From Desulfosudaceae bacterium (GTDB lineage: Bacteria > Desulfobacterota > Desulfobacteria > Desulfobacterales > Desulfosudaceae): a stretch of 32,000 nucleotides of DNA. Below, in pieces: positions 1 to 32,000 of the stretch (positions within the stretch are counted from its first letter, which is position 1; every line of letters starts with the position of its first letter). Location of the stretch: positions 1-32,000 of the forward strand of contig JBKHHL010000004.1 of assembly GCA_046539175.1 (NCBI GenBank), read 5' to 3'. The translations under genes and the position numbers were made by a program. The notes under the pieces are model-generated. The model searched no databases, was not told the DNA's origin, and saw nothing but the letters and a program-made list of their open reading frames with translations.

Positions 1-34
1 AAGTTTATTGGTTAAACCACTATAGTCGAAAAAA

Positions 35-56
35 TTCATGAAATATCCGGGTTAAG
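35..56 (-). repeat. Dispersed motif copy e (CTTAACCCGGATATTTCATGAA on the minus strand)
   Basis: Near-identical to the copies at 5836-5856, 5553-5573 and 30887-30909. It supplies the last codons (NPDIS) and the TGA stop of rSAM-1. Confidence 0.8.
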
Positions 57-1310
57 GGGCCTGCCGAAGGCCTGGTGGATCAGGTCTCTTCTTCTGGGCC
101 GGTAGCTTTTGTCCGCTTTTTCTTTTCGCATGACAGTCTGGAAGAGTTTCGACATGCGGACCTGCTGGGAATCTTCCCGGTAAAACGTGTCCCAGGCATA
201 AAACAACAGCTCCTGCAGGCGCTCCGGTGCCATCTGTTGCGGCTGATAGACGACCTTGTCCGCCGTATAATCATTCCAGTCATACGAAAAGATTCTTTTT
301 TCCGCGTGAAGCTTTTTAAAAGCGGGCGTATGGGGAAAGGGCGTTAAAACGGTGAATTCAGCCAGATCCAGTTCGATTTCCAGCAAGAAATCAATCAATT
401 CTTTTATAAAATCCTCGGTATGCGAATCCAGGCCCAGCAGAATGGTGCCTTCCACCGCGATGCCATGATCGTGGTAACGCCGGATGCGCTCTTTTATATA
501 ATCCGAGGTATCAAAGACGGCCTGATAAACATACCAGGCGCCGGCCTGCGCGGCCAGGTCCAGTACTTCCGGCTGATCTTCAATGGGATGGCAGCACCAT
601 TTCTTCTTTAATGGAATCATTTCCCGGAAAAGATCTTTTTCCCACCGGGTGTCCTGCGCCAGGGAGTTGTCCACCAGGAACAGCCGGTTGTTATCAATGG
701 CGGCCATTTCCTCGATCACCTTGTCAATCGGGCGGGGACGGAATTTACGGCCACCCAGATACGCCACGGCGCAGGGATAACAGTTGAAACGGCAGCCGCG
801 TGAGGCGTGAACCAGATCCACCATCTGGATGCCCTTGTAGTTGTAGAGCTGCCTTTTAAGAATATCTCTGCGGGCCGTCCCCACCAGTTCGATGGGGGGA
901 TGGTCGGATAGATGATCGTAGACTTTCCGAAGACGATTGTTCCTGAAGTCATCGAACACTTTTTCCAGGTGCCCCTCTGATTCCCCCAGGAAAACGGCAT
1001 CGGCGTGCCGGCTTGTTTCTTCCGCGTGCAGCATGGTGGCAATGCCGCCAAAAATCACCGTAACACCTTTTTGCCGGTATGTATCGGCGATTTCCCAGCC
1101 CCGCTTTACCTGACTTGTCAGCATCATGGAAATACCGACCATATCGGTCGGCCGGCTGAAGTCGATCTCCTCCAGATTTTCATCGACAAATTCAACCTCA
1201 ACGTCCGCCGGCAGGGAAGCGGCCAATACGACCGGACCGTGGGGCGGAAGATGAAATTCCGTCTGGCGGGCCAACTTCGGCCATCGGGGATAAATCAGGG
1301 TAAACTGCAT
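36..1310 (-). CDS. B12-binding-domain radical SAM enzyme (rSAM-1)
   Basis: 424-aa ORF. An N-terminal B12-binding-type Rossmann region (DMVGISMMLTSQ...VTVIFGG) is followed by the radical SAM cluster box SRGCRFNCYPC (CxxxCxxC). The ATG lies 22 nt after the ACP stop and has an AAGG SD. The stop codon lies inside a copy of the dispersed motif. Confidence 0.85.
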   Translation of the reverse strand: MQFTLIYPRWPKLARQTEFHLPPHGPVVLAASLPADVEVEFVDENLEEIDFSRPTDMVGISMMLTSQVKRGWEIADTYRQKGVTVIFGGIATMLHAEETSRHADAVFLGESEGHLEKVFDDFRNNRLRKVYDHLSDHPPIELVGTARRDILKRQLYNYKGIQMVDLVHASRGCRFNCYPCAVAYLGGRKFRPRPIDKVIEEMAAIDNNRLFLVDNSLAQDTRWEKDLFREMIPLKKKWCCHPIEDQPEVLDLAAQAGAWYVYQAVFDTSDYIKERIRRYHDHGIAVEGTILLGLDSHTEDFIKELIDFLLEIELDLAEFTVLTPFPHTPAFKKLHAEKRIFSYDWNDYTADKVVYQPQQMAPERLQELLFYAWDTFYREDSQQVRMSKLFQTVMRKEKADKSYRPRRRDLIHQAFGRPLNPDIS

Positions 1311-1332
1311 GAAATACCTTGCGAAAGAGACT

Positions 1333-1608
1333 TTAGTTTTTCGAAGCGGTCGATTCCGAACGGTTTTCCCGAATATACGCGGTAAGCGTTTCTACGGAAG
1401 CAAAAACCTTTTCACCCAGTTCCTTATTGTCTATAACGATACCATAATCCTGCTCGATCATCATCACCAGCTCAAGGATATCGATTGAATCAATCCCCAG
1501 ACCCTCGCCGACAAGAGGTGCTTTCTCGTCGATATCTTCCGGGGCTATATCCTCCAGGTAGAGGGTATCAATTATTTTTACCTTGATCTCTTCTATGAAC
1601 TCCTGCAT
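1333..1608 (-). CDS. Dedicated acyl carrier protein
   Basis: 91 aa from the ATG at 1608, which has an AAGGG SD 9 nt upstream; the track ORF starts at a TTG at 1626. The phosphopantetheine-site motif is GLGIDSIDILELV (a DSL-type serine). The protein is acidic and has the helix-rich length typical of ACPs. Confidence 0.85.
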   Translation of the reverse strand: MQEFIEEIKVKIIDTLYLEDIAPEDIDEKAPLVGEGLGIDSIDILELVMMIEQDYGIVIDNKELGEKVFASVETLTAYIRENRSESTASKN

Positions 1609-1626
1609 GAAAATTACCCTTGTCAA

Positions 1627-1742
1627 TTCAATGTATTTATTTTATAAAAGGTAAAATTACCATGCGACAAGATGCAAGTCAATCTTCTTTCTAACCCGGA
1701 CTTTTCATGAGTCAACTTGATAATTGAATTCCAGAGCAGAAT
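1627..1742. promoter_or_regulatory. Divergent control region between the ACP-rSAM-1 and hotdog-FabG units
   Basis: 116-bp AT-rich spacer between divergently oriented starts. It contains a motif copy (1691-1713) and a GATAAT hexamer at 1719-1724. No clean -35/-10 pair could be assigned. Confidence 0.4.
1691..1713 (+). repeat. Dispersed motif copy b (CTAACCCGGACTTTTCATGAGTC)
   Basis: Shares CTAACCCGGA and TTTCATGA with the other copies. It starts about 50 nt upstream of the ATG at 1743. Confidence 0.65.
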
Positions 1743-2174
1743 ATGGGAAATACTCTTTTTGCCGTTGAAGACTACGTCATCCAGCGCGAACGCATGATGC
1801 TCATTAATGCCATTGATCAGGTTGACGAACAGGGCGCCGTTGCCCGCTCAACCACAACAGATTTGTGGCCTCTTTTTAAAAACGGTGCTATCAATCCGCT
1901 GGTCATTGTCGAACTGGTGGCGCAGACATCCGGGATCAGCTTCCGATGGTCAGAAACGCAAACCCGTCCCGGTGAAAAAGCAGAAGGGAGCGGTTTAATC
2001 GTGGGGCTCAAAAAGGCCGTTTTTTTTGTTGACGCCATTCCGCTGAAAGCAACTGTTGTCACTTGCTCGACAAAAGATTATACCTATATAAATTACGCCG
2101 AATACAGCGGCTTTTCCAAAATCGGGGAGGAAAGACTGGGCGAAGTTACCCTGCAGGTTTTAAGAACAGACTGA
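1743..2174 (+). CDS. FabZ-like hotdog-fold protein (dehydratase partner subunit?), histidine-free
   Basis: 143 aa. LFKNGAINPLVIVELVAQTSG aligns by eye to the FabZ active-site stretch [23 protein letters not shown]. The Glu-x-x-AQ is kept but His is replaced by Ala, and the whole protein contains no His. It sits immediately upstream of FabG. Confidence 0.6.
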   Translation: MGNTLFAVEDYVIQRERMMLINAIDQVDEQGAVARSTTTDLWPLFKNGAINPLVIVELVAQTSGISFRWSETQTRPGEKAEGSGLIVGLKKAVFFVDAIPLKATVVTCSTKDYTYINYAEYSGFSKIGEERLGEVTLQVLRTD

Positions 2175-2198
2175 AAAAATATGAAAGGGGGCCATCCC

Positions 2199-2921
2199 AT
2201 GGGAGAAAAGACAGCCCTGGTTACCGGCGGCGGCCGCGGCATCGGACGGGCGATCTCGCTGGAACTGGCAAACCACGGGTATCATATAACCATCAATTAT
2301 AAATCCGGTCGGGAAGCGGCTGCTGAAACACTCGAAATGATCCGGCAAAACGGGGGTGAGGGAAGCACGGTCGGCTTTGATGTAACCGATCCGGAGGCAA
2401 GCGGGCAAGCGCTTGACGAAATTGCCAAAACCTTCGACATCGAAATTCTTGTCAATAATGCCGGCATCACCGCCGACGGCCTGTTTATCATGATGCCGCA
2501 GAAAGACTGGCAGTCGGTAATCGACACCTCCCTGGCAGGTTTTTACAATGTAACCCGACCGGTAGTCAAAAAAATGCTCCGGAAAAAAACGGGGGCGGTT
2601 GTCTCCATATCTTCAGTTTCCGGGATTGTGGGCAACCGCGGACAAGTCAATTATTCCGCTGCCAAGGCCGGCATAATAGGCGCGAGCCGGGCGCTGGCCT
2701 CCGAGGTGGCGCGACTGGGAATAAGGGTCAACGTGGTGGCCCCGGGACTGATTAAAACGGAAATGATTAAGGACGCGCCGGTGGATGAGATCAAAAAGAT
2801 CATTCCCATGGCCCGCGTCGGCCAACCCGAAGAAGTCGCCAGAGTGGTCCGCTTTCTCTGCTCCGAGGACGCCTCTTATATTACCGGAGAGGTTATTTCG
2901 GTCAACGGCGGTATGGCGTAA
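2199..2921 (+). CDS. fabG: 3-oxoacyl-ACP reductase (SDR, FabG family)
   Basis: [15 protein letters not shown] is a TGxxxGIG cofactor loop. NNAG is present, as is the catalytic YSAAKAG (YxxxK). The start is placed at 2199 (AGGGGG SD) rather than the track start at 2181. Confidence 0.9.
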
Positions 2922-3187
2922 CGACCGTTACGGCAAAATTTTCACGAACCGGAGGCGGTATTTCTGGTTGCATAACCGCCCCGCCGTAATATAAAATATT
3001 ATTCCGCCAGCTCACATGACAATTCGTAATTTAATAAGCCGGACAAAAACATTACAACTTTAAGTTCCTTCTCATATACGAACATCCGGTTTCATGACAC
3101 GAAAATCAACGATGCTGTTGAAAGCGTGGTCTTTCAATAGCCAGACCCCGGACAAGACAAACAATAAAACCAAAAGGAGGGGGAAAA

Positions 3188-3616
3188 ATGAAAAAGAGCA
3201 TGTATGTCTGCGCGATTTTAATGGGTTTTTTGTTTCTGATGGCGTGCAGTACGGCCTTGACCAAGGCGGATATCGATCCCTGGCTGCAGGAGGTCGCCGG
3301 GGACACGGAGGCGTCGATCAATATTGAGGGCCGTTGGCAGGATGTCAAGGCGGATCCCAATAACCCGTTCGGCTGGGGCAAAGGGCTTTTTGAACAGGAA
3401 GGGAATCGGGTCACTGGCTCTCTTGGCGACTACAAGATTGAAGGAAAAGTCAGCGGGGACACGGCTTACCTGGTCTTTCTTTCCGGAGGCGAGGTGTATT
3501 ACACCACTCGCCTGGAAAGACATGAAGACGATACCCTGCGCGGCGACTATTTTCATTCCGACGACAAGGAACAGAAACAGGGCCAGCCAATAGCCCTGGA
3601 ACGGGTTGAAAAGTAA
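3188..3616 (+). CDS. Lipoprotein of unknown function
   Basis: Signal peptide with lipobox (FLFLMAC at the end of MKKSMYVCAILMGFLFLMAC). A strong GGAGGGGG SD precedes it. No recognisable catalytic motif. Confidence 0.6.
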   Translation: MKKSMYVCAILMGFLFLMACSTALTKADIDPWLQEVAGDTEASINIEGRWQDVKADPNNPFGWGKGLFEQEGNRVTGSLGDYKIEGKVSGDTAYLVFLSGGEVYYTTRLERHEDDTLRGDYFHSDDKEQKQGQPIALERVEK

Positions 3617-3752
3617 TCCCGCGGCAAACAAGTTCTCCGGGCATCTGCCATGGGTCCGGGGAGCGATCCTGCCGCTGGTCTGTTTTTTTGCTGAGCGTAT
3701 CCGGCTGTCGGGCTCTTGCGCCCATCCAGCCGGAATTTTAACTTTGACGGGT

Positions 3753-3783
3753 GCCGCGGCCGAAGCGACAGCTTGGCCGCGGC
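3753..3783. terminator. GC-rich hairpin between convergent genes
   Basis: GCCGCGGCCGAAGC / GCTTGGCCGCGGC forms a 13-bp stem with one bulge and a GACA loop. It lies between the ends of 3188-3616 (+) and 3842-4930 (-). There is no clear U-tract on either side, so the intrinsic-terminator call is tentative. Confidence 0.4.
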
Positions 3784-3841
3784 GTTCTATCGGTGGCGAT
3801 TTGCCCACCGGCTGGCCGCGTCGCAGTCCTGGTTGATGTCT

Positions 3842-4930
3842 TTATCTTTTCAGATGCTCGAAATCGACCCCCCGGGAGCGGGCCCGCATATCAAACCATT
3901 CATCCTCGTCCTGGGGTGGAATCACCTGCTGATCCGCCGCCCTGGCTACCAGGGTAACGGCTTCCTCGGGACAGGCACTAACGCACAGACCGCACCCGAT
4001 ACACTGTGTTTCCGTCACCCGGTACCCCTCATCGGTCTGCCTGACGGCCCCGACCTGACAGCGCTCATCGGCGCAGATGCCGCATTCGGAGCAGAGATCG
4101 GCATCGATAACGGCGTAATAATTGGACCTGATTATTGTTGAGGCATCCAGCTCCCACTCATTGATGACGCGCAGCACACCACAGCAGCAGCCGCAGCAAT
4201 TGCAGATAAAGTCCTGGCCGTTAATCACGTTTCTCGCCAGATGGACCAGCCCGGCCTCCTCCGCCTGGTGCAGTATCTCGTAGGCCTCGGTCTTGCTTAT
4301 CTGCCGTCCCCAGGGATGATCGTCAAACACACCCGGAACCGGCGCCACGCCCAGACAGACCTCCATGGGCTTATCACAGCCCTTGTCGATCATGCGCTTC
4401 TCTTTTTTACAGATGCAGTCGTTGACGGCAAAATCAAGGCCCTTTTCAATGATAGCGGAAACGCGGTCGTAAGGCAGGGCCGACTGTGAATCGACCAGCT
4501 CCCGCTCTATGGGCACAGCTCTCATCAGGGGCGGTTCATGCTTAAAAAACGCCTCCCCGAAAAAGGGCATATAGGCCTCACACAGTTCGATAAACTCCCG
4601 ATCCATGCGATCGATCTGGAATTCATATAAACCGAACACCCAGGGCAGAAGCTTGTATATCTTTACGCCTTTCAGGTTGACGCCGAAGATCAGCCCCCGC
4701 TTCCACATAGTATCGAGTTTTTCATCCAGAAAATCTCTGGGAAGCCCCGTACGCTCGGCAATCTGATCAACATTTTCAAAATTCAACTTTAATCGGCAGA
4801 AGAGCTCCGCCTCTTCCGGTTCGAACATCTTTTTCAGCAGCTTGATTTCCACACCGCTCTCGGTTTTAGGATAACCGTTGGGCAGTGTATCCAGCACTTC
4901 GGCCAGCCGATGATAAACTGAGTCGTTCAT
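3842..4930 (-). CDS. Cys-rich iron-sulfur protein (2x[4Fe-4S] ferredoxin domain at the C-terminus)
   Basis: 362 aa from the ATG at 4930, which has a GGGAG SD 7 nt upstream; the track start at 4978 is a TTG. Cys motifs are CICKKEKRMIDKGCDKPMEVC, CNCCGCCCG, and two ferredoxin boxes, CSECGICADERC and CIGCGLCVSACP. Confidence 0.7.
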   Translation of the reverse strand: MNDSVYHRLAEVLDTLPNGYPKTESGVEIKLLKKMFEPEEAELFCRLKLNFENVDQIAERTGLPRDFLDEKLDTMWKRGLIFGVNLKGVKIYKLLPWVFGLYEFQIDRMDREFIELCEAYMPFFGEAFFKHEPPLMRAVPIERELVDSQSALPYDRVSAIIEKGLDFAVNDCICKKEKRMIDKGCDKPMEVCLGVAPVPGVFDDHPWGRQISKTEAYEILHQAEEAGLVHLARNVINGQDFICNCCGCCCGVLRVINEWELDASTIIRSNYYAVIDADLCSECGICADERCQVGAVRQTDEGYRVTETQCIGCGLCVSACPEEAVTLVARAADQQVIPPQDEDEWFDMRARSRGVDFEHLKR

Positions 4931-5047
4931 GGCGTGTCTCCCTTGGTTTACGGAGTATGGCGAGTCATTTACCGGCAATGTAAACGCCGTCCTGAATAAT
5001 TAGTAATGTATATCATATTTCCGACAAAACACCATCGTATATGAGAA

Positions 5048-5473
5048 TCAGTGGCATGACCGGTCATTGTTTAAGATCCGAACCCTATCGGGCGCGTGTT
5101 TTTCAACAAATATGCGGGCGAGCCATTTCAGCAGCGCTTTGAAATGATCCATCCCGGCCAGGGTCAGTCCAAACATGCACAAAAAATGCGCCACGATCCA
5201 GATAACCGGACCACTTATTATAATCAACAGGGGCTCACGGTTAAAAATGGCAAATACGCTTAAGGCGGTGATTACCGGCCAGCAGATGGCGTAGCTCACA
5301 GCGATACAGACAAGTCCGATGATCATCCTGCCGGAAGGCTTCTGACGGAAAACACTCAGATCGGCTTTTTCTCTTACGGCTTGAGCTACAAATCTGGTTT
5401 TCAATAACTGTCCGGCCAATCTTCTGGAAAAGCTCAAAAAAAAATCTCCTGTTCTGACGCTTGCAGCAGGCAA
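5048..5473 (-). CDS. Small integral membrane protein, unknown function
   Basis: Three predicted hydrophobic helices (IIGLVCIAVSYAICWPVITALSVFAIF, LLIIISGPVIWIVAHFLCMFGLTLAG). The start is uncertain: TTG at 5473 or ATG at 5326. Confidence 0.45.
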   Translation of the reverse strand: MPAASVRTGDFFLSFSRRLAGQLLKTRFVAQAVREKADLSVFRQKPSGRMIIGLVCIAVSYAICWPVITALSVFAIFNREPLLIIISGPVIWIVAHFLCMFGLTLAGMDHFKALLKWLARIFVEKHAPDRVRILNNDRSCH

Positions 5474-5494
5474 TCAGCCCGGAAACTTCATGAG
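5474..5494 (+). repeat. Dispersed motif copy c, variant (TCAGCCCGGAAACTTCATGAG)
   Basis: Shares the GCCCGG and CTTCATGAG halves with copy d and with the core motif. It forms an inverted pair with copy f. Confidence 0.55.
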
Positions 5495-5573
5495 TTTTTT
5501 GATATAAAATTGCCCTTATTCCGAAAATACGAAATGACGTCTTTCAAAAAATTTCATAAATGATCCGGGTTAG
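5495..5573. repeat. AT-rich repeat unit A (TTTTTTGATATAAAA...TTCAAAAAATTTCATAAATGATCCGGGTTAG)
   Basis: Aligns end to end with unit B (5713-5856), apart from a roughly 65-nt extra segment in B. The shared blocks are TTTTTTGATATAAAA, TTATTCC, AAAATGAC and TTCAAAAAATTTCAT.AA...ATCCGGGTTAG. Confidence 0.75.
5553..5573 (-). repeat. Dispersed motif copy f (CTAACCCGGATCATTTATGAA on the minus strand)
   Basis: Part of unit A. It abuts and overlaps copy d in inverted orientation (CCGGGTTAGCCCGG centre). Confidence 0.75.
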
Positions 5574-5590
5574 CCCGGTTATTTCACGAG
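5570..5590 (+). repeat. Dispersed motif copy d, variant (TTAGCCCGGTTATTTCACGAG)
   Basis: 16 of 21 positions match the reverse complement of copy g. It forms the left arm of an inverted pair enclosing 5591-5835. Confidence 0.55.
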
Positions 5591-5698
5591 TCGATTTGGG
5601 CCCGAGCCCCTGGCTCCACCTGCAAGGCGCAGGGCGCGAAGCTGTAGTAATCTACCGCGAGCGGCCTGCAACAAAGCAGCTGCGCCCAAGGTGACTCG
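5587..5698. other. GC-rich structured insert (candidate small RNA or mobile stem-loop element)
   Basis: About 112 nt of GC-rich sequence sits between two AT-rich repeat units. Nested complementarity can be read by eye: CGAGTC 5587-5592 / GACTCG 5693-5698, CACCT 5617-5621 / AGGTG 5689-5693, GGCGCAG 5626-5632 / CTGCGCC 5680-5686, and an inner hairpin GTAG-TAAT-CTAC at 5644-5655. I recognise no known RNA family. Confidence 0.25.
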
Positions 5699-5767
5699 CC
5701 CGAAGGGTGAAATTTTTTGATATAAAAATGATTTTATTCCACAAATCCAAAATGACAATTTGTAATT

Positions 5768-5795
5768 TTGGAATGACTACAAAATGCAATATAAA
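5768..5795 (+). promoter_or_regulatory. Candidate sigma70-type promoter facing the ligase operon
   Basis: TTGGAA (5768-5773), a 16-nt spacer, then TATAAA (5790-5795), about 170 nt upstream of the ATG at 5966. It lies in very AT-rich DNA, where such matches occur by chance. Confidence 0.3.
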
Positions 5796-5835
5796 TAATT
5801 TAAATGATGCAATAAAGTAATGATTTTCAAAAAAT

Positions 5836-5856
5836 TTCATGAAATATCCGGGTTAG
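5836..5856 (-). repeat. Dispersed motif copy g (CTAACCCGGATATTTCATGAA on the minus strand)
   Basis: Best copy. It includes the 12-bp perfect palindrome ATTTCATGAAAT. Confidence 0.8.
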
Positions 5857-5965
5857 AGCTTGAAAGCATCAGAACGATATATTATCTTGAATGACAGAAT
5901 TAAGCCATAAATGATTGCAAATGAACTGCCTGGCGAATCCATCAAAGATTCCATAATAACATACG

Positions 5966-7345
5966 ATGACGACTCTTGCCGAACAACTGGAGAAAATTGT
6001 TTCAGGTCCGCAACACCCCGGCCACGATTATATTTTATCAAAATACACATATGAAGATATATTTGCAATAGCCGGCACTTTGCAAAAACATTATTTTTCT
6101 TCCGAAAAAGCGGAGTCCATCTGTCTTTGCCTGAAGGACAAGGGTCTCATCGCGGCGGCTCTGCTGGCCGCTCTGACCCGCCCCGTCAAACTCATCATCC
6201 CCCATTTTTTTTCGGAATCCGTTCTTTGGGAAATGCATCAGGCGCACGCGTTTTCAAAGGCCCTGCTGGAAAAACCGGTTGATCTGCCTCCAGAGGTGGA
6301 AATCATTGTACCTGCCCGGTCCGCTTCAGACCGGACAAGGTTTGATAACTCCTTCGTTCGTCGCCCTGACAGCGAAATTGTCAAGCTTTTTACCGGAGGT
6401 TCAACATGTGTGCCCCGGATCTGGTCTAAAACCATCCGCAACCTGTTTGCGGAAGCGATTTATCACCGCGGGAAATTGCAGGTATCGCCGGATGATCGCT
6501 TCGCGGCAACCGTGCCGCCTTTACATATTTATGGTCTGTTATTTTCGGTTCTGACCCCGTTTGTCGCCTCTGCCTCAGTCATTGACGACGTATTGACCTA
6601 TCCCCACGAAATTCAAACCGCCATAAGCCGGAACCGGGCGAGTGTTCTTGTCAGCATCCCCCTGCATTATAAAATGTTGACTGAAATTACCTTCCAGCCG
6701 GGATCACTTCGCCACGCGCTTTCCTCTGCTGCGGAACTCGATACGGCAGTCGGTCGCTCTTTTTATGCCCAGACCGGTCTGGGGATTACGGAAATATTCG
6801 GCTCCACGGAAACCGGCGGCATCGCCTCGCGCCTGCACACTGAAGAAAACAAATATTTCAAACCGTTTGACTGCGTAGGATGGAAAACTACCGGGAATCG
6901 GCTGGCCATCCGCTCTGATTTCATATCACCGGAACTGCCGGTGGATGAAGACGGTTTTTTTATCACCAGCGATCGGGTAAAAATTCCGGCTGACGACGGC
7001 TTCGAACTGGCGGGACGGGCGGACCTGGTCGTTAAAGTGGCCGGCAAGCGGGTGGACCTGAATGAAGTAAAAAACGCCATCACCAGCATTCCGGACGTAA
7101 AAGACGCCGCTGTTATTTATGAAGCATCCGGCAACGGCAGGGGTGGCGAAATCCGCACACTGGTGGCAACCGATATGGACAGCGGGGAAATAAGAAAAGT
7201 CCTCCGGGGAAGCCTGCAAAGCTATGCCGTTCCACGCCGGATCAGAGTCGTCGATAAAATTCCCCTTTCTCCAGCTGGTAAATATGAAAATACCGAGATC
7301 AGAAAATTGTTGGAAGAGTGTTCAAACAACGAAAAACGAAATTGA
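5966..7345 (+). CDS. AMP-dependent synthetase/ligase (aryl- or acyl-acid adenylating enzyme)
   Basis: ANL-superfamily core motifs are present: TGGSTCVPRIWSKT (a degenerate P-loop-like A3), FGSTETGG (A5), and SDRV...GRADLVVKVAGKRVDLNEV (A7/A8), plus the C-terminal PLSPAGK lysine motif. Confidence 0.85.
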   Translation: MTTLAEQLEKIVSGPQHPGHDYILSKYTYEDIFAIAGTLQKHYFSSEKAESICLCLKDKGLIAAALLAALTRPVKLIIPHFFSESVLWEMHQAHAFSKALLEKPVDLPPEVEIIVPARSASDRTRFDNSFVRRPDSEIVKLFTGGSTCVPRIWSKTIRNLFAEAIYHRGKLQVSPDDRFAATVPPLHIYGLLFSVLTPFVASASVIDDVLTYPHEIQTAISRNRASVLVSIPLHYKMLTEITFQPGSLRHALSSAAELDTAVGRSFYAQTGLGITEIFGSTETGGIASRLHTEENKYFKPFDCVGWKTTGNRLAIRSDFISPELPVDEDGFFITSDRVKIPADDGFELAGRADLVVKVAGKRVDLNEVKNAITSIPDVKDAAVIYEASGNGRGGEIRTLVATDMDSGEIRKVLRGSLQSYAVPRRIRVVDKIPLSPAGKYENTEIRKLLEECSNNEKRN

Positions 7346-7375
7346 CGGCTTCGTAAAAAATAAAGAAAAAGGAAA

Positions 7376-8857
7376 ATGGCTGCGGTAATGGAAAAAATTC
7401 CTCCTCAGGACAGAAAACGTATCGTTCTGGTGCAGCCGCGGGGGTTCAACTGGTTCCCGGGCGCCCGGGATATGACTGATATCGCCAACCGCATGGTGCC
7501 CCAAGGGATTCTCTCCATCGCGGCCTATCTTATACGGCAGGGCCACGTGGTTTTTGTTTACGACTGTCTCGGTCCCGGCGCCCCGCTGCGCCTGGATGAC
7601 CAGGTCAAAGCAATTCTGAACTTTAAACCCGGCCTCGTCGGGTTTTCCGCCACGACATCCTCCTTTCCCGACGCGGCCGAACTGGCCGGAAAAATTAAAG
7701 AACGCGCTCCGCGTGTCGTGACCGCGGGGGGCGGCGTGCATGTTTCAGCGTTGGGCGAAAAACTGCTCTCCATGTATCCAGTCTTTGATTACTTCTGTCC
7801 CGGAGAAGGCGAAATCACAATGGCGGAACTGGCCGGGGGGCACCCCCCGGAATCTATCCCGGGGTTAATCCGATGGCAGGATTCCCGGGTCGTCACCAAT
7901 CCCCCCCGCCAGAAAATAACCGAACTCGACACACTCCCTTTCCCGGCCTACGACAGACTGAAAGGCTTTCCCCGGCACTATCATCTGCCTCTTTTCAGCT
8001 ATATCAAGACCCCGGGAGCGACCATGATCACCTCCCGGGGGTGCGTGTACCAGTGCTCTTACTGCGATCGTTCCGTTTTCAAAAAAGGCTTCCGCTACAA
8101 CTCCGCTCTTTATATCTACGAACACCTGCGCCATCTCCGAACACGTTTCGGCGTCCGCCACGTCAATATCTACGACGACCTGTTCACGTTTGACCGGAAA
8201 CGCGTCGTCGAACTCTGCGAAAAGCTGACCCGCCGTCCCCTCGGTGTCCGGTTCAACTGCGCCGTCCGGGTTGGACACACGGACAACGACCTGCTCCGGA
8301 TGCTGAAGGAGGCGGGCTGCCTGATGGTTTCCCTGGGCATCGAATCGGCGGACCCGGAACTTCTGAAAATCCACAAATCAGGCGTAACTCTGGAGGAAGT
8401 CCGGGAAACAGTGGTCCGCATCCAGCAGGCCGGACTCCGGGCCAAGGGCCTTTTCATGATGGGCCTGCCGGGTGAAACAGAAGAGTCCATTCGCAGAACT
8501 TCTGATTTTATCATGTCTCTCGGGCTGGACGACATGAACATGGCCAAGTTCACTCCCTTTCCCGGAGCGCCCCTGTGGTCGACCATCCGGGAAGCGGGTT
8601 CCTTCGACGAAAACTGGCGTCTCATGAACTGTCTGAATTTTACTTTTATTCCCAAAGGGATCCCCTCAAAAGAAAGGCTGGATTTTCTCTACAATGAACA
8701 TGTCAAACGGTTTTATTCCGATCCCGAATGGCGCCGGAAATTCACAAAACGCCTGTGGCAGCACCGGAAAAGCCTGCTCTATTTTTTGCGCCACCTGCCT
8801 TCTTTCCTGGCGGCCCGGCGTCAATTCGAACCGACGGAAAATCGTGCCTCAAATTAA
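7376..8857 (+). CDS. B12-binding-domain radical SAM enzyme (rSAM-2)
   Basis: 493 aa. The N-terminal B12-type domain reads RIVLVQP...GLVGFSATTSS...VVTAGGGVH. The radical SAM box is SRGCVYQCSYCD. AAGGAAA SD. It starts 30 nt after the ligase stop. Confidence 0.85.
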   Translation: MAAVMEKIPPQDRKRIVLVQPRGFNWFPGARDMTDIANRMVPQGILSIAAYLIRQGHVVFVYDCLGPGAPLRLDDQVKAILNFKPGLVGFSATTSSFPDAAELAGKIKERAPRVVTAGGGVHVSALGEKLLSMYPVFDYFCPGEGEITMAELAGGHPPESIPGLIRWQDSRVVTNPPRQKITELDTLPFPAYDRLKGFPRHYHLPLFSYIKTPGATMITSRGCVYQCSYCDRSVFKKGFRYNSALYIYEHLRHLRTRFGVRHVNIYDDLFTFDRKRVVELCEKLTRRPLGVRFNCAVRVGHTDNDLLRMLKEAGCLMVSLGIESADPELLKIHKSGVTLEEVRETVVRIQQAGLRAKGLFMMGLPGETEESIRRTSDFIMSLGLDDMNMAKFTPFPGAPLWSTIREAGSFDENWRLMNCLNFTFIPKGIPSKERLDFLYNEHVKRFYSDPEWRRKFTKRLWQHRKSLLYFLRHLPSFLAARRQFEPTENRASN

Positions 8858-8899
8858 GGGGGAGGTATCCGCATCAAACACATACTGATTTTTCTCCTG

Positions 8900-9691
8900 G
8901 TGCTACTGGCATCCATAAAACCGGCAGCGGCGATTGACGATAAAAAACCGCTCCTGGAAGCAGGTCTCGGCGCGGCCTGTTTATCCCTGCCTGATTATCG
9001 CGGAGCCGACAGAAGCCGCCTCTACGTCCTGCCCTTTCCTTACTTCATCTACCGGGGCGATTTTCTGCGTGTGGATGAGGACCTTGTTTCCGGACGCCTT
9101 TTCGAAACGGACCGGGTCCTGCTGGATGTCAGTTTTTTCGGAAGCCTGCCCGTCGAGAGCGATGGGAATTCGGCCCGGCGCGGTATGCCCGATCTCGATC
9201 CGACCTTCGAGGTCGGCCCGGCTCTGGACATAAGTCTTCTGAAAAATTATCGGGATCGCTATGAACTGTCTGTAAACCTGCCTGTCCGGGCGGTTTTCTC
9301 GACGGATTTCTCCTCCATCCGACACCGGGGCTGGTCCTTCAGTCCGCGGCTCAACTTCGAGGCCAGAGACATTATTGCCGATTCCGGCATCGATTTCGGC
9401 CTGTCCGCGGGACCGTTCTTCGCCGACGACGCGTATCATGATTATTACTACACCGTCAAACCCGCCTACCAGACAGCGTCAAGACCGGCCTACGACGCCG
9501 GAGGCGGTTACAGCGGTTCAACACTCAGCATAGGCCTGAAAAAAAGACTGAATTCATTTATCCTGCATGGTTTTATCAGCATGGACGACCTTAGTGGCGC
9601 TGTCTTTGAGGACAGCCCTCTCGTGAAGACCAGGTACTCTTTCATGGGCGGTTTTACCATTACCTGGATCTTCTTTAAATCGGACGGGTGA
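8900..9691 (+). CDS. MipA/OmpV-family outer-membrane beta-barrel protein
   Basis: LEAGLGAACLSLPDYRGADRSRLYVLPFPYFIYRGDFLRVD is typical of the family. Amphipathic strands alternate and the protein ends in an aromatic-rich terminus. The signal peptide (IKHILIFLLVLLASIKPAAA) extends upstream of the GTG at 8900, so the true start is probably a non-canonical codon near 8873. Confidence 0.7.
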   Translation: MLLASIKPAAAIDDKKPLLEAGLGAACLSLPDYRGADRSRLYVLPFPYFIYRGDFLRVDEDLVSGRLFETDRVLLDVSFFGSLPVESDGNSARRGMPDLDPTFEVGPALDISLLKNYRDRYELSVNLPVRAVFSTDFSSIRHRGWSFSPRLNFEARDIIADSGIDFGLSAGPFFADDAYHDYYYTVKPAYQTASRPAYDAGGGYSGSTLSIGLKKRLNSFILHGFISMDDLSGAVFEDSPLVKTRYSFMGGFTITWIFFKSDG

Positions 9692-9742
9692 CCCGGACGG
9701 CAGTAATTTTTAGGAATTCATATTGTTTAATGGAGGCGGAAC

Positions 9743-10384
9743 TTGAAAGAAATCAAAAAAAAGCGGGGCCGCCGGGCGGCATTTTTCCTGGCCGCGATTA
9801 TGGCTGGTTGTTTTTCTTTGACAGGATGGGCGGATGATCTGAACGGCATCAGAGATAAAGCGGAAACCATCAACTCCATAGAGGCGAATTTCATCCAGGA
9901 AAAACACCTGGAGATTTTGAAGGAACCGCTGATTTCAAAAGGAAAGTTTTATTTTTCAGCGCCGCGGTCACTCCGCTGGGAATACCAGGAACCGGTCAGA
10001 AGCATTTTGCTGATGAAAGATGAAAGCATTCGCCGATATGCCGAAACGGGCAGTGATATGGTCGAAGAAAGGAGCCAGGGACTGGAAGCGATACGCGTCT
10101 TTCTCCAGGACATCAGCCGGTGGATGACAGGCGAGTTTGAGGGCAATCCGGATATAAAAGCGGAAGTAAAAAGCGACAATATAATTCTGTTGCGACCGAA
10201 GAGCGAAGAGATGGCCGGGATTATTCAAAAAATAGAGCTTAAACTAACCGAAACATCCGGTATTGTTGATACCGTAAAGATATATGAAGACCGGGATTCA
10301 TATACAGTTATTCGGTTTATTGATACAAAAATCAATCAAAGCATTGACGAAGCGCTTTTCGAACAGATAGATCCGAATGAATGA
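9743..10384 (+). CDS. LolA-like lipoprotein/lipid carrier protein
   Basis: Signal peptide followed by the LolA-family signature region IEANFIQEKHLEILKEPLISKGKFYFSAPRSLRWEY. TTG start with a GGAGG SD. Confidence 0.75.
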   Translation: MKEIKKKRGRRAAFFLAAIMAGCFSLTGWADDLNGIRDKAETINSIEANFIQEKHLEILKEPLISKGKFYFSAPRSLRWEYQEPVRSILLMKDESIRRYAETGSDMVEERSQGLEAIRVFLQDISRWMTGEFEGNPDIKAEVKSDNIILLRPKSEEMAGIIQKIELKLTETSGIVDTVKIYEDRDSYTVIRFIDTKINQSIDEALFEQIDPNE

Positions 10385-11141
10385 GACCCAAAGGAATGAA
10401 ACAATGATGTCCGATGGACCGGAAAAAAAGATCAACCGGGCGATCCGCCTGGGCGTGAGCGGCTTCCTGATTGTCTTTTTTATGTTTGCTGTGTCCGCCT
10501 GCGGAAGACTTGCTCCTGTGAAGCCGGCCTCTCCAACGATTCATGAAGATATCGACCGGTATTGCCGGAATTTTTTTCCGGAAAGCCCCCGGCAGTTTGT
10601 CCAATCTCTTACCGCCTACCTGCCCAACGATGAGATCAGCAACGCCATCGGGATCATTAATGTTTATCCGGAAACCGGGAAGATAAAATGCGTCATCATG
10701 GGCGTGGAAGGCGTGGTTATTTTCAGCGGGGAATATGACCGGGAGCCCGTCATTCACAAAGCCGTCCCGCCGCTTGATTCCATGAAGTTTGCCGGGGCCC
10801 TGTTCGAAGATATCCGGCTGGCTTTTTTACCGCCGGCCGGTCAGGTTATCCAAACCGGCACACTTTCCTCGGGGATACCGGTTCGCAGGTATGAGCTGAA
10901 CGAGGATAAGGGCTATGTCGACTTGATTTTCCCCGAAGAGGGACGCCTCAAGATTAAAAAATACAGCCGCCGGAAAAAACGCCTCAAAACCATAGACGCC
11001 TGCTACGCTCCGCGCTGCGAGTTCCTCTTTCCGGGAAAAGCGGGCGCCGGCCCGGTCAGGCTGGAAATTATCCATCACGGCATCCTGGGATATCGGCTGG
11101 AACTGATGCTGATAAGAACCGAGGCTTTACCGGCGGAATAA
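10377..11141 (+). CDS. Lipoprotein of unknown function (possibly the DUF3261-type lipoprotein seen in APE clusters)
   Basis: Lipobox FAVSAC after a hydrophobic signal segment. It overlaps the LolA-like stop by 8 nt. The family assignment rests on position only, not on recognised motifs. Confidence 0.5.
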   Translation: MNETQRNETMMSDGPEKKINRAIRLGVSGFLIVFFMFAVSACGRLAPVKPASPTIHEDIDRYCRNFFPESPRQFVQSLTAYLPNDEISNAIGIINVYPETGKIKCVIMGVEGVVIFSGEYDREPVIHKAVPPLDSMKFAGALFEDIRLAFLPPAGQVIQTGTLSSGIPVRRYELNEDKGYVDLIFPEEGRLKIKKYSRRKKRLKTIDACYAPRCEFLFPGKAGAGPVRLEIIHHGILGYRLELMLIRTEALPAE

Positions 11142-11150
11142 CCGCGCGAT

Positions 11151-11957
11151 TCATTGATTCCGCGTCATGACCGGCTGACCGATGATTTCGGAAAGAGGCA
11201 CGACTTTGAGTCCTTTTTCGGAAAGGCCTGTCATGATTTTTTCCATCTCATTAAGCCACTGTTCAACCTTGAAGCCGCGGGTTCCGGGGTGGACGTCATG
11301 CAGCAGCACCAGATCACCCGGCCTGATTTTTCCAAGAATTTTTTCCGCCAGCCTCCTGACGCGCCGATTGCCGGCATCGAAACCCCGGCAGCTGTAATGG
11401 ACGCAAATCAGTCCCCGCTTTTTCAACAGGGGGCCGAGCCCGGGGTTGACCACCCCGGCCGGAGGACGGAAGACCCGGGGCACGACCCCGGATTTTTTTA
11501 TCGCTTCCTGCGCGGAATCAATTTCCCGGGCAAGTTTTTTCATGGTTTTGAGCATGATAAACACATCGTGGCTGTAGGTATGATTGCCTACCGAATGGCC
11601 GGAGCGAATGATTTCCTCCATGAGTCGGGGGTTTTCTTCCGCTTTGCGGCCGGCAACAAAAAAAGTCGCCTTTATTTTGTATCGACCCAGCAAGGCCAAT
11701 AATAAAGGCGTTGTCCGCGGGTCGGGGCCATCGTCGAAGGTCAACGCCACAGCGGCCCTGCCGTTCGGACGACCGCGACTGACAACCGGCAGCAGCAAAC
11801 CGGTTCCGGGGAAAAACGCGGCGCCGGCGCAAACGGCAATAAATCCGGCCAGGATGACAATCGTCAGAAGCGGCTGGATAAAAAACAACCCCGCCGCCGC
11901 TATCCCGGCTCCAGGGCCGAGATAACCGGCCGTTATCATGCGGGACTTTTTGTTCAT
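11151..11957 (-). CDS. Membrane-anchored NodB-type polysaccharide deacetylase (CE4)
   Basis: Two N-terminal hydrophobic helices, then ALTFDDGPDPRTT (TFDDG motif 1) and HSVGNHTYSH (HxxxH motif 2). Its ATG overlaps the rSAM-3 stop (ATGA). Confidence 0.85.
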   Translation of the reverse strand: MNKKSRMITAGYLGPGAGIAAAGLFFIQPLLTIVILAGFIAVCAGAAFFPGTGLLLPVVSRGRPNGRAAVALTFDDGPDPRTTPLLLALLGRYKIKATFFVAGRKAEENPRLMEEIIRSGHSVGNHTYSHDVFIMLKTMKKLAREIDSAQEAIKKSGVVPRVFRPPAGVVNPGLGPLLKKRGLICVHYSCRGFDAGNRRVRRLAEKILGKIRPGDLVLLHDVHPGTRGFKVEQWLNEMEKIMTGLSEKGLKVVPLSEIIGQPVMTRNQ

Positions 11958-13312
11958 CGAATCAGATACTCCCAGAGGGGTCCGGTATGTCCCCTGTCAT
12001 GAAGCCGGGAAATAATTTTGGCCATGTCCTCCTCTACTGCTCCGGAAATCCAGTTGACGCGGTTTTCTGCCATCCGGCATACTGTCTGTTCAATGGATTC
12101 CAGGCTGATACCTTCCGGCCGGTAAAAAACGGGGGGCAAAAGGTCCTGGTCGCTGGCTATCTGTCCCGATTCAAGCGCCATGGCATGAAGCCGGGTATGA
12201 GGATAAACACGGATGCCGGCAAAGAAAAAACAGACCGATTGTTCCAGAGAAGCCGCCTTATCCAGGGTTTCCGCCAGCGTCCGCGGAGTTTCGGCGGGAG
12301 CGCCCAACAGGAAGAAATGGGCCGCCTTGAGCCCGGCCTCAATGGCCGCGCTGTGGGCGTTCAGAACGTGCCGAAAACGGAACGGTTTTTGATAATTTTT
12401 CAGGATCTCATCGCAAAGGGCTTCGGTGCCGAATTCGACATGCGTCATGCCCGAGTCTGCCAGAACCTTGAAATAATCGGCCGGCGGAGGGGTGGGAGCG
12501 ATATAAGCGCCCCAGGGAATAACCAGCCCGGCCTTTTTCATGTGCCGGGCCACTTCCAGGCTATGGTCATAATCGGAGTTAAAAACGGAATCCGTTATAA
12601 ACAGATACCCGGCTCCCGCGTTCTGAAGCATCAGGGCCGTCTCGGCGACTTCCCGCGGAGGTATCAGCCGCAGCCGTTGCCCTTCGATGTGAGGATAAGT
12701 ACAGTAGATACATTTGAAGGGACAGCCCCGCTTGGTCTGCAGATTGAGCATCCCCCCTTTTTTCAGATAATAATCAACATGGGACTGCCGGGGCGCGAAA
12801 CGCCTTTTCACCCCGCCTCCCCACGGTTGGGGAAAATATTCCGCCGGGGCCGGCCCGTTGCCGGCGATCACCCCCGCCATGTCGCCGGGATTGCCCCCGT
12901 TTTCATAAGCTTCCAGGAAAAGACCGAACCGTTCCCCTTCCCCGACGATACCGTAGTCCGCTTCGAGCGTTTGAAGCAATTGCCCGGGGAAAATGGTAAA
13001 ACCGCTGCCGCCGAGCACAATCGGCGCGGCAGTCACCGATCTGATGCGGCCAATCAATGATCGGTAACGGTCGATATAGCTTTTCGGACCCTTCACGTCG
13101 GTATTGTCGATATTGCGTATGGAGATGCCGATAATATCCGGAGCCGTCTTTTTGATCCGGTCGGACAGGCGGTCCTCCTCCCCGGCCCGGTTCAGATCGG
13201 CCAGAAACACCTCATGATCCGACTCAATCGCACCGGCCACATAATCTATTCCCAGCGGATAGACCGGGTAGGGACTTGTTTCCGTATTGGCGGAAATAAG
13301 AAATACTTTCAT
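11954..13312 (-). CDS. B12-binding-domain radical SAM enzyme (rSAM-3)
   Basis: 452 aa from the ATG at 13312, which overlaps the KS::CLF stop as ATGA; the track start at 13435 would overlap the KS gene by 126 nt. N-terminus MKVFLISANTETSPYPVYPLGIDYVAGAI; radical SAM box KRGCPFKCIYCTYP. Confidence 0.85.
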   Translation of the reverse strand: MKVFLISANTETSPYPVYPLGIDYVAGAIESDHEVFLADLNRAGEEDRLSDRIKKTAPDIIGISIRNIDNTDVKGPKSYIDRYRSLIGRIRSVTAAPIVLGGSGFTIFPGQLLQTLEADYGIVGEGERFGLFLEAYENGGNPGDMAGVIAGNGPAPAEYFPQPWGGGVKRRFAPRQSHVDYYLKKGGMLNLQTKRGCPFKCIYCTYPHIEGQRLRLIPPREVAETALMLQNAGAGYLFITDSVFNSDYDHSLEVARHMKKAGLVIPWGAYIAPTPPPADYFKVLADSGMTHVEFGTEALCDEILKNYQKPFRFRHVLNAHSAAIEAGLKAAHFFLLGAPAETPRTLAETLDKAASLEQSVCFFFAGIRVYPHTRLHAMALESGQIASDQDLLPPVFYRPEGISLESIEQTVCRMAENRVNWISGAVEEDMAKIISRLHDRGHTGPLWEYLIR

Positions 13313-15465
13313 GCCCAGAACACTTCCACGCCTGTCAGGCATTTGCCCGTGCCGATAATCAGAATACGGCCGCCGTTTAAAAGATTCGTCCGGCCCCGGC
13401 CCTGATGATCCGGCACCATTTCTTTTCGCAGGCATTGTATGGCCAGGCTCACCGCCACCGCGGAGGCGGAGGCGAACTCGCCGGTCAGTTTCCGATAGTC
13501 AATGACCGGCGCCCGGGAACCAGCCAGGGCCTGAAATGTTTTGATCTGTTTTTCACCGGCGCGGCGGTGTGCCCCGGGAAAACCGGCAAAAACGGCGCCG
13601 TAACGCTTTTGAACGGTTTCCCCGCCGCCAAGCGTTTCGATCAGCGCCCGGACAGCGGCGTCTCCGGTATCGGCCTGCCGGAAAAAAACGGGACGCACGC
13701 GCAAACCGGTTTCGCTTCTCCTGAGACAGAGACCACCGCCTCCGTCAGCCGGCATATCACGGCCGGCAAGCGAAGCGTCAAAGAGCGGGGATAGACGTTT
13801 ATGGTACTCATCGGCGCCGACGACAAGAAAGGGTCTGCCGGTCGGGTCTCCCAGCAGGCAGGCGGTGAGCAGGGCCTGTTCAAAGGAATAATCGCCGCCG
13901 GTCATGGTGACATTGGGACCGGTGGCGCCAAACATCATGGCGATTTCACCCGCGGGCGCGTTATGAACCGAACCGATAAAATCCATGGGACTGGAGAATC
14001 GCTCCTTATTTTTGAAAAGCCTGGTCAAAAAATCATTGGTTTCACTCAAGGCTCCCCAACCGGTGGCGAAGAACACGCCCGTGGGCTCCGCCTGAGCGTC
14101 CGCGCTTCTGAGCGCTTCGCCGGCCAGGCACAGGGACATTCTGGATAGCCGTTTCAGGCGACGGACGGCTCTTGAAGGAAGATCGGCGGACAACATATCA
14201 AGGGAAAGCGTTCCTCCGCAGGGACTCCCCGCCAGAAAGTTCCCGGCAGTAGCCTCGGTCTTCCCGGCCCCGGTCACGCAGGCATGGCCGATAACTGCCA
14301 GCGGCAGGATTTCCTGCGCTCTGCTTTCTTCGGCCTCAGGCCGCGGCGTCCCCACTAACAACGCGGCGTTATTACCGCCGAAACCGAAAGAATTAGACAG
14401 CACTGTCCGGGATTCCCGCTCTTCGGGTTTATCAAGCGGTTCCAGTCGCAATTCCGGATCAGGGGTTTTCAGGCCGTAATTGGCCGGGATAAATTTTTCC
14501 GCTATTGAAATCGCGGAGACAGTCAGTTCTATGGCTCCCGCGGCGCCCAGGCTGTGCCCCAGGGCGCCCTTGATGGATGAAAGCCGGGGCTTGTTGTCGC
14601 CGAAAAGAGCATTGACGGCTTTGGCTTCAGCCGCGTCATTGCTTATGGTGCCCGTTCCGTGCAGGTTGATACTGTCAACATCGGCCGGACACAAACCGGC
14701 ATCCCGGATGGCCGCTGCCATGGCCTCCTTCGCCCCCAGGCCCTCCGGATGAGGAGAGGCCGCGTGATAGGCGTCACATGACAGTCCCAGTCCCAGCACC
14801 TCGGCGATGGGTCGCCCCTGAGTGCTCCCGCCGCTTTCGAGGAAAAGCATGGCAGCGCCCTCGGAAAGGCTCATTCCATTGCGGTCACGGTCAAAAGGCC
14901 TGGCGCCTTCGGGAGAAAGCAGCTGCAAAGCGTTAAAGCCGTGATACGTAAACCGACAGAGCGCGTCCACGCCGCCGACCAGTACGGTTCGGGCCAGACC
15001 GCTCCGCACCAGCATAGTCCCGATTGCCACGGCCAGGGCGCCCGATGAACAGGCCGTTGAAACAGTCAGAGCCGGGCCCTTGCAATTGCAATACCCGGCT
15101 ATATATTCGGCCACCGATCCGGCCGCGTGATACTCGTAGGAAGCGGGATCGTAGGCGTCCTGTTTCAAAAGAAGTTCGGTACGGGGCATACCCCCGGTGG
15201 TGACACCGATGACAACGGCTTCCGGTATTTTCCGGCCGCGCGAAAGAAGTGCTTCTTCGGCCGCGGCCAGAGCGATCTGGTGGGTTCGTGGCAGGTCCGG
15301 ATGATCCATTTTCTGCTTGACCTCGCCCACGGCAAGGGAAGAGGCGTGCGGGAAAAGGGTTAAAGGACCGAGGCCGCCGTGGTTGTTTCGCAGGGCCGCC
15401 GCCGTTTCCCGCCAACCCCGGCCGAGAGCGCTGACAACCCCGATACCGGTGATATAAACACTCAT
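13309..15465 (-). CDS. Beta-ketoacyl synthase fused to a chain-length-factor-like KS domain (KS::CLF)
   Basis: The N-terminal half (about 14300-15465) has the Cys-His-His triad contexts VSTACSSG, DAYHAASP and LHGTGT, plus GHSLGAAG. The C-terminal half (about 13309-14290) has the KS fold, but GGDYSF replaces the active-site TACxS. Confidence 0.9.
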   Translation of the reverse strand: MSVYITGIGVVSALGRGWRETAAALRNNHGGLGPLTLFPHASSLAVGEVKQKMDHPDLPRTHQIALAAAEEALLSRGRKIPEAVVIGVTTGGMPRTELLLKQDAYDPASYEYHAAGSVAEYIAGYCNCKGPALTVSTACSSGALAVAIGTMLVRSGLARTVLVGGVDALCRFTYHGFNALQLLSPEGARPFDRDRNGMSLSEGAAMLFLESGGSTQGRPIAEVLGLGLSCDAYHAASPHPEGLGAKEAMAAAIRDAGLCPADVDSINLHGTGTISNDAAEAKAVNALFGDNKPRLSSIKGALGHSLGAAGAIELTVSAISIAEKFIPANYGLKTPDPELRLEPLDKPEERESRTVLSNSFGFGGNNAALLVGTPRPEAEESRAQEILPLAVIGHACVTGAGKTEATAGNFLAGSPCGGTLSLDMLSADLPSRAVRRLKRLSRMSLCLAGEALRSADAQAEPTGVFFATGWGALSETNDFLTRLFKNKERFSSPMDFIGSVHNAPAGEIAMMFGATGPNVTMTGGDYSFEQALLTACLLGDPTGRPFLVVGADEYHKRLSPLFDASLAGRDMPADGGGGLCLRRSETGLRVRPVFFRQADTGDAAVRALIETLGGGETVQKRYGAVFAGFPGAHRRAGEKQIKTFQALAGSRAPVIDYRKLTGEFASASAVAVSLAIQCLRKEMVPDHQGRGRTNLLNGGRILIIGTGKCLTGVEVFWA

Positions 15466-15494
15466 AAAACGCTCATCTCCTCAGCCCGGACAGG

Positions 15495-16409
15495 TCATGA
15501 CACATCCGGGTCAATCGTTTCTCCCCCCGTCGGCTGCCTCCGGCCGAGAAACGGTTCGAAGTGGTACCACTGAAAAGGATATTGGCGCACCGCCTGCTCC
15601 AGCAGACGGGCGTACTGCCGGACGGCCGACCGGGTCTGCTGCCGTCGTGACTGGCGGGAACCGCGACGCAGAAATATCGGCGGATGAATTGTAAAATGAT
15701 AATTTCGCGGACCGGTGCGAAAAGCGAAAAACACGTATATGGGAACGCCCGTGGCATGCGCGAGCGCGTAAGGGGTTTCCGGCAGCCTGACAATGTGATC
15801 CAGAAACTCTGTTTCCACAAAAGACTGCCCGGGATCTCCGGAACGATCACCGGCGATGGACAGGACCCACCCCCGGCGCAGATATCTGACACCCTCCAGA
15901 ATCTCCAGGGGGGAACTCCGGCCCTGGCGACCGGCAATGATTTCCACCCCGTTTTTTTTGAGCGTGTTTTTCTGAATGTCTTCGATCTGCTCCCCGGTCT
16001 TTCGGCTCATGAACAACAGCAATGGAAGACCATGGTTTTTGAGCAGGCGGGCGGCCACTTCCCAGTTGCCGGCGTGAGACATCAGCAGGATGCCGCCGGT
16101 TTTTTTTTCGGCGGCATCAGTAATATGTTCCAGCCCGGCGGCTGTATATTCAATGGCGCCGGGAGATTCGATCAGGTATCGATCAATATATAATTGCGCG
16201 AAGTTATGAAACTGTTTCCAGGCGGACCGGACGGCATACCAGGTCGACCGTTCCGGAAAAAGAGCTTTGTAAAAACGGACGGCGACAGCGACACGGCGGG
16301 GGAAAAACAGAAAATAACCGGTGGCGATTATCCGGACGGCGGTGTAAAGCACCCACAGGCCCCATTTTTCGGAAAGGTACACCAGAAGCTGGTAAAACAG
16401 GTTGATCAT
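15495..16409 (-). CDS. LpxL/HtrB-type (lysophospholipid/lipid A) acyltransferase
   Basis: N-terminal membrane helix, then the HX4E-type acyltransferase box SHAGNWEVAA. Length and layout match late lipid A acyltransferases. Confidence 0.8.
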   Translation of the reverse strand: MINLFYQLLVYLSEKWGLWVLYTAVRIIATGYFLFFPRRVAVAVRFYKALFPERSTWYAVRSAWKQFHNFAQLYIDRYLIESPGAIEYTAAGLEHITDAAEKKTGGILLMSHAGNWEVAARLLKNHGLPLLLFMSRKTGEQIEDIQKNTLKKNGVEIIAGRQGRSSPLEILEGVRYLRRGWVLSIAGDRSGDPGQSFVETEFLDHIVRLPETPYALAHATGVPIYVFFAFRTGPRNYHFTIHPPIFLRRGSRQSRRQQTRSAVRQYARLLEQAVRQYPFQWYHFEPFLGRRQPTGGETIDPDVS

Positions 16410-16419
16410 GGACTGCTCC

Positions 16420-19400
16420 TCATCGACTCAAGTTGCCCCTTTCCGCCAGAAACCATACCTCCTCCCGGCCGGTGCCCGAAGACCGGACCTGGAGAAGCGC
16501 GAAATCGTTTTCCGCCAATATTGTTTTTATCCGGTCCCCGGATCGGTACCAGACGGTCGTCCGGGTGAGCCTGTGACGCAACAGTTCAATCTTTCGATAA
16601 AAGGGGACGCCCTCCGCCGAAGGAATAGTCGCCCGGATAAGCAGCCTGGCTCCCGGCCGCAGTTGCGCCCAAAGATTTTGCAGCGTTGCCTGCAACTGGT
16701 CATCAGACAGGTAATGCATCATATCGAGCATCAGGACCAGGTCCGCCGAAAGTCTGAAATCGGGCAGATCCGGGGCTCCGACCGGAAATATCTCACCCCG
16801 GGAGCCGATAATCCTGGCCGCGATTCTGGCCCTTTCCGCGTCCGGTTCGATGCCGGAAATTTTGATGGCCGGGTCCGCCGCTCTCAGCCAGGCCGCGGTC
16901 ACACCGTATCCACAGCCGAGATCGACAACAGCGGCGGGTTGGCCGATTAAGGCGGGCAGTTCCGCGAACATGGGATCGAGCCGGATTTTAAACCGGGCAA
17001 ACATTCGAGGATATATTTCCAGGTGTTGATACAGTTTGTGAAATCGTTTTCTATGCCTCACCGAACCCGGTTGAACGGGGGTGGCGGAAAATCGGACCGG
17101 CTGGAACAGATATTTGAGAAAAGGAGGCAGAATGGCATACGTGCCGATCATAACAAAGCCGACCCCCAGGACCTGAACCTGCCCCAGACTTTTCATCAGA
17201 TTGTGCTGACCGAAAGCCAGCACCCCGAAACCGATCAGCGTGGAAGTCCCCGCGAGGAATATGGCCATACGGATGTGGGCCTGATAGGGATGACTCTCAT
17301 CCTGGTAACGCTGATAAGATCTTACAATGTATAGTGAATAGTCGAGCCCCATGCCCAGCACCACCACGGACAGCATCAATCCCGGTATGTTCAGCGGCTG
17401 GTCAAGAAGATTCAAGACACCAAGCGTGCATATCATTGAAAAAACAAGCGGCAGCAGCGCCGCCCCGACCAGAACCAGATCCATGAAAAACAGGAGCAGC
17501 AGAGCGAATACACATAAGCTGATAAACACAAGCATTCTGGTAAAAGTTTCGGAAAGAAACCCGCTTATCGCCTGGGAATAAAAAGCAGGGTCGAAAACAT
17601 GCAGTCCCGGCCGTGGTGAATACCGGTGGAAAAAGGATTCCGCGTCATAATGATCGCCCGGGGTTAAAGAAGCCAGCAGCAGCCATGAATCGCTCCCAGA
17701 ATCGCTCCCGGAATCACTCTCGCCCGAGGCATACATTCCGAGAAGGTTATAAAAATCCGGTTTTATGGTCAATCCCTCGGAACAGTCCACCGTCTTTTCG
17801 CTGTAAGTATCCGAAAAAGCGTCGGCGGACAGCCCCATTTCGGCAGCGACCCGCCCGATTCTTTTATGTAAAAGGGCTTGATCATGATCATCCCAGAATT
17901 TACGCCAGGCGGCAGCGTTGTCCCGGCAGCGCCGCTCTCCGGGATAAACCATGGAAGGCAGGAAAGCCTGACTGAGCGTGTTGTTTCTGAGATCTTCCTC
18001 CAGCCGGGCGGTGAGTTCATCGCTGAAGTTTTGAAGGGCTTCCGGATCCGGGGCCTCGGCCATAACGTAAATTCTGTCAAAAAGCTGCTGCCCCCAGACG
18101 TCTGCCATCAGTTTTTCAGCGGCAAGGGTTTCCTGCCGGACCGTGTTGATGGTGGAGATATCCACACTGAAAGTAGGATCCGCGAAAAACACCATCACCA
18201 CAAAAAAAGACAACGCCGCCCCGGCCTTGTATTTTCCTCCCGAAACGGTGAGCCGGTCGACCACTGCCTGCAGTGGCAGTTTTCGAGCCCTTTTGGCCGG
18301 CGGCAAAAAAGGGAAGATAATCGGAAAAAAGGAATGGACGAATAAAAAGGAAAAGGCGATACCGAAAGCCGCGAACTGTCCGATCTCTAAAAGAACCGGG
18401 AAACCGCTGAAGGTCAGCATGAAAAACGCGCTGACCGAAGTCAGGACAGCCAGCAGAGCCACCGCCCGGACCTCTCTGGAAACGTTTTTCCCCCTTGTTT
18501 CATGAGGACGGTCGAGGAACAACAGGTAAGAAATTCCGTGATCCACCGTAATCGCGATAATCGCCCCGCCGAACCCGATAGTCATGATACTGATTGACTC
18601 GTGCCAGATGGAATAAAAGGCCAGGGCGCATATGGTCCCGAAAACAGCCGGAACAAAAGCCAGCAATCCGATATAGGGGCGAGGAAACGACAGCATCAGA
18701 AGACAGGCGATGCCCAGACTGGCAAAAAGGATCGCGTTCCCGGCGTCTTTTTTTGAGGTGGTTTCATTATCCAGCGCGGCCCGGTAGGCGCCGGCCGGCG
18801 TCAGCGTAAAGTCAAACCCGGTATCTTTGTATTCCTGTTCCAGGGCCGCTTTGGTCCGTTCGATCGCGTCATTGATCCGGTATACCTGTTCCGCGCCGGT
18901 GCCCGCGGAGGGGGGGGTGGCGACAAGCAGCAGATGGCGGTTGTCCGGGGATATAAGGTGGCCCTTGTAGAAACGGACATCTTCCGCGGGCGCGATCTGT
19001 TTGAATTTTTCCAGGATAATCCCGCTGATACCCAGGGGGTCCCGCTTAATGAGGCTGGCCTGCCCCATCCCCTCCATGGTATAGAGCCGGGAAAGGTTGT
19101 CCCTGACCCGCTTCTCTAAAACATCCTCCCGCAACAGCGGAGAGATTCTGTTTTCCAGCTCTTCGGCTGTAAGCAGCACGGGGAGATTGAGGGACACGTG
19201 CCTGAACAGTTCGGGGAGCAACTTGTCCATTTCTGCCATGCCCACTTTTTTAAAAACACCGTCGGCCAACAATTCGGCTTTAACAAATTCCGCGGCCTCG
19301 ACCAGCATATCGGGGTTTTTCTGCTCCAGGTGTATGTCTATAAATACCCGGTTCTGATAAGGATGATTCAACAAGACATAAGCACCGTCTGCCATGACCG

Positions 19401-19548
19401 CGTTGCCCCGGGGCAGGGTCTGAATGATATCGGTTTCAAAACGGATACCGAACAGGGCGATAACCATGACAACCAGCAGCAGCAGGCCGGCAAGAACCGG
19501 AAGACCTCTCCGCAGTATCTGTTTCGACAGTGGCGACAACGGCTTCAT
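16420..19548 (-). CDS. MMPL/RND-type exporter fused to a C-terminal class I SAM methyltransferase
   Basis: 1042 aa. There are two bundles of about 6 hydrophobic helices separated by soluble loops, which is the MMPL layout. The C-terminal 215 aa or so (about 16420-17060) carry the SAM motif I VVDLGCGYG and the post-I acidic residue (GIEPD). Confidence 0.8.
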   Translation of the reverse strand: MKPLSPLSKQILRRGLPVLAGLLLLVVMVIALFGIRFETDIIQTLPRGNAVMADGAYVLLNHPYQNRVFIDIHLEQKNPDMLVEAAEFVKAELLADGVFKKVGMAEMDKLLPELFRHVSLNLPVLLTAEELENRISPLLREDVLEKRVRDNLSRLYTMEGMGQASLIKRDPLGISGIILEKFKQIAPAEDVRFYKGHLISPDNRHLLLVATPPSAGTGAEQVYRINDAIERTKAALEQEYKDTGFDFTLTPAGAYRAALDNETTSKKDAGNAILFASLGIACLLMLSFPRPYIGLLAFVPAVFGTICALAFYSIWHESISIMTIGFGGAIIAITVDHGISYLLFLDRPHETRGKNVSREVRAVALLAVLTSVSAFFMLTFSGFPVLLEIGQFAAFGIAFSFLFVHSFFPIIFPFLPPAKRARKLPLQAVVDRLTVSGGKYKAGAALSFFVVMVFFADPTFSVDISTINTVRQETLAAEKLMADVWGQQLFDRIYVMAEAPDPEALQNFSDELTARLEEDLRNNTLSQAFLPSMVYPGERRCRDNAAAWRKFWDDHDQALLHKRIGRVAAEMGLSADAFSDTYSEKTVDCSEGLTIKPDFYNLLGMYASGESDSGSDSGSDSWLLLASLTPGDHYDAESFFHRYSPRPGLHVFDPAFYSQAISGFLSETFTRMLVFISLCVFALLLLFFMDLVLVGAALLPLVFSMICTLGVLNLLDQPLNIPGLMLSVVVLGMGLDYSLYIVRSYQRYQDESHPYQAHIRMAIFLAGTSTLIGFGVLAFGQHNLMKSLGQVQVLGVGFVMIGTYAILPPFLKYLFQPVRFSATPVQPGSVRHRKRFHKLYQHLEIYPRMFARFKIRLDPMFAELPALIGQPAAVVDLGCGYGVTAAWLRAADPAIKISGIEPDAERARIAARIIGSRGEIFPVGAPDLPDFRLSADLVLMLDMMHYLSDDQLQATLQNLWAQLRPGARLLIRATIPSAEGVPFYRKIELLRHRLTRTTVWYRSGDRIKTILAENDFALLQVRSSGTGREEVWFLAERGNLSR
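17687..17722. repeat. In-frame 12-nt tandem repeat x3
   Basis: GAATCGCTCCCA / GAATCGCTCCCG / GAATCACTCTCG, encoding (SDSG)3 in a soluble loop of the exporter. Confidence 0.8.
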
Positions 19549-19551
19549 CCT

Positions 19552-20349
19552 CTATTCCGCGACATCATATTCAACCGCCGCCGGTTTGAAGAAAAACCTT
19601 CGCAGCAGCAGGCTGGAAAAAGTTTTTGAGTTCCTGAAAAAATCTCTCCAGGGACGAAAATGGGATATCCGCTCATGGCGCGGCAGGTAATTGACACCGA
19701 CCGGCACCTCAATAACGGGAATACGATGCCAATGGGCCAGCACCAGAATTTCAACTTCGAATTCAAATCTCCGGGAAGAAACCCCCAGACGCGTCGCTTG
19801 CGGCAGCGGATAGATTCTGAATCCGCTTTGCGAATCGGACATGGCCGGTCCGCCGCAGGCTCTTACCCAGAAATTGGAGAACTTCCGGCCGAACCGGCTG
19901 GTCCATCTGACATTGGGGTTATCCATCCCCATACGATGCCCGGTAATAAAAGCTCCCGGTGATTGTTCGGCAGCCTTCATGAGAACGGTCGCGTCCCGGG
20001 GGTTGTGCTGGCCGTCGGCGTCAAGAGTGATCGCCCAGTCGGCGATTCGAGCGGCCTGACGGAAACCGGTCATCAAAGCGGCGCCTTTGCCCCGGTTCTT
20101 ATTATGGCGCAGGATGTTTATCTCCTGGTAGCGACTGATGCGCCGGCAGGTGTCATCCGTGGATCCGTCATCTACCACGAATATGGGCAGATCAAATTTC
20201 AGGGCTTCGTCAAGGACGCCTTCGACCTGGCGGCTGTGATTGTATACCGGAATAACAATCGCGAACCGTCTTGCAGCACCCGTTCCTGTCCGCCGGTCTG
20301 TCAGTGAAGATGAATGGCCCATGATATCTTTCGATTGATAAAAACGCAT
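19552..20349 (-). CDS. Family 2 glycosyltransferase (Dpm1/ArnC/GtrB-like)
   Basis: FAIVIPVYNHSRQV, VVDDGSTDDT (DxD-type), NRGKGAAL and TLDADGQH are the GT-A fold signatures of polyprenyl-phosphate or lipid glycosyltransferases. Confidence 0.85.
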   Translation of the reverse strand: MRFYQSKDIMGHSSSLTDRRTGTGAARRFAIVIPVYNHSRQVEGVLDEALKFDLPIFVVDDGSTDDTCRRISRYQEINILRHNKNRGKGAALMTGFRQAARIADWAITLDADGQHNPRDATVLMKAAEQSPGAFITGHRMGMDNPNVRWTSRFGRKFSNFWVRACGGPAMSDSQSGFRIYPLPQATRLGVSSRRFEFEVEILVLAHWHRIPVIEVPVGVNYLPRHERISHFRPWRDFFRNSKTFSSLLLRRFFFKPAAVEYDVAE

Positions 20350-20367
20350 TTCAAAAAAATTTTCGGG

Positions 20368-22116
20368 CTAATCGCCATAGCAGGCCACGGCCCACGCGCC
20401 GGGACCGATATGAACTCCCGATGTCAGAGAAAGCGGTTGCAGGACGATTTCGGCTGCCGGAAAAAGCCGTTTCACTTCGGTCAGGACACGCTCTTCCAGC
20501 CAGTGCCGATTATCGGAATATTCAAGCAGGATCAGGGGGGTCGGCTTTCCCCGCAGATCTTCGGCCAGCCGGTCCAGAGCGAAGCGCACCTGGGCTTCGG
20601 TGTGGCGGACGAGACCGACCTTCTCGGCTCCCCGCGCGGTTGGGGTGACGACCGGTTTCAGATGCAGAAAATCACCCACGAACGCGCCGGCTTTCGACAT
20701 GCGGCCGCCTGCCGCCAGGTACTTGAGTTCATCAAGAAAAATATACTCTTTGCTCTTTACTACCGCTCTTTCGGCAAATTCAACGACCTGATCCGGTTCC
20801 CGGGCCCGGGCGGCGTATTCGGCCGTGGCTATGACTGCCCCGGCAAGGCGCCCCGAAGCCGCGCCGGTGTCGATTACAGTAAGACGATTGTCCGGATCAT
20901 GCCGTTTTTTCCACTCCATGACCACCCGGTAGTTGCCAGTGTATACGGAGCCGACGCACAGGTAAAGGAGTCTTTCATGTTGATCCAGAAGCCTCTGGTA
21001 ATGCTGATGACGCTCGAACACGGAAGCCTGTGAAGTCGAGGCGTTGACCTTGTCGCGCATGGCCCGGTAAAGCTCGTCCGGGGAGACGCGTGTCTCGGGA
21101 AGACACCTATCACCGAAGGTGATATAACTGTCCAGAAGCGTTACGCCCAGGCGTCGTGCCAGATCACGGGAGAGGGAACCGGCCGCGTCGGTGATGATAT
21201 GGATCGGACCCGGCCTGGCCGGCAGATTGAAATCTTTTGTCTGTTCGAGCAGGCTGTCCTCAGTCCAGTGGATGATCCGCCCCATTCTTTCGGCTTTCTG
21301 CTTCATTTCCCGGCTGTCACCGGTATGAAGATGAATCTTGGCGTAATCCTGGAACTTATAAGCCATCACACTGTCATCGGATTGTTCAATTTGGCGCAGC
21401 CATTGCTCTGAATCCCCGTCCACGCGCACCACGAAATCGACGCAATATCCGTTTTTTTCCGATTTTTCAAAAGACGGGTCGATCCGGAGCCTGTCGCCGA
21501 ATATATCGTGAACCGAGCGGAATGACGCCTTTTGCGCGAAAGCCTTTTTCAGGAATCCTTCCAGGAACAAAAACATTCCCAGCGCGCCGGCATCGACAAC
21601 ATCGGCCGCCTGGAGTTCCGGCAGCAGGTCCGTGGTTGAATGCACGGCCGCCTCCAGCCGATCCATGACGGGTTCCACAATCTCCGAAGAATCATTCTTT
21701 TCCGGCAGGCTTTCCAGCGCTTCCGCGAATTCATCCAGAACCGTAAGCATGGTCCCGTCCCGGGGCGTACCAACGGCTTGCCGGGCGCCGGCCACCCCGG
21801 CATTTGCCCCCCGGCAAAGCAGGGCCACAGCATCATCACCGAACGCGACACCGGCATCATCACTGGCCAGCAGTTCGGTTATGAACTGTACGGCAATATT
21901 GCCGGCATTACCCCTGGCGGCCAGCAACAACCGCCACCTGATCTCGTTGATGTCGCGGTTGCCAATCTCTCTGAGCGGAGACAGGCTGACGATCAGATTC
22001 CGGCCCGTATCACCGTCGGCCACGGGGAATATATTGATCCGGTCCAGAATGTCCGACCAGGCACTGAGCCTTTCGTAACCGGCGATAAAAGCTTCCGGTG
22101 TTTTTGTAATCATCAT
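20368..22116 (-). CDS. DAK2(DhaL/FakA-type) domain fused to a DegV(FakB-type) fatty-acid-binding domain
   Basis: The N-terminus has FPVADGDTGRNL, RGNAGNI, GTPRDGTMLTV and VVDAGALG (Dak2 nucleotide domain). The middle has GYCVDFVV and KIHLHTGD (FakA/YloV-like). The C-terminal 280 aa or so (about 20368-21215) carry IHIITDAAGSL, STSQAS, AAGGRMSKA, LKPV and GPGAWAV (DegV). Confidence 0.8.
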   Translation of the reverse strand: MMITKTPEAFIAGYERLSAWSDILDRINIFPVADGDTGRNLIVSLSPLREIGNRDINEIRWRLLLAARGNAGNIAVQFITELLASDDAGVAFGDDAVALLCRGANAGVAGARQAVGTPRDGTMLTVLDEFAEALESLPEKNDSSEIVEPVMDRLEAAVHSTTDLLPELQAADVVDAGALGMFLFLEGFLKKAFAQKASFRSVHDIFGDRLRIDPSFEKSEKNGYCVDFVVRVDGDSEQWLRQIEQSDDSVMAYKFQDYAKIHLHTGDSREMKQKAERMGRIIHWTEDSLLEQTKDFNLPARPGPIHIITDAAGSLSRDLARRLGVTLLDSYITFGDRCLPETRVSPDELYRAMRDKVNASTSQASVFERHQHYQRLLDQHERLLYLCVGSVYTGNYRVVMEWKKRHDPDNRLTVIDTGAASGRLAGAVIATAEYAARAREPDQVVEFAERAVVKSKEYIFLDELKYLAAGGRMSKAGAFVGDFLHLKPVVTPTARGAEKVGLVRHTEAQVRFALDRLAEDLRGKPTPLILLEYSDNRHWLEERVLTEVKRLFPAAEIVLQPLSLTSGVHIGPGAWAVACYGD

Positions 22117-22538
22117 TCAAACCCCAGGGAGCGCCTGATCTCATCCGGTATTTTAAACATGGTTTCCATTTCCGGTATTTTGACGGCCACCTGCTCGCTT
22201 TTCCCCCTGGCGCTGATACGGTTTTGCTCCGTCAGCCGGACTTCAAAGCCAATCGTGATTTTGTGACTCACGTCCATCAACGTCGCCCGGCAGATGAATT
22301 CATCCCTGAATCGAAGGGGGAAGACGTGTTTGACTCTCGTCCGGATAATGGGGAATATGAACCGGGTATCCTGATAAACATGGTAAAGATCCACGCCCAG
22401 TTTCCGGAACAGGGCGTCACGGGTTATATCGAAATACTTGTAGTAATTGCCGTGCCACATCACCTGCATGGGATCCATGTCGTGAAACGGCACCTCAAAC
22501 GTGAGCTCACAGCTCTTACTGTCGTCAGTCTTTGTCAT
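22113..22538 (-). CDS. 4HBT/YbgC-type hotdog thioesterase
   Basis: FEVPFHDMDPMQVMWHGNYYKYFD matches the YbgC/4-hydroxybenzoyl-CoA thioesterase N-terminal catalytic Asp motif. 141 aa. Its stop overlaps the next gene's start (ATGATGA). Confidence 0.8.
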   Translation of the reverse strand: MTKTDDSKSCELTFEVPFHDMDPMQVMWHGNYYKYFDITRDALFRKLGVDLYHVYQDTRFIFPIIRTRVKHVFPLRFRDEFICRATLMDVSHKITIGFEVRLTEQNRISARGKSEQVAVKIPEMETMFKIPDEIRRSLGFE

Positions 22539-22572
22539 ATTTTACCCGATTAAACAAAAAATAAAGAGCCTG

Positions 22573-24141
22573 TCACAGCTCGGTAAACATTTCCGATGAA
22601 GCAATTGCTGAGGCAATGTTGGTAATATCCTCATCCATGGGCCTGTCTTCAATGGTCGGCGGCGCGATTTTTCGTATATTTTTTATCAGTCGTCCCAGCC
22701 GGGGCCGTTGATCGATTCTTCCCCGGATCTCACAGGCCTGAACCGCGGTGATCAACTGAATGGCAAGAGTTTTTTCCACCAGCGAACAGGTACGCCTGGC
22801 GTCACGGGCCGCGATGGTTCCCATACTGACCTTATCCTGATTATGTGATTCGGTGGACCGGGAGAAGGACGCCGCCGGCATGGTTCCTTTCAGCGCTTCC
22901 GCCGCGAGAGCGGAAGCGCTGATGGACATGGCTTTGAACCCGTGGTGAAACGGTTTTTCAGGCTCTTCCACGCGTACCAGATCCGCCGGCAACCCCCGGC
23001 TGGAATTGGCATCAATCATCAGCGCCACCTGCCTGTCGGCCATGTCGGCCACCGAGGCCAGAGCCGATTTCAGCGCGTCCATGGCAAAGGCGATATGACC
23101 GCCGTAAAAATTGCCGCCCATGAGAATCCTGCCGGACTGCGGATCGAATAATGGATTATCATTGGCGCTGTTGGCCTCGATTTCGACCCAGTCACGTACC
23201 CACTCCAGGGCATCGGCCAGGACTCCCAGTATCTGAGGAGAACAGCGGATGGAATACGGATCCTGCAAGGTCTCGGGGGAGTTGGTGGAAAAGCTTTCTT
23301 CCGGGCTTTCGGACGCGAGCAGAGAAGCGATTCCTTCGGCGACATATCCCTGACCCGGATGAGGCTTGGCCGTTGATATGGCGGGATGGTAGTGATGGGA
23401 ATTGCCCATCAGGGCGTGGATACTCAAGGCTGTGGCGCAGATGGCGGCTTTCAGTATTTTTTCCGCCCGATCCACGGTCATAACGGAAACACCCGTCATC
23501 ATCGCGGTACCGTTCATCATACCCAACGGCTCTTTGGGGGCAAAATGGTAGGGCCTCAGACCCGCTTCGGCCAGAGCCTCGTCCGCGGGCATCTCCCGGC
23601 CGCGATAGAAGACCCGCCTTTCCCCCATAAGAGCGGCCGCGACGTAGGACATGGGCGTCAGATCACCCGAGGCGCCCACAGACCCTTCTTCGGGCACGAC
23701 CGGCGTTATATGTTCGTTCAGAAAAGCGGCGATTTTTTCCATAAGCTCTGCTGAAACACCGGAATAGCCTCTGGCGAAGCAGATGAGCCGGCATATCATG
23801 GCTGCCCGGGTTTCCTCAATATCAAACGCCCGGCCGGTTCCGCAACCGTGAAAACGGATCAGGTTGGCGCCGTTCTGTCTGGCGACATCGGAGATCATCT
23901 GCTTACCGCAGCATTTACCGAATCCGGTTGTCACCCCGTATACGGGCAGGCTTTCTTCAAGGGCATCCATGAGAATACCCCTTGATTGTTCCATGTTTTC
24001 AGTAAAACCGGCCCGGGTACCGATTTCAATGCGGGCATTTGCCCTGGCTGCGTCCACAATCTGTCGCAATGAAATCTGGGCACCCTCAATAATAAGAGTA
24101 CTTTCATGATCTGGGTCCGTCTGTTTCAATTTATCCTCCAT
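22573..24141 (-). CDS. MIO-dependent aromatic amino acid ammonia-lyase (HAL/PAL/TAL family)
   Basis: YGVTTGFG, the MIO-forming triad in GSVGASGDLTPMSY, NGTA, QDPYSIRC and SANDNP are all present. It is the first gene of the 13-kb operon. Confidence 0.9.
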   Translation of the reverse strand: MEDKLKQTDPDHESTLIIEGAQISLRQIVDAARANARIEIGTRAGFTENMEQSRGILMDALEESLPVYGVTTGFGKCCGKQMISDVARQNGANLIRFHGCGTGRAFDIEETRAAMICRLICFARGYSGVSAELMEKIAAFLNEHITPVVPEEGSVGASGDLTPMSYVAAALMGERRVFYRGREMPADEALAEAGLRPYHFAPKEPLGMMNGTAMMTGVSVMTVDRAEKILKAAICATALSIHALMGNSHHYHPAISTAKPHPGQGYVAEGIASLLASESPEESFSTNSPETLQDPYSIRCSPQILGVLADALEWVRDWVEIEANSANDNPLFDPQSGRILMGGNFYGGHIAFAMDALKSALASVADMADRQVALMIDANSSRGLPADLVRVEEPEKPFHHGFKAMSISASALAAEALKGTMPAASFSRSTESHNQDKVSMGTIAARDARRTCSLVEKTLAIQLITAVQACEIRGRIDQRPRLGRLIKNIRKIAPPTIEDRPMDEDITNIASAIASSEMFTEL

Positions 24142-24425
24142 CTCTCAAGTTACAAAGCAGAACCGAATACATTATCATAAGGTTATCGCAGGTCAAGTAA
24201 AACGTTCCGCCCCAATCCATCATCAAAAAAACACCCCCCATAAAAACCCCATAAAAAAACCCGTTGATCCTGGGATTCCAAGCAGATAGAGTGTTTGCGC
24301 AAAAAAAACTATCATCAACGGGTGGAACTGATTATGACACAAGGCCTGCCGCCATTCAAGGCATGAAGAAGCCAAGCTCCTTTCCGACTTGACAATAACA
24401 GCCGAACCGGGATATCTGTGCGGAG
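24142..24425. promoter_or_regulatory. Divergent control region (13-kb biosynthetic operon / EEP-GDPD operon)
   Basis: 284-bp non-coding spacer. Minus strand: TTGACC (24191-24196) with TAATGT 16 nt downstream. Plus strand: TTGACA (24388-24393) with only a weak -10. It also has the direct repeat CCCCATAAAAA x2 in an A-tract block (24230-24260) and a perfect 10-bp inverted repeat, ACCCGTTGAT 24259-24268 / ATCAACGGGT 24314-24323. Confidence 0.4.
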
Positions 24426-25274
24426 ATGAGACCGCGCCAACAAAACGAACCCGACGGATTCTCCGTCATGACGATCAATGTCCGCTTCGGACTGGCCGAT
24501 TCCGGTGAGTTCAGCTGGGAAAACCGCAAAACCGCCTTCACCGAACTATTCGCCGCCTGGCAGCCTGATTTTATCGCCATGCAGGAGGTCAATGATTTCC
24601 AGGCCGCTTTTTTCAAGACCGTTTTAAGCGGCTATGGCTGCCTGGGCGAACGCCGTCCGGCCCCCACCTTCTGGCAGAATGTTCTAATTTTCCATAAAAA
24701 AACCTGGCAGTGCCGGGCTCATGACCATTTCTTTTTAAGCGACACCCCGGCGGTGCCCAGCCGCATGCCGGAGAGCAAGTGGCCGCGCCAGGCCGTTATC
24801 GGCGAATTCGTCAACGGCGACAAACGTCTGGTCTGCCTGAATACTCATTTTGATTTCAGTGAATATGTCCAGCAAAAGAGCGTCGACATCATTCTCAGGC
24901 GCCTGGCCGCCTTTGCCGCGCCCGGCACACCGGAAATTATTGCCGGTGATTTCAACGCCGGACCGGAAAGCGCCTGTTATCAATCGCTGACGGATGGTTC
25001 CTTGATCCAACCGCCCTTTCGTGATCCTTTTGACCCCGAAGCGCCCGGCACCTATCATAATTTTACCGGTTGTCCGATCAGCAGCCGGGTGGACTGGATC
25101 TTATGGCGCCACAACGCCCGCCTGCGAACCGGGCGGATCATAACTGACCGGTTCAGAAAATTCTATCCCTCGGATCATTTTCCGGTTTACGCGGCCTTTA
25201 AATATATCACCGGCCCCAACCAACCTCCGGAAACGACTTCAGACGCGGCCACCGCCGGCAGGAGGCAATTATGA
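24426..25274 (+). CDS. Endonuclease/exonuclease/phosphatase (EEP) family phosphoesterase
   Basis: The full EEP motif set is present: TINVRFG, AMQEV, LNTHFD, AGDFNA, VDWILW and PSDHFPV. The true start may be the ATG at 24468 (MTINV...). Confidence 0.75.
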   Translation: MRPRQQNEPDGFSVMTINVRFGLADSGEFSWENRKTAFTELFAAWQPDFIAMQEVNDFQAAFFKTVLSGYGCLGERRPAPTFWQNVLIFHKKTWQCRAHDHFFLSDTPAVPSRMPESKWPRQAVIGEFVNGDKRLVCLNTHFDFSEYVQQKSVDIILRRLAAFAAPGTPEIIAGDFNAGPESACYQSLTDGSLIQPPFRDPFDPEAPGTYHNFTGCPISSRVDWILWRHNARLRTGRIITDRFRKFYPSDHFPVYAAFKYITGPNQPPETTSDAATAGRRQL

Positions 25275-25948
25275 TTTTACTGGGAGCGCGCCTCAACCAA
25301 CGCTCCGGCCGGGGAACGATAGTGATCATCAAAAAAACACTGAAAAACGTCAGACATTTTTACACCGTCCGTGAAGCCAGGCAGATCACCACTGATCTCT
25401 GCCTGGAAACTCTGGCGCGATATTATAATGACCGCGGATACCTGACCAGAAAAAGCGTCTTCAGCCAGGACCGACGTCCCCGAAAAGAGGTCAACGCCCA
25501 TCCCGTTATCGTCATGGCGGCCAACGAACAGGACCGGGATATCATCACTGGCCTCCGGGAAAAAGACATTCCCGTGGAAGCGCTTTTTATCAGCCACCAG
25601 ACAACCCCGCCCGTTAACGAAAAAAATCCGGTCAGACCCGGCCTGGGCCGTGATCTGACCGTTACCGGGAACCAGCTTCTGGAAACCGCCCAGGCTGTCC
25701 TGACCCAGCAGCGGCTGGTGGTGGAGCTGCCCAGCGCGGCTGGTATGTCAACGGTACCACCGGATGATCTGCTATCGGCAGAAACGGTCAAGCAGTCTCT
25801 GGCAACAATTAAAGCGGGCCGAAGTTTCCCGGGACAGAACCAGGCGGAGCTGCTGCCGGCCCTGGCCGCCCCGGTCTGGTATCGGGAAAATTTCAAATAC
25901 CGGCCGGTTTACCGCACCAGTGCCACCTCTACCCGGCAATACAAATAA
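25271..25948 (+). CDS. Hypothetical protein
   Basis: 225-aa ORF whose ATG overlaps the EEP stop (ATGA); it is followed 12 nt later by the GDPD gene. No motif recognised. Confidence 0.5.
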   Translation: MILLGARLNQRSGRGTIVIIKKTLKNVRHFYTVREARQITTDLCLETLARYYNDRGYLTRKSVFSQDRRPRKEVNAHPVIVMAANEQDRDIITGLREKDIPVEALFISHQTTPPVNEKNPVRPGLGRDLTVTGNQLLETAQAVLTQQRLVVELPSAAGMSTVPPDDLLSAETVKQSLATIKAGRSFPGQNQAELLPALAAPVWYRENFKYRPVYRTSATSTRQYK

Positions 25949-25960
25949 CAAGGATTTTTA

Positions 25961-26665
25961 ATGAACCGTCCGCTGATTTGCCTGGCCCACAGGGGCGCCA
26001 GCGGCCACGCCCCGGAAAACACTCTGGCCGCGTTCCGCAAGGCCGTGGAACTCGGCGCCGACTGGATCGAACTGGATGTTTACGCCGTGGCCGGCGAACT
26101 GGTCGTCATCCACGACAAGCGCCTGGAGCGAACCACCAACGGAACCGGTCCCTTGTCGCGCCTGAGCCTGGATCGCTTAAGAACGCTGGACGCCGGCCAG
26201 GGAGAAAAAATCCCGTTTCTGTCCGAAGTTCTGGACGCCATGGACCGCCGGATCAATATCAATATCGAACTGAAAGGCCGCCACACCACCCGGCCCGTCC
26301 TCCGGTTGCTTGAACGCTACGTCGGCCGTCACGGCTGGCGCTACGACCAGTTTCTTTTATCCTCTTTCAATCATAATCGCGTTAAAGCGGCCAAAGCGGC
26401 CTGCCCCCAGATACCCGTCGCCCCCAACCTGTCCGCTCAGAACCGCCGGCCCAAAAAAATTCTGGCCGAAGCAGCCTCTTTTTACTCCATTCATCCGGCC
26501 GTGGAACTGGCCTCGGCCGACCTTATTGACGCCATTCACCAGGCTGGATGCCGGGCCTTCGTGTTCACGGTCAACCGGGTGGACATAATCCAGCAATTAC
26601 TCCGGATAGGCGTTGACGGCATCTTTACCAATTTCCCGGAACGGGTTATCCGGGTCCGGAACTGA
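25961..26665 (+). CDS. Glycerophosphodiester phosphodiesterase (GDPD/UgpQ-like)
   Basis: ICLAHRGASGHAPENTLAAFRKAVELGADWIELDV (catalytic HR...E..D signature), IPFLSEVL and NIELK. Confidence 0.9.
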   Translation: MNRPLICLAHRGASGHAPENTLAAFRKAVELGADWIELDVYAVAGELVVIHDKRLERTTNGTGPLSRLSLDRLRTLDAGQGEKIPFLSEVLDAMDRRININIELKGRHTTRPVLRLLERYVGRHGWRYDQFLLSSFNHNRVKAAKAACPQIPVAPNLSAQNRRPKKILAEAASFYSIHPAVELASADLIDAIHQAGCRAFVFTVNRVDIIQQLLRIGVDGIFTNFPERVIRVRN

Positions 26666-26912
26666 GCCGGCCTTGACCTGGCCTTAACTCCTCCTTGCCC
26701 CCCTCCATGACATAGTTGATTTTTTCTCCCGCGTGTAGTAAGAACTTGACAAGTTTTCCAATATCCTTTTTTTAACCTGACAGACAAAATGCGTCCTGTC
26801 GTCAGACAAACGAAACCGGGTCCAAAGGCCCCTGCCGGGACCCGGGCTGAAGAACAGATAGTTTTCCGTCAACACCGATGAGACAAGGCCTCTCTGAAAA
26901 GGAGACAATGCG

Positions 26913-27464
26913 ATGGGCAACATTCTGGATAAATTTATCTGGCTGTTTACCGGCATTATCGGTTCTCATTTAGGGCATTACCTGTACCAGGTCAAATTCG
27001 CGGATAAAATGTCCGAAGCCAGTTTGTCGGAATCATTGGCCATGCTGCTTGAAGAGGCTTTAAGGATTTTTGTCCGCTTACTGGACAATATTCTGCCCTT
27101 GCTAATCGCCTACCGGGGCTGGTTACTGATAACAGCGTTACTGATCGTATTTATCGTGGTATCACTGATTTTATTCCGAATGTTTATAAAAATAAAAAAC
27201 GACCGGGCCTACACCCAAAAAATCAAAGAGGCTGAAAACATTCTGTCGGAAGCCAAGACAAAAGCTGAAACCCAGCGTCAGGAGCACAAAAAGTTGCAGG
27301 AAAGACTCCAGGAGCATTATAAAGACAAGGAAAAGTCTTTGCAGGTACAGGTTAATCAGAAACTGGCGGAATACAAAAAACGGATCAAACAACTGGAACA
27401 GGAACGGGTCGAGTTAAAAGAGACCTCGGCCACGTTGATGCGGAGGCTCAAGGAGAAAAGGTAA
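26913..27464 (+). CDS. Membrane-anchored coiled-coil protein, unknown function
   Basis: Hydrophobic segments (LLIAYRGWLLITALLIVFIVVSLILF), then a Lys/Glu/Gln-rich heptad-like tail (KIKEAENILSEAKTKAETQRQEHKKLQERLQEHYKDKEKSLQ...). GGAGA SD. Confidence 0.55.
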   Translation: MGNILDKFIWLFTGIIGSHLGHYLYQVKFADKMSEASLSESLAMLLEEALRIFVRLLDNILPLLIAYRGWLLITALLIVFIVVSLILFRMFIKIKNDRAYTQKIKEAENILSEAKTKAETQRQEHKKLQERLQEHYKDKEKSLQVQVNQKLAEYKKRIKQLEQERVELKETSATLMRRLKEKR

Positions 27465-27484
27465 TTTCGTCCGCCGCTGGATTC

Positions 27485-27528
27485 ACACAAAGGCCCGGCC
27501 TGGTCATGACCAGGCCGGGCCTTTGTGT
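27485..27528. terminator. Bidirectional terminator hairpin
   Basis: 44-nt perfect palindrome ACACAAAGGCCCGGCCTGGTCATGACCAGGCCGGGCCTTTGTGT between convergent genes. Only a short T-stretch follows on the plus strand. Confidence 0.6.
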
Positions 27529-27604
27529 CTTTCAAACGAAAAAAATATTTTGAAAAACTCGAAACAGATAATGATAACCGGGAAAACCGGCCGGCAAGCA
27601 CTAT

Positions 27605-27940
27605 TTATTTATCGCCCTTGCTTTTCTTTTTGCCGGAACGACCACCTTTTTTAGAAAAGATAAGAGTATGCATGCCCACCCGGATGACATCATTATCTTT
27701 CAGCAGATGGTTGGTTATGCTTCGTTTATTGACATAGGTACCGTTTTTACTCTGCAAATCAGATAAGACATAACCTTCCTCGGTGGACTCAATCTTGGCA
27801 TGGACCCCGGAAACGGCAAGATTCTCAATCACCAGATCATTGGTTTTACGGCGTCCGATTAAAAAGGACTTTTTACCCTCCAATGAGTAGGTATTGATGA
27901 CATTATCCTTGAATTTGAGTGTTAATTCAGACATTGCCAT
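27605..27940 (-). CDS. Stand-alone FHA-domain protein with Lys-rich tail
   Basis: FLIGRRKTNDLVIENLAVSGVHAKI...SKNGTYVN...GMHTLIF contains the FHA core residues (GR...S.H...NG). The C-terminus reads KKGGRSGKKKSKGDK. Confidence 0.8.
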   Translation of the reverse strand: MAMSELTLKFKDNVINTYSLEGKKSFLIGRRKTNDLVIENLAVSGVHAKIESTEEGYVLSDLQSKNGTYVNKRSITNHLLKDNDVIRVGMHTLIFSKKGGRSGKKKSKGDK

Positions 27941-28084
27941 TTCCTCTAAGCAGATATTAAAACAATTATGTCAGCATTTACCGGACGCGTCAAGCTTCTC
28001 TTCGGCCGGGCAATCGCGATTACCATAGCAGTCAGCCGGCTGTTGATCAAGCTGTTGCCGTCAAAATCAGGTGACATGAAAGTT

Positions 28085-28123
28085 AATCAGTGTCCATCCC
28101 TGTGAAAGGGATGGATACTGATT
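28085..28123 (-). terminator. Terminator hairpin after the paaK-ACT unit
   Basis: 17-bp stem with one mismatch (AATCAGTGTCCATCCCT / AGGGATGGATACTGATT) and a 5-nt loop, starting 2 nt after the ACT gene stop. There is no strong U-tract. Confidence 0.5.
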
Positions 28124-28124
28124 A

Positions 28125-28556
28125 TTACATAGTATAAACGGTGCTGCCGCTAATGACTTTAATGTTATTGTCCGACAATATCTGAACCGCCCGGTCCAGA
28201 TCATCAAACCTGAATATCATAATGGCGTTATTGCCACTGTTTCGGACAAAGGCATACATATATTCGACATTAACACCCTGCCGGCTCAACATATCCAGAA
28301 GACTGTGCAGTCCGCCGGGCTTGTCCGGTACCTCCACCGCGATCACGTCATGTTTGCCGATGGTAAAGCCATTTTCCTTAAGCACGGTTCTGGCCTTTTC
28401 CGTGTCATTGACGATCATGCGAAGCACCCCGAAATCGGTGGTGTCAGCCAGGGAAAGCGCCCGAATGTTGACATTCGCTTCACTCAGGATCGAGGTCACT
28501 TCGGCCAGTCGCCCCGACCGGTTCTCAAGAAATATCGAAATCTGTTCAACGCGCAT
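28125..28556 (-). CDS. Tandem ACT-domain protein
   Basis: ISIFLENRSGRLAEVTSILSEANVNIRALSLADT, and a second repeat AVEVPDKPGGLHSLLDMLSRQGVNVEYMYAF. This is the usual small partner encoded downstream of PaaK-type ligases in anaerobes. Confidence 0.8.
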   Translation of the reverse strand: MRVEQISIFLENRSGRLAEVTSILSEANVNIRALSLADTTDFGVLRMIVNDTEKARTVLKENGFTIGKHDVIAVEVPDKPGGLHSLLDMLSRQGVNVEYMYAFVRNSGNNAIMIFRFDDLDRAVQILSDNNIKVISGSTVYTM

Positions 28557-28570
28557 GGTTTGTCTCCGTC

Positions 28571-29872
28571 TTATATCTTCCGGTTGTCCACCACCCGCAC
28601 GGCTTTACCTTCGCTGCGGGCGATTGTTTTGGGTTCCACCAGCTGCACCCTGGCGGAAACACCGAGGTACTCTTTAATATTCTTGGAGATCTTCTTTTCC
28701 GTGTCCTGTAACACCTTGACTTCGTCTGAAAAAAGACGCTCTCCCACTTCGACTTTGACCGTCAGAATATCCAGATTGTCTTCCCGGTCCACTATTAACT
28801 GGTAGTGCGGTTCGACTTCCTCCATGCCCATCAGAACGCTTTCGATCTGCGAGGGGAAAACATTGACACCGCGAATAATGAGCATGTCATCAGTCCGGCC
28901 GCTGATCCGCTCCATGCGGACATGAGTCCGACCGCACACGCAGGGCTCGGCGTTCAAGGAGGTAATATCCCGGGTCCGGTAACGAATCACCGGGAAAGCC
29001 TCCTTGGTCAGGGAAGTAAAGACCAGCTCACCTTTTTCACCATAGGGCAGCACTTCCCCGGTCTCCGGGTTGATCACTTCGGCGATAAAATGATCTTCAA
29101 ACACGTGCAATCCATTTTTGGCCTCATGGCATTCAATGGCTACCCCCGGTCCCATGACCTCGCTCAAACCGTAAATATCAACCGCGGACAGATGCAGCTT
29201 GCTTTCCAGCTCCTGGCGCATGGTTTCCGACCAGGGCTCGGCGCCGAAAACACCGGCCTTGAATCTAAAATCATCAAAGGTGACGCCCATGTCCTCGGCC
29301 ACCTCGGCCAGGTGCAGGGCGTAAGAAGGCGTCGAGGTCAGAATGGTCGGCCCGAAATCCTTCATGATCAGAATCTGTCGCTTGGTGTTGCCGCCGGAAA
29401 CGGGTATCACCGAGGCGCCCAGTTTTTCCGCGCCGTAGTGGACACCCAGGCCGCCCGTAAAAAGACCGTAGCCATAGGCGTTATGAATAACATCGCCGCG
29501 CCAGGCTCCGGCCGCGGCCAGAGACCGCGCCATCAGTTCCGCCCAGGTGTCGACATCCCGTCTGGTATAACCCACTACCGTCGGCTGACCGGTGGTTCCG
29601 GAGGAAGCATGAATCCGGACCACGTTATCCATGGGCATGGCAAACATGCCAAAAGGATAATTGTCCCGCAAATCCTGCTTGGTCGTAAAAGGAAGGCGTT
29701 GCAGATCATCTAAGGAGTTTATATCACCCGGGCGGACCCCGGCCTTGTCAAAACTTTCTTTATAAAAGGGAACCGTGACGTAAACTTTTTCCAGGGTGGA
29801 CTGCAGGCGACGCGTTTGAATGGCTGTAAGGGCTTCTCTGGGCAGCGTTTCAAAATCGATATTATAAATCAT
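28571..29872 (-). CDS. paaK: Phenylacetate-CoA ligase family enzyme
   Basis: 433 aa with PaaK-family hallmarks: [41 protein letters not shown] and [19 protein letters not shown]. Confidence 0.9.
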
Positions 29873-30023
29873 TAATTTTTCCTCTTTTCCTCCCGCTTAT
29901 CAACGCCGGCGCCGGAGAGATGGGCGACGTTATCTCTTTATTTACACAAACATAATTATTCAAATTATTTAATTGAAGAGCGATAACCGTGTCAAGGAAA
30001 TAATTGCGGCCGCGCCGGGACGA

Positions 30024-30044
30024 GGCCGGGACTTTATGAAATCC
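30024..30044 (+). repeat. Dispersed motif copy h, variant (GGCCGGGACTTTATGAAATCC)
   Basis: Shares the CCGGGA and CTTTATGAAAT halves with copies a and b. It lies in the paaK / cpsB-like divergent spacer. Confidence 0.45.
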
Positions 30045-30201
30045 GCAGCTTTTTCTGATTTTACAATTTGCTCCGGGCGCGTAAATGGGGCAGAATAGTA
30101 CCGTCCTGTTGCCAGAAGCTACAAAAAATATCATCATCCCATGGTTACCTGACCGGACCTCCGGTTCATGCTGATAGGGAGGGGCTGATCAAGGAGCGAA
30201 C

Positions 30202-30906
30202 ATGATCGATATTCACAACCATATTCTGCCGGGAGTGGATGACGGCGCCGGAGATATTGAAGAATCCCTGGCCATGGCCAGAATAGCCGAGCAAGACGGC
30301 ATCCGCCATATCATCGCCACGCCTCACCTGCTGGATCAGTCACTCGGACGGAAAGTTATTACCGACAAAGCCGAAACTTTAAATGAGATTCTGCTGTCAG
30401 CCGGGATATCGGTCCGCATCCACCCCGGGGCCGAGATTCCGGTCCATCTGCTTGAGGATGACCGCTATCGGATAGGCCTGGCCGGTTCCCGGTTTCTGCT
30501 GGTGGAATTTCCAGTTGATTCCATTATGCCCATGGCGGCGGAGCTGTTCGGCTGGTTGACCCAAAAAGGCTATAAAATCATCATTGCCCACCCGGAAAGA
30601 AATATGCTGGCGATGAAGTCTCCGGAACGAATGTTGGAACTGCTCGGCCCGGATGTATCCACGCAAATCACCGCCGGCAGCCTGACCGGTAAAATGGGCA
30701 AAGTCGCCCTGTCCCTGGCCCGGTATCTGTTAAAAAAAAACCAGGTGGGCTATCTGGCCAGCGACGCCCACAACCTTTCTGACCGACCGCCGATTTTATC
30801 TGACGCCCTGCCCATTGCTGAACGCTGCTTGAAACAACCGGCCCGGACGCTGGTGGATGAAAATCCCCGGAAAATATGGCGGCCGGCTAACCCGGATATT
30901 TTATGA
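30202..30906 (+). CDS. CpsB/YwqE-type PHP-domain protein-tyrosine phosphatase
   Basis: MIDIHNHILPGVDDGA and IIATPH are diagnostic, followed by AHPER and SDAHN metal-ligand motifs. The last five codons (NPDIL) and the TGA stop come from motif copy a. Confidence 0.85.
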   Translation: MIDIHNHILPGVDDGAGDIEESLAMARIAEQDGIRHIIATPHLLDQSLGRKVITDKAETLNEILLSAGISVRIHPGAEIPVHLLEDDRYRIGLAGSRFLLVEFPVDSIMPMAAELFGWLTQKGYKIIIAHPERNMLAMKSPERMLELLGPDVSTQITAGSLTGKMGKVALSLARYLLKKNQVGYLASDAHNLSDRPPILSDALPIAERCLKQPARTLVDENPRKIWRPANPDIL

Positions 30907-30909
30907 AAT
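30887..30909 (+). repeat. Dispersed motif copy a (CTAACCCGGATATTTTATGAAAT)
   Basis: Matches the other copies. It spans the stop of the phosphatase gene and lies 25-47 nt upstream of the next ATG (30934). Confidence 0.8.
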
Positions 30910-30933
30910 TTTCTGGAACAGGCGGGTAACCCC

Positions 30934-32000
30934 ATGCTGAACCTGAGTCGCTTTCTGTTCATCGCCGCTCTTATAATAGCGCCCCTGTTTTCGGGGAAGT
31001 TATCCTCCGGCCTCCCCTCCGGACTCCTCTTCGGTCTGGTCCTGCTGACCGGAGCCGCGCTGACGACTTTCCTGACCGAACGCCTGACCGGAGAAAAACC
31101 GGTTTACAAGGTGCCTGGTGTTACCTGGCTGCTGCTGGCTGTCGCCGGCCTGATTTTCCGGCTAATCCCCCTGCCCCAACCGGTGCTGGCCCTCTTATCC
31201 CCGGAAACAGCCGCTATCTGGACAAAGATCGCCAACCTGGCCGGTCAGGATGTCTGCCGGCGGCTGTCACTGAATCTGCCGCGCGACCTGGATTTTCTGG
31301 TCCTGCTGGTGGCCTGCCTGGGGCTGTACTGGCTGGCCGTTCACCTGCTTTCCAACCGGTCCACGGCCAGGCGGACGGGACTGTTCCTGGTATTTTACGG
31401 CAGCCTGCTGTCGCTGGCCCTTGCTCTTGATTGCCGTCCCTGCCAGGATCGTCTTGACCACCCTGCCCTGGCCGTCATGACTCTTCCCCTGGGACTGGGG
31501 CTGGCGTTGACATACCGTCCGGCCAAGCAATTCGGCTCTCCGGGCATGAAGCTGTCGGGACTGCTGGAAGACAGAGACACGCCCCTGTTTGCGGGGCTGA
31601 GCCTGGCGGTTCTGGCAACGGCATGGTCATTAGCGGCCAGACCGGCGCCGGGCGGGCTGATCGCCCCGGGACTGGCCATCCTGTTTTTAGCCGGGTTCCT
31701 TTTTCGGGATCGCCACCGCGTCCACGCCGTCAGCAACCTCACCACGGTAATCCTGGTGGGAGCCGGTTGCCTGGCAGTGACAGCCGGTTTAATTAAAGAC
31801 AACTCTTTATTATTGGCCGGCCTGGCGGAGCCGGAAATAACCGGCAGCGGCCTGGCGGCATTTCTGCTGACGGCGGGCTTTCTGACGACAATCTTCCTTC
31901 GGGCCCGTCGTTGTCTTAAAACCAGAAAAAACGCCCTGGCCATCCTGCTTTGCCAGGGAGCCCTGAGCGGCATGGGAGCCATGCTCTGCCTCGGTCTTTT
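30934..32000 (+). CDS. Polytopic membrane protein, O-antigen ligase/polymerase-like (partial, runs off the window)
   Basis: It is absent from the ORF track because it has no stop in the window. I translated it by hand from the ATG at 30934: 355 codons are open to the end (MLNLSRFLFIAALIIAPLFSG...), with many hydrophobic helices. A GGCGGG SD is present. The family call rests on EPS-locus context and topology only. Confidence 0.55.
   Translation, partial: MLNLSRFLFIAALIIAPLFSGKLSSGLPSGLLFGLVLLTGAALTTFLTERLTGEKPVYKVPGVTWLLLAVAGLIFRLIPLPQPVLALLSPETAAIWTKIANLAGQDVCRRLSLNLPRDLDFLVLLVACLGLYWLAVHLLSNRSTARRTGLFLVFYGSLLSLALALDCRPCQDRLDHPALAVMTLPLGLGLALTYRPAKQFGSPGMKLSGLLEDRDTPLFAGLSLAVLATAWSLAARPAPGGLIAPGLAILFLAGFLFRDRHRVHAVSNLTTVILVGAGCLAVTAGLIKDNSLLLAGLAEPEITGSGLAAFLLTAGFLTTIFLRARRCLKTRKNALAILLCQGALSGMGAMLCLGL

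Follow-up and report, generated by a model that had tools for sequence, protein, structure and literature searches.

What would a densely packed run of lipid-synthesis, radical-SAM and export genes make in an anaerobic bacterium? The window (the whole stretch of DNA analysed, 32,000 nucleotides) holds 21 tightly packed genes between positions 36 and 24141. ORF calls, together with Pfam and NCBIfam scans, find all the genes named in an earlier, sequence-only reading where it had placed them, with the domains it had listed. The host, there called apparently anaerobic, is indeed a sulfate reducer of the Desulfobacterales, and a Desulfosudaceae MAG is the best relative (98%). The same reading proposed an aryl-headed polyene lipid as product, and gene homologies, synteny and intact catalytic motifs agree with this; the product itself is what we infer from them. 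We give a probability of roughly 0.6 to the cluster being the anaerobes' version of an aryl polyene (APE) lipid cluster, working by the pathway proposed at the end of this text.

Chain-building genes and their aryl polyene counterparts

The genes that would start and extend the chain are the following.

22573..24141, minus strand: MIO-dependent aromatic amino acid ammonia-lyase (or aminomutase); PF00221, 512 bits
5966..7345, plus strand: ANL adenylate-forming ligase, ApeH counterpart; PF00501 and PF13193
1333..1626, minus strand: acyl carrier protein (ACP), ApeE type; PF00550, NF006617
1743..2174, plus strand: ApeP-like hotdog protein; PF22817 (ApeP-like) as precomputed annotation, hhalign to ApeP
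2181..2921, plus strand: ketoreductase (KR), FabG/ApeQ type; adh_short_C2, 192 bits
13309..15465, minus strand: fused ketosynthase::chain-length factor (KS::CLF; ApeO::ApeC); PF00109, PF02801 and PF13723

The reference for comparison was the ape cluster of E. coli CFT073, with 18 Ape proteins. Ten of these have counterparts in the window on direct comparison (ApeO, ApeC, ApeE, ApeQ, ApeP, ApeK, ApeH, ApeM, ApeL and ApeJ), ApeO and ApeC being fused here into one protein, and ApeJ, a single protein in E. coli, being split into a GT2 glycosyltransferase and an LpxL-like acyltransferase. For ApeR (38.5% identical, E 1e-99), ApeD and ApeI, counterparts occur solely in the clusters of relatives, and none is detectable for ApeA, ApeB, ApeG or ApeN. 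The roles of ApeJ, ApeD, ApeM, ApeL and ApeN, and the chemistry of APE lipids (APEL), have been described (bioRxiv 10.1101/2020.12.19.423268).

The KS half, the ACP and the hotdog protein all group with APE proteins and away from primary FAS or PUFA synthase, so that the refuting outcome named in the earlier reading did not occur. KS::CLF is 38% identical to ApeO (E 3e-62) and 26% to ApeC (E 4e-5); its best solved matches are 6QSP_A (the ApeO orthologue), 9S5H_B and 6KXD_A, and the KS scores 194 bits against 6QSP_A compared with 145 for E. coli FabF and 102 for FabB. The N-terminal half keeps Cys139/His269/His304 intact, and the CLF half carries Asp at the Cys position, the same as in ApeC. 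Against this assignment, the CLF half fits ApeC weakly, and the 9S5H_C chain about as well. The ACP shares 48% identity with E. coli ApeE (E 2e-22) and passes NF006617 (74.8, cutoff 70), whereas it reaches only 35 with AcpP and fails the AcpP models; its start on public contigs gives a protein of 91 amino acids (1333-1608). The hotdog protein had no match in our own Pfam scan. Its family profile nevertheless has as best solved match 6QSR_B, the ApeP orthologue, and aligns with E. coli ApeP at 97.8% probability (hhalign, E 8e-13). It contains no His residue at all and is presumed to be the non-catalytic partner of a dehydratase. The KR is 47.5% identical to ApeQ.

The lyase falls below the HutH cutoff (424 bits, cutoff 539; NCBIfam), and its solved relatives are, in order, tyrosine aminomutase (272 bits), cyanobacterial PAL, TAL and HAL (230 bits), so that on sequence it is nearer to the Tyr/Phe enzymes than to HAL; its substrate may be tyrosine or phenylalanine. 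The motifs GASGD, FHGCG and HNQDKVS are kept across the 120 closest homologues. A point against the aryl polyene reading is the selectivity pair of the lyase, Phe-His, which is not known to match any canonical TAL, PAL or HAL pair. The ligase is 27% identical to ApeH (E 2e-22); 4-coumarate-CoA ligase (TIGR02372) is second among its NCBIfam matches, at 95 bits and far under cutoff. Homologues of the ligase (36-42%) come directly after rSAM-1 in other members of the family described below.

Lipid assembly, export and the missing genes

A second set of genes would build the lipid and carry it to the outer membrane.

22113..22538, minus strand: 4HBT-fold thioesterase (TE), ApeK counterpart; PF13279
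20368..22116, minus strand: FakA::DegV, a single-chain fatty-acid-kinase-like fusion; Dak2, FakA-like_M and DegV
19552..20349, minus strand: GT2 glycosyltransferase, corresponding to ApeJ's N-terminal half; PF00535, 80 bits
16420..19548, minus strand: MMPL/RND transporter with C-terminal class-I SAM methyltransferase (MMPL::MT), ApeM counterpart; PF03176 and Methyltransf_23/12/25
15495..16409, minus strand: LpxL/HtrB-type acyltransferase, corresponding to ApeJ's C-terminal half; PF03279, 63 bits
11151..11957, minus strand: NodB-family deacetylase, membrane-anchored; PF01522, 104 bits
9743..10384, plus strand: LolA-like lipid carrier, ApeL counterpart; PF03548, 52 bits
10377..11141, plus strand: conserved lipoprotein (lipo254), lipobox VSAC; in 91% of full-flank loci
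3188..3616, plus strand: small lipoprotein, lipobox LMAC; 49-60% homologues between LolA and lipo254
8900..9691, plus strand: MipA/OmpV-family outer-membrane protein; PF06629, 144 bits

The spacing of these genes is operon-like. A 13-kb minus-strand operon starts with the lyase gene, the next gene lying 34 nt away, and the gaps from the lyase through to the NodB gene range from -4 to 34 nt when the start of rSAM-3 is set at Met42. GT2 shares 34% identity with ApeJ residues 8-232 (E 5e-31) and resembles polyprenyl-phosphate sugar synthases, its top NCBIfam matches being PpgS, AglJ and ArnC, each below cutoff; the acyltransferase is 24% identical to ApeJ residues 323-548 (E 1e-7). The TE matches ApeK at 30% (E 1e-24), and MMPL::MT matches ApeM at 23-33%, the fusion being kept at 40-63% in relatives. 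FakA::DegV, beside GT2 in an arrangement kept in the family, consists of the FakA N-terminal and middle domains followed by a DegV/FakB lipid-binding domain; its N-terminal half fits the FakA structures 7RM7 and 7W7H and its C-terminal half fits DegV/FakB structures. The lipoprotein at 10377-11141 always comes after LolA in family loci and has no detectable kinship with ApeN/DUF3261 (hhalign 1%). That at 3188-3616 matches no Pfam or NCBIfam family; its homologues in relative loci (L004, L005, L009, L010, L017 and L089) mark it as a subfamily-specific cluster member by sequence.

Two further genes lie outside the pathway logic of the sequence-only reading.

3842..4978, minus strand: Cys-rich 2x[4Fe-4S] Fe-S protein; Fer4 family matches
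5048..5473, minus strand: small membrane protein; 33-41% homologues adjoin MMPL::MT in relative loci L078, L143 and L156

The Fe-S protein has no homologue across about 160 related loci and is probably either a passenger or an electron donor specific to the lineage. The small membrane protein shows no similarity to ApeG and, judged by its homologues, is an occasional companion of the cluster.

The complete logic claimed earlier is not borne out within the window. A Pfam scan detects no stand-alone KS or His-bearing dehydratase in the window, and no enoyl reductase family anywhere in 36-24141. The absence of an ApeI-like catalytic dehydratase and an ApeR-like second ketosynthase had been noticed before; an ApeD-like PlsC-type acyltransferase is gone as well. 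With three core enzymes absent from the window, this copy may rely on genes located elsewhere; alternatively, it may be defective. The suggestion that the cluster is cut at the left edge is unproven. The coupled ORF reported at that edge, from position 39, is present.

1..41, minus strand: ORF start, first 13 codons (MNFFDYSGLTNKL), with an ATGA overlap with the rSAM-1 stop

This ORF matched nothing in any related locus. Two short contigs with identical rSAM-1 stop at its junction with rSAM-1, and the window and its 98% relative diverge exactly at the rSAM-1 stop codon; in that relative, some of the missing genes come after rSAM-1. In three relatives with identical operon order they lie beyond the lyase, not beyond rSAM-1, and in the window's lineage unrelated genes occupy the side beyond the lyase.

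Radical-SAM enzymes and the conserved family

Three B12-binding radical-SAM enzymes, each with a CxxxCxxC motif, are encoded in the window, and each of their genes adjoins a carrier-protein or synthase gene.

36..1310, minus strand: rSAM-1, B12-binding radical-SAM enzyme; PF02310 and PF04055, CxxxCxxC at residue 173
7376..8857, plus strand: rSAM-2, B12-binding radical-SAM enzyme, distantly HpnJ/BchE-like; PF04055 (92 bits) and PF02310 (63 bits)
11954..13312, minus strand: rSAM-3, "lipid biosynthesis B12-binding/radical SAM protein"; TIGR04072 (rSAM_ladder_B12)

No gene of the family is more conserved than rSAM-1, which carries only generic names in public annotations. rSAM-2 scores 178 bits with HpnJ and 141 with BchE (NCBIfam), both under cutoff; its orthologues in Desulfatitalea clusters (L018 and L046) are 64% identical. 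rSAM-3 passes TIGR04072 (405 bits, cutoff 360), and among solved structures it is closest to the Trp C2-methyltransferase TsrM, which acts on an sp2 carbon (6WTE, 104 bits). It probably starts at Met42 of the long ORF, with a 4-nt overlap with the KS::CLF stop; relatives are called at 452 amino acids. It adjoins KS::CLF throughout the family, and in the window's subfamily the NodB gene comes after it.

The family extends over hundreds of Desulfobacterota genomes and metagenome contigs and occurs also in a small number of Syntrophales, spirochaetes and purple-sulfur bacteria. Identity to rSAM-1 is 74-98% for its 80 best genomic relatives (of 413) and its 80 best metagenomic ones (of 529). Among loci around homologues of the left-most gene, counting those with full 10-kb flanks, 31 of 34 genome loci (91%) have rSAM-3, LolA, lipo254, KR, the hotdog protein and the ACP all together. 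Because these six core genes co-occur so widely, the composition of the cluster is not due to chance; the modules of genome loci also recur in metagenome loci. What the family adds to APE clusters is three to six radical-SAM enzymes, one passing TIGR04072, the fused FakA::DegV and a NodB deacetylase, together with, in the window's subfamily, the dedicated MIO lyase. The cluster is not a one-off APE cluster with departures; it belongs to a large family, conserved among anaerobes, in which radical-SAM enzymes are a regular component.

Alternative products and the proposed pathway

The alternative that survives best, which we think unlikely, is that the main product is not aryl-headed and is instead a radical-SAM-modified acyl chain (conjugated, polyunsaturated, branched or cyclised), comparable to the C26:5 chain that APE lipids bear as their second, non-aryl one, or to what the "ladderane-type" FAS clusters of anammox bacteria and Desulfotalea make; lyase and ligase would then be an optional aromatic decoration in the window's subfamily. 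Most family loci centred on rSAM-1 indeed run from TE through FakA::DegV and GT2 to LpxL without a lyase, and an ANL ligase lies within 10 kb of rSAM-1 in only about 15% of them. The aryl starter may therefore be a subfamily trait. Three distinct ACPs also occur in the family, each of them next to radical-SAM genes of its own, and one spirochaete has only lyase, FakA::DegV, GT2 and LpxL, without a synthase. Added to this are the TIGR04072 match of rSAM-3 and the synteny of Kuenenia with Desulfotalea clusters, C31:8/C31:9 hydrocarbons but no ladderanes having been reported in Desulfotalea psychrophila, a deltaproteobacterium (Rattray 2009; PMC2649909). Against it stand the ApeH-like ligase and ApeE-like ACP in the window, and the lyase, which heads its operon and whose homologues (60-95% identity) are embedded in this cluster family in 7/7 contexts examined, next to TE, FakA::DegV, GT2, MMPL::MT or LpxL-like genes. 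The two readings are compatible, as Xenorhabdus APE lipids combine an aryl polyene with a conjugated fatty acid (bioRxiv 10.1101/2020.12.19.423268).

That the cluster encodes a pathway to true ladderanes (concatenated cyclobutanes), here outside anammox bacteria, is very improbable. Such a pathway would account for the TIGR04072 match, for the combination of KS, inactive KS partner, ACP and B12-rSAM that makes up anammox "cluster I" (PMC10139942; bioRxiv 10.64898/2026.05.19.726425) and for antiSMASH "ladderane" calls in Desulfobacterota (PMC9902471). However, no ladderanes were found in D. psychrophila despite its Kuenenia-syntenic clusters (PMC2649909), the window has neither a phytoene-desaturase-like gene nor a FabZ-type dehydratase, the remaining genes correspond one-to-one to APE genes, and it is itself unproven that the anammox cluster takes part in ladderane synthesis.

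Equally hard to sustain is an ordinary APE/flexirubin cluster with radical-SAM, FakA::DegV and NodB genes as unrelated neighbours, which conserved synteny already contradicts: in 91% of full-flank loci the APE-like core is accompanied by rSAM-1 and rSAM-3, and FakA::DegV-GT2-LpxL is a fixed module. The APE core homologies fit such a cluster, and flexirubin models are the top NCBIfam matches of KR and LolA, but FlxA (301 bits, cutoff 700), FlxB (318, cutoff 340) and LolA2_flexi (111, cutoff 125) all fall short, and Pfam and NCBIfam scans find no DarA/DarB. By its gene content the cluster is neither plain APE nor flexirubin. A primary fatty-acid or PUFA synthase locus, the least credible option, could explain why KR passes FabG (NF004200, 307 bits, cutoff 273) and KS also matches FabF models, but is already contradicted by the preference of KS for ApeO-type proteins over FabF or FabB, the failed AcpP models, a PfaA score of 65 bits against a cutoff of 1010, the absence of FabD, FabH, FabI and FabZ from the window, and the interleaving of synthase with export and glycolipid genes.

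For the preferred aryl polyene reading, we infer the lyase substrate, the polyene chain, every radical-SAM reaction, the order of lipid assembly and the cellular location as follows. The dedicated lyase would convert tyrosine or phenylalanine to an aryl-acrylic acid, which the ApeH-like ligase, or possibly the fused FakA::DegV kinase, would load onto the ApeE-like ACP. Fused KS/CLF and the ApeQ-like ketoreductase would extend the chain, and dehydration would fall to the ApeP-like hotdog protein with a catalytic ApeI-like or FabZ partner encoded elsewhere; as there is no enoyl reductase, conjugated double bonds should accumulate. The three radical-SAM enzymes would modify the chain without oxygen, most likely by C-methylation of sp2 carbons, with radical C-C chemistry as the alternative. 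Thioesterase and FakA::DegV may release the acid and then re-activate it; GT2 and the LpxL-like acyltransferase (together equivalent to ApeJ), with the NodB deacetylase, would make an amino-sugar lipid head and join the chain to it; and MMPL::MT, the LolA-like carrier, the two lipoproteins and MipA would deliver the lipid to the outer membrane.

By gene content, we equate the family with the "ladderane-like" FAS/rSAM cluster noted in Desulfotalea in 2009. Positions 36-24141 would, on their sequence, be a single copy of the form that the APE/APEL cluster takes in anaerobes, and its product would most likely be an outer-membrane aryl-polyene glycolipid tailored by radical-SAM enzymes.

Gene content and likeness to aryl polyene clusters

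Every gene that the sequence-only reading had named is present, according to an ORF listing combined with Pfam and NCBIfam scans.

Features of the cluster (coordinates in the window, strand, description)
36-1310, minus: rSAM-1, a B12-binding radical-SAM enzyme
1333-1626, minus: ACP
1743-2174, plus: histidine-free hotdog protein
2181-2921, plus: FabG-type KR
3188-3616, plus: small lipoprotein
3842-4978, minus: Fe-S protein
5048-5473, minus: small membrane protein
5966-7345, plus: ANL ligase
7376-8857, plus: rSAM-2, a B12-binding radical-SAM enzyme
8900-9691, plus: MipA
9743-10384, plus: LolA-like protein
10377-11141, plus: second lipoprotein
24141 down to 11151, minus: one operon, in the order MIO lyase, 4HBT thioesterase, Dak2-FakA_M-DegV fusion (FakA::DegV), GT2, MMPL::methyltransferase, LpxL-type acyltransferase, KS::CLF, rSAM-3 (the third B12-binding radical-SAM enzyme), NodB

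The intergenic gaps of the lyase-to-NodB operon are -4 to 34 nt when rSAM-3 is started at Met42, as in the gene calls of relatives, and the start of rSAM-3 shares 4 nt with the KS::CLF stop. All three radical-SAM proteins of the window carry CxxxCxxC. In KS::CLF, Cys139, His269 and His304 of the ketosynthase (KS) half are intact and Asp replaces Cys in the CLF half. An Rfam scan of the window gave zero family matches, riboswitches included.

Comparison with all 18 proteins of the ape (aryl polyene, APE) cluster of E. coli CFT073 gave the matches listed below.

Counterparts in the window of proteins of the E. coli CFT073 ape cluster
ApeO: KS half of KS::CLF; 38%, E 3e-62
ApeC: CLF half of KS::CLF; 26%, E 4e-5
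ApeQ: KR; 47.5% identical
ApeE: ACP; 48% identical
ApeK: thioesterase; 30% identical
ApeH: ANL ligase; 27% over 333 aa, E 2e-22
ApeM: MMPL; 23-33% identical
ApeL: LolA-like protein; weak match
ApeJ, N-terminal half: GT2; 34%
ApeJ, C-terminal half: LpxL-like acyltransferase; 24%

The top solved match of the KS half is 6QSP_A, verified as an ApeO orthologue. PF13723 was found on the C-terminal half of KS::CLF, and the CLF half matches solved structures so weakly that ApeC (19 bits) and chain 9S5H_C (26 bits) are not told apart. The ACP reaches 74.8 bits with NF006617 (cutoff 70). The hotdog protein has no Pfam match even at E <= 1. It was identified by means of hhalign, with a probability of 97.8% against ApeP, and of a family profile, whose top solved match is 6QSR_B, verified as an ApeP orthologue. 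Counterparts of ApeC, E, H, J, K, L, M, O, P and Q are thus shared with the ape clusters of E. coli CFT073 and Xenorhabdus doucetiae, as are a KS/CLF-type, highly reducing type II system without an enoyl reductase (no ER family is among the Pfam matches of any ORF in 36-24141), the thioesterase, the GT2 with an acyltransferase, and export by MMPL and LolA. Three more counterparts occur in relatives only: a 414-aa KS for ApeR (38.5% identical, E 1e-99), a PlsC-like protein for ApeD and a 120-aa dehydratase for ApeI (PF22818, 28.6 bits; cutoff 28.5). ApeA, ApeB, ApeG and ApeN have no counterpart among the proteins compared. In particular, the membrane protein at 5048-5473 has no similarity to ApeG, and the identification of the second lipoprotein with ApeN/DUF3261 is ruled out at the sequence level (hhalign 1%). 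This lipoprotein has only three homologues in a database search, and an identical copy lies on a 21.7-kb Logan contig.

The models for primary fatty acid synthase (FAS) and PUFA synthase, which the earlier reading had named as what might displace its APE assignment, score clearly worse than the APE proteins (FabF TIGR03150, 275 against 494; AcpP TIGR00517, 35 against 70; PfaA, 65 against 1010). The assignment therefore stands and the cluster is, by sequence, of the APE type; primary FAS retains little weight. The flexirubin half of the same claim fared less well. Flexirubin clusters of Bacteroidota include the tyrosine ammonia-lyase FlxA, FlxB, LolA2 and DarA/DarB, and the window resembles them in having an MIO lyase as a source of an aryl-acrylate starter; FlxB and LolA2_flexi are also the top NCBIfam matches of the KR and the LolA protein. 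All three flexirubin equivalogs nevertheless stay under cutoff (FlxA, 301 against 700; FlxB, 318 against 340; LolA2, 111 against 125), no DarA/DarB dialkylresorcinol family was found in the Pfam or NCBIfam scans, and radical-SAM enzymes are present in the window, unlike in the flexirubin cluster. The third-best solved match of the KS half is 6KXD_A (189 bits), which we take to be the highly reducing type II PKS Iga11/Iga12 of ishigamide. Both systems have a polyene-forming KS/CLF pair, although that of ishigamide belongs to an actinomycete amide polyene pathway without lipid-anchoring, export or radical-SAM genes.

There are also clear departures from the ape cluster. KS and CLF are fused; ApeJ is split into two genes, because its halves match GT2 and the LpxL-like protein separately; and the methyltransferase domain, represented in ape by the separate ApeB, is fused to the transporter. 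Beyond the ape complement the window has three B12-radical-SAM enzymes, FakA::DegV, NodB, MipA and the MIO lyase, and family clusters contain up to six radical-SAM enzymes. These additions to the APE core recur throughout the family and are no chance neighbours, and a plain APE cluster, for all the counterparts listed, is accordingly given a small weight.

Extent, borders and distribution of the family

The 'complete logic' ascribed to the cluster needs qualifying. ACP, KS::CLF, KR, ligase, thioesterase and export genes are there, but the ApeI-like dehydratase, ApeR-like KS and ApeD-like (PlsC-like) acyltransferase are absent from the window by tblastn, as are ACP2, ACP3, rSAM-a and rSAM-b; the window has one ACP, its relatives three. 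In three relatives with the operon order of the window, an ApeI-like dehydratase and ACP2 lie divergently upstream of the lyase, joined in one of them, the Desulfohalobiaceae locus L165, by rSAM-a/b and two stand-alone KS genes. An IS200/IS605 element (Y1 transposase and OrfB/TnpB) sits between thioesterase and FakA::DegV in the same locus (L165:12187-13769). In the window and its 95% relative (L169) the position beyond the lyase is held by a separate three-gene operon and by unrelated genes, so the lyase is the stable right border in this lineage. The operon (24426-26665, plus strand, divergent from the lyase) encodes a translationally coupled EEP-family phosphoesterase, a 225-aa unknown protein and a glycerophosphodiester phosphodiesterase; it is kept in the 95% relative and not in other family members, and might conceivably have to do with the turnover of lipid head groups. 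Further out, at 28125-29872 on the minus strand, a PaaK-type phenylacetate-CoA ligase (627 bits; cutoff 646) beside an ACT-domain-pair protein belongs to ordinary aromatic-acid metabolism outside the cluster.

At the left edge, the ORF proposed to overlap rSAM-1 by 4 nt is real, with 13 codons visible; the 13-residue peptide has no match in related loci. In the three relatives with the window's operon order rSAM-1 is the final cluster gene. The 98% relative (L003, a Desulfosudaceae MAG) continues downstream of rSAM-1 with a PaaK-like ligase, PlsC, KS, ACP3 and PlsY, which makes further cluster genes to the left of the window plausible, and the window copy may be incomplete. The stop codon of rSAM-1 is the precise point at which the window and L003 part. 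A search for exact copies of rSAM-1 returned only two short contigs (2.5-3 kb) and no long one; these two independent contigs carry the identical rSAM-1 and end within about 10 bp of its stop. The junction at window positions 1-41 (compare L001, L002 and L003:3260-3490) may vary between strains, or a repeat may lie immediately to the left of the window.

The surmise that the host is anaerobic is supported by the relatives of rSAM-1, the closest of which is in the Desulfosudaceae MAG (98% identity) and nearly all others of which are in Desulfobacterota. There are 413 such relatives in species-representative genomes and 529 in metagenome contigs; among the 80 best of each set identity is 74-98%, the top match being 98% in the genome scan and 84% in the metagenome scan. 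More than 6000 database homologues of rSAM-1 carry generic names only. Across the related loci L003-L162 the median identity of rSAM-1 is ~77%, compared with 25-40% for its neighbours (lipoprotein, hotdog protein and LolA) and ~50% for KS::CLF and rSAM-3. Because it is so much more conserved than its neighbours at the same loci, the comparison suggests that rSAM-1 is a B12 radical-SAM enzyme, as yet without a name, under unusual constraint.

The architecture of the family, which is present in hundreds of Desulfobacterota genomes and metagenome contigs, was derived from tblastn maps of about 160 loci. Three canonical modules are seen: rSAM-b ← rSAM-a ← ACP2 ← ApeI-like dehydratase ← rSAM-3 ← KS::CLF ← ACP1; hotdog → KR → LolA → lipoprotein → rSAM-1; and rSAM-4 ← PlsC-like acyltransferase ← KS ← ACP3 ← LpxL-like ← GT2 ← FakA::DegV ← thioesterase. 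A variant found in a Desulfobulbus MAG, the purple sulfur bacterium Thiorhodococcus and others continues after rSAM-1 with ANL → FakA::DegV → GT2 → LpxL → ACP3 → KS → PlsC → rSAM-4. Among the 34 genome loci with full 10-kb flanks, rSAM-3, LolA, lipoprotein, KR, hotdog protein and ACP are each present in 91%. The subfamily of the window (L004, L005, L009, L010, L017, L083, L089 and L163-165) has MMPL::MT, LpxL, KS::CLF, rSAM-3 and NodB in a single operon. Members also occur in Syntrophales, and cultured carriers include Desulfosarcina widdelii PP31, Desulfatitalea alkaliphila, Desulfosalsimonas propionicica and Thiorhodococcus mannitoliphagus. The last of these, a purple sulfur gammaproteobacterium (DSM 18266), has the whole family cluster with an rSAM-1 that is 76% identical, likely acquired by horizontal transfer from Desulfobacterota.

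Radical-SAM enzymes and the 'ladderane-type' clusters

With TIGR04072 ('lipid biosynthesis B12-binding/radical SAM protein', named rSAM_ladder_B12 for short), rSAM-3 scores 405 bits against a cutoff of 360; among solved structures it is closest to TsrM, the tryptophan C2-methyltransferase. To judge from its short name, the model presumably covers anammox proteins; a literature search found no paper mentioning it. The TIGR04072 protein of the window lies beside a KS/inactive-KS pair and an ACP; amxFabF2/amxFabFmut of anammox bacteria likewise pair an active KS with an inactive partner, and a dedicated ACP is also shared. The KS half scores almost equally with 9S5H_B, which is probably amxFabF2 (193.6 bits), and with ApeO (194.3 bits). 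According to recent work, anammox cluster I holds a KS/CLF-like heterodimer (PMC10139942; bioRxiv 10.64898/2026.05.19.726425).

It has been reported that Kuenenia 'ladderane' clusters are syntenic with clusters in Desulfotalea psychrophila, that radical-SAM genes stand in these clusters together with genes for a polysaccharide deacetylase, a SAM methyltransferase, a GT, acyl-CoA-ligase-like proteins and an MMPL-like membrane protein, and that ladderanes are absent from Desulfotalea (Rattray 2009, PMC2649909). The window has all of these in common with them, whereas its MIO lyase and LolA export genes are unmentioned in the papers on those clusters. By gene content, as published for the Kuenenia clusters, we equate the present family with Rattray's. 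Neither FabZ nor a phytoene-desaturase-like gene was found in the window by Pfam scans and tblastn, and a true ladderane pathway, in spite of the shared genes, also carries a small weight. In nine loci (e.g. L094:13035-14519), though not in the window, the LpxL-like gene and GT2 are separated by an ORF of 494 aa with a GxGxxG FAD motif near its N-terminus, which is possibly the phytoene-desaturase-like gene of Rattray's clusters. Genome mining has reported 'ladderane' clusters of unexplained role in Desulfobacterota (PMC9902471); these antiSMASH calls probably correspond to the present family.

A further protein lies within the cluster in the lineage of the window only. The Fe-S protein (3842-4978, minus strand; 378 aa) has a weak winged-helix-like N-terminus, the Cys-rich stretches CICKK...GCDKPMEVC and NCCGCCCG, and two [4Fe-4S] motifs; it might supply electrons to the radical-SAM enzymes, or it may be a mere passenger.

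Predicted product and its implications

The starter is considered to come from the lyase, which bears the MIO triad GASGD. Tyrosine aminomutase, PAL and TAL rank above HAL among its solved-structure matches; it falls under the cutoffs of the HutH models, whose scores are equalled by BagA-type TAL. FHGCG and HNQDKVS form a signature private to the lyase and the 120 homologues closest to it (59-95% identical). In all seven contexts examined, including Smithella, Desulfohalobiaceae and a spirochaete, the lyase gene lies inside a family cluster. On these grounds the lyase is, by sequence and setting, a dedicated cluster enzyme that would act on an aromatic amino acid. Its His aligns with His93 of SgTAM. 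Compared with RsTAL and PAL, Phe presumably holds the classical switch position with His one residue later, and the proposal that this His is the TAL switch residue was dropped; with a Phe-His selectivity pair, both Tyr and Phe are candidate substrates. The APE starter in E. coli and Xenorhabdus, by contrast, is said to be 4-hydroxybenzoate, in the 2019 work of Grammbitter.

By homology, the aryl acrylate would be activated by the ligase, loaded on the ACP and extended by KS::CLF, KR and the ApeP-like protein with a dehydratase acting in trans, the lack of an enoyl reductase leaving conjugated unsaturation. A thioesterase step would follow; GT2 and the LpxL-like acyltransferase may then work like ApeJ in the proposed APEL pathway (bioRxiv 10.1101/2020.12.19.423268), with export via MMPL and LolA. 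NodB would deacetylate a hexosamine head. The GT2/NodB pair presumably resembles ArnC/ArnD, since the top matches of GT2 are polyprenyl-phosphate sugar synthases. FakA::DegV combines a FakA kinase domain with a FakB-type lipid-binding domain, always with GT2 adjacent, and might phosphorylate a free acid for re-entry to lipid assembly; this acid could be what the thioesterase releases or else the aryl acrylate. A spirochaete mini-cluster (L166, MAG JAFGBT010000019.1, 10001-15129), with MIO lyase → FakA::DegV → GT2 → LpxL-like acyltransferase and no ketosynthase, hints that FakA::DegV may act directly on the lyase product. The PlsY-like acyl-phosphate:glycerol-3-phosphate acyltransferase of the 98% relative (L003:7328-7942, minus strand; assigned by sequence motif only) deserves mention because FakA::DegV would make acyl-phosphate. 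Finally, the radical-SAM enzymes would tailor carrier-bound intermediates, sp2 C-methylation being the best guess for rSAM-3.

Taken together, we put the probability that the product is a radical-SAM-tailored, aryl-polyene-type outer-membrane glycolipid at about 60%. Alternatively, the cluster might make mainly a non-aryl modified acyl lipid; we regard this alternative as unlikely, if the most serious of the rivals. It may be speculated, with somewhat less expectation still, that the radical-SAM enzymes of the family, above all the TIGR04072 one, act without oxygen on a conjugated polyene bound to its carrier protein and carry out C-C chemistry there, such as sp2 C-methylation to a carotenoid-like branched aryl polyene, or ring closure.

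APE clusters, and bioinformatically since 2009 'ladderane-like' clusters of Deltaproteobacteria, are already known; a literature search found no paper that characterises the family, links the two kinds of cluster or identifies the product. The present comparison suggests that the unexplained Desulfobacterota 'ladderane' clusters are of APE-lipid type and share one B12 radical-SAM family with anammox bacteria. The function of the TIGR04072 enzymes is an open point in ladderane biosynthesis, and they become experimentally approachable because cultured organisms carry the family. If the proposed polyene chemistry is right, this would be the first tractable system for the function of a 'ladderane-type' B12 enzyme, since the same genes occur in cultured sulfate reducers and a purple sulfur bacterium, and would define a chemically distinct anaerobic branch of the pigment-lipid pathway that is the most widespread among Gram-negative bacteria. 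[quoted passage not shown]

Follow-up and report, generated by a model that had tools for sequence, protein, structure and literature searches.

The 32,000-nt stretch analysed here (the window), which comes from a Desulfosudaceae MAG, carries three genes for radical SAM enzymes (rSAM-1, rSAM-2 and rSAM-3) among the genes of an APE-like lipid cluster. Are these enzymes integral to the pathway, and on which part of the product could they act? Canonical APE clusters were described in the initial annotation as devoid of B12-type radical SAM enzymes. In E. coli, such clusters indeed have no radical SAM genes: the gene table in PMC8253772 lists none, the word "radical" being absent from that paper. 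The window cluster belongs to a large family of APE-like type II PKS/FAS glycolipid clusters of strictly anaerobic Desulfobacterota, a family that has several non-orthologous radical SAM enzymes with class-B architecture as integral and conserved components.

Gene content of the cluster

Features are listed in Table 1. The coordinates and Cys boxes reported earlier were all reproduced, as were the 22-nt gap between the ACP stop and the rSAM-1 start, the 30-nt gap between the ligase stop and the rSAM-2 start, and the two 4-nt ATGA overlaps (KS::CLF/rSAM-3 and rSAM-3/deacetylase). The identities assigned to the ACP, AMP-ligase, KS::CLF, NodB-type deacetylase and Fe-S protein also held.

Table 1 Features of the cluster in the window
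Feature	Position	Strand	Evidence
rSAM-1	36..1310	-	424 aa; divergent radical SAM, class-B architecture; CX3CX2C at C173/C177/C180
Acyl carrier protein (ACP), APE-cluster type	1333..1608	-	91 aa as called; ORF extends to 1626
ApeP-like hot-dog dehydratase (DH)	1743..2174	+	Precomputed PF22817 ApeP-like on identical protein
3-ketoacyl-ACP reductase (KR; ApeQ/FlxB-like SDR)	2181..2921	+	adh_short_C2 192 bits
Conserved 142-aa protein	3188..3616	+	Frame taken by gene callers (L166)
Fe-S protein	3842..4930	-	CxCCxCCC motif and two [4Fe-4S] ferredoxin motifs; Fer4 families
Small membrane protein	5048..5437	-	129 aa as called; hydrophobic segments
AMP-dependent ligase (ApeH-like / 4-coumarate-CoA-ligase-like)	5966..7345	+	AMP-binding
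rSAM-2	7376..8857	+	493 aa; class-B radical SAM enzyme, unnamed family
MipA/OmpV-family outer-membrane protein	8900..9691	+	PF06629 144 bits
LolA-like carrier (ApeL / flexirubin LolA2-like)	9743..10384	+	PF03548; LolA2_flexi 111 bits vs cut-off 125
Predicted lipoprotein	10377..11141	+	Lipobox VSAC
NodB-type polysaccharide (HexNAc) deacetylase	11151..11957	-	Polysacc_deac_1 104 bits; NodB 110; PdaB 122
rSAM-3	11954..13312	-	452 aa; TIGR04072 "lipid biosynthesis B12-binding/radical SAM protein", TsrM fold
KS::CLF fusion (ketosynthase + chain-length factor)	13309..15465	-	ketoacyl-synt N and C, Ketoacyl-synt_2; PRK09185 332 bits
LpxL/PIM-type lipid acyltransferase (ApeD-like)	15495..16409	-	Lip_A_acyltrans 63 bits; conserved in both locus sets
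MMPL/RND exporter fused to SAM-dependent methyltransferase (ApeM + ApeB-like)	16420..19548	-	MMPL, Methyltransf_23/12/25
GT2 glycosyltransferase (polyprenyl-phosphate HexNAc-transferase-like)	19552..20349	-	Glycos_transf_2; PpgS 72 bits, AglJ 66 bits
FakA(Dak2)::FakB(DegV) fusion, fatty-acid-kinase-like	20368..22116	-	Dak2, FakA-like_M, DegV; YloV, DegV, FakA
4HBT-type thioesterase (ApeK-like)	22113..22538	-	4HBT_2; YbgC/FadM family
Aromatic amino-acid ammonia-lyase (HAL/TAL family)	22573..24141	-	Lyase_aromatic 512 bits

The ACP, which is also called as a 91-residue protein in loci L082 and L083, matches the PP-binding family and scores 74.8 bits with PRK09184 (cut-off 70). Our hmmscan of the dehydratase returned no match; the ApeP-like family is also called on its homologues in L081 and L085. 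Scores fall below the family cut-off for the ketoacyl reductase (FlxB_rubin_SDR, 318 bits; cut-off 340) and for the ligase (TIGR02372, 95 bits; cut-off 334), homologues of which (38-50% identity) occur in L081, L143 and L152. In the KS::CLF fusion, the KS half features Cys138, His269 and His304, and the CLF half a TGWG motif without Cys. The ammonia-lyase is the probable edge of the cluster, and related loci lack counterparts of the genes further to the right. It matches BagA/FevW TAL (430 bits), HutH (424 bits) and FlxA (301 bits), but none of these scores reaches the family cut-off.

Among head-group, export and accessory genes, the FakA::FakB fusion is conserved in the cluster family, the MMPL exporter (HpnN, 70 bits) carries the same methyltransferase fusion in L085, and the small membrane protein recurs in L003, L081 and L159. 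Of 69 related loci, only 4, including L001-L003, have the MipA/OmpV gene behind rSAM-2. The Fe-S protein, proposed earlier as a reductant partner of the radical SAM enzymes, is not co-conserved with them; it is a lineage-specific accessory, for which 165 related loci yielded a single weak homologue (35%). The 142-aa protein replaces a shadow ORF on the opposite strand (3218-3808), as gene callers take the former and L085 has a called homologue (13422-13850); a family profile search gave no match for it.

Radical SAM enzymes

Pairwise identity among the three enzymes is 22-25%, so they are not recent paralogues, as had been surmised. All three match the Pfam B12-binding and Radical_SAM families. 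In rSAM-1, which has the Cys box SRGCRFNCYPC, both matches are marginal (32.8 bits, cut-off 32.1, and 26.1 bits, cut-off 29.5, respectively), and the family profile search found no NCBIfam membership. The closest fold to its predicted model (pLDDT 74) is AprD4 (TM 0.64). In rSAM-2, which has the Cys-box motif SRGCVYQCSYCD, the Radical_SAM and B12-binding matches score 91.8 and 62.9 bits. Its top family matches, HpnJ, ApyD and BchE, are all below their own cut-offs (for HpnJ, 178 bits vs 578). By sequence, AprD4 is its best PDB match (111 bits, radical SAM core); the alignment with TokK covers the B12 domain.

The third enzyme, rSAM-3, has the Cys-box motif KRGCPFKCIYCTYP and belongs to TIGR04072 (405 bits; cut-off 360), the name of which is also its NCBI product name; its start at 13312 is that called by NCBI, and the TIGR04072 model begins there. 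The enzyme is translationally coupled to KS::CLF. The predicted model (pLDDT 87.6) aligns with TsrM at TM 0.85-0.87, and a profile of the family matches TsrM across both the B12 domain and the core (E = 1e-42). R66, N67 and D69 are invariant in the family. With residue roles in TsrM taken from PMC12931638, R66 corresponds to the cobalamin-facing R69 and is kept. In contrast, the cluster-blocking E273 is lost, its counterpart being V243 (Val/Ala), and E236 corresponds to Y206, which is invariant. Of the three enzymes labelled "cobalamin-type", only rSAM-3 has a specific residue in support of the label. The best solved relative of rSAM-1 (by fold) and of rSAM-2 (by sequence, radical SAM core) is AprD4, an enzyme without bound cobalamin, so class-B architecture does not by itself imply the cofactor.

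Conservation in related loci

Locus samples consisted of the 80 closest relatives per query; deeper diversity lies outside the sample. Homologues of all three enzymes proved syntenic with KS/ACP genes, the test set beforehand. As each family recurs in similar clusters on dozens of independent contigs, its location is not due to chance. At least two B12-rSAM families are carried by 23 of 25 well-flanked related loci, and the presence of three is unremarkable, since clusters of the APE-like family usually encode two to four. One 213-kb contig has the three families of the window as well as a fourth, and the cultured Desulfosalsimonas propionicica has a version with rSAM-1 and rSAM-3 and the same gene order as the window.

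Each enzyme had been said to directly follow a core gene. This pattern is general for rSAM-3, which lies immediately downstream of KS::CLF in 25 of 27 related loci (alignment gaps mostly 6-20 nt); the deacetylase comes directly after it in only 4 of 23. The two other adjacencies are lineage-specific. ACP directly precedes rSAM-1 in only 8 of 67 loci, a lipoprotein gene occupying this position in 52; rSAM-1 usually closes a DH-KR-LolA-lipoprotein operon. Of 22 long loci, 21 have it together with KS::CLF, and approximately 20 with KS::CLF, ACP, DH, KR and LolA. The ligase/rSAM-2 order is found elsewhere only in a sister MAG. Syntrophales homologues of rSAM-2 (72-81% identical) are likewise embedded in the cluster, with a KS match at most 1.3 kb upstream in 35 of 57 loci; L013, the only one checked in detail, has KS, a separate CLF-like gene and then rSAM-2.

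Sequence conservation differs among the proteins. The best 120 rSAM-1 homologues are 75-98% identical, and the orthogroup is essentially one cluster at 50% identity. In the same loci, median identity is 76% for rSAM-1, 50% for KS::CLF, 53% for rSAM-3 and 56% for ACP, rSAM-1 being the slowest-evolving protein of the cluster. The median is 74% for rSAM-2, versus 41% for the LpxL-like and 40% for the MMPL protein. Compared with the common architecture, the window has an insertion from ~3.8 to ~9.7 kb with the genes for a membrane protein, the Fe-S protein, the ligase, rSAM-2 and MipA; KR and the conserved 142-aa ORF precede it, and LolA follows.

Additional features of some relatives are a CrtD/phytoene-desaturase-like gene and a fourth rSAM that resembles BchE; no phytoene-desaturase-like gene is present in the window. 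Smithellaceae versions feature two homologues of BtrH-like ACP:aminosugar acyltransferases.

Possible roles of the radical SAM enzymes

The possible reactions include methylation, a rearrangement of the chain as it grows and modification of the head sugar. The explanation that we favour, with slightly less than even confidence, is that the enzymes perform integral radical steps on the growing ACP-bound chain in an APE-like glycolipid cluster. These would be oxygen-independent reactions on the polyenoyl/acyl chain during its assembly, not optional late decoration. Because the lower-axial Arg is conserved, rSAM-3 is predicted to bind cobalamin like TsrM. Unlike TsrM, it would leave the unique iron free (Glu273 replaced by Val/Ala), and cleavage of SAM to the 5'-deoxyadenosyl radical would therefore be feasible. 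Cobalamin-mediated C-methylation of a growing-chain or aryl-head carbon is, tentatively, the likeliest reaction of rSAM-3, an assignment weakened by the Arg under cobalamin, which is typical of enzymes that do not carry out radical methylation, such as TsrM and OxsB (PMC12931638); cobalamin-assisted radical rearrangement or cyclisation comes next. The AprD4/HpnJ/BchE-like rSAM-1 and rSAM-2 more probably perform non-methylating radical chemistry. The GT2, NodB-type deacetylase, LpxL-like acyltransferase, FakA::FakB and MMPL/LolA/lipoprotein/MipA proteins would place the acid onto an amino-sugar lipid anchor, and the anchored lipid would be exported to the outer membrane, as APE lipids are. Counting against this explanation, the cluster already has a SAM methyltransferase domain on the MMPL fusion, and AprD4 and HpnJ, which among characterised enzymes are most closely related to rSAM-1 and rSAM-2, have amino sugars rather than chains as substrates. 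Attempts to produce the anammox homologue heterologously were unsuccessful (PMC10139942). Moreover, the adjacency to KS/CLF genes shows co-expression, not a shared substrate. The initial annotation overstated the case in assigning the enzymes to chain tailoring, as the head-group sugar is another possible target.

One or more of the enzymes, especially rSAM-2 and rSAM-1, may instead act on the amino sugar of the anchor after the GT2 and the deacetylase, either by contracting its ring to a cyclitol (the reaction of HpnJ on hopanoid-linked glucosamine) or by deoxygenating it (that of AprD4 on paromamine). The logic is that of the hopanoid pathway, in which HpnI (GT2) is followed by HpnK (deacetylase) and HpnJ (B12-rSAM). 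The HpnJ and AprD4 matches described above favour this route, as do the BtrH-like homologues in Smithellaceae and the presence in the cluster of a GT2, a HexNAc deacetylase overlapping the rSAM-3 stop and an HpnN-like MMPL protein. Furthermore, APE lipids have a GalNAc-phosphate-glycerol anchor and carry GalNAc/GalN-phosphate (bioRxiv 10.1101/2020.12.19.423268). We nevertheless consider it unlikely: rSAM-2 and rSAM-3 families lie right behind KS/CLF genes, the deacetylase seldom follows rSAM-3, the HpnJ score of rSAM-2 is far under its cut-off, and the anammox cluster with a TIGR04072-type enzyme lists no glycosyltransferase.

Less probable still is that the TIGR04072 enzyme employs a 5'-deoxyadenosyl radical to cyclise, cross-link or rearrange the ACP-bound polyene, cobalamin serving as electron sink (the case in OxsB), and that carbocyclic or branched lipids arise by a logic akin to the proposed ladderane route. 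Membership of rSAM-3 at the equivalog level in the "rSAM_ladder_B12" family, the core set shared with anammox Cluster I, the non-methylating pattern of a hydrophilic Arg under cobalamin with an unblocked radical site, and the CrtD-like and BchE-like genes of some relatives are consistent with such a reaction. However, the window lacks the phytoene-desaturase-like gene, Desulfotalea psychrophila yielded no ladderanes despite its syntenic cluster (PMC2649909), and the literature ties none of these enzymes experimentally to cyclisation, anammox bacteria included. That at least one enzyme is a passenger, most likely rSAM-2 with its inserted module, or that rSAM-1 has a broader role and merely adjoins the cluster, is very improbable. 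The insertion and the very high conservation of rSAM-1, more like that of core metabolism, point that way, but essentially all loci with sufficient flanking sequence have the rSAM-1 homologue within a cluster of this type, and the Syntrophales rSAM-2 homologues are cluster-embedded too.

Comparison with known clusters

The association of radical SAM enzymes with APE-like clusters is real and kept in many anaerobes, and corresponds to the already catalogued "ladderane-type" cluster. The arrangement itself has precedents. Rattray et al. described FAS-like clusters that contain radical SAM enzymes in the deltaproteobacteria Desulfotalea, Geobacter and Pelobacter in 2009 (PMC2649909), the NCBI name of rSAM-3 reflects it, antiSMASH has a ladderane BGC class resting on that study, and MAGs of Desulfobacterota are reported to contain "ladderane" BGCs (PMC9902471). 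The anammox cluster with a TIGR04072-type enzyme comprises six genes (ACP, FabZ, KS, CLF, PDH and rSAM). The core set of the window (ACP, DH, KS/CLF and B12-rSAM) is the same as that of anammox Cluster I, in which KS/CLF is a heterodimer.

Gene content of the cluster

The genes from position 36 to ~24141 form five units, of which three are transcribed leftward and two rightward. One leftward unit consists of the ACP gene and rSAM-1, and another of the genes for a small membrane protein and an Fe-S protein. The rightward units encode, in order of transcription, an ApeP-like DH, KR and a 142-aa ORF, and a ligase, rSAM-2, MipA, LolA and a lipoprotein. The remaining leftward unit starts with an aromatic ammonia-lyase and continues with a 4HBT thioesterase, FakA::FakB, GT2, an MMPL::methyltransferase fusion, an LpxL-like acyltransferase, KS::CLF, rSAM-3 and a deacetylase. 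Promoter and terminator scans of the window revealed nothing that alters the operon picture drawn from gene order.

Coordinates of features in the window and in related loci (L013, Smithellaceae chromosome OY820932.1; L081, contig ERZ21831104:ctg96876l; L085, Desulfosalsimonas propionicica; L122, a further locus carrying rSAM homologues)
Locus	Feature	Position	Strand	Remarks
Window	rSAM-1	36-1310	-	424 aa; motif SRGCRFNCYPC
Window	ApeP-like DH	1743-2174	+	PF22817
Window	142-aa ORF	3188-3616	+	
Window	Overlapping ORF	3218-3808	-	196 aa; GTG start
Window	Fe-S protein	3842-4930	-	CxCCxCCC motif ('CNCCGCCCG')
Window	rSAM-2	7376-8857	+	493 aa; motif SRGCVYQCSYCD
Window	rSAM-3	11954-13312	-	452 aa; motif KRGCPFKCIYCTYP
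Window	MMPL/RND exporter::methyltransferase	16420-19548	-	
Window	FakA(Dak2)::FakB(DegV)	within 20368-22538	-	fatty-acid-kinase-like
Window	Ammonia-lyase	22573-24141	-	'RFHGCG'
Window	Phenylacetate-CoA ligase PaaK	28125-29872	-	
L013	Two BtrH_N/DUF4872 proteins and ABC-2 exporter	2799-7457		
L081	CrtD/phytoene-desaturase-like gene, rSAM-SPASM::alpha/beta-hydrolase, UDPGT-like glycosyltransferase	2274-6478		
L081	rSAM-4	7699-9183		
L085	MMPL::methyltransferase	3844-6963		
L122	rSAM-4	11350-12840	-	

Nearly all canonical APE/flexirubin functions are present in the cluster. The core set comprises the KS::CLF fusion, an ACP scoring over the PRK09184 cut-off, the ApeP-like DH and a KR that scores 318 bits on FlxB (cut-off 340). 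The attachment and export set comprises LPLAT, GT, thioesterase, MMPL and a LolA-like protein, which scores 111 bits on the flexirubin LolA2 (cut-off 125). No second KS (ApeR), second DH (ApeI), second or tandem ACP (ApeF) or COG4648-type ApeG was found among the window ORFs, a result that leaves their absence unproven because the contig extends past the window. Also encoded are a coumarate-ligase-like enzyme and an ammonia-lyase of the TAL/HAL family, which scores below all cut-offs. At the selectivity position, ~60 residues ahead of the ASG (MIO) triad, the ammonia-lyase carries 'RFHGCG', which we take to be unlike the usual HAL, TAL or PAL pattern.

The assignment of the DH relies on a precomputed PF22817 (ApeP-like) match on the exact protein and on recurrence of the type in L081 and L085; an hmmscan against a Pfam copy gave no match to it even at E = 1. 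The 142-aa ORF matches no family. The 196-aa ORF on the opposite strand is probably its shadow, as gene callers and a conserved homologue favour the 142-aa reading. The MMPL/RND exporter has a C-terminal class-I SAM methyltransferase domain, thus combining ApeM-like and ApeB-like functions in one protein, and the same fusion occurs in D. propionicica. FakA::FakB overlaps the upstream 4HBT thioesterase gene by 4 nt. Conservation of this pair across the cluster family, together with the presence of PlsY in one relative, suggests that the acid, once released, is activated again in the form of an acyl-phosphate; no such step has been described for canonical APE clusters.

EEP, GDPD, ACT, PaaK and CpsB genes, located between 24.4 and 32 kb, were rejected as cluster members, having no counterparts near rSAM homologues elsewhere. 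PaaK (627 bits, cut-off 646; 200 bits on FlxY) sits with an ACT-domain protein ~4.4 kb past the cluster edge; no counterpart was found near rSAM homologues in the related loci. A phenylacetyl-CoA-ligase is found in synteny in Desulfotalea (Rattray et al. 2009, PMC2649909).

Three divergent radical SAM enzymes

The initial annotation described three mutually divergent B12-type radical SAM enzymes, each directly following a core gene of a polyene-lipid cluster. The ORF map and the translations reproduced its coordinates, motifs, gaps and ATGA overlaps in every detail. ACP and rSAM-1 are separated by 22 nt and ligase and rSAM-2 by 30 nt, while 4-nt ATGA overlaps occur at both the KS::CLF/rSAM-3 and the rSAM-3/deacetylase junctions. 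Pairwise identity among the three proteins is 22-25%. All feature a CX3CX2C motif in the radical SAM core, and predicted structure models of rSAM-1 and rSAM-3 contain a Rossmann-like N-terminal domain. The Pfam matches of rSAM-1 are marginal for both B12-binding and Radical_SAM.

Profile scores (bits) of the three radical SAM enzymes
Profile	Cut-off	rSAM-1	rSAM-2	rSAM-3
Pfam Radical_SAM	29.5	26.1	91.8	69.8
Pfam B12-binding PF02310	32.1	32.8	62.9	54.7
TIGR04072 (rSAM_ladder_B12)	360	42.4	94.2	405.3
TIGR03471 (HpnJ)	577.6	49.7	178.2	74.4

The NCBIfam search proposed in the initial annotation assigned rSAM-3 to TIGR04072, matched in full length (model positions 1-443); the NCBI PGAP name of the protein is 'lipid biosynthesis B12-binding/radical SAM protein'. 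A literature search for TIGR04072 or its family name turned up no paper. Both rSAM-1 and rSAM-2 score under the TIGR04072 cut-off, and all three enzymes under that of HpnJ. The nearest families of rSAM-2 are HpnJ, ApyD, BchE and a P-methyltransferase family, none at cut-off, and the best family match of rSAM-1 is at most 60 bits. Among solved structures, the nearest by sequence are TsrM for rSAM-3 and AprD4, followed by TokK, for rSAM-2; rSAM-1 obtained insignificant sequence matches only. The rSAM-1 model (pLDDT 74) is nearest in fold to AprD4 (TM 0.64), then to MgmA, MiaB, CysS and TokK.

AprD4 has the same domain architecture without binding cobalamin (PMC12931638). The label cobalamin-type therefore denotes an architecture and not proof of the cofactor: the class-B motif and domains are found in all three enzymes, as annotated, while support from specific residues is confined to R66 of rSAM-3. 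An Rfam search of the window for a cobalamin riboswitch gave no match.

Synteny and conservation of the homologues

The best 120 matches share 75-98% identity with rSAM-1, 73-96% with rSAM-2 and 53-100% with rSAM-3, and are named from Desulfobacterales, Desulfosalsimonas, Desulfatitalea, Desulforhopalus, Syntrophales, Smithella and Syntrophus. In a 50%-identity library, the rSAM-1 orthogroup has one full-length representative at 74% and one at 52%; beyond it, identity drops to 38% or less over hundreds of paralogous clusters. Loci were sampled as the closest 80 relatives of each query, from one genome per species for rSAM-2 and from a metagenome scan for rSAM-1.

The best 80 rSAM-1 loci (74-84% identity) most often feature a leftward ACP, KS::CLF, rSAM-3 series, a rightward series of ApeP-DH, KR, LolA, lipoprotein and rSAM-1, a fourth B12-rSAM on the opposite strand, and a leftward series of 4HBT, FakA::FakB, GT2 and LpxL-like genes. 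Of the loci spanning at least 17 kb, 15 of 22 carry rSAM-3. Among 25 well-flanked loci, rSAM-1 is accompanied by rSAM-3 and rSAM-4 in 10, by rSAM-3 in 6, by rSAM-4 in 5, by rSAM-2 and rSAM-4 in 1, and by rSAM-3 and an unclassified radical SAM gene in 1; it stands alone in 2. The rSAM-4 proteins (~494 aa) have BchE as nearest family, at 180 bits. Their genes adjoin or converge with rSAM-1 in L122 and in 33 related loci (L081, L110 and L124 among them). The window stops 35 nt past rSAM-1, and the flank where rSAM-4 might be sought lies outside it.

The best 80 rSAM-2 loci are almost all from Smithellaceae/Syntrophales (72-81% identity), where the gene is embedded in a cluster of the same kind, with LpxL-like, MMPL, GT2, FakA::FakB and 4HBT genes. 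A KS match ends at most 1.3 kb upstream, on the same strand, in 35 of the 57 loci with enough upstream sequence, and an LpxL-like gene lies directly upstream in 9 others. For instance, the Smithellaceae locus L013 has a KS, a 332-aa CLF-like protein and the rSAM-2 homologue in this order; the KS is 30% identical to the KS half of the window fusion, and the CLF-like protein, which has no active-site Cys, 29% identical to the CLF half. Two BtrH_N/DUF4872 proteins, which are homologous to an ACP:aminoglycoside acyltransferase, are encoded in L013 between this series and the LpxL-like gene, along with an ABC-2 exporter.

Homologues of all three enzymes are thus syntenic with KS: rSAM-3 directly follows KS::CLF in 25 of 27 related loci, with ACP upstream of KS::CLF in the common architecture, KS precedes rSAM-2 in the 35 loci mentioned, and KS::CLF occurs in 21 of the 22 long rSAM-1 loci. 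The adjacencies emphasized in the initial annotation fared differently. While that of KS::CLF and rSAM-3 recurs, the gene directly upstream of rSAM-1 is that of the lipoprotein in 52 of 67 loci and ACP in only 8, and ligase precedes rSAM-2 only in L001, a sister Desulfosudaceae MAG. The deacetylase directly follows rSAM-3 in only 4 of 23 loci, and MipA follows rSAM-2 in 4 of 69.

Homologues of all three window enzymes (79%, 62% and 58% identity) lie together on one 213-kb contig, whose further genes include rSAM-4, an rSAM-SPASM::hydrolase fusion, a CrtD/phytoene-desaturase-like gene and PlsY. A compact version of the cluster, with rSAM-1 and rSAM-3, is present in the cultured D. propionicica, genome assembly GCA_013761005.1. 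Compared with both, the window has an inserted block between KR (with the 142-aa ORF) and LolA, made up of the small membrane protein, Fe-S protein, ligase, rSAM-2 and MipA genes.

Median identity to the window in the rSAM-1 locus set is 76% for rSAM-1, 66% for KR, 56% for ACP, 53% for rSAM-3, 50% for KS::CLF, 48% for FakA::FakB, 39% for LolA and 38% for DH. In the rSAM-2 set, it is 74% for rSAM-2, 60% for GT2, 46% for FakA::FakB, 41% for LpxL-like and 40% for MMPL genes, the query genes being favoured in both sets by the choice of loci. Because genes are compared within the same genomes, rSAM-1 and rSAM-2 nevertheless do evolve much more slowly than their neighbours, which fits pathway-central enzymes better than optional decoration.

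The Fe-S protein combines the unusual CxCCxCCC motif with two ferredoxin-type motifs and a weak N-terminal winged-helix match. It had been proposed as a reductant partner of the radical SAM enzymes. A dedicated, conserved partner was rejected, as a single weak homologue (35% identity) occurs in 165 related loci; the protein may act as an electron donor within this lineage.

Structural model of rSAM-3

The rSAM-3 model (pLDDT 87.6, pTM 0.86) superposes on TsrM with a TM of 0.85-0.87, well over MgmA, AprD4, CysS, OxsB and TokK, and a profile built from 32 members of the rSAM-3 family aligns with TsrM across both cobalamin domain and core (E = 1e-42). The invariant R66, part of the motif R66-N67-x-D69, aligns with TsrM Arg69, the residue under cobalamin (PMC12931638). 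The position of Glu273, which in TsrM is a ligand of the unique iron of the cluster (PMC12931638), is occupied by V243 in rSAM-3 and by Ala in most family members. TsrM Glu236, located between cobalamin and the cluster, corresponds to Y206, invariant in the family; radical methylases have aromatic or hydrophobic residues there (PMC12931638). From this alignment and the model, rSAM-3 therefore looks like a TsrM-type cobalamin binder in which the Fe-S cluster would be free for SAM binding and cleavage.

A hydrophilic lower cobalamin face, as in TsrM and OxsB, tracks with enzymes that do not perform radical methylation (PMC12931638), so the arginine of rSAM-3 speaks somewhat against a classical sp3 methylase. 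Polar methyl transfer onto an sp2 or enolate carbon would be compatible with this residue, as would a cobalamin-assisted rearrangement.

Possible roles of the enzymes

We are confident that all three enzymes belong, as conserved and integral members, to an APE-like pathway for glycolipids in anaerobes, in which the rSAM-3 and rSAM-2 families are co-expressed with KS/CLF. The observation of the initial annotation is confirmed; its interpretation, chain tailoring, is supported in part only. The enzymes would act on the ACP-bound chain during assembly, and for a KS/CLF-coupled enzyme C-methylation is the leading, if tentative, candidate. Modification of the head sugar by such an enzyme is unlikely, although several features speak for it. 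HpnJ and AprD4, the nearest characterised relatives of rSAM-2 and rSAM-1, act on amino sugars; GT2, a NodB-type deacetylase and an HpnN-like exporter are encoded in the cluster; APE lipids have a GalNAc/GalN-phosphate-glycerol anchor (bioRxiv 10.1101/2020.12.19.423268); and Smithellaceae versions of the cluster encode BtrH-like acyltransferases. What speaks against a sugar substrate is that rSAM-3 and rSAM-2 recurrently sit close behind KS/CLF.

Radical rearrangement or cyclisation by the KS/CLF-coupled enzyme is rather improbable, and some other chemistry takes up the remaining likelihood. The more specific proposal that rSAM-3, translationally coupled to KS::CLF and with its TsrM-like pocket and unblocked site, and rSAM-1 rearrange or cyclise the ACP-bound polyene during elongation is doubtful. 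If it were true, many Desulfobacterota would make undescribed carbocyclic or skeletally rearranged polyene glycolipids, and cultured carriers, D. propionicica among them, would be tractable models for ladderane radical SAM chemistry.

Hardly any radical SAM enzymes are known that work on chains of the fatty-acid or polyketide type; a review published in 2026 mentions none but Jaw5 and the hypothetical ladderane enzyme (PMC13459092). The latter resists expression, and anammox bacteria have no genetic system (PMC10139942). A very widespread cluster of ordinary sulfate reducers and syntrophs includes, as standard, an enzyme of the ladderane family that is coupled to KS/CLF in the same way, and because some of these bacteria are cultured, the ladderane rSAM question could be tested in them. 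The value of the cluster lies in these cultured, non-anammox hosts and in specific residues with which rSAM action on a fatty-acid-type chain can be tested. Once solved, the chemistry would define a new class of outer-membrane lipids and a further cellular use of cobalamin; such lipids might serve as biomarkers of anoxic sediments.

Comparison with known systems

The cluster shares with the E. coli apeA-R and Flx systems KS and CLF, a PRK09184-type ACP, an ApeP-like DH, a FlxB-like KR and an adenylating ligase, as well as a thioesterase, an LPLAT-type acyltransferase, GT, a LolA-like carrier, an MMPL exporter and a methyltransferase; the ammonia-lyase is shared with flexirubin clusters. Relative to canonical APE/flexirubin clusters, the three radical SAM genes, FakA::FakB and the NodB-type deacetylase are extra. 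That canonical APE clusters lack rSAM genes, as first annotated, is borne out by the E. coli APE gene table, which contains none (PMC8253772).

The arrangement is not novel. Kuenenia has FAS-like clusters that contain radical SAM genes, and these share synteny with clusters of Desulfotalea, Geobacter and Pelobacter (Rattray et al. 2009, PMC2649909); the antiSMASH ladderane class was built on that study. In Desulfobacterota MAGs, 'ladderane' BGCs and their expression were recorded by a metagenomic survey that offered no explanation for them (PMC9902471). Given the 2009 clusters, the antiSMASH class and anammox Cluster I, the initial annotation correctly recognized a known cluster type and not a new kind of system; published since 2009, the type will not surprise specialists. 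The 2009 clusters (D. psychrophila DP1853/DP1855, Geobacter, Pelobacter) resemble that of the window in belonging to the same phylum-level group, in carrying multiple radical SAM genes and in their anammox synteny; the rSAM families, the KS/CLF coupling and the relation to APE were left unresolved (PMC2649909). The window adds a Syntrophales-type rSAM-2/MipA module. In L081, the CrtD/phytoene-desaturase-like gene, the rSAM-SPASM::hydrolase fusion and the UDPGT-like glycosyltransferase, none of which is in the window, are similar to the SAM-GT-SAM-phytoene-dehydrogenase block known from Desulfotalea and Kuenenia. We infer that DP1853 and DP1855 correspond to rSAM-4 and the SPASM rSAM of L081. 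Polyunsaturated hydrocarbons of the kind that Rattray et al. found in D. psychrophila are generally attributed to Pfa/Ole pathways, which may apply to this species too, and a link with the cluster was given no weight.

Anammox Cluster I (kustE3603-3608) comprises amxACP, amxFabZ, a KS/CLF-like heterodimer, a phytoene-dehydrogenase homologue and a cobalamin rSAM; nothing experimental connects it with ladderanes, and efforts to produce its rSAM protein were unsuccessful (PMC10139942). The window likewise combines rSAM-3 with ACP, a hot-dog dehydratase and a KS/CLF pair. However, KS and CLF are fused in the window, the host is a sulfate-reducer-type Desulfosudaceae and not an anammox planctomycete, and, unlike Cluster I, a full APE-type attachment and export set is present. 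A search of the window for a phytoene-dehydrogenase-like (Amino_oxidase/CrtI-type) gene, such as that of L081, gave no match. No ladderanes were detected in D. psychrophila, which carries a syntenic cluster (PMC2649909), and none are expected from the window cluster.

As to single enzymes, rSAM-2 has its best family match in HpnJ, which acts in hopanoid cyclitol-ether formation, and its best structure match in AprD4, an aminoglycoside 1,2-diol dehydratase that is also the best fold match of rSAM-1. HpnJ and AprD4 have amino sugars, lipid-bound or free, as their substrates and work alongside glycosyltransferase or deacetylase steps; in contrast, the genomic partners in the window are KS/CLF and ACP, and scores are far under the cut-offs (178 vs 578 and 117 vs 500 bits). 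TsrM, a tryptophan 2-C-methyltransferase (PDB 6WTE/6WTF), shares with rSAM-3 the whole three-domain fold and the Arg under cobalamin. The two differ in sequence (~21% identity), in the replacement of the radical-preventing Glu273 by Val/Ala and of Glu236 by Tyr, and in substrate, a free amino acid for TsrM and probably a carrier-bound lipid for rSAM-3. The sole established precedent of an rSAM enzyme modifying a ketoacyl chain stepwise during ketosynthase extension is Jaw5 (PMC13459092), a HemN-like class C cyclopropanase that uses two SAM and no cobalamin with a type I iterative PKS, and whose homology to the window enzymes is limited to the rSAM core.
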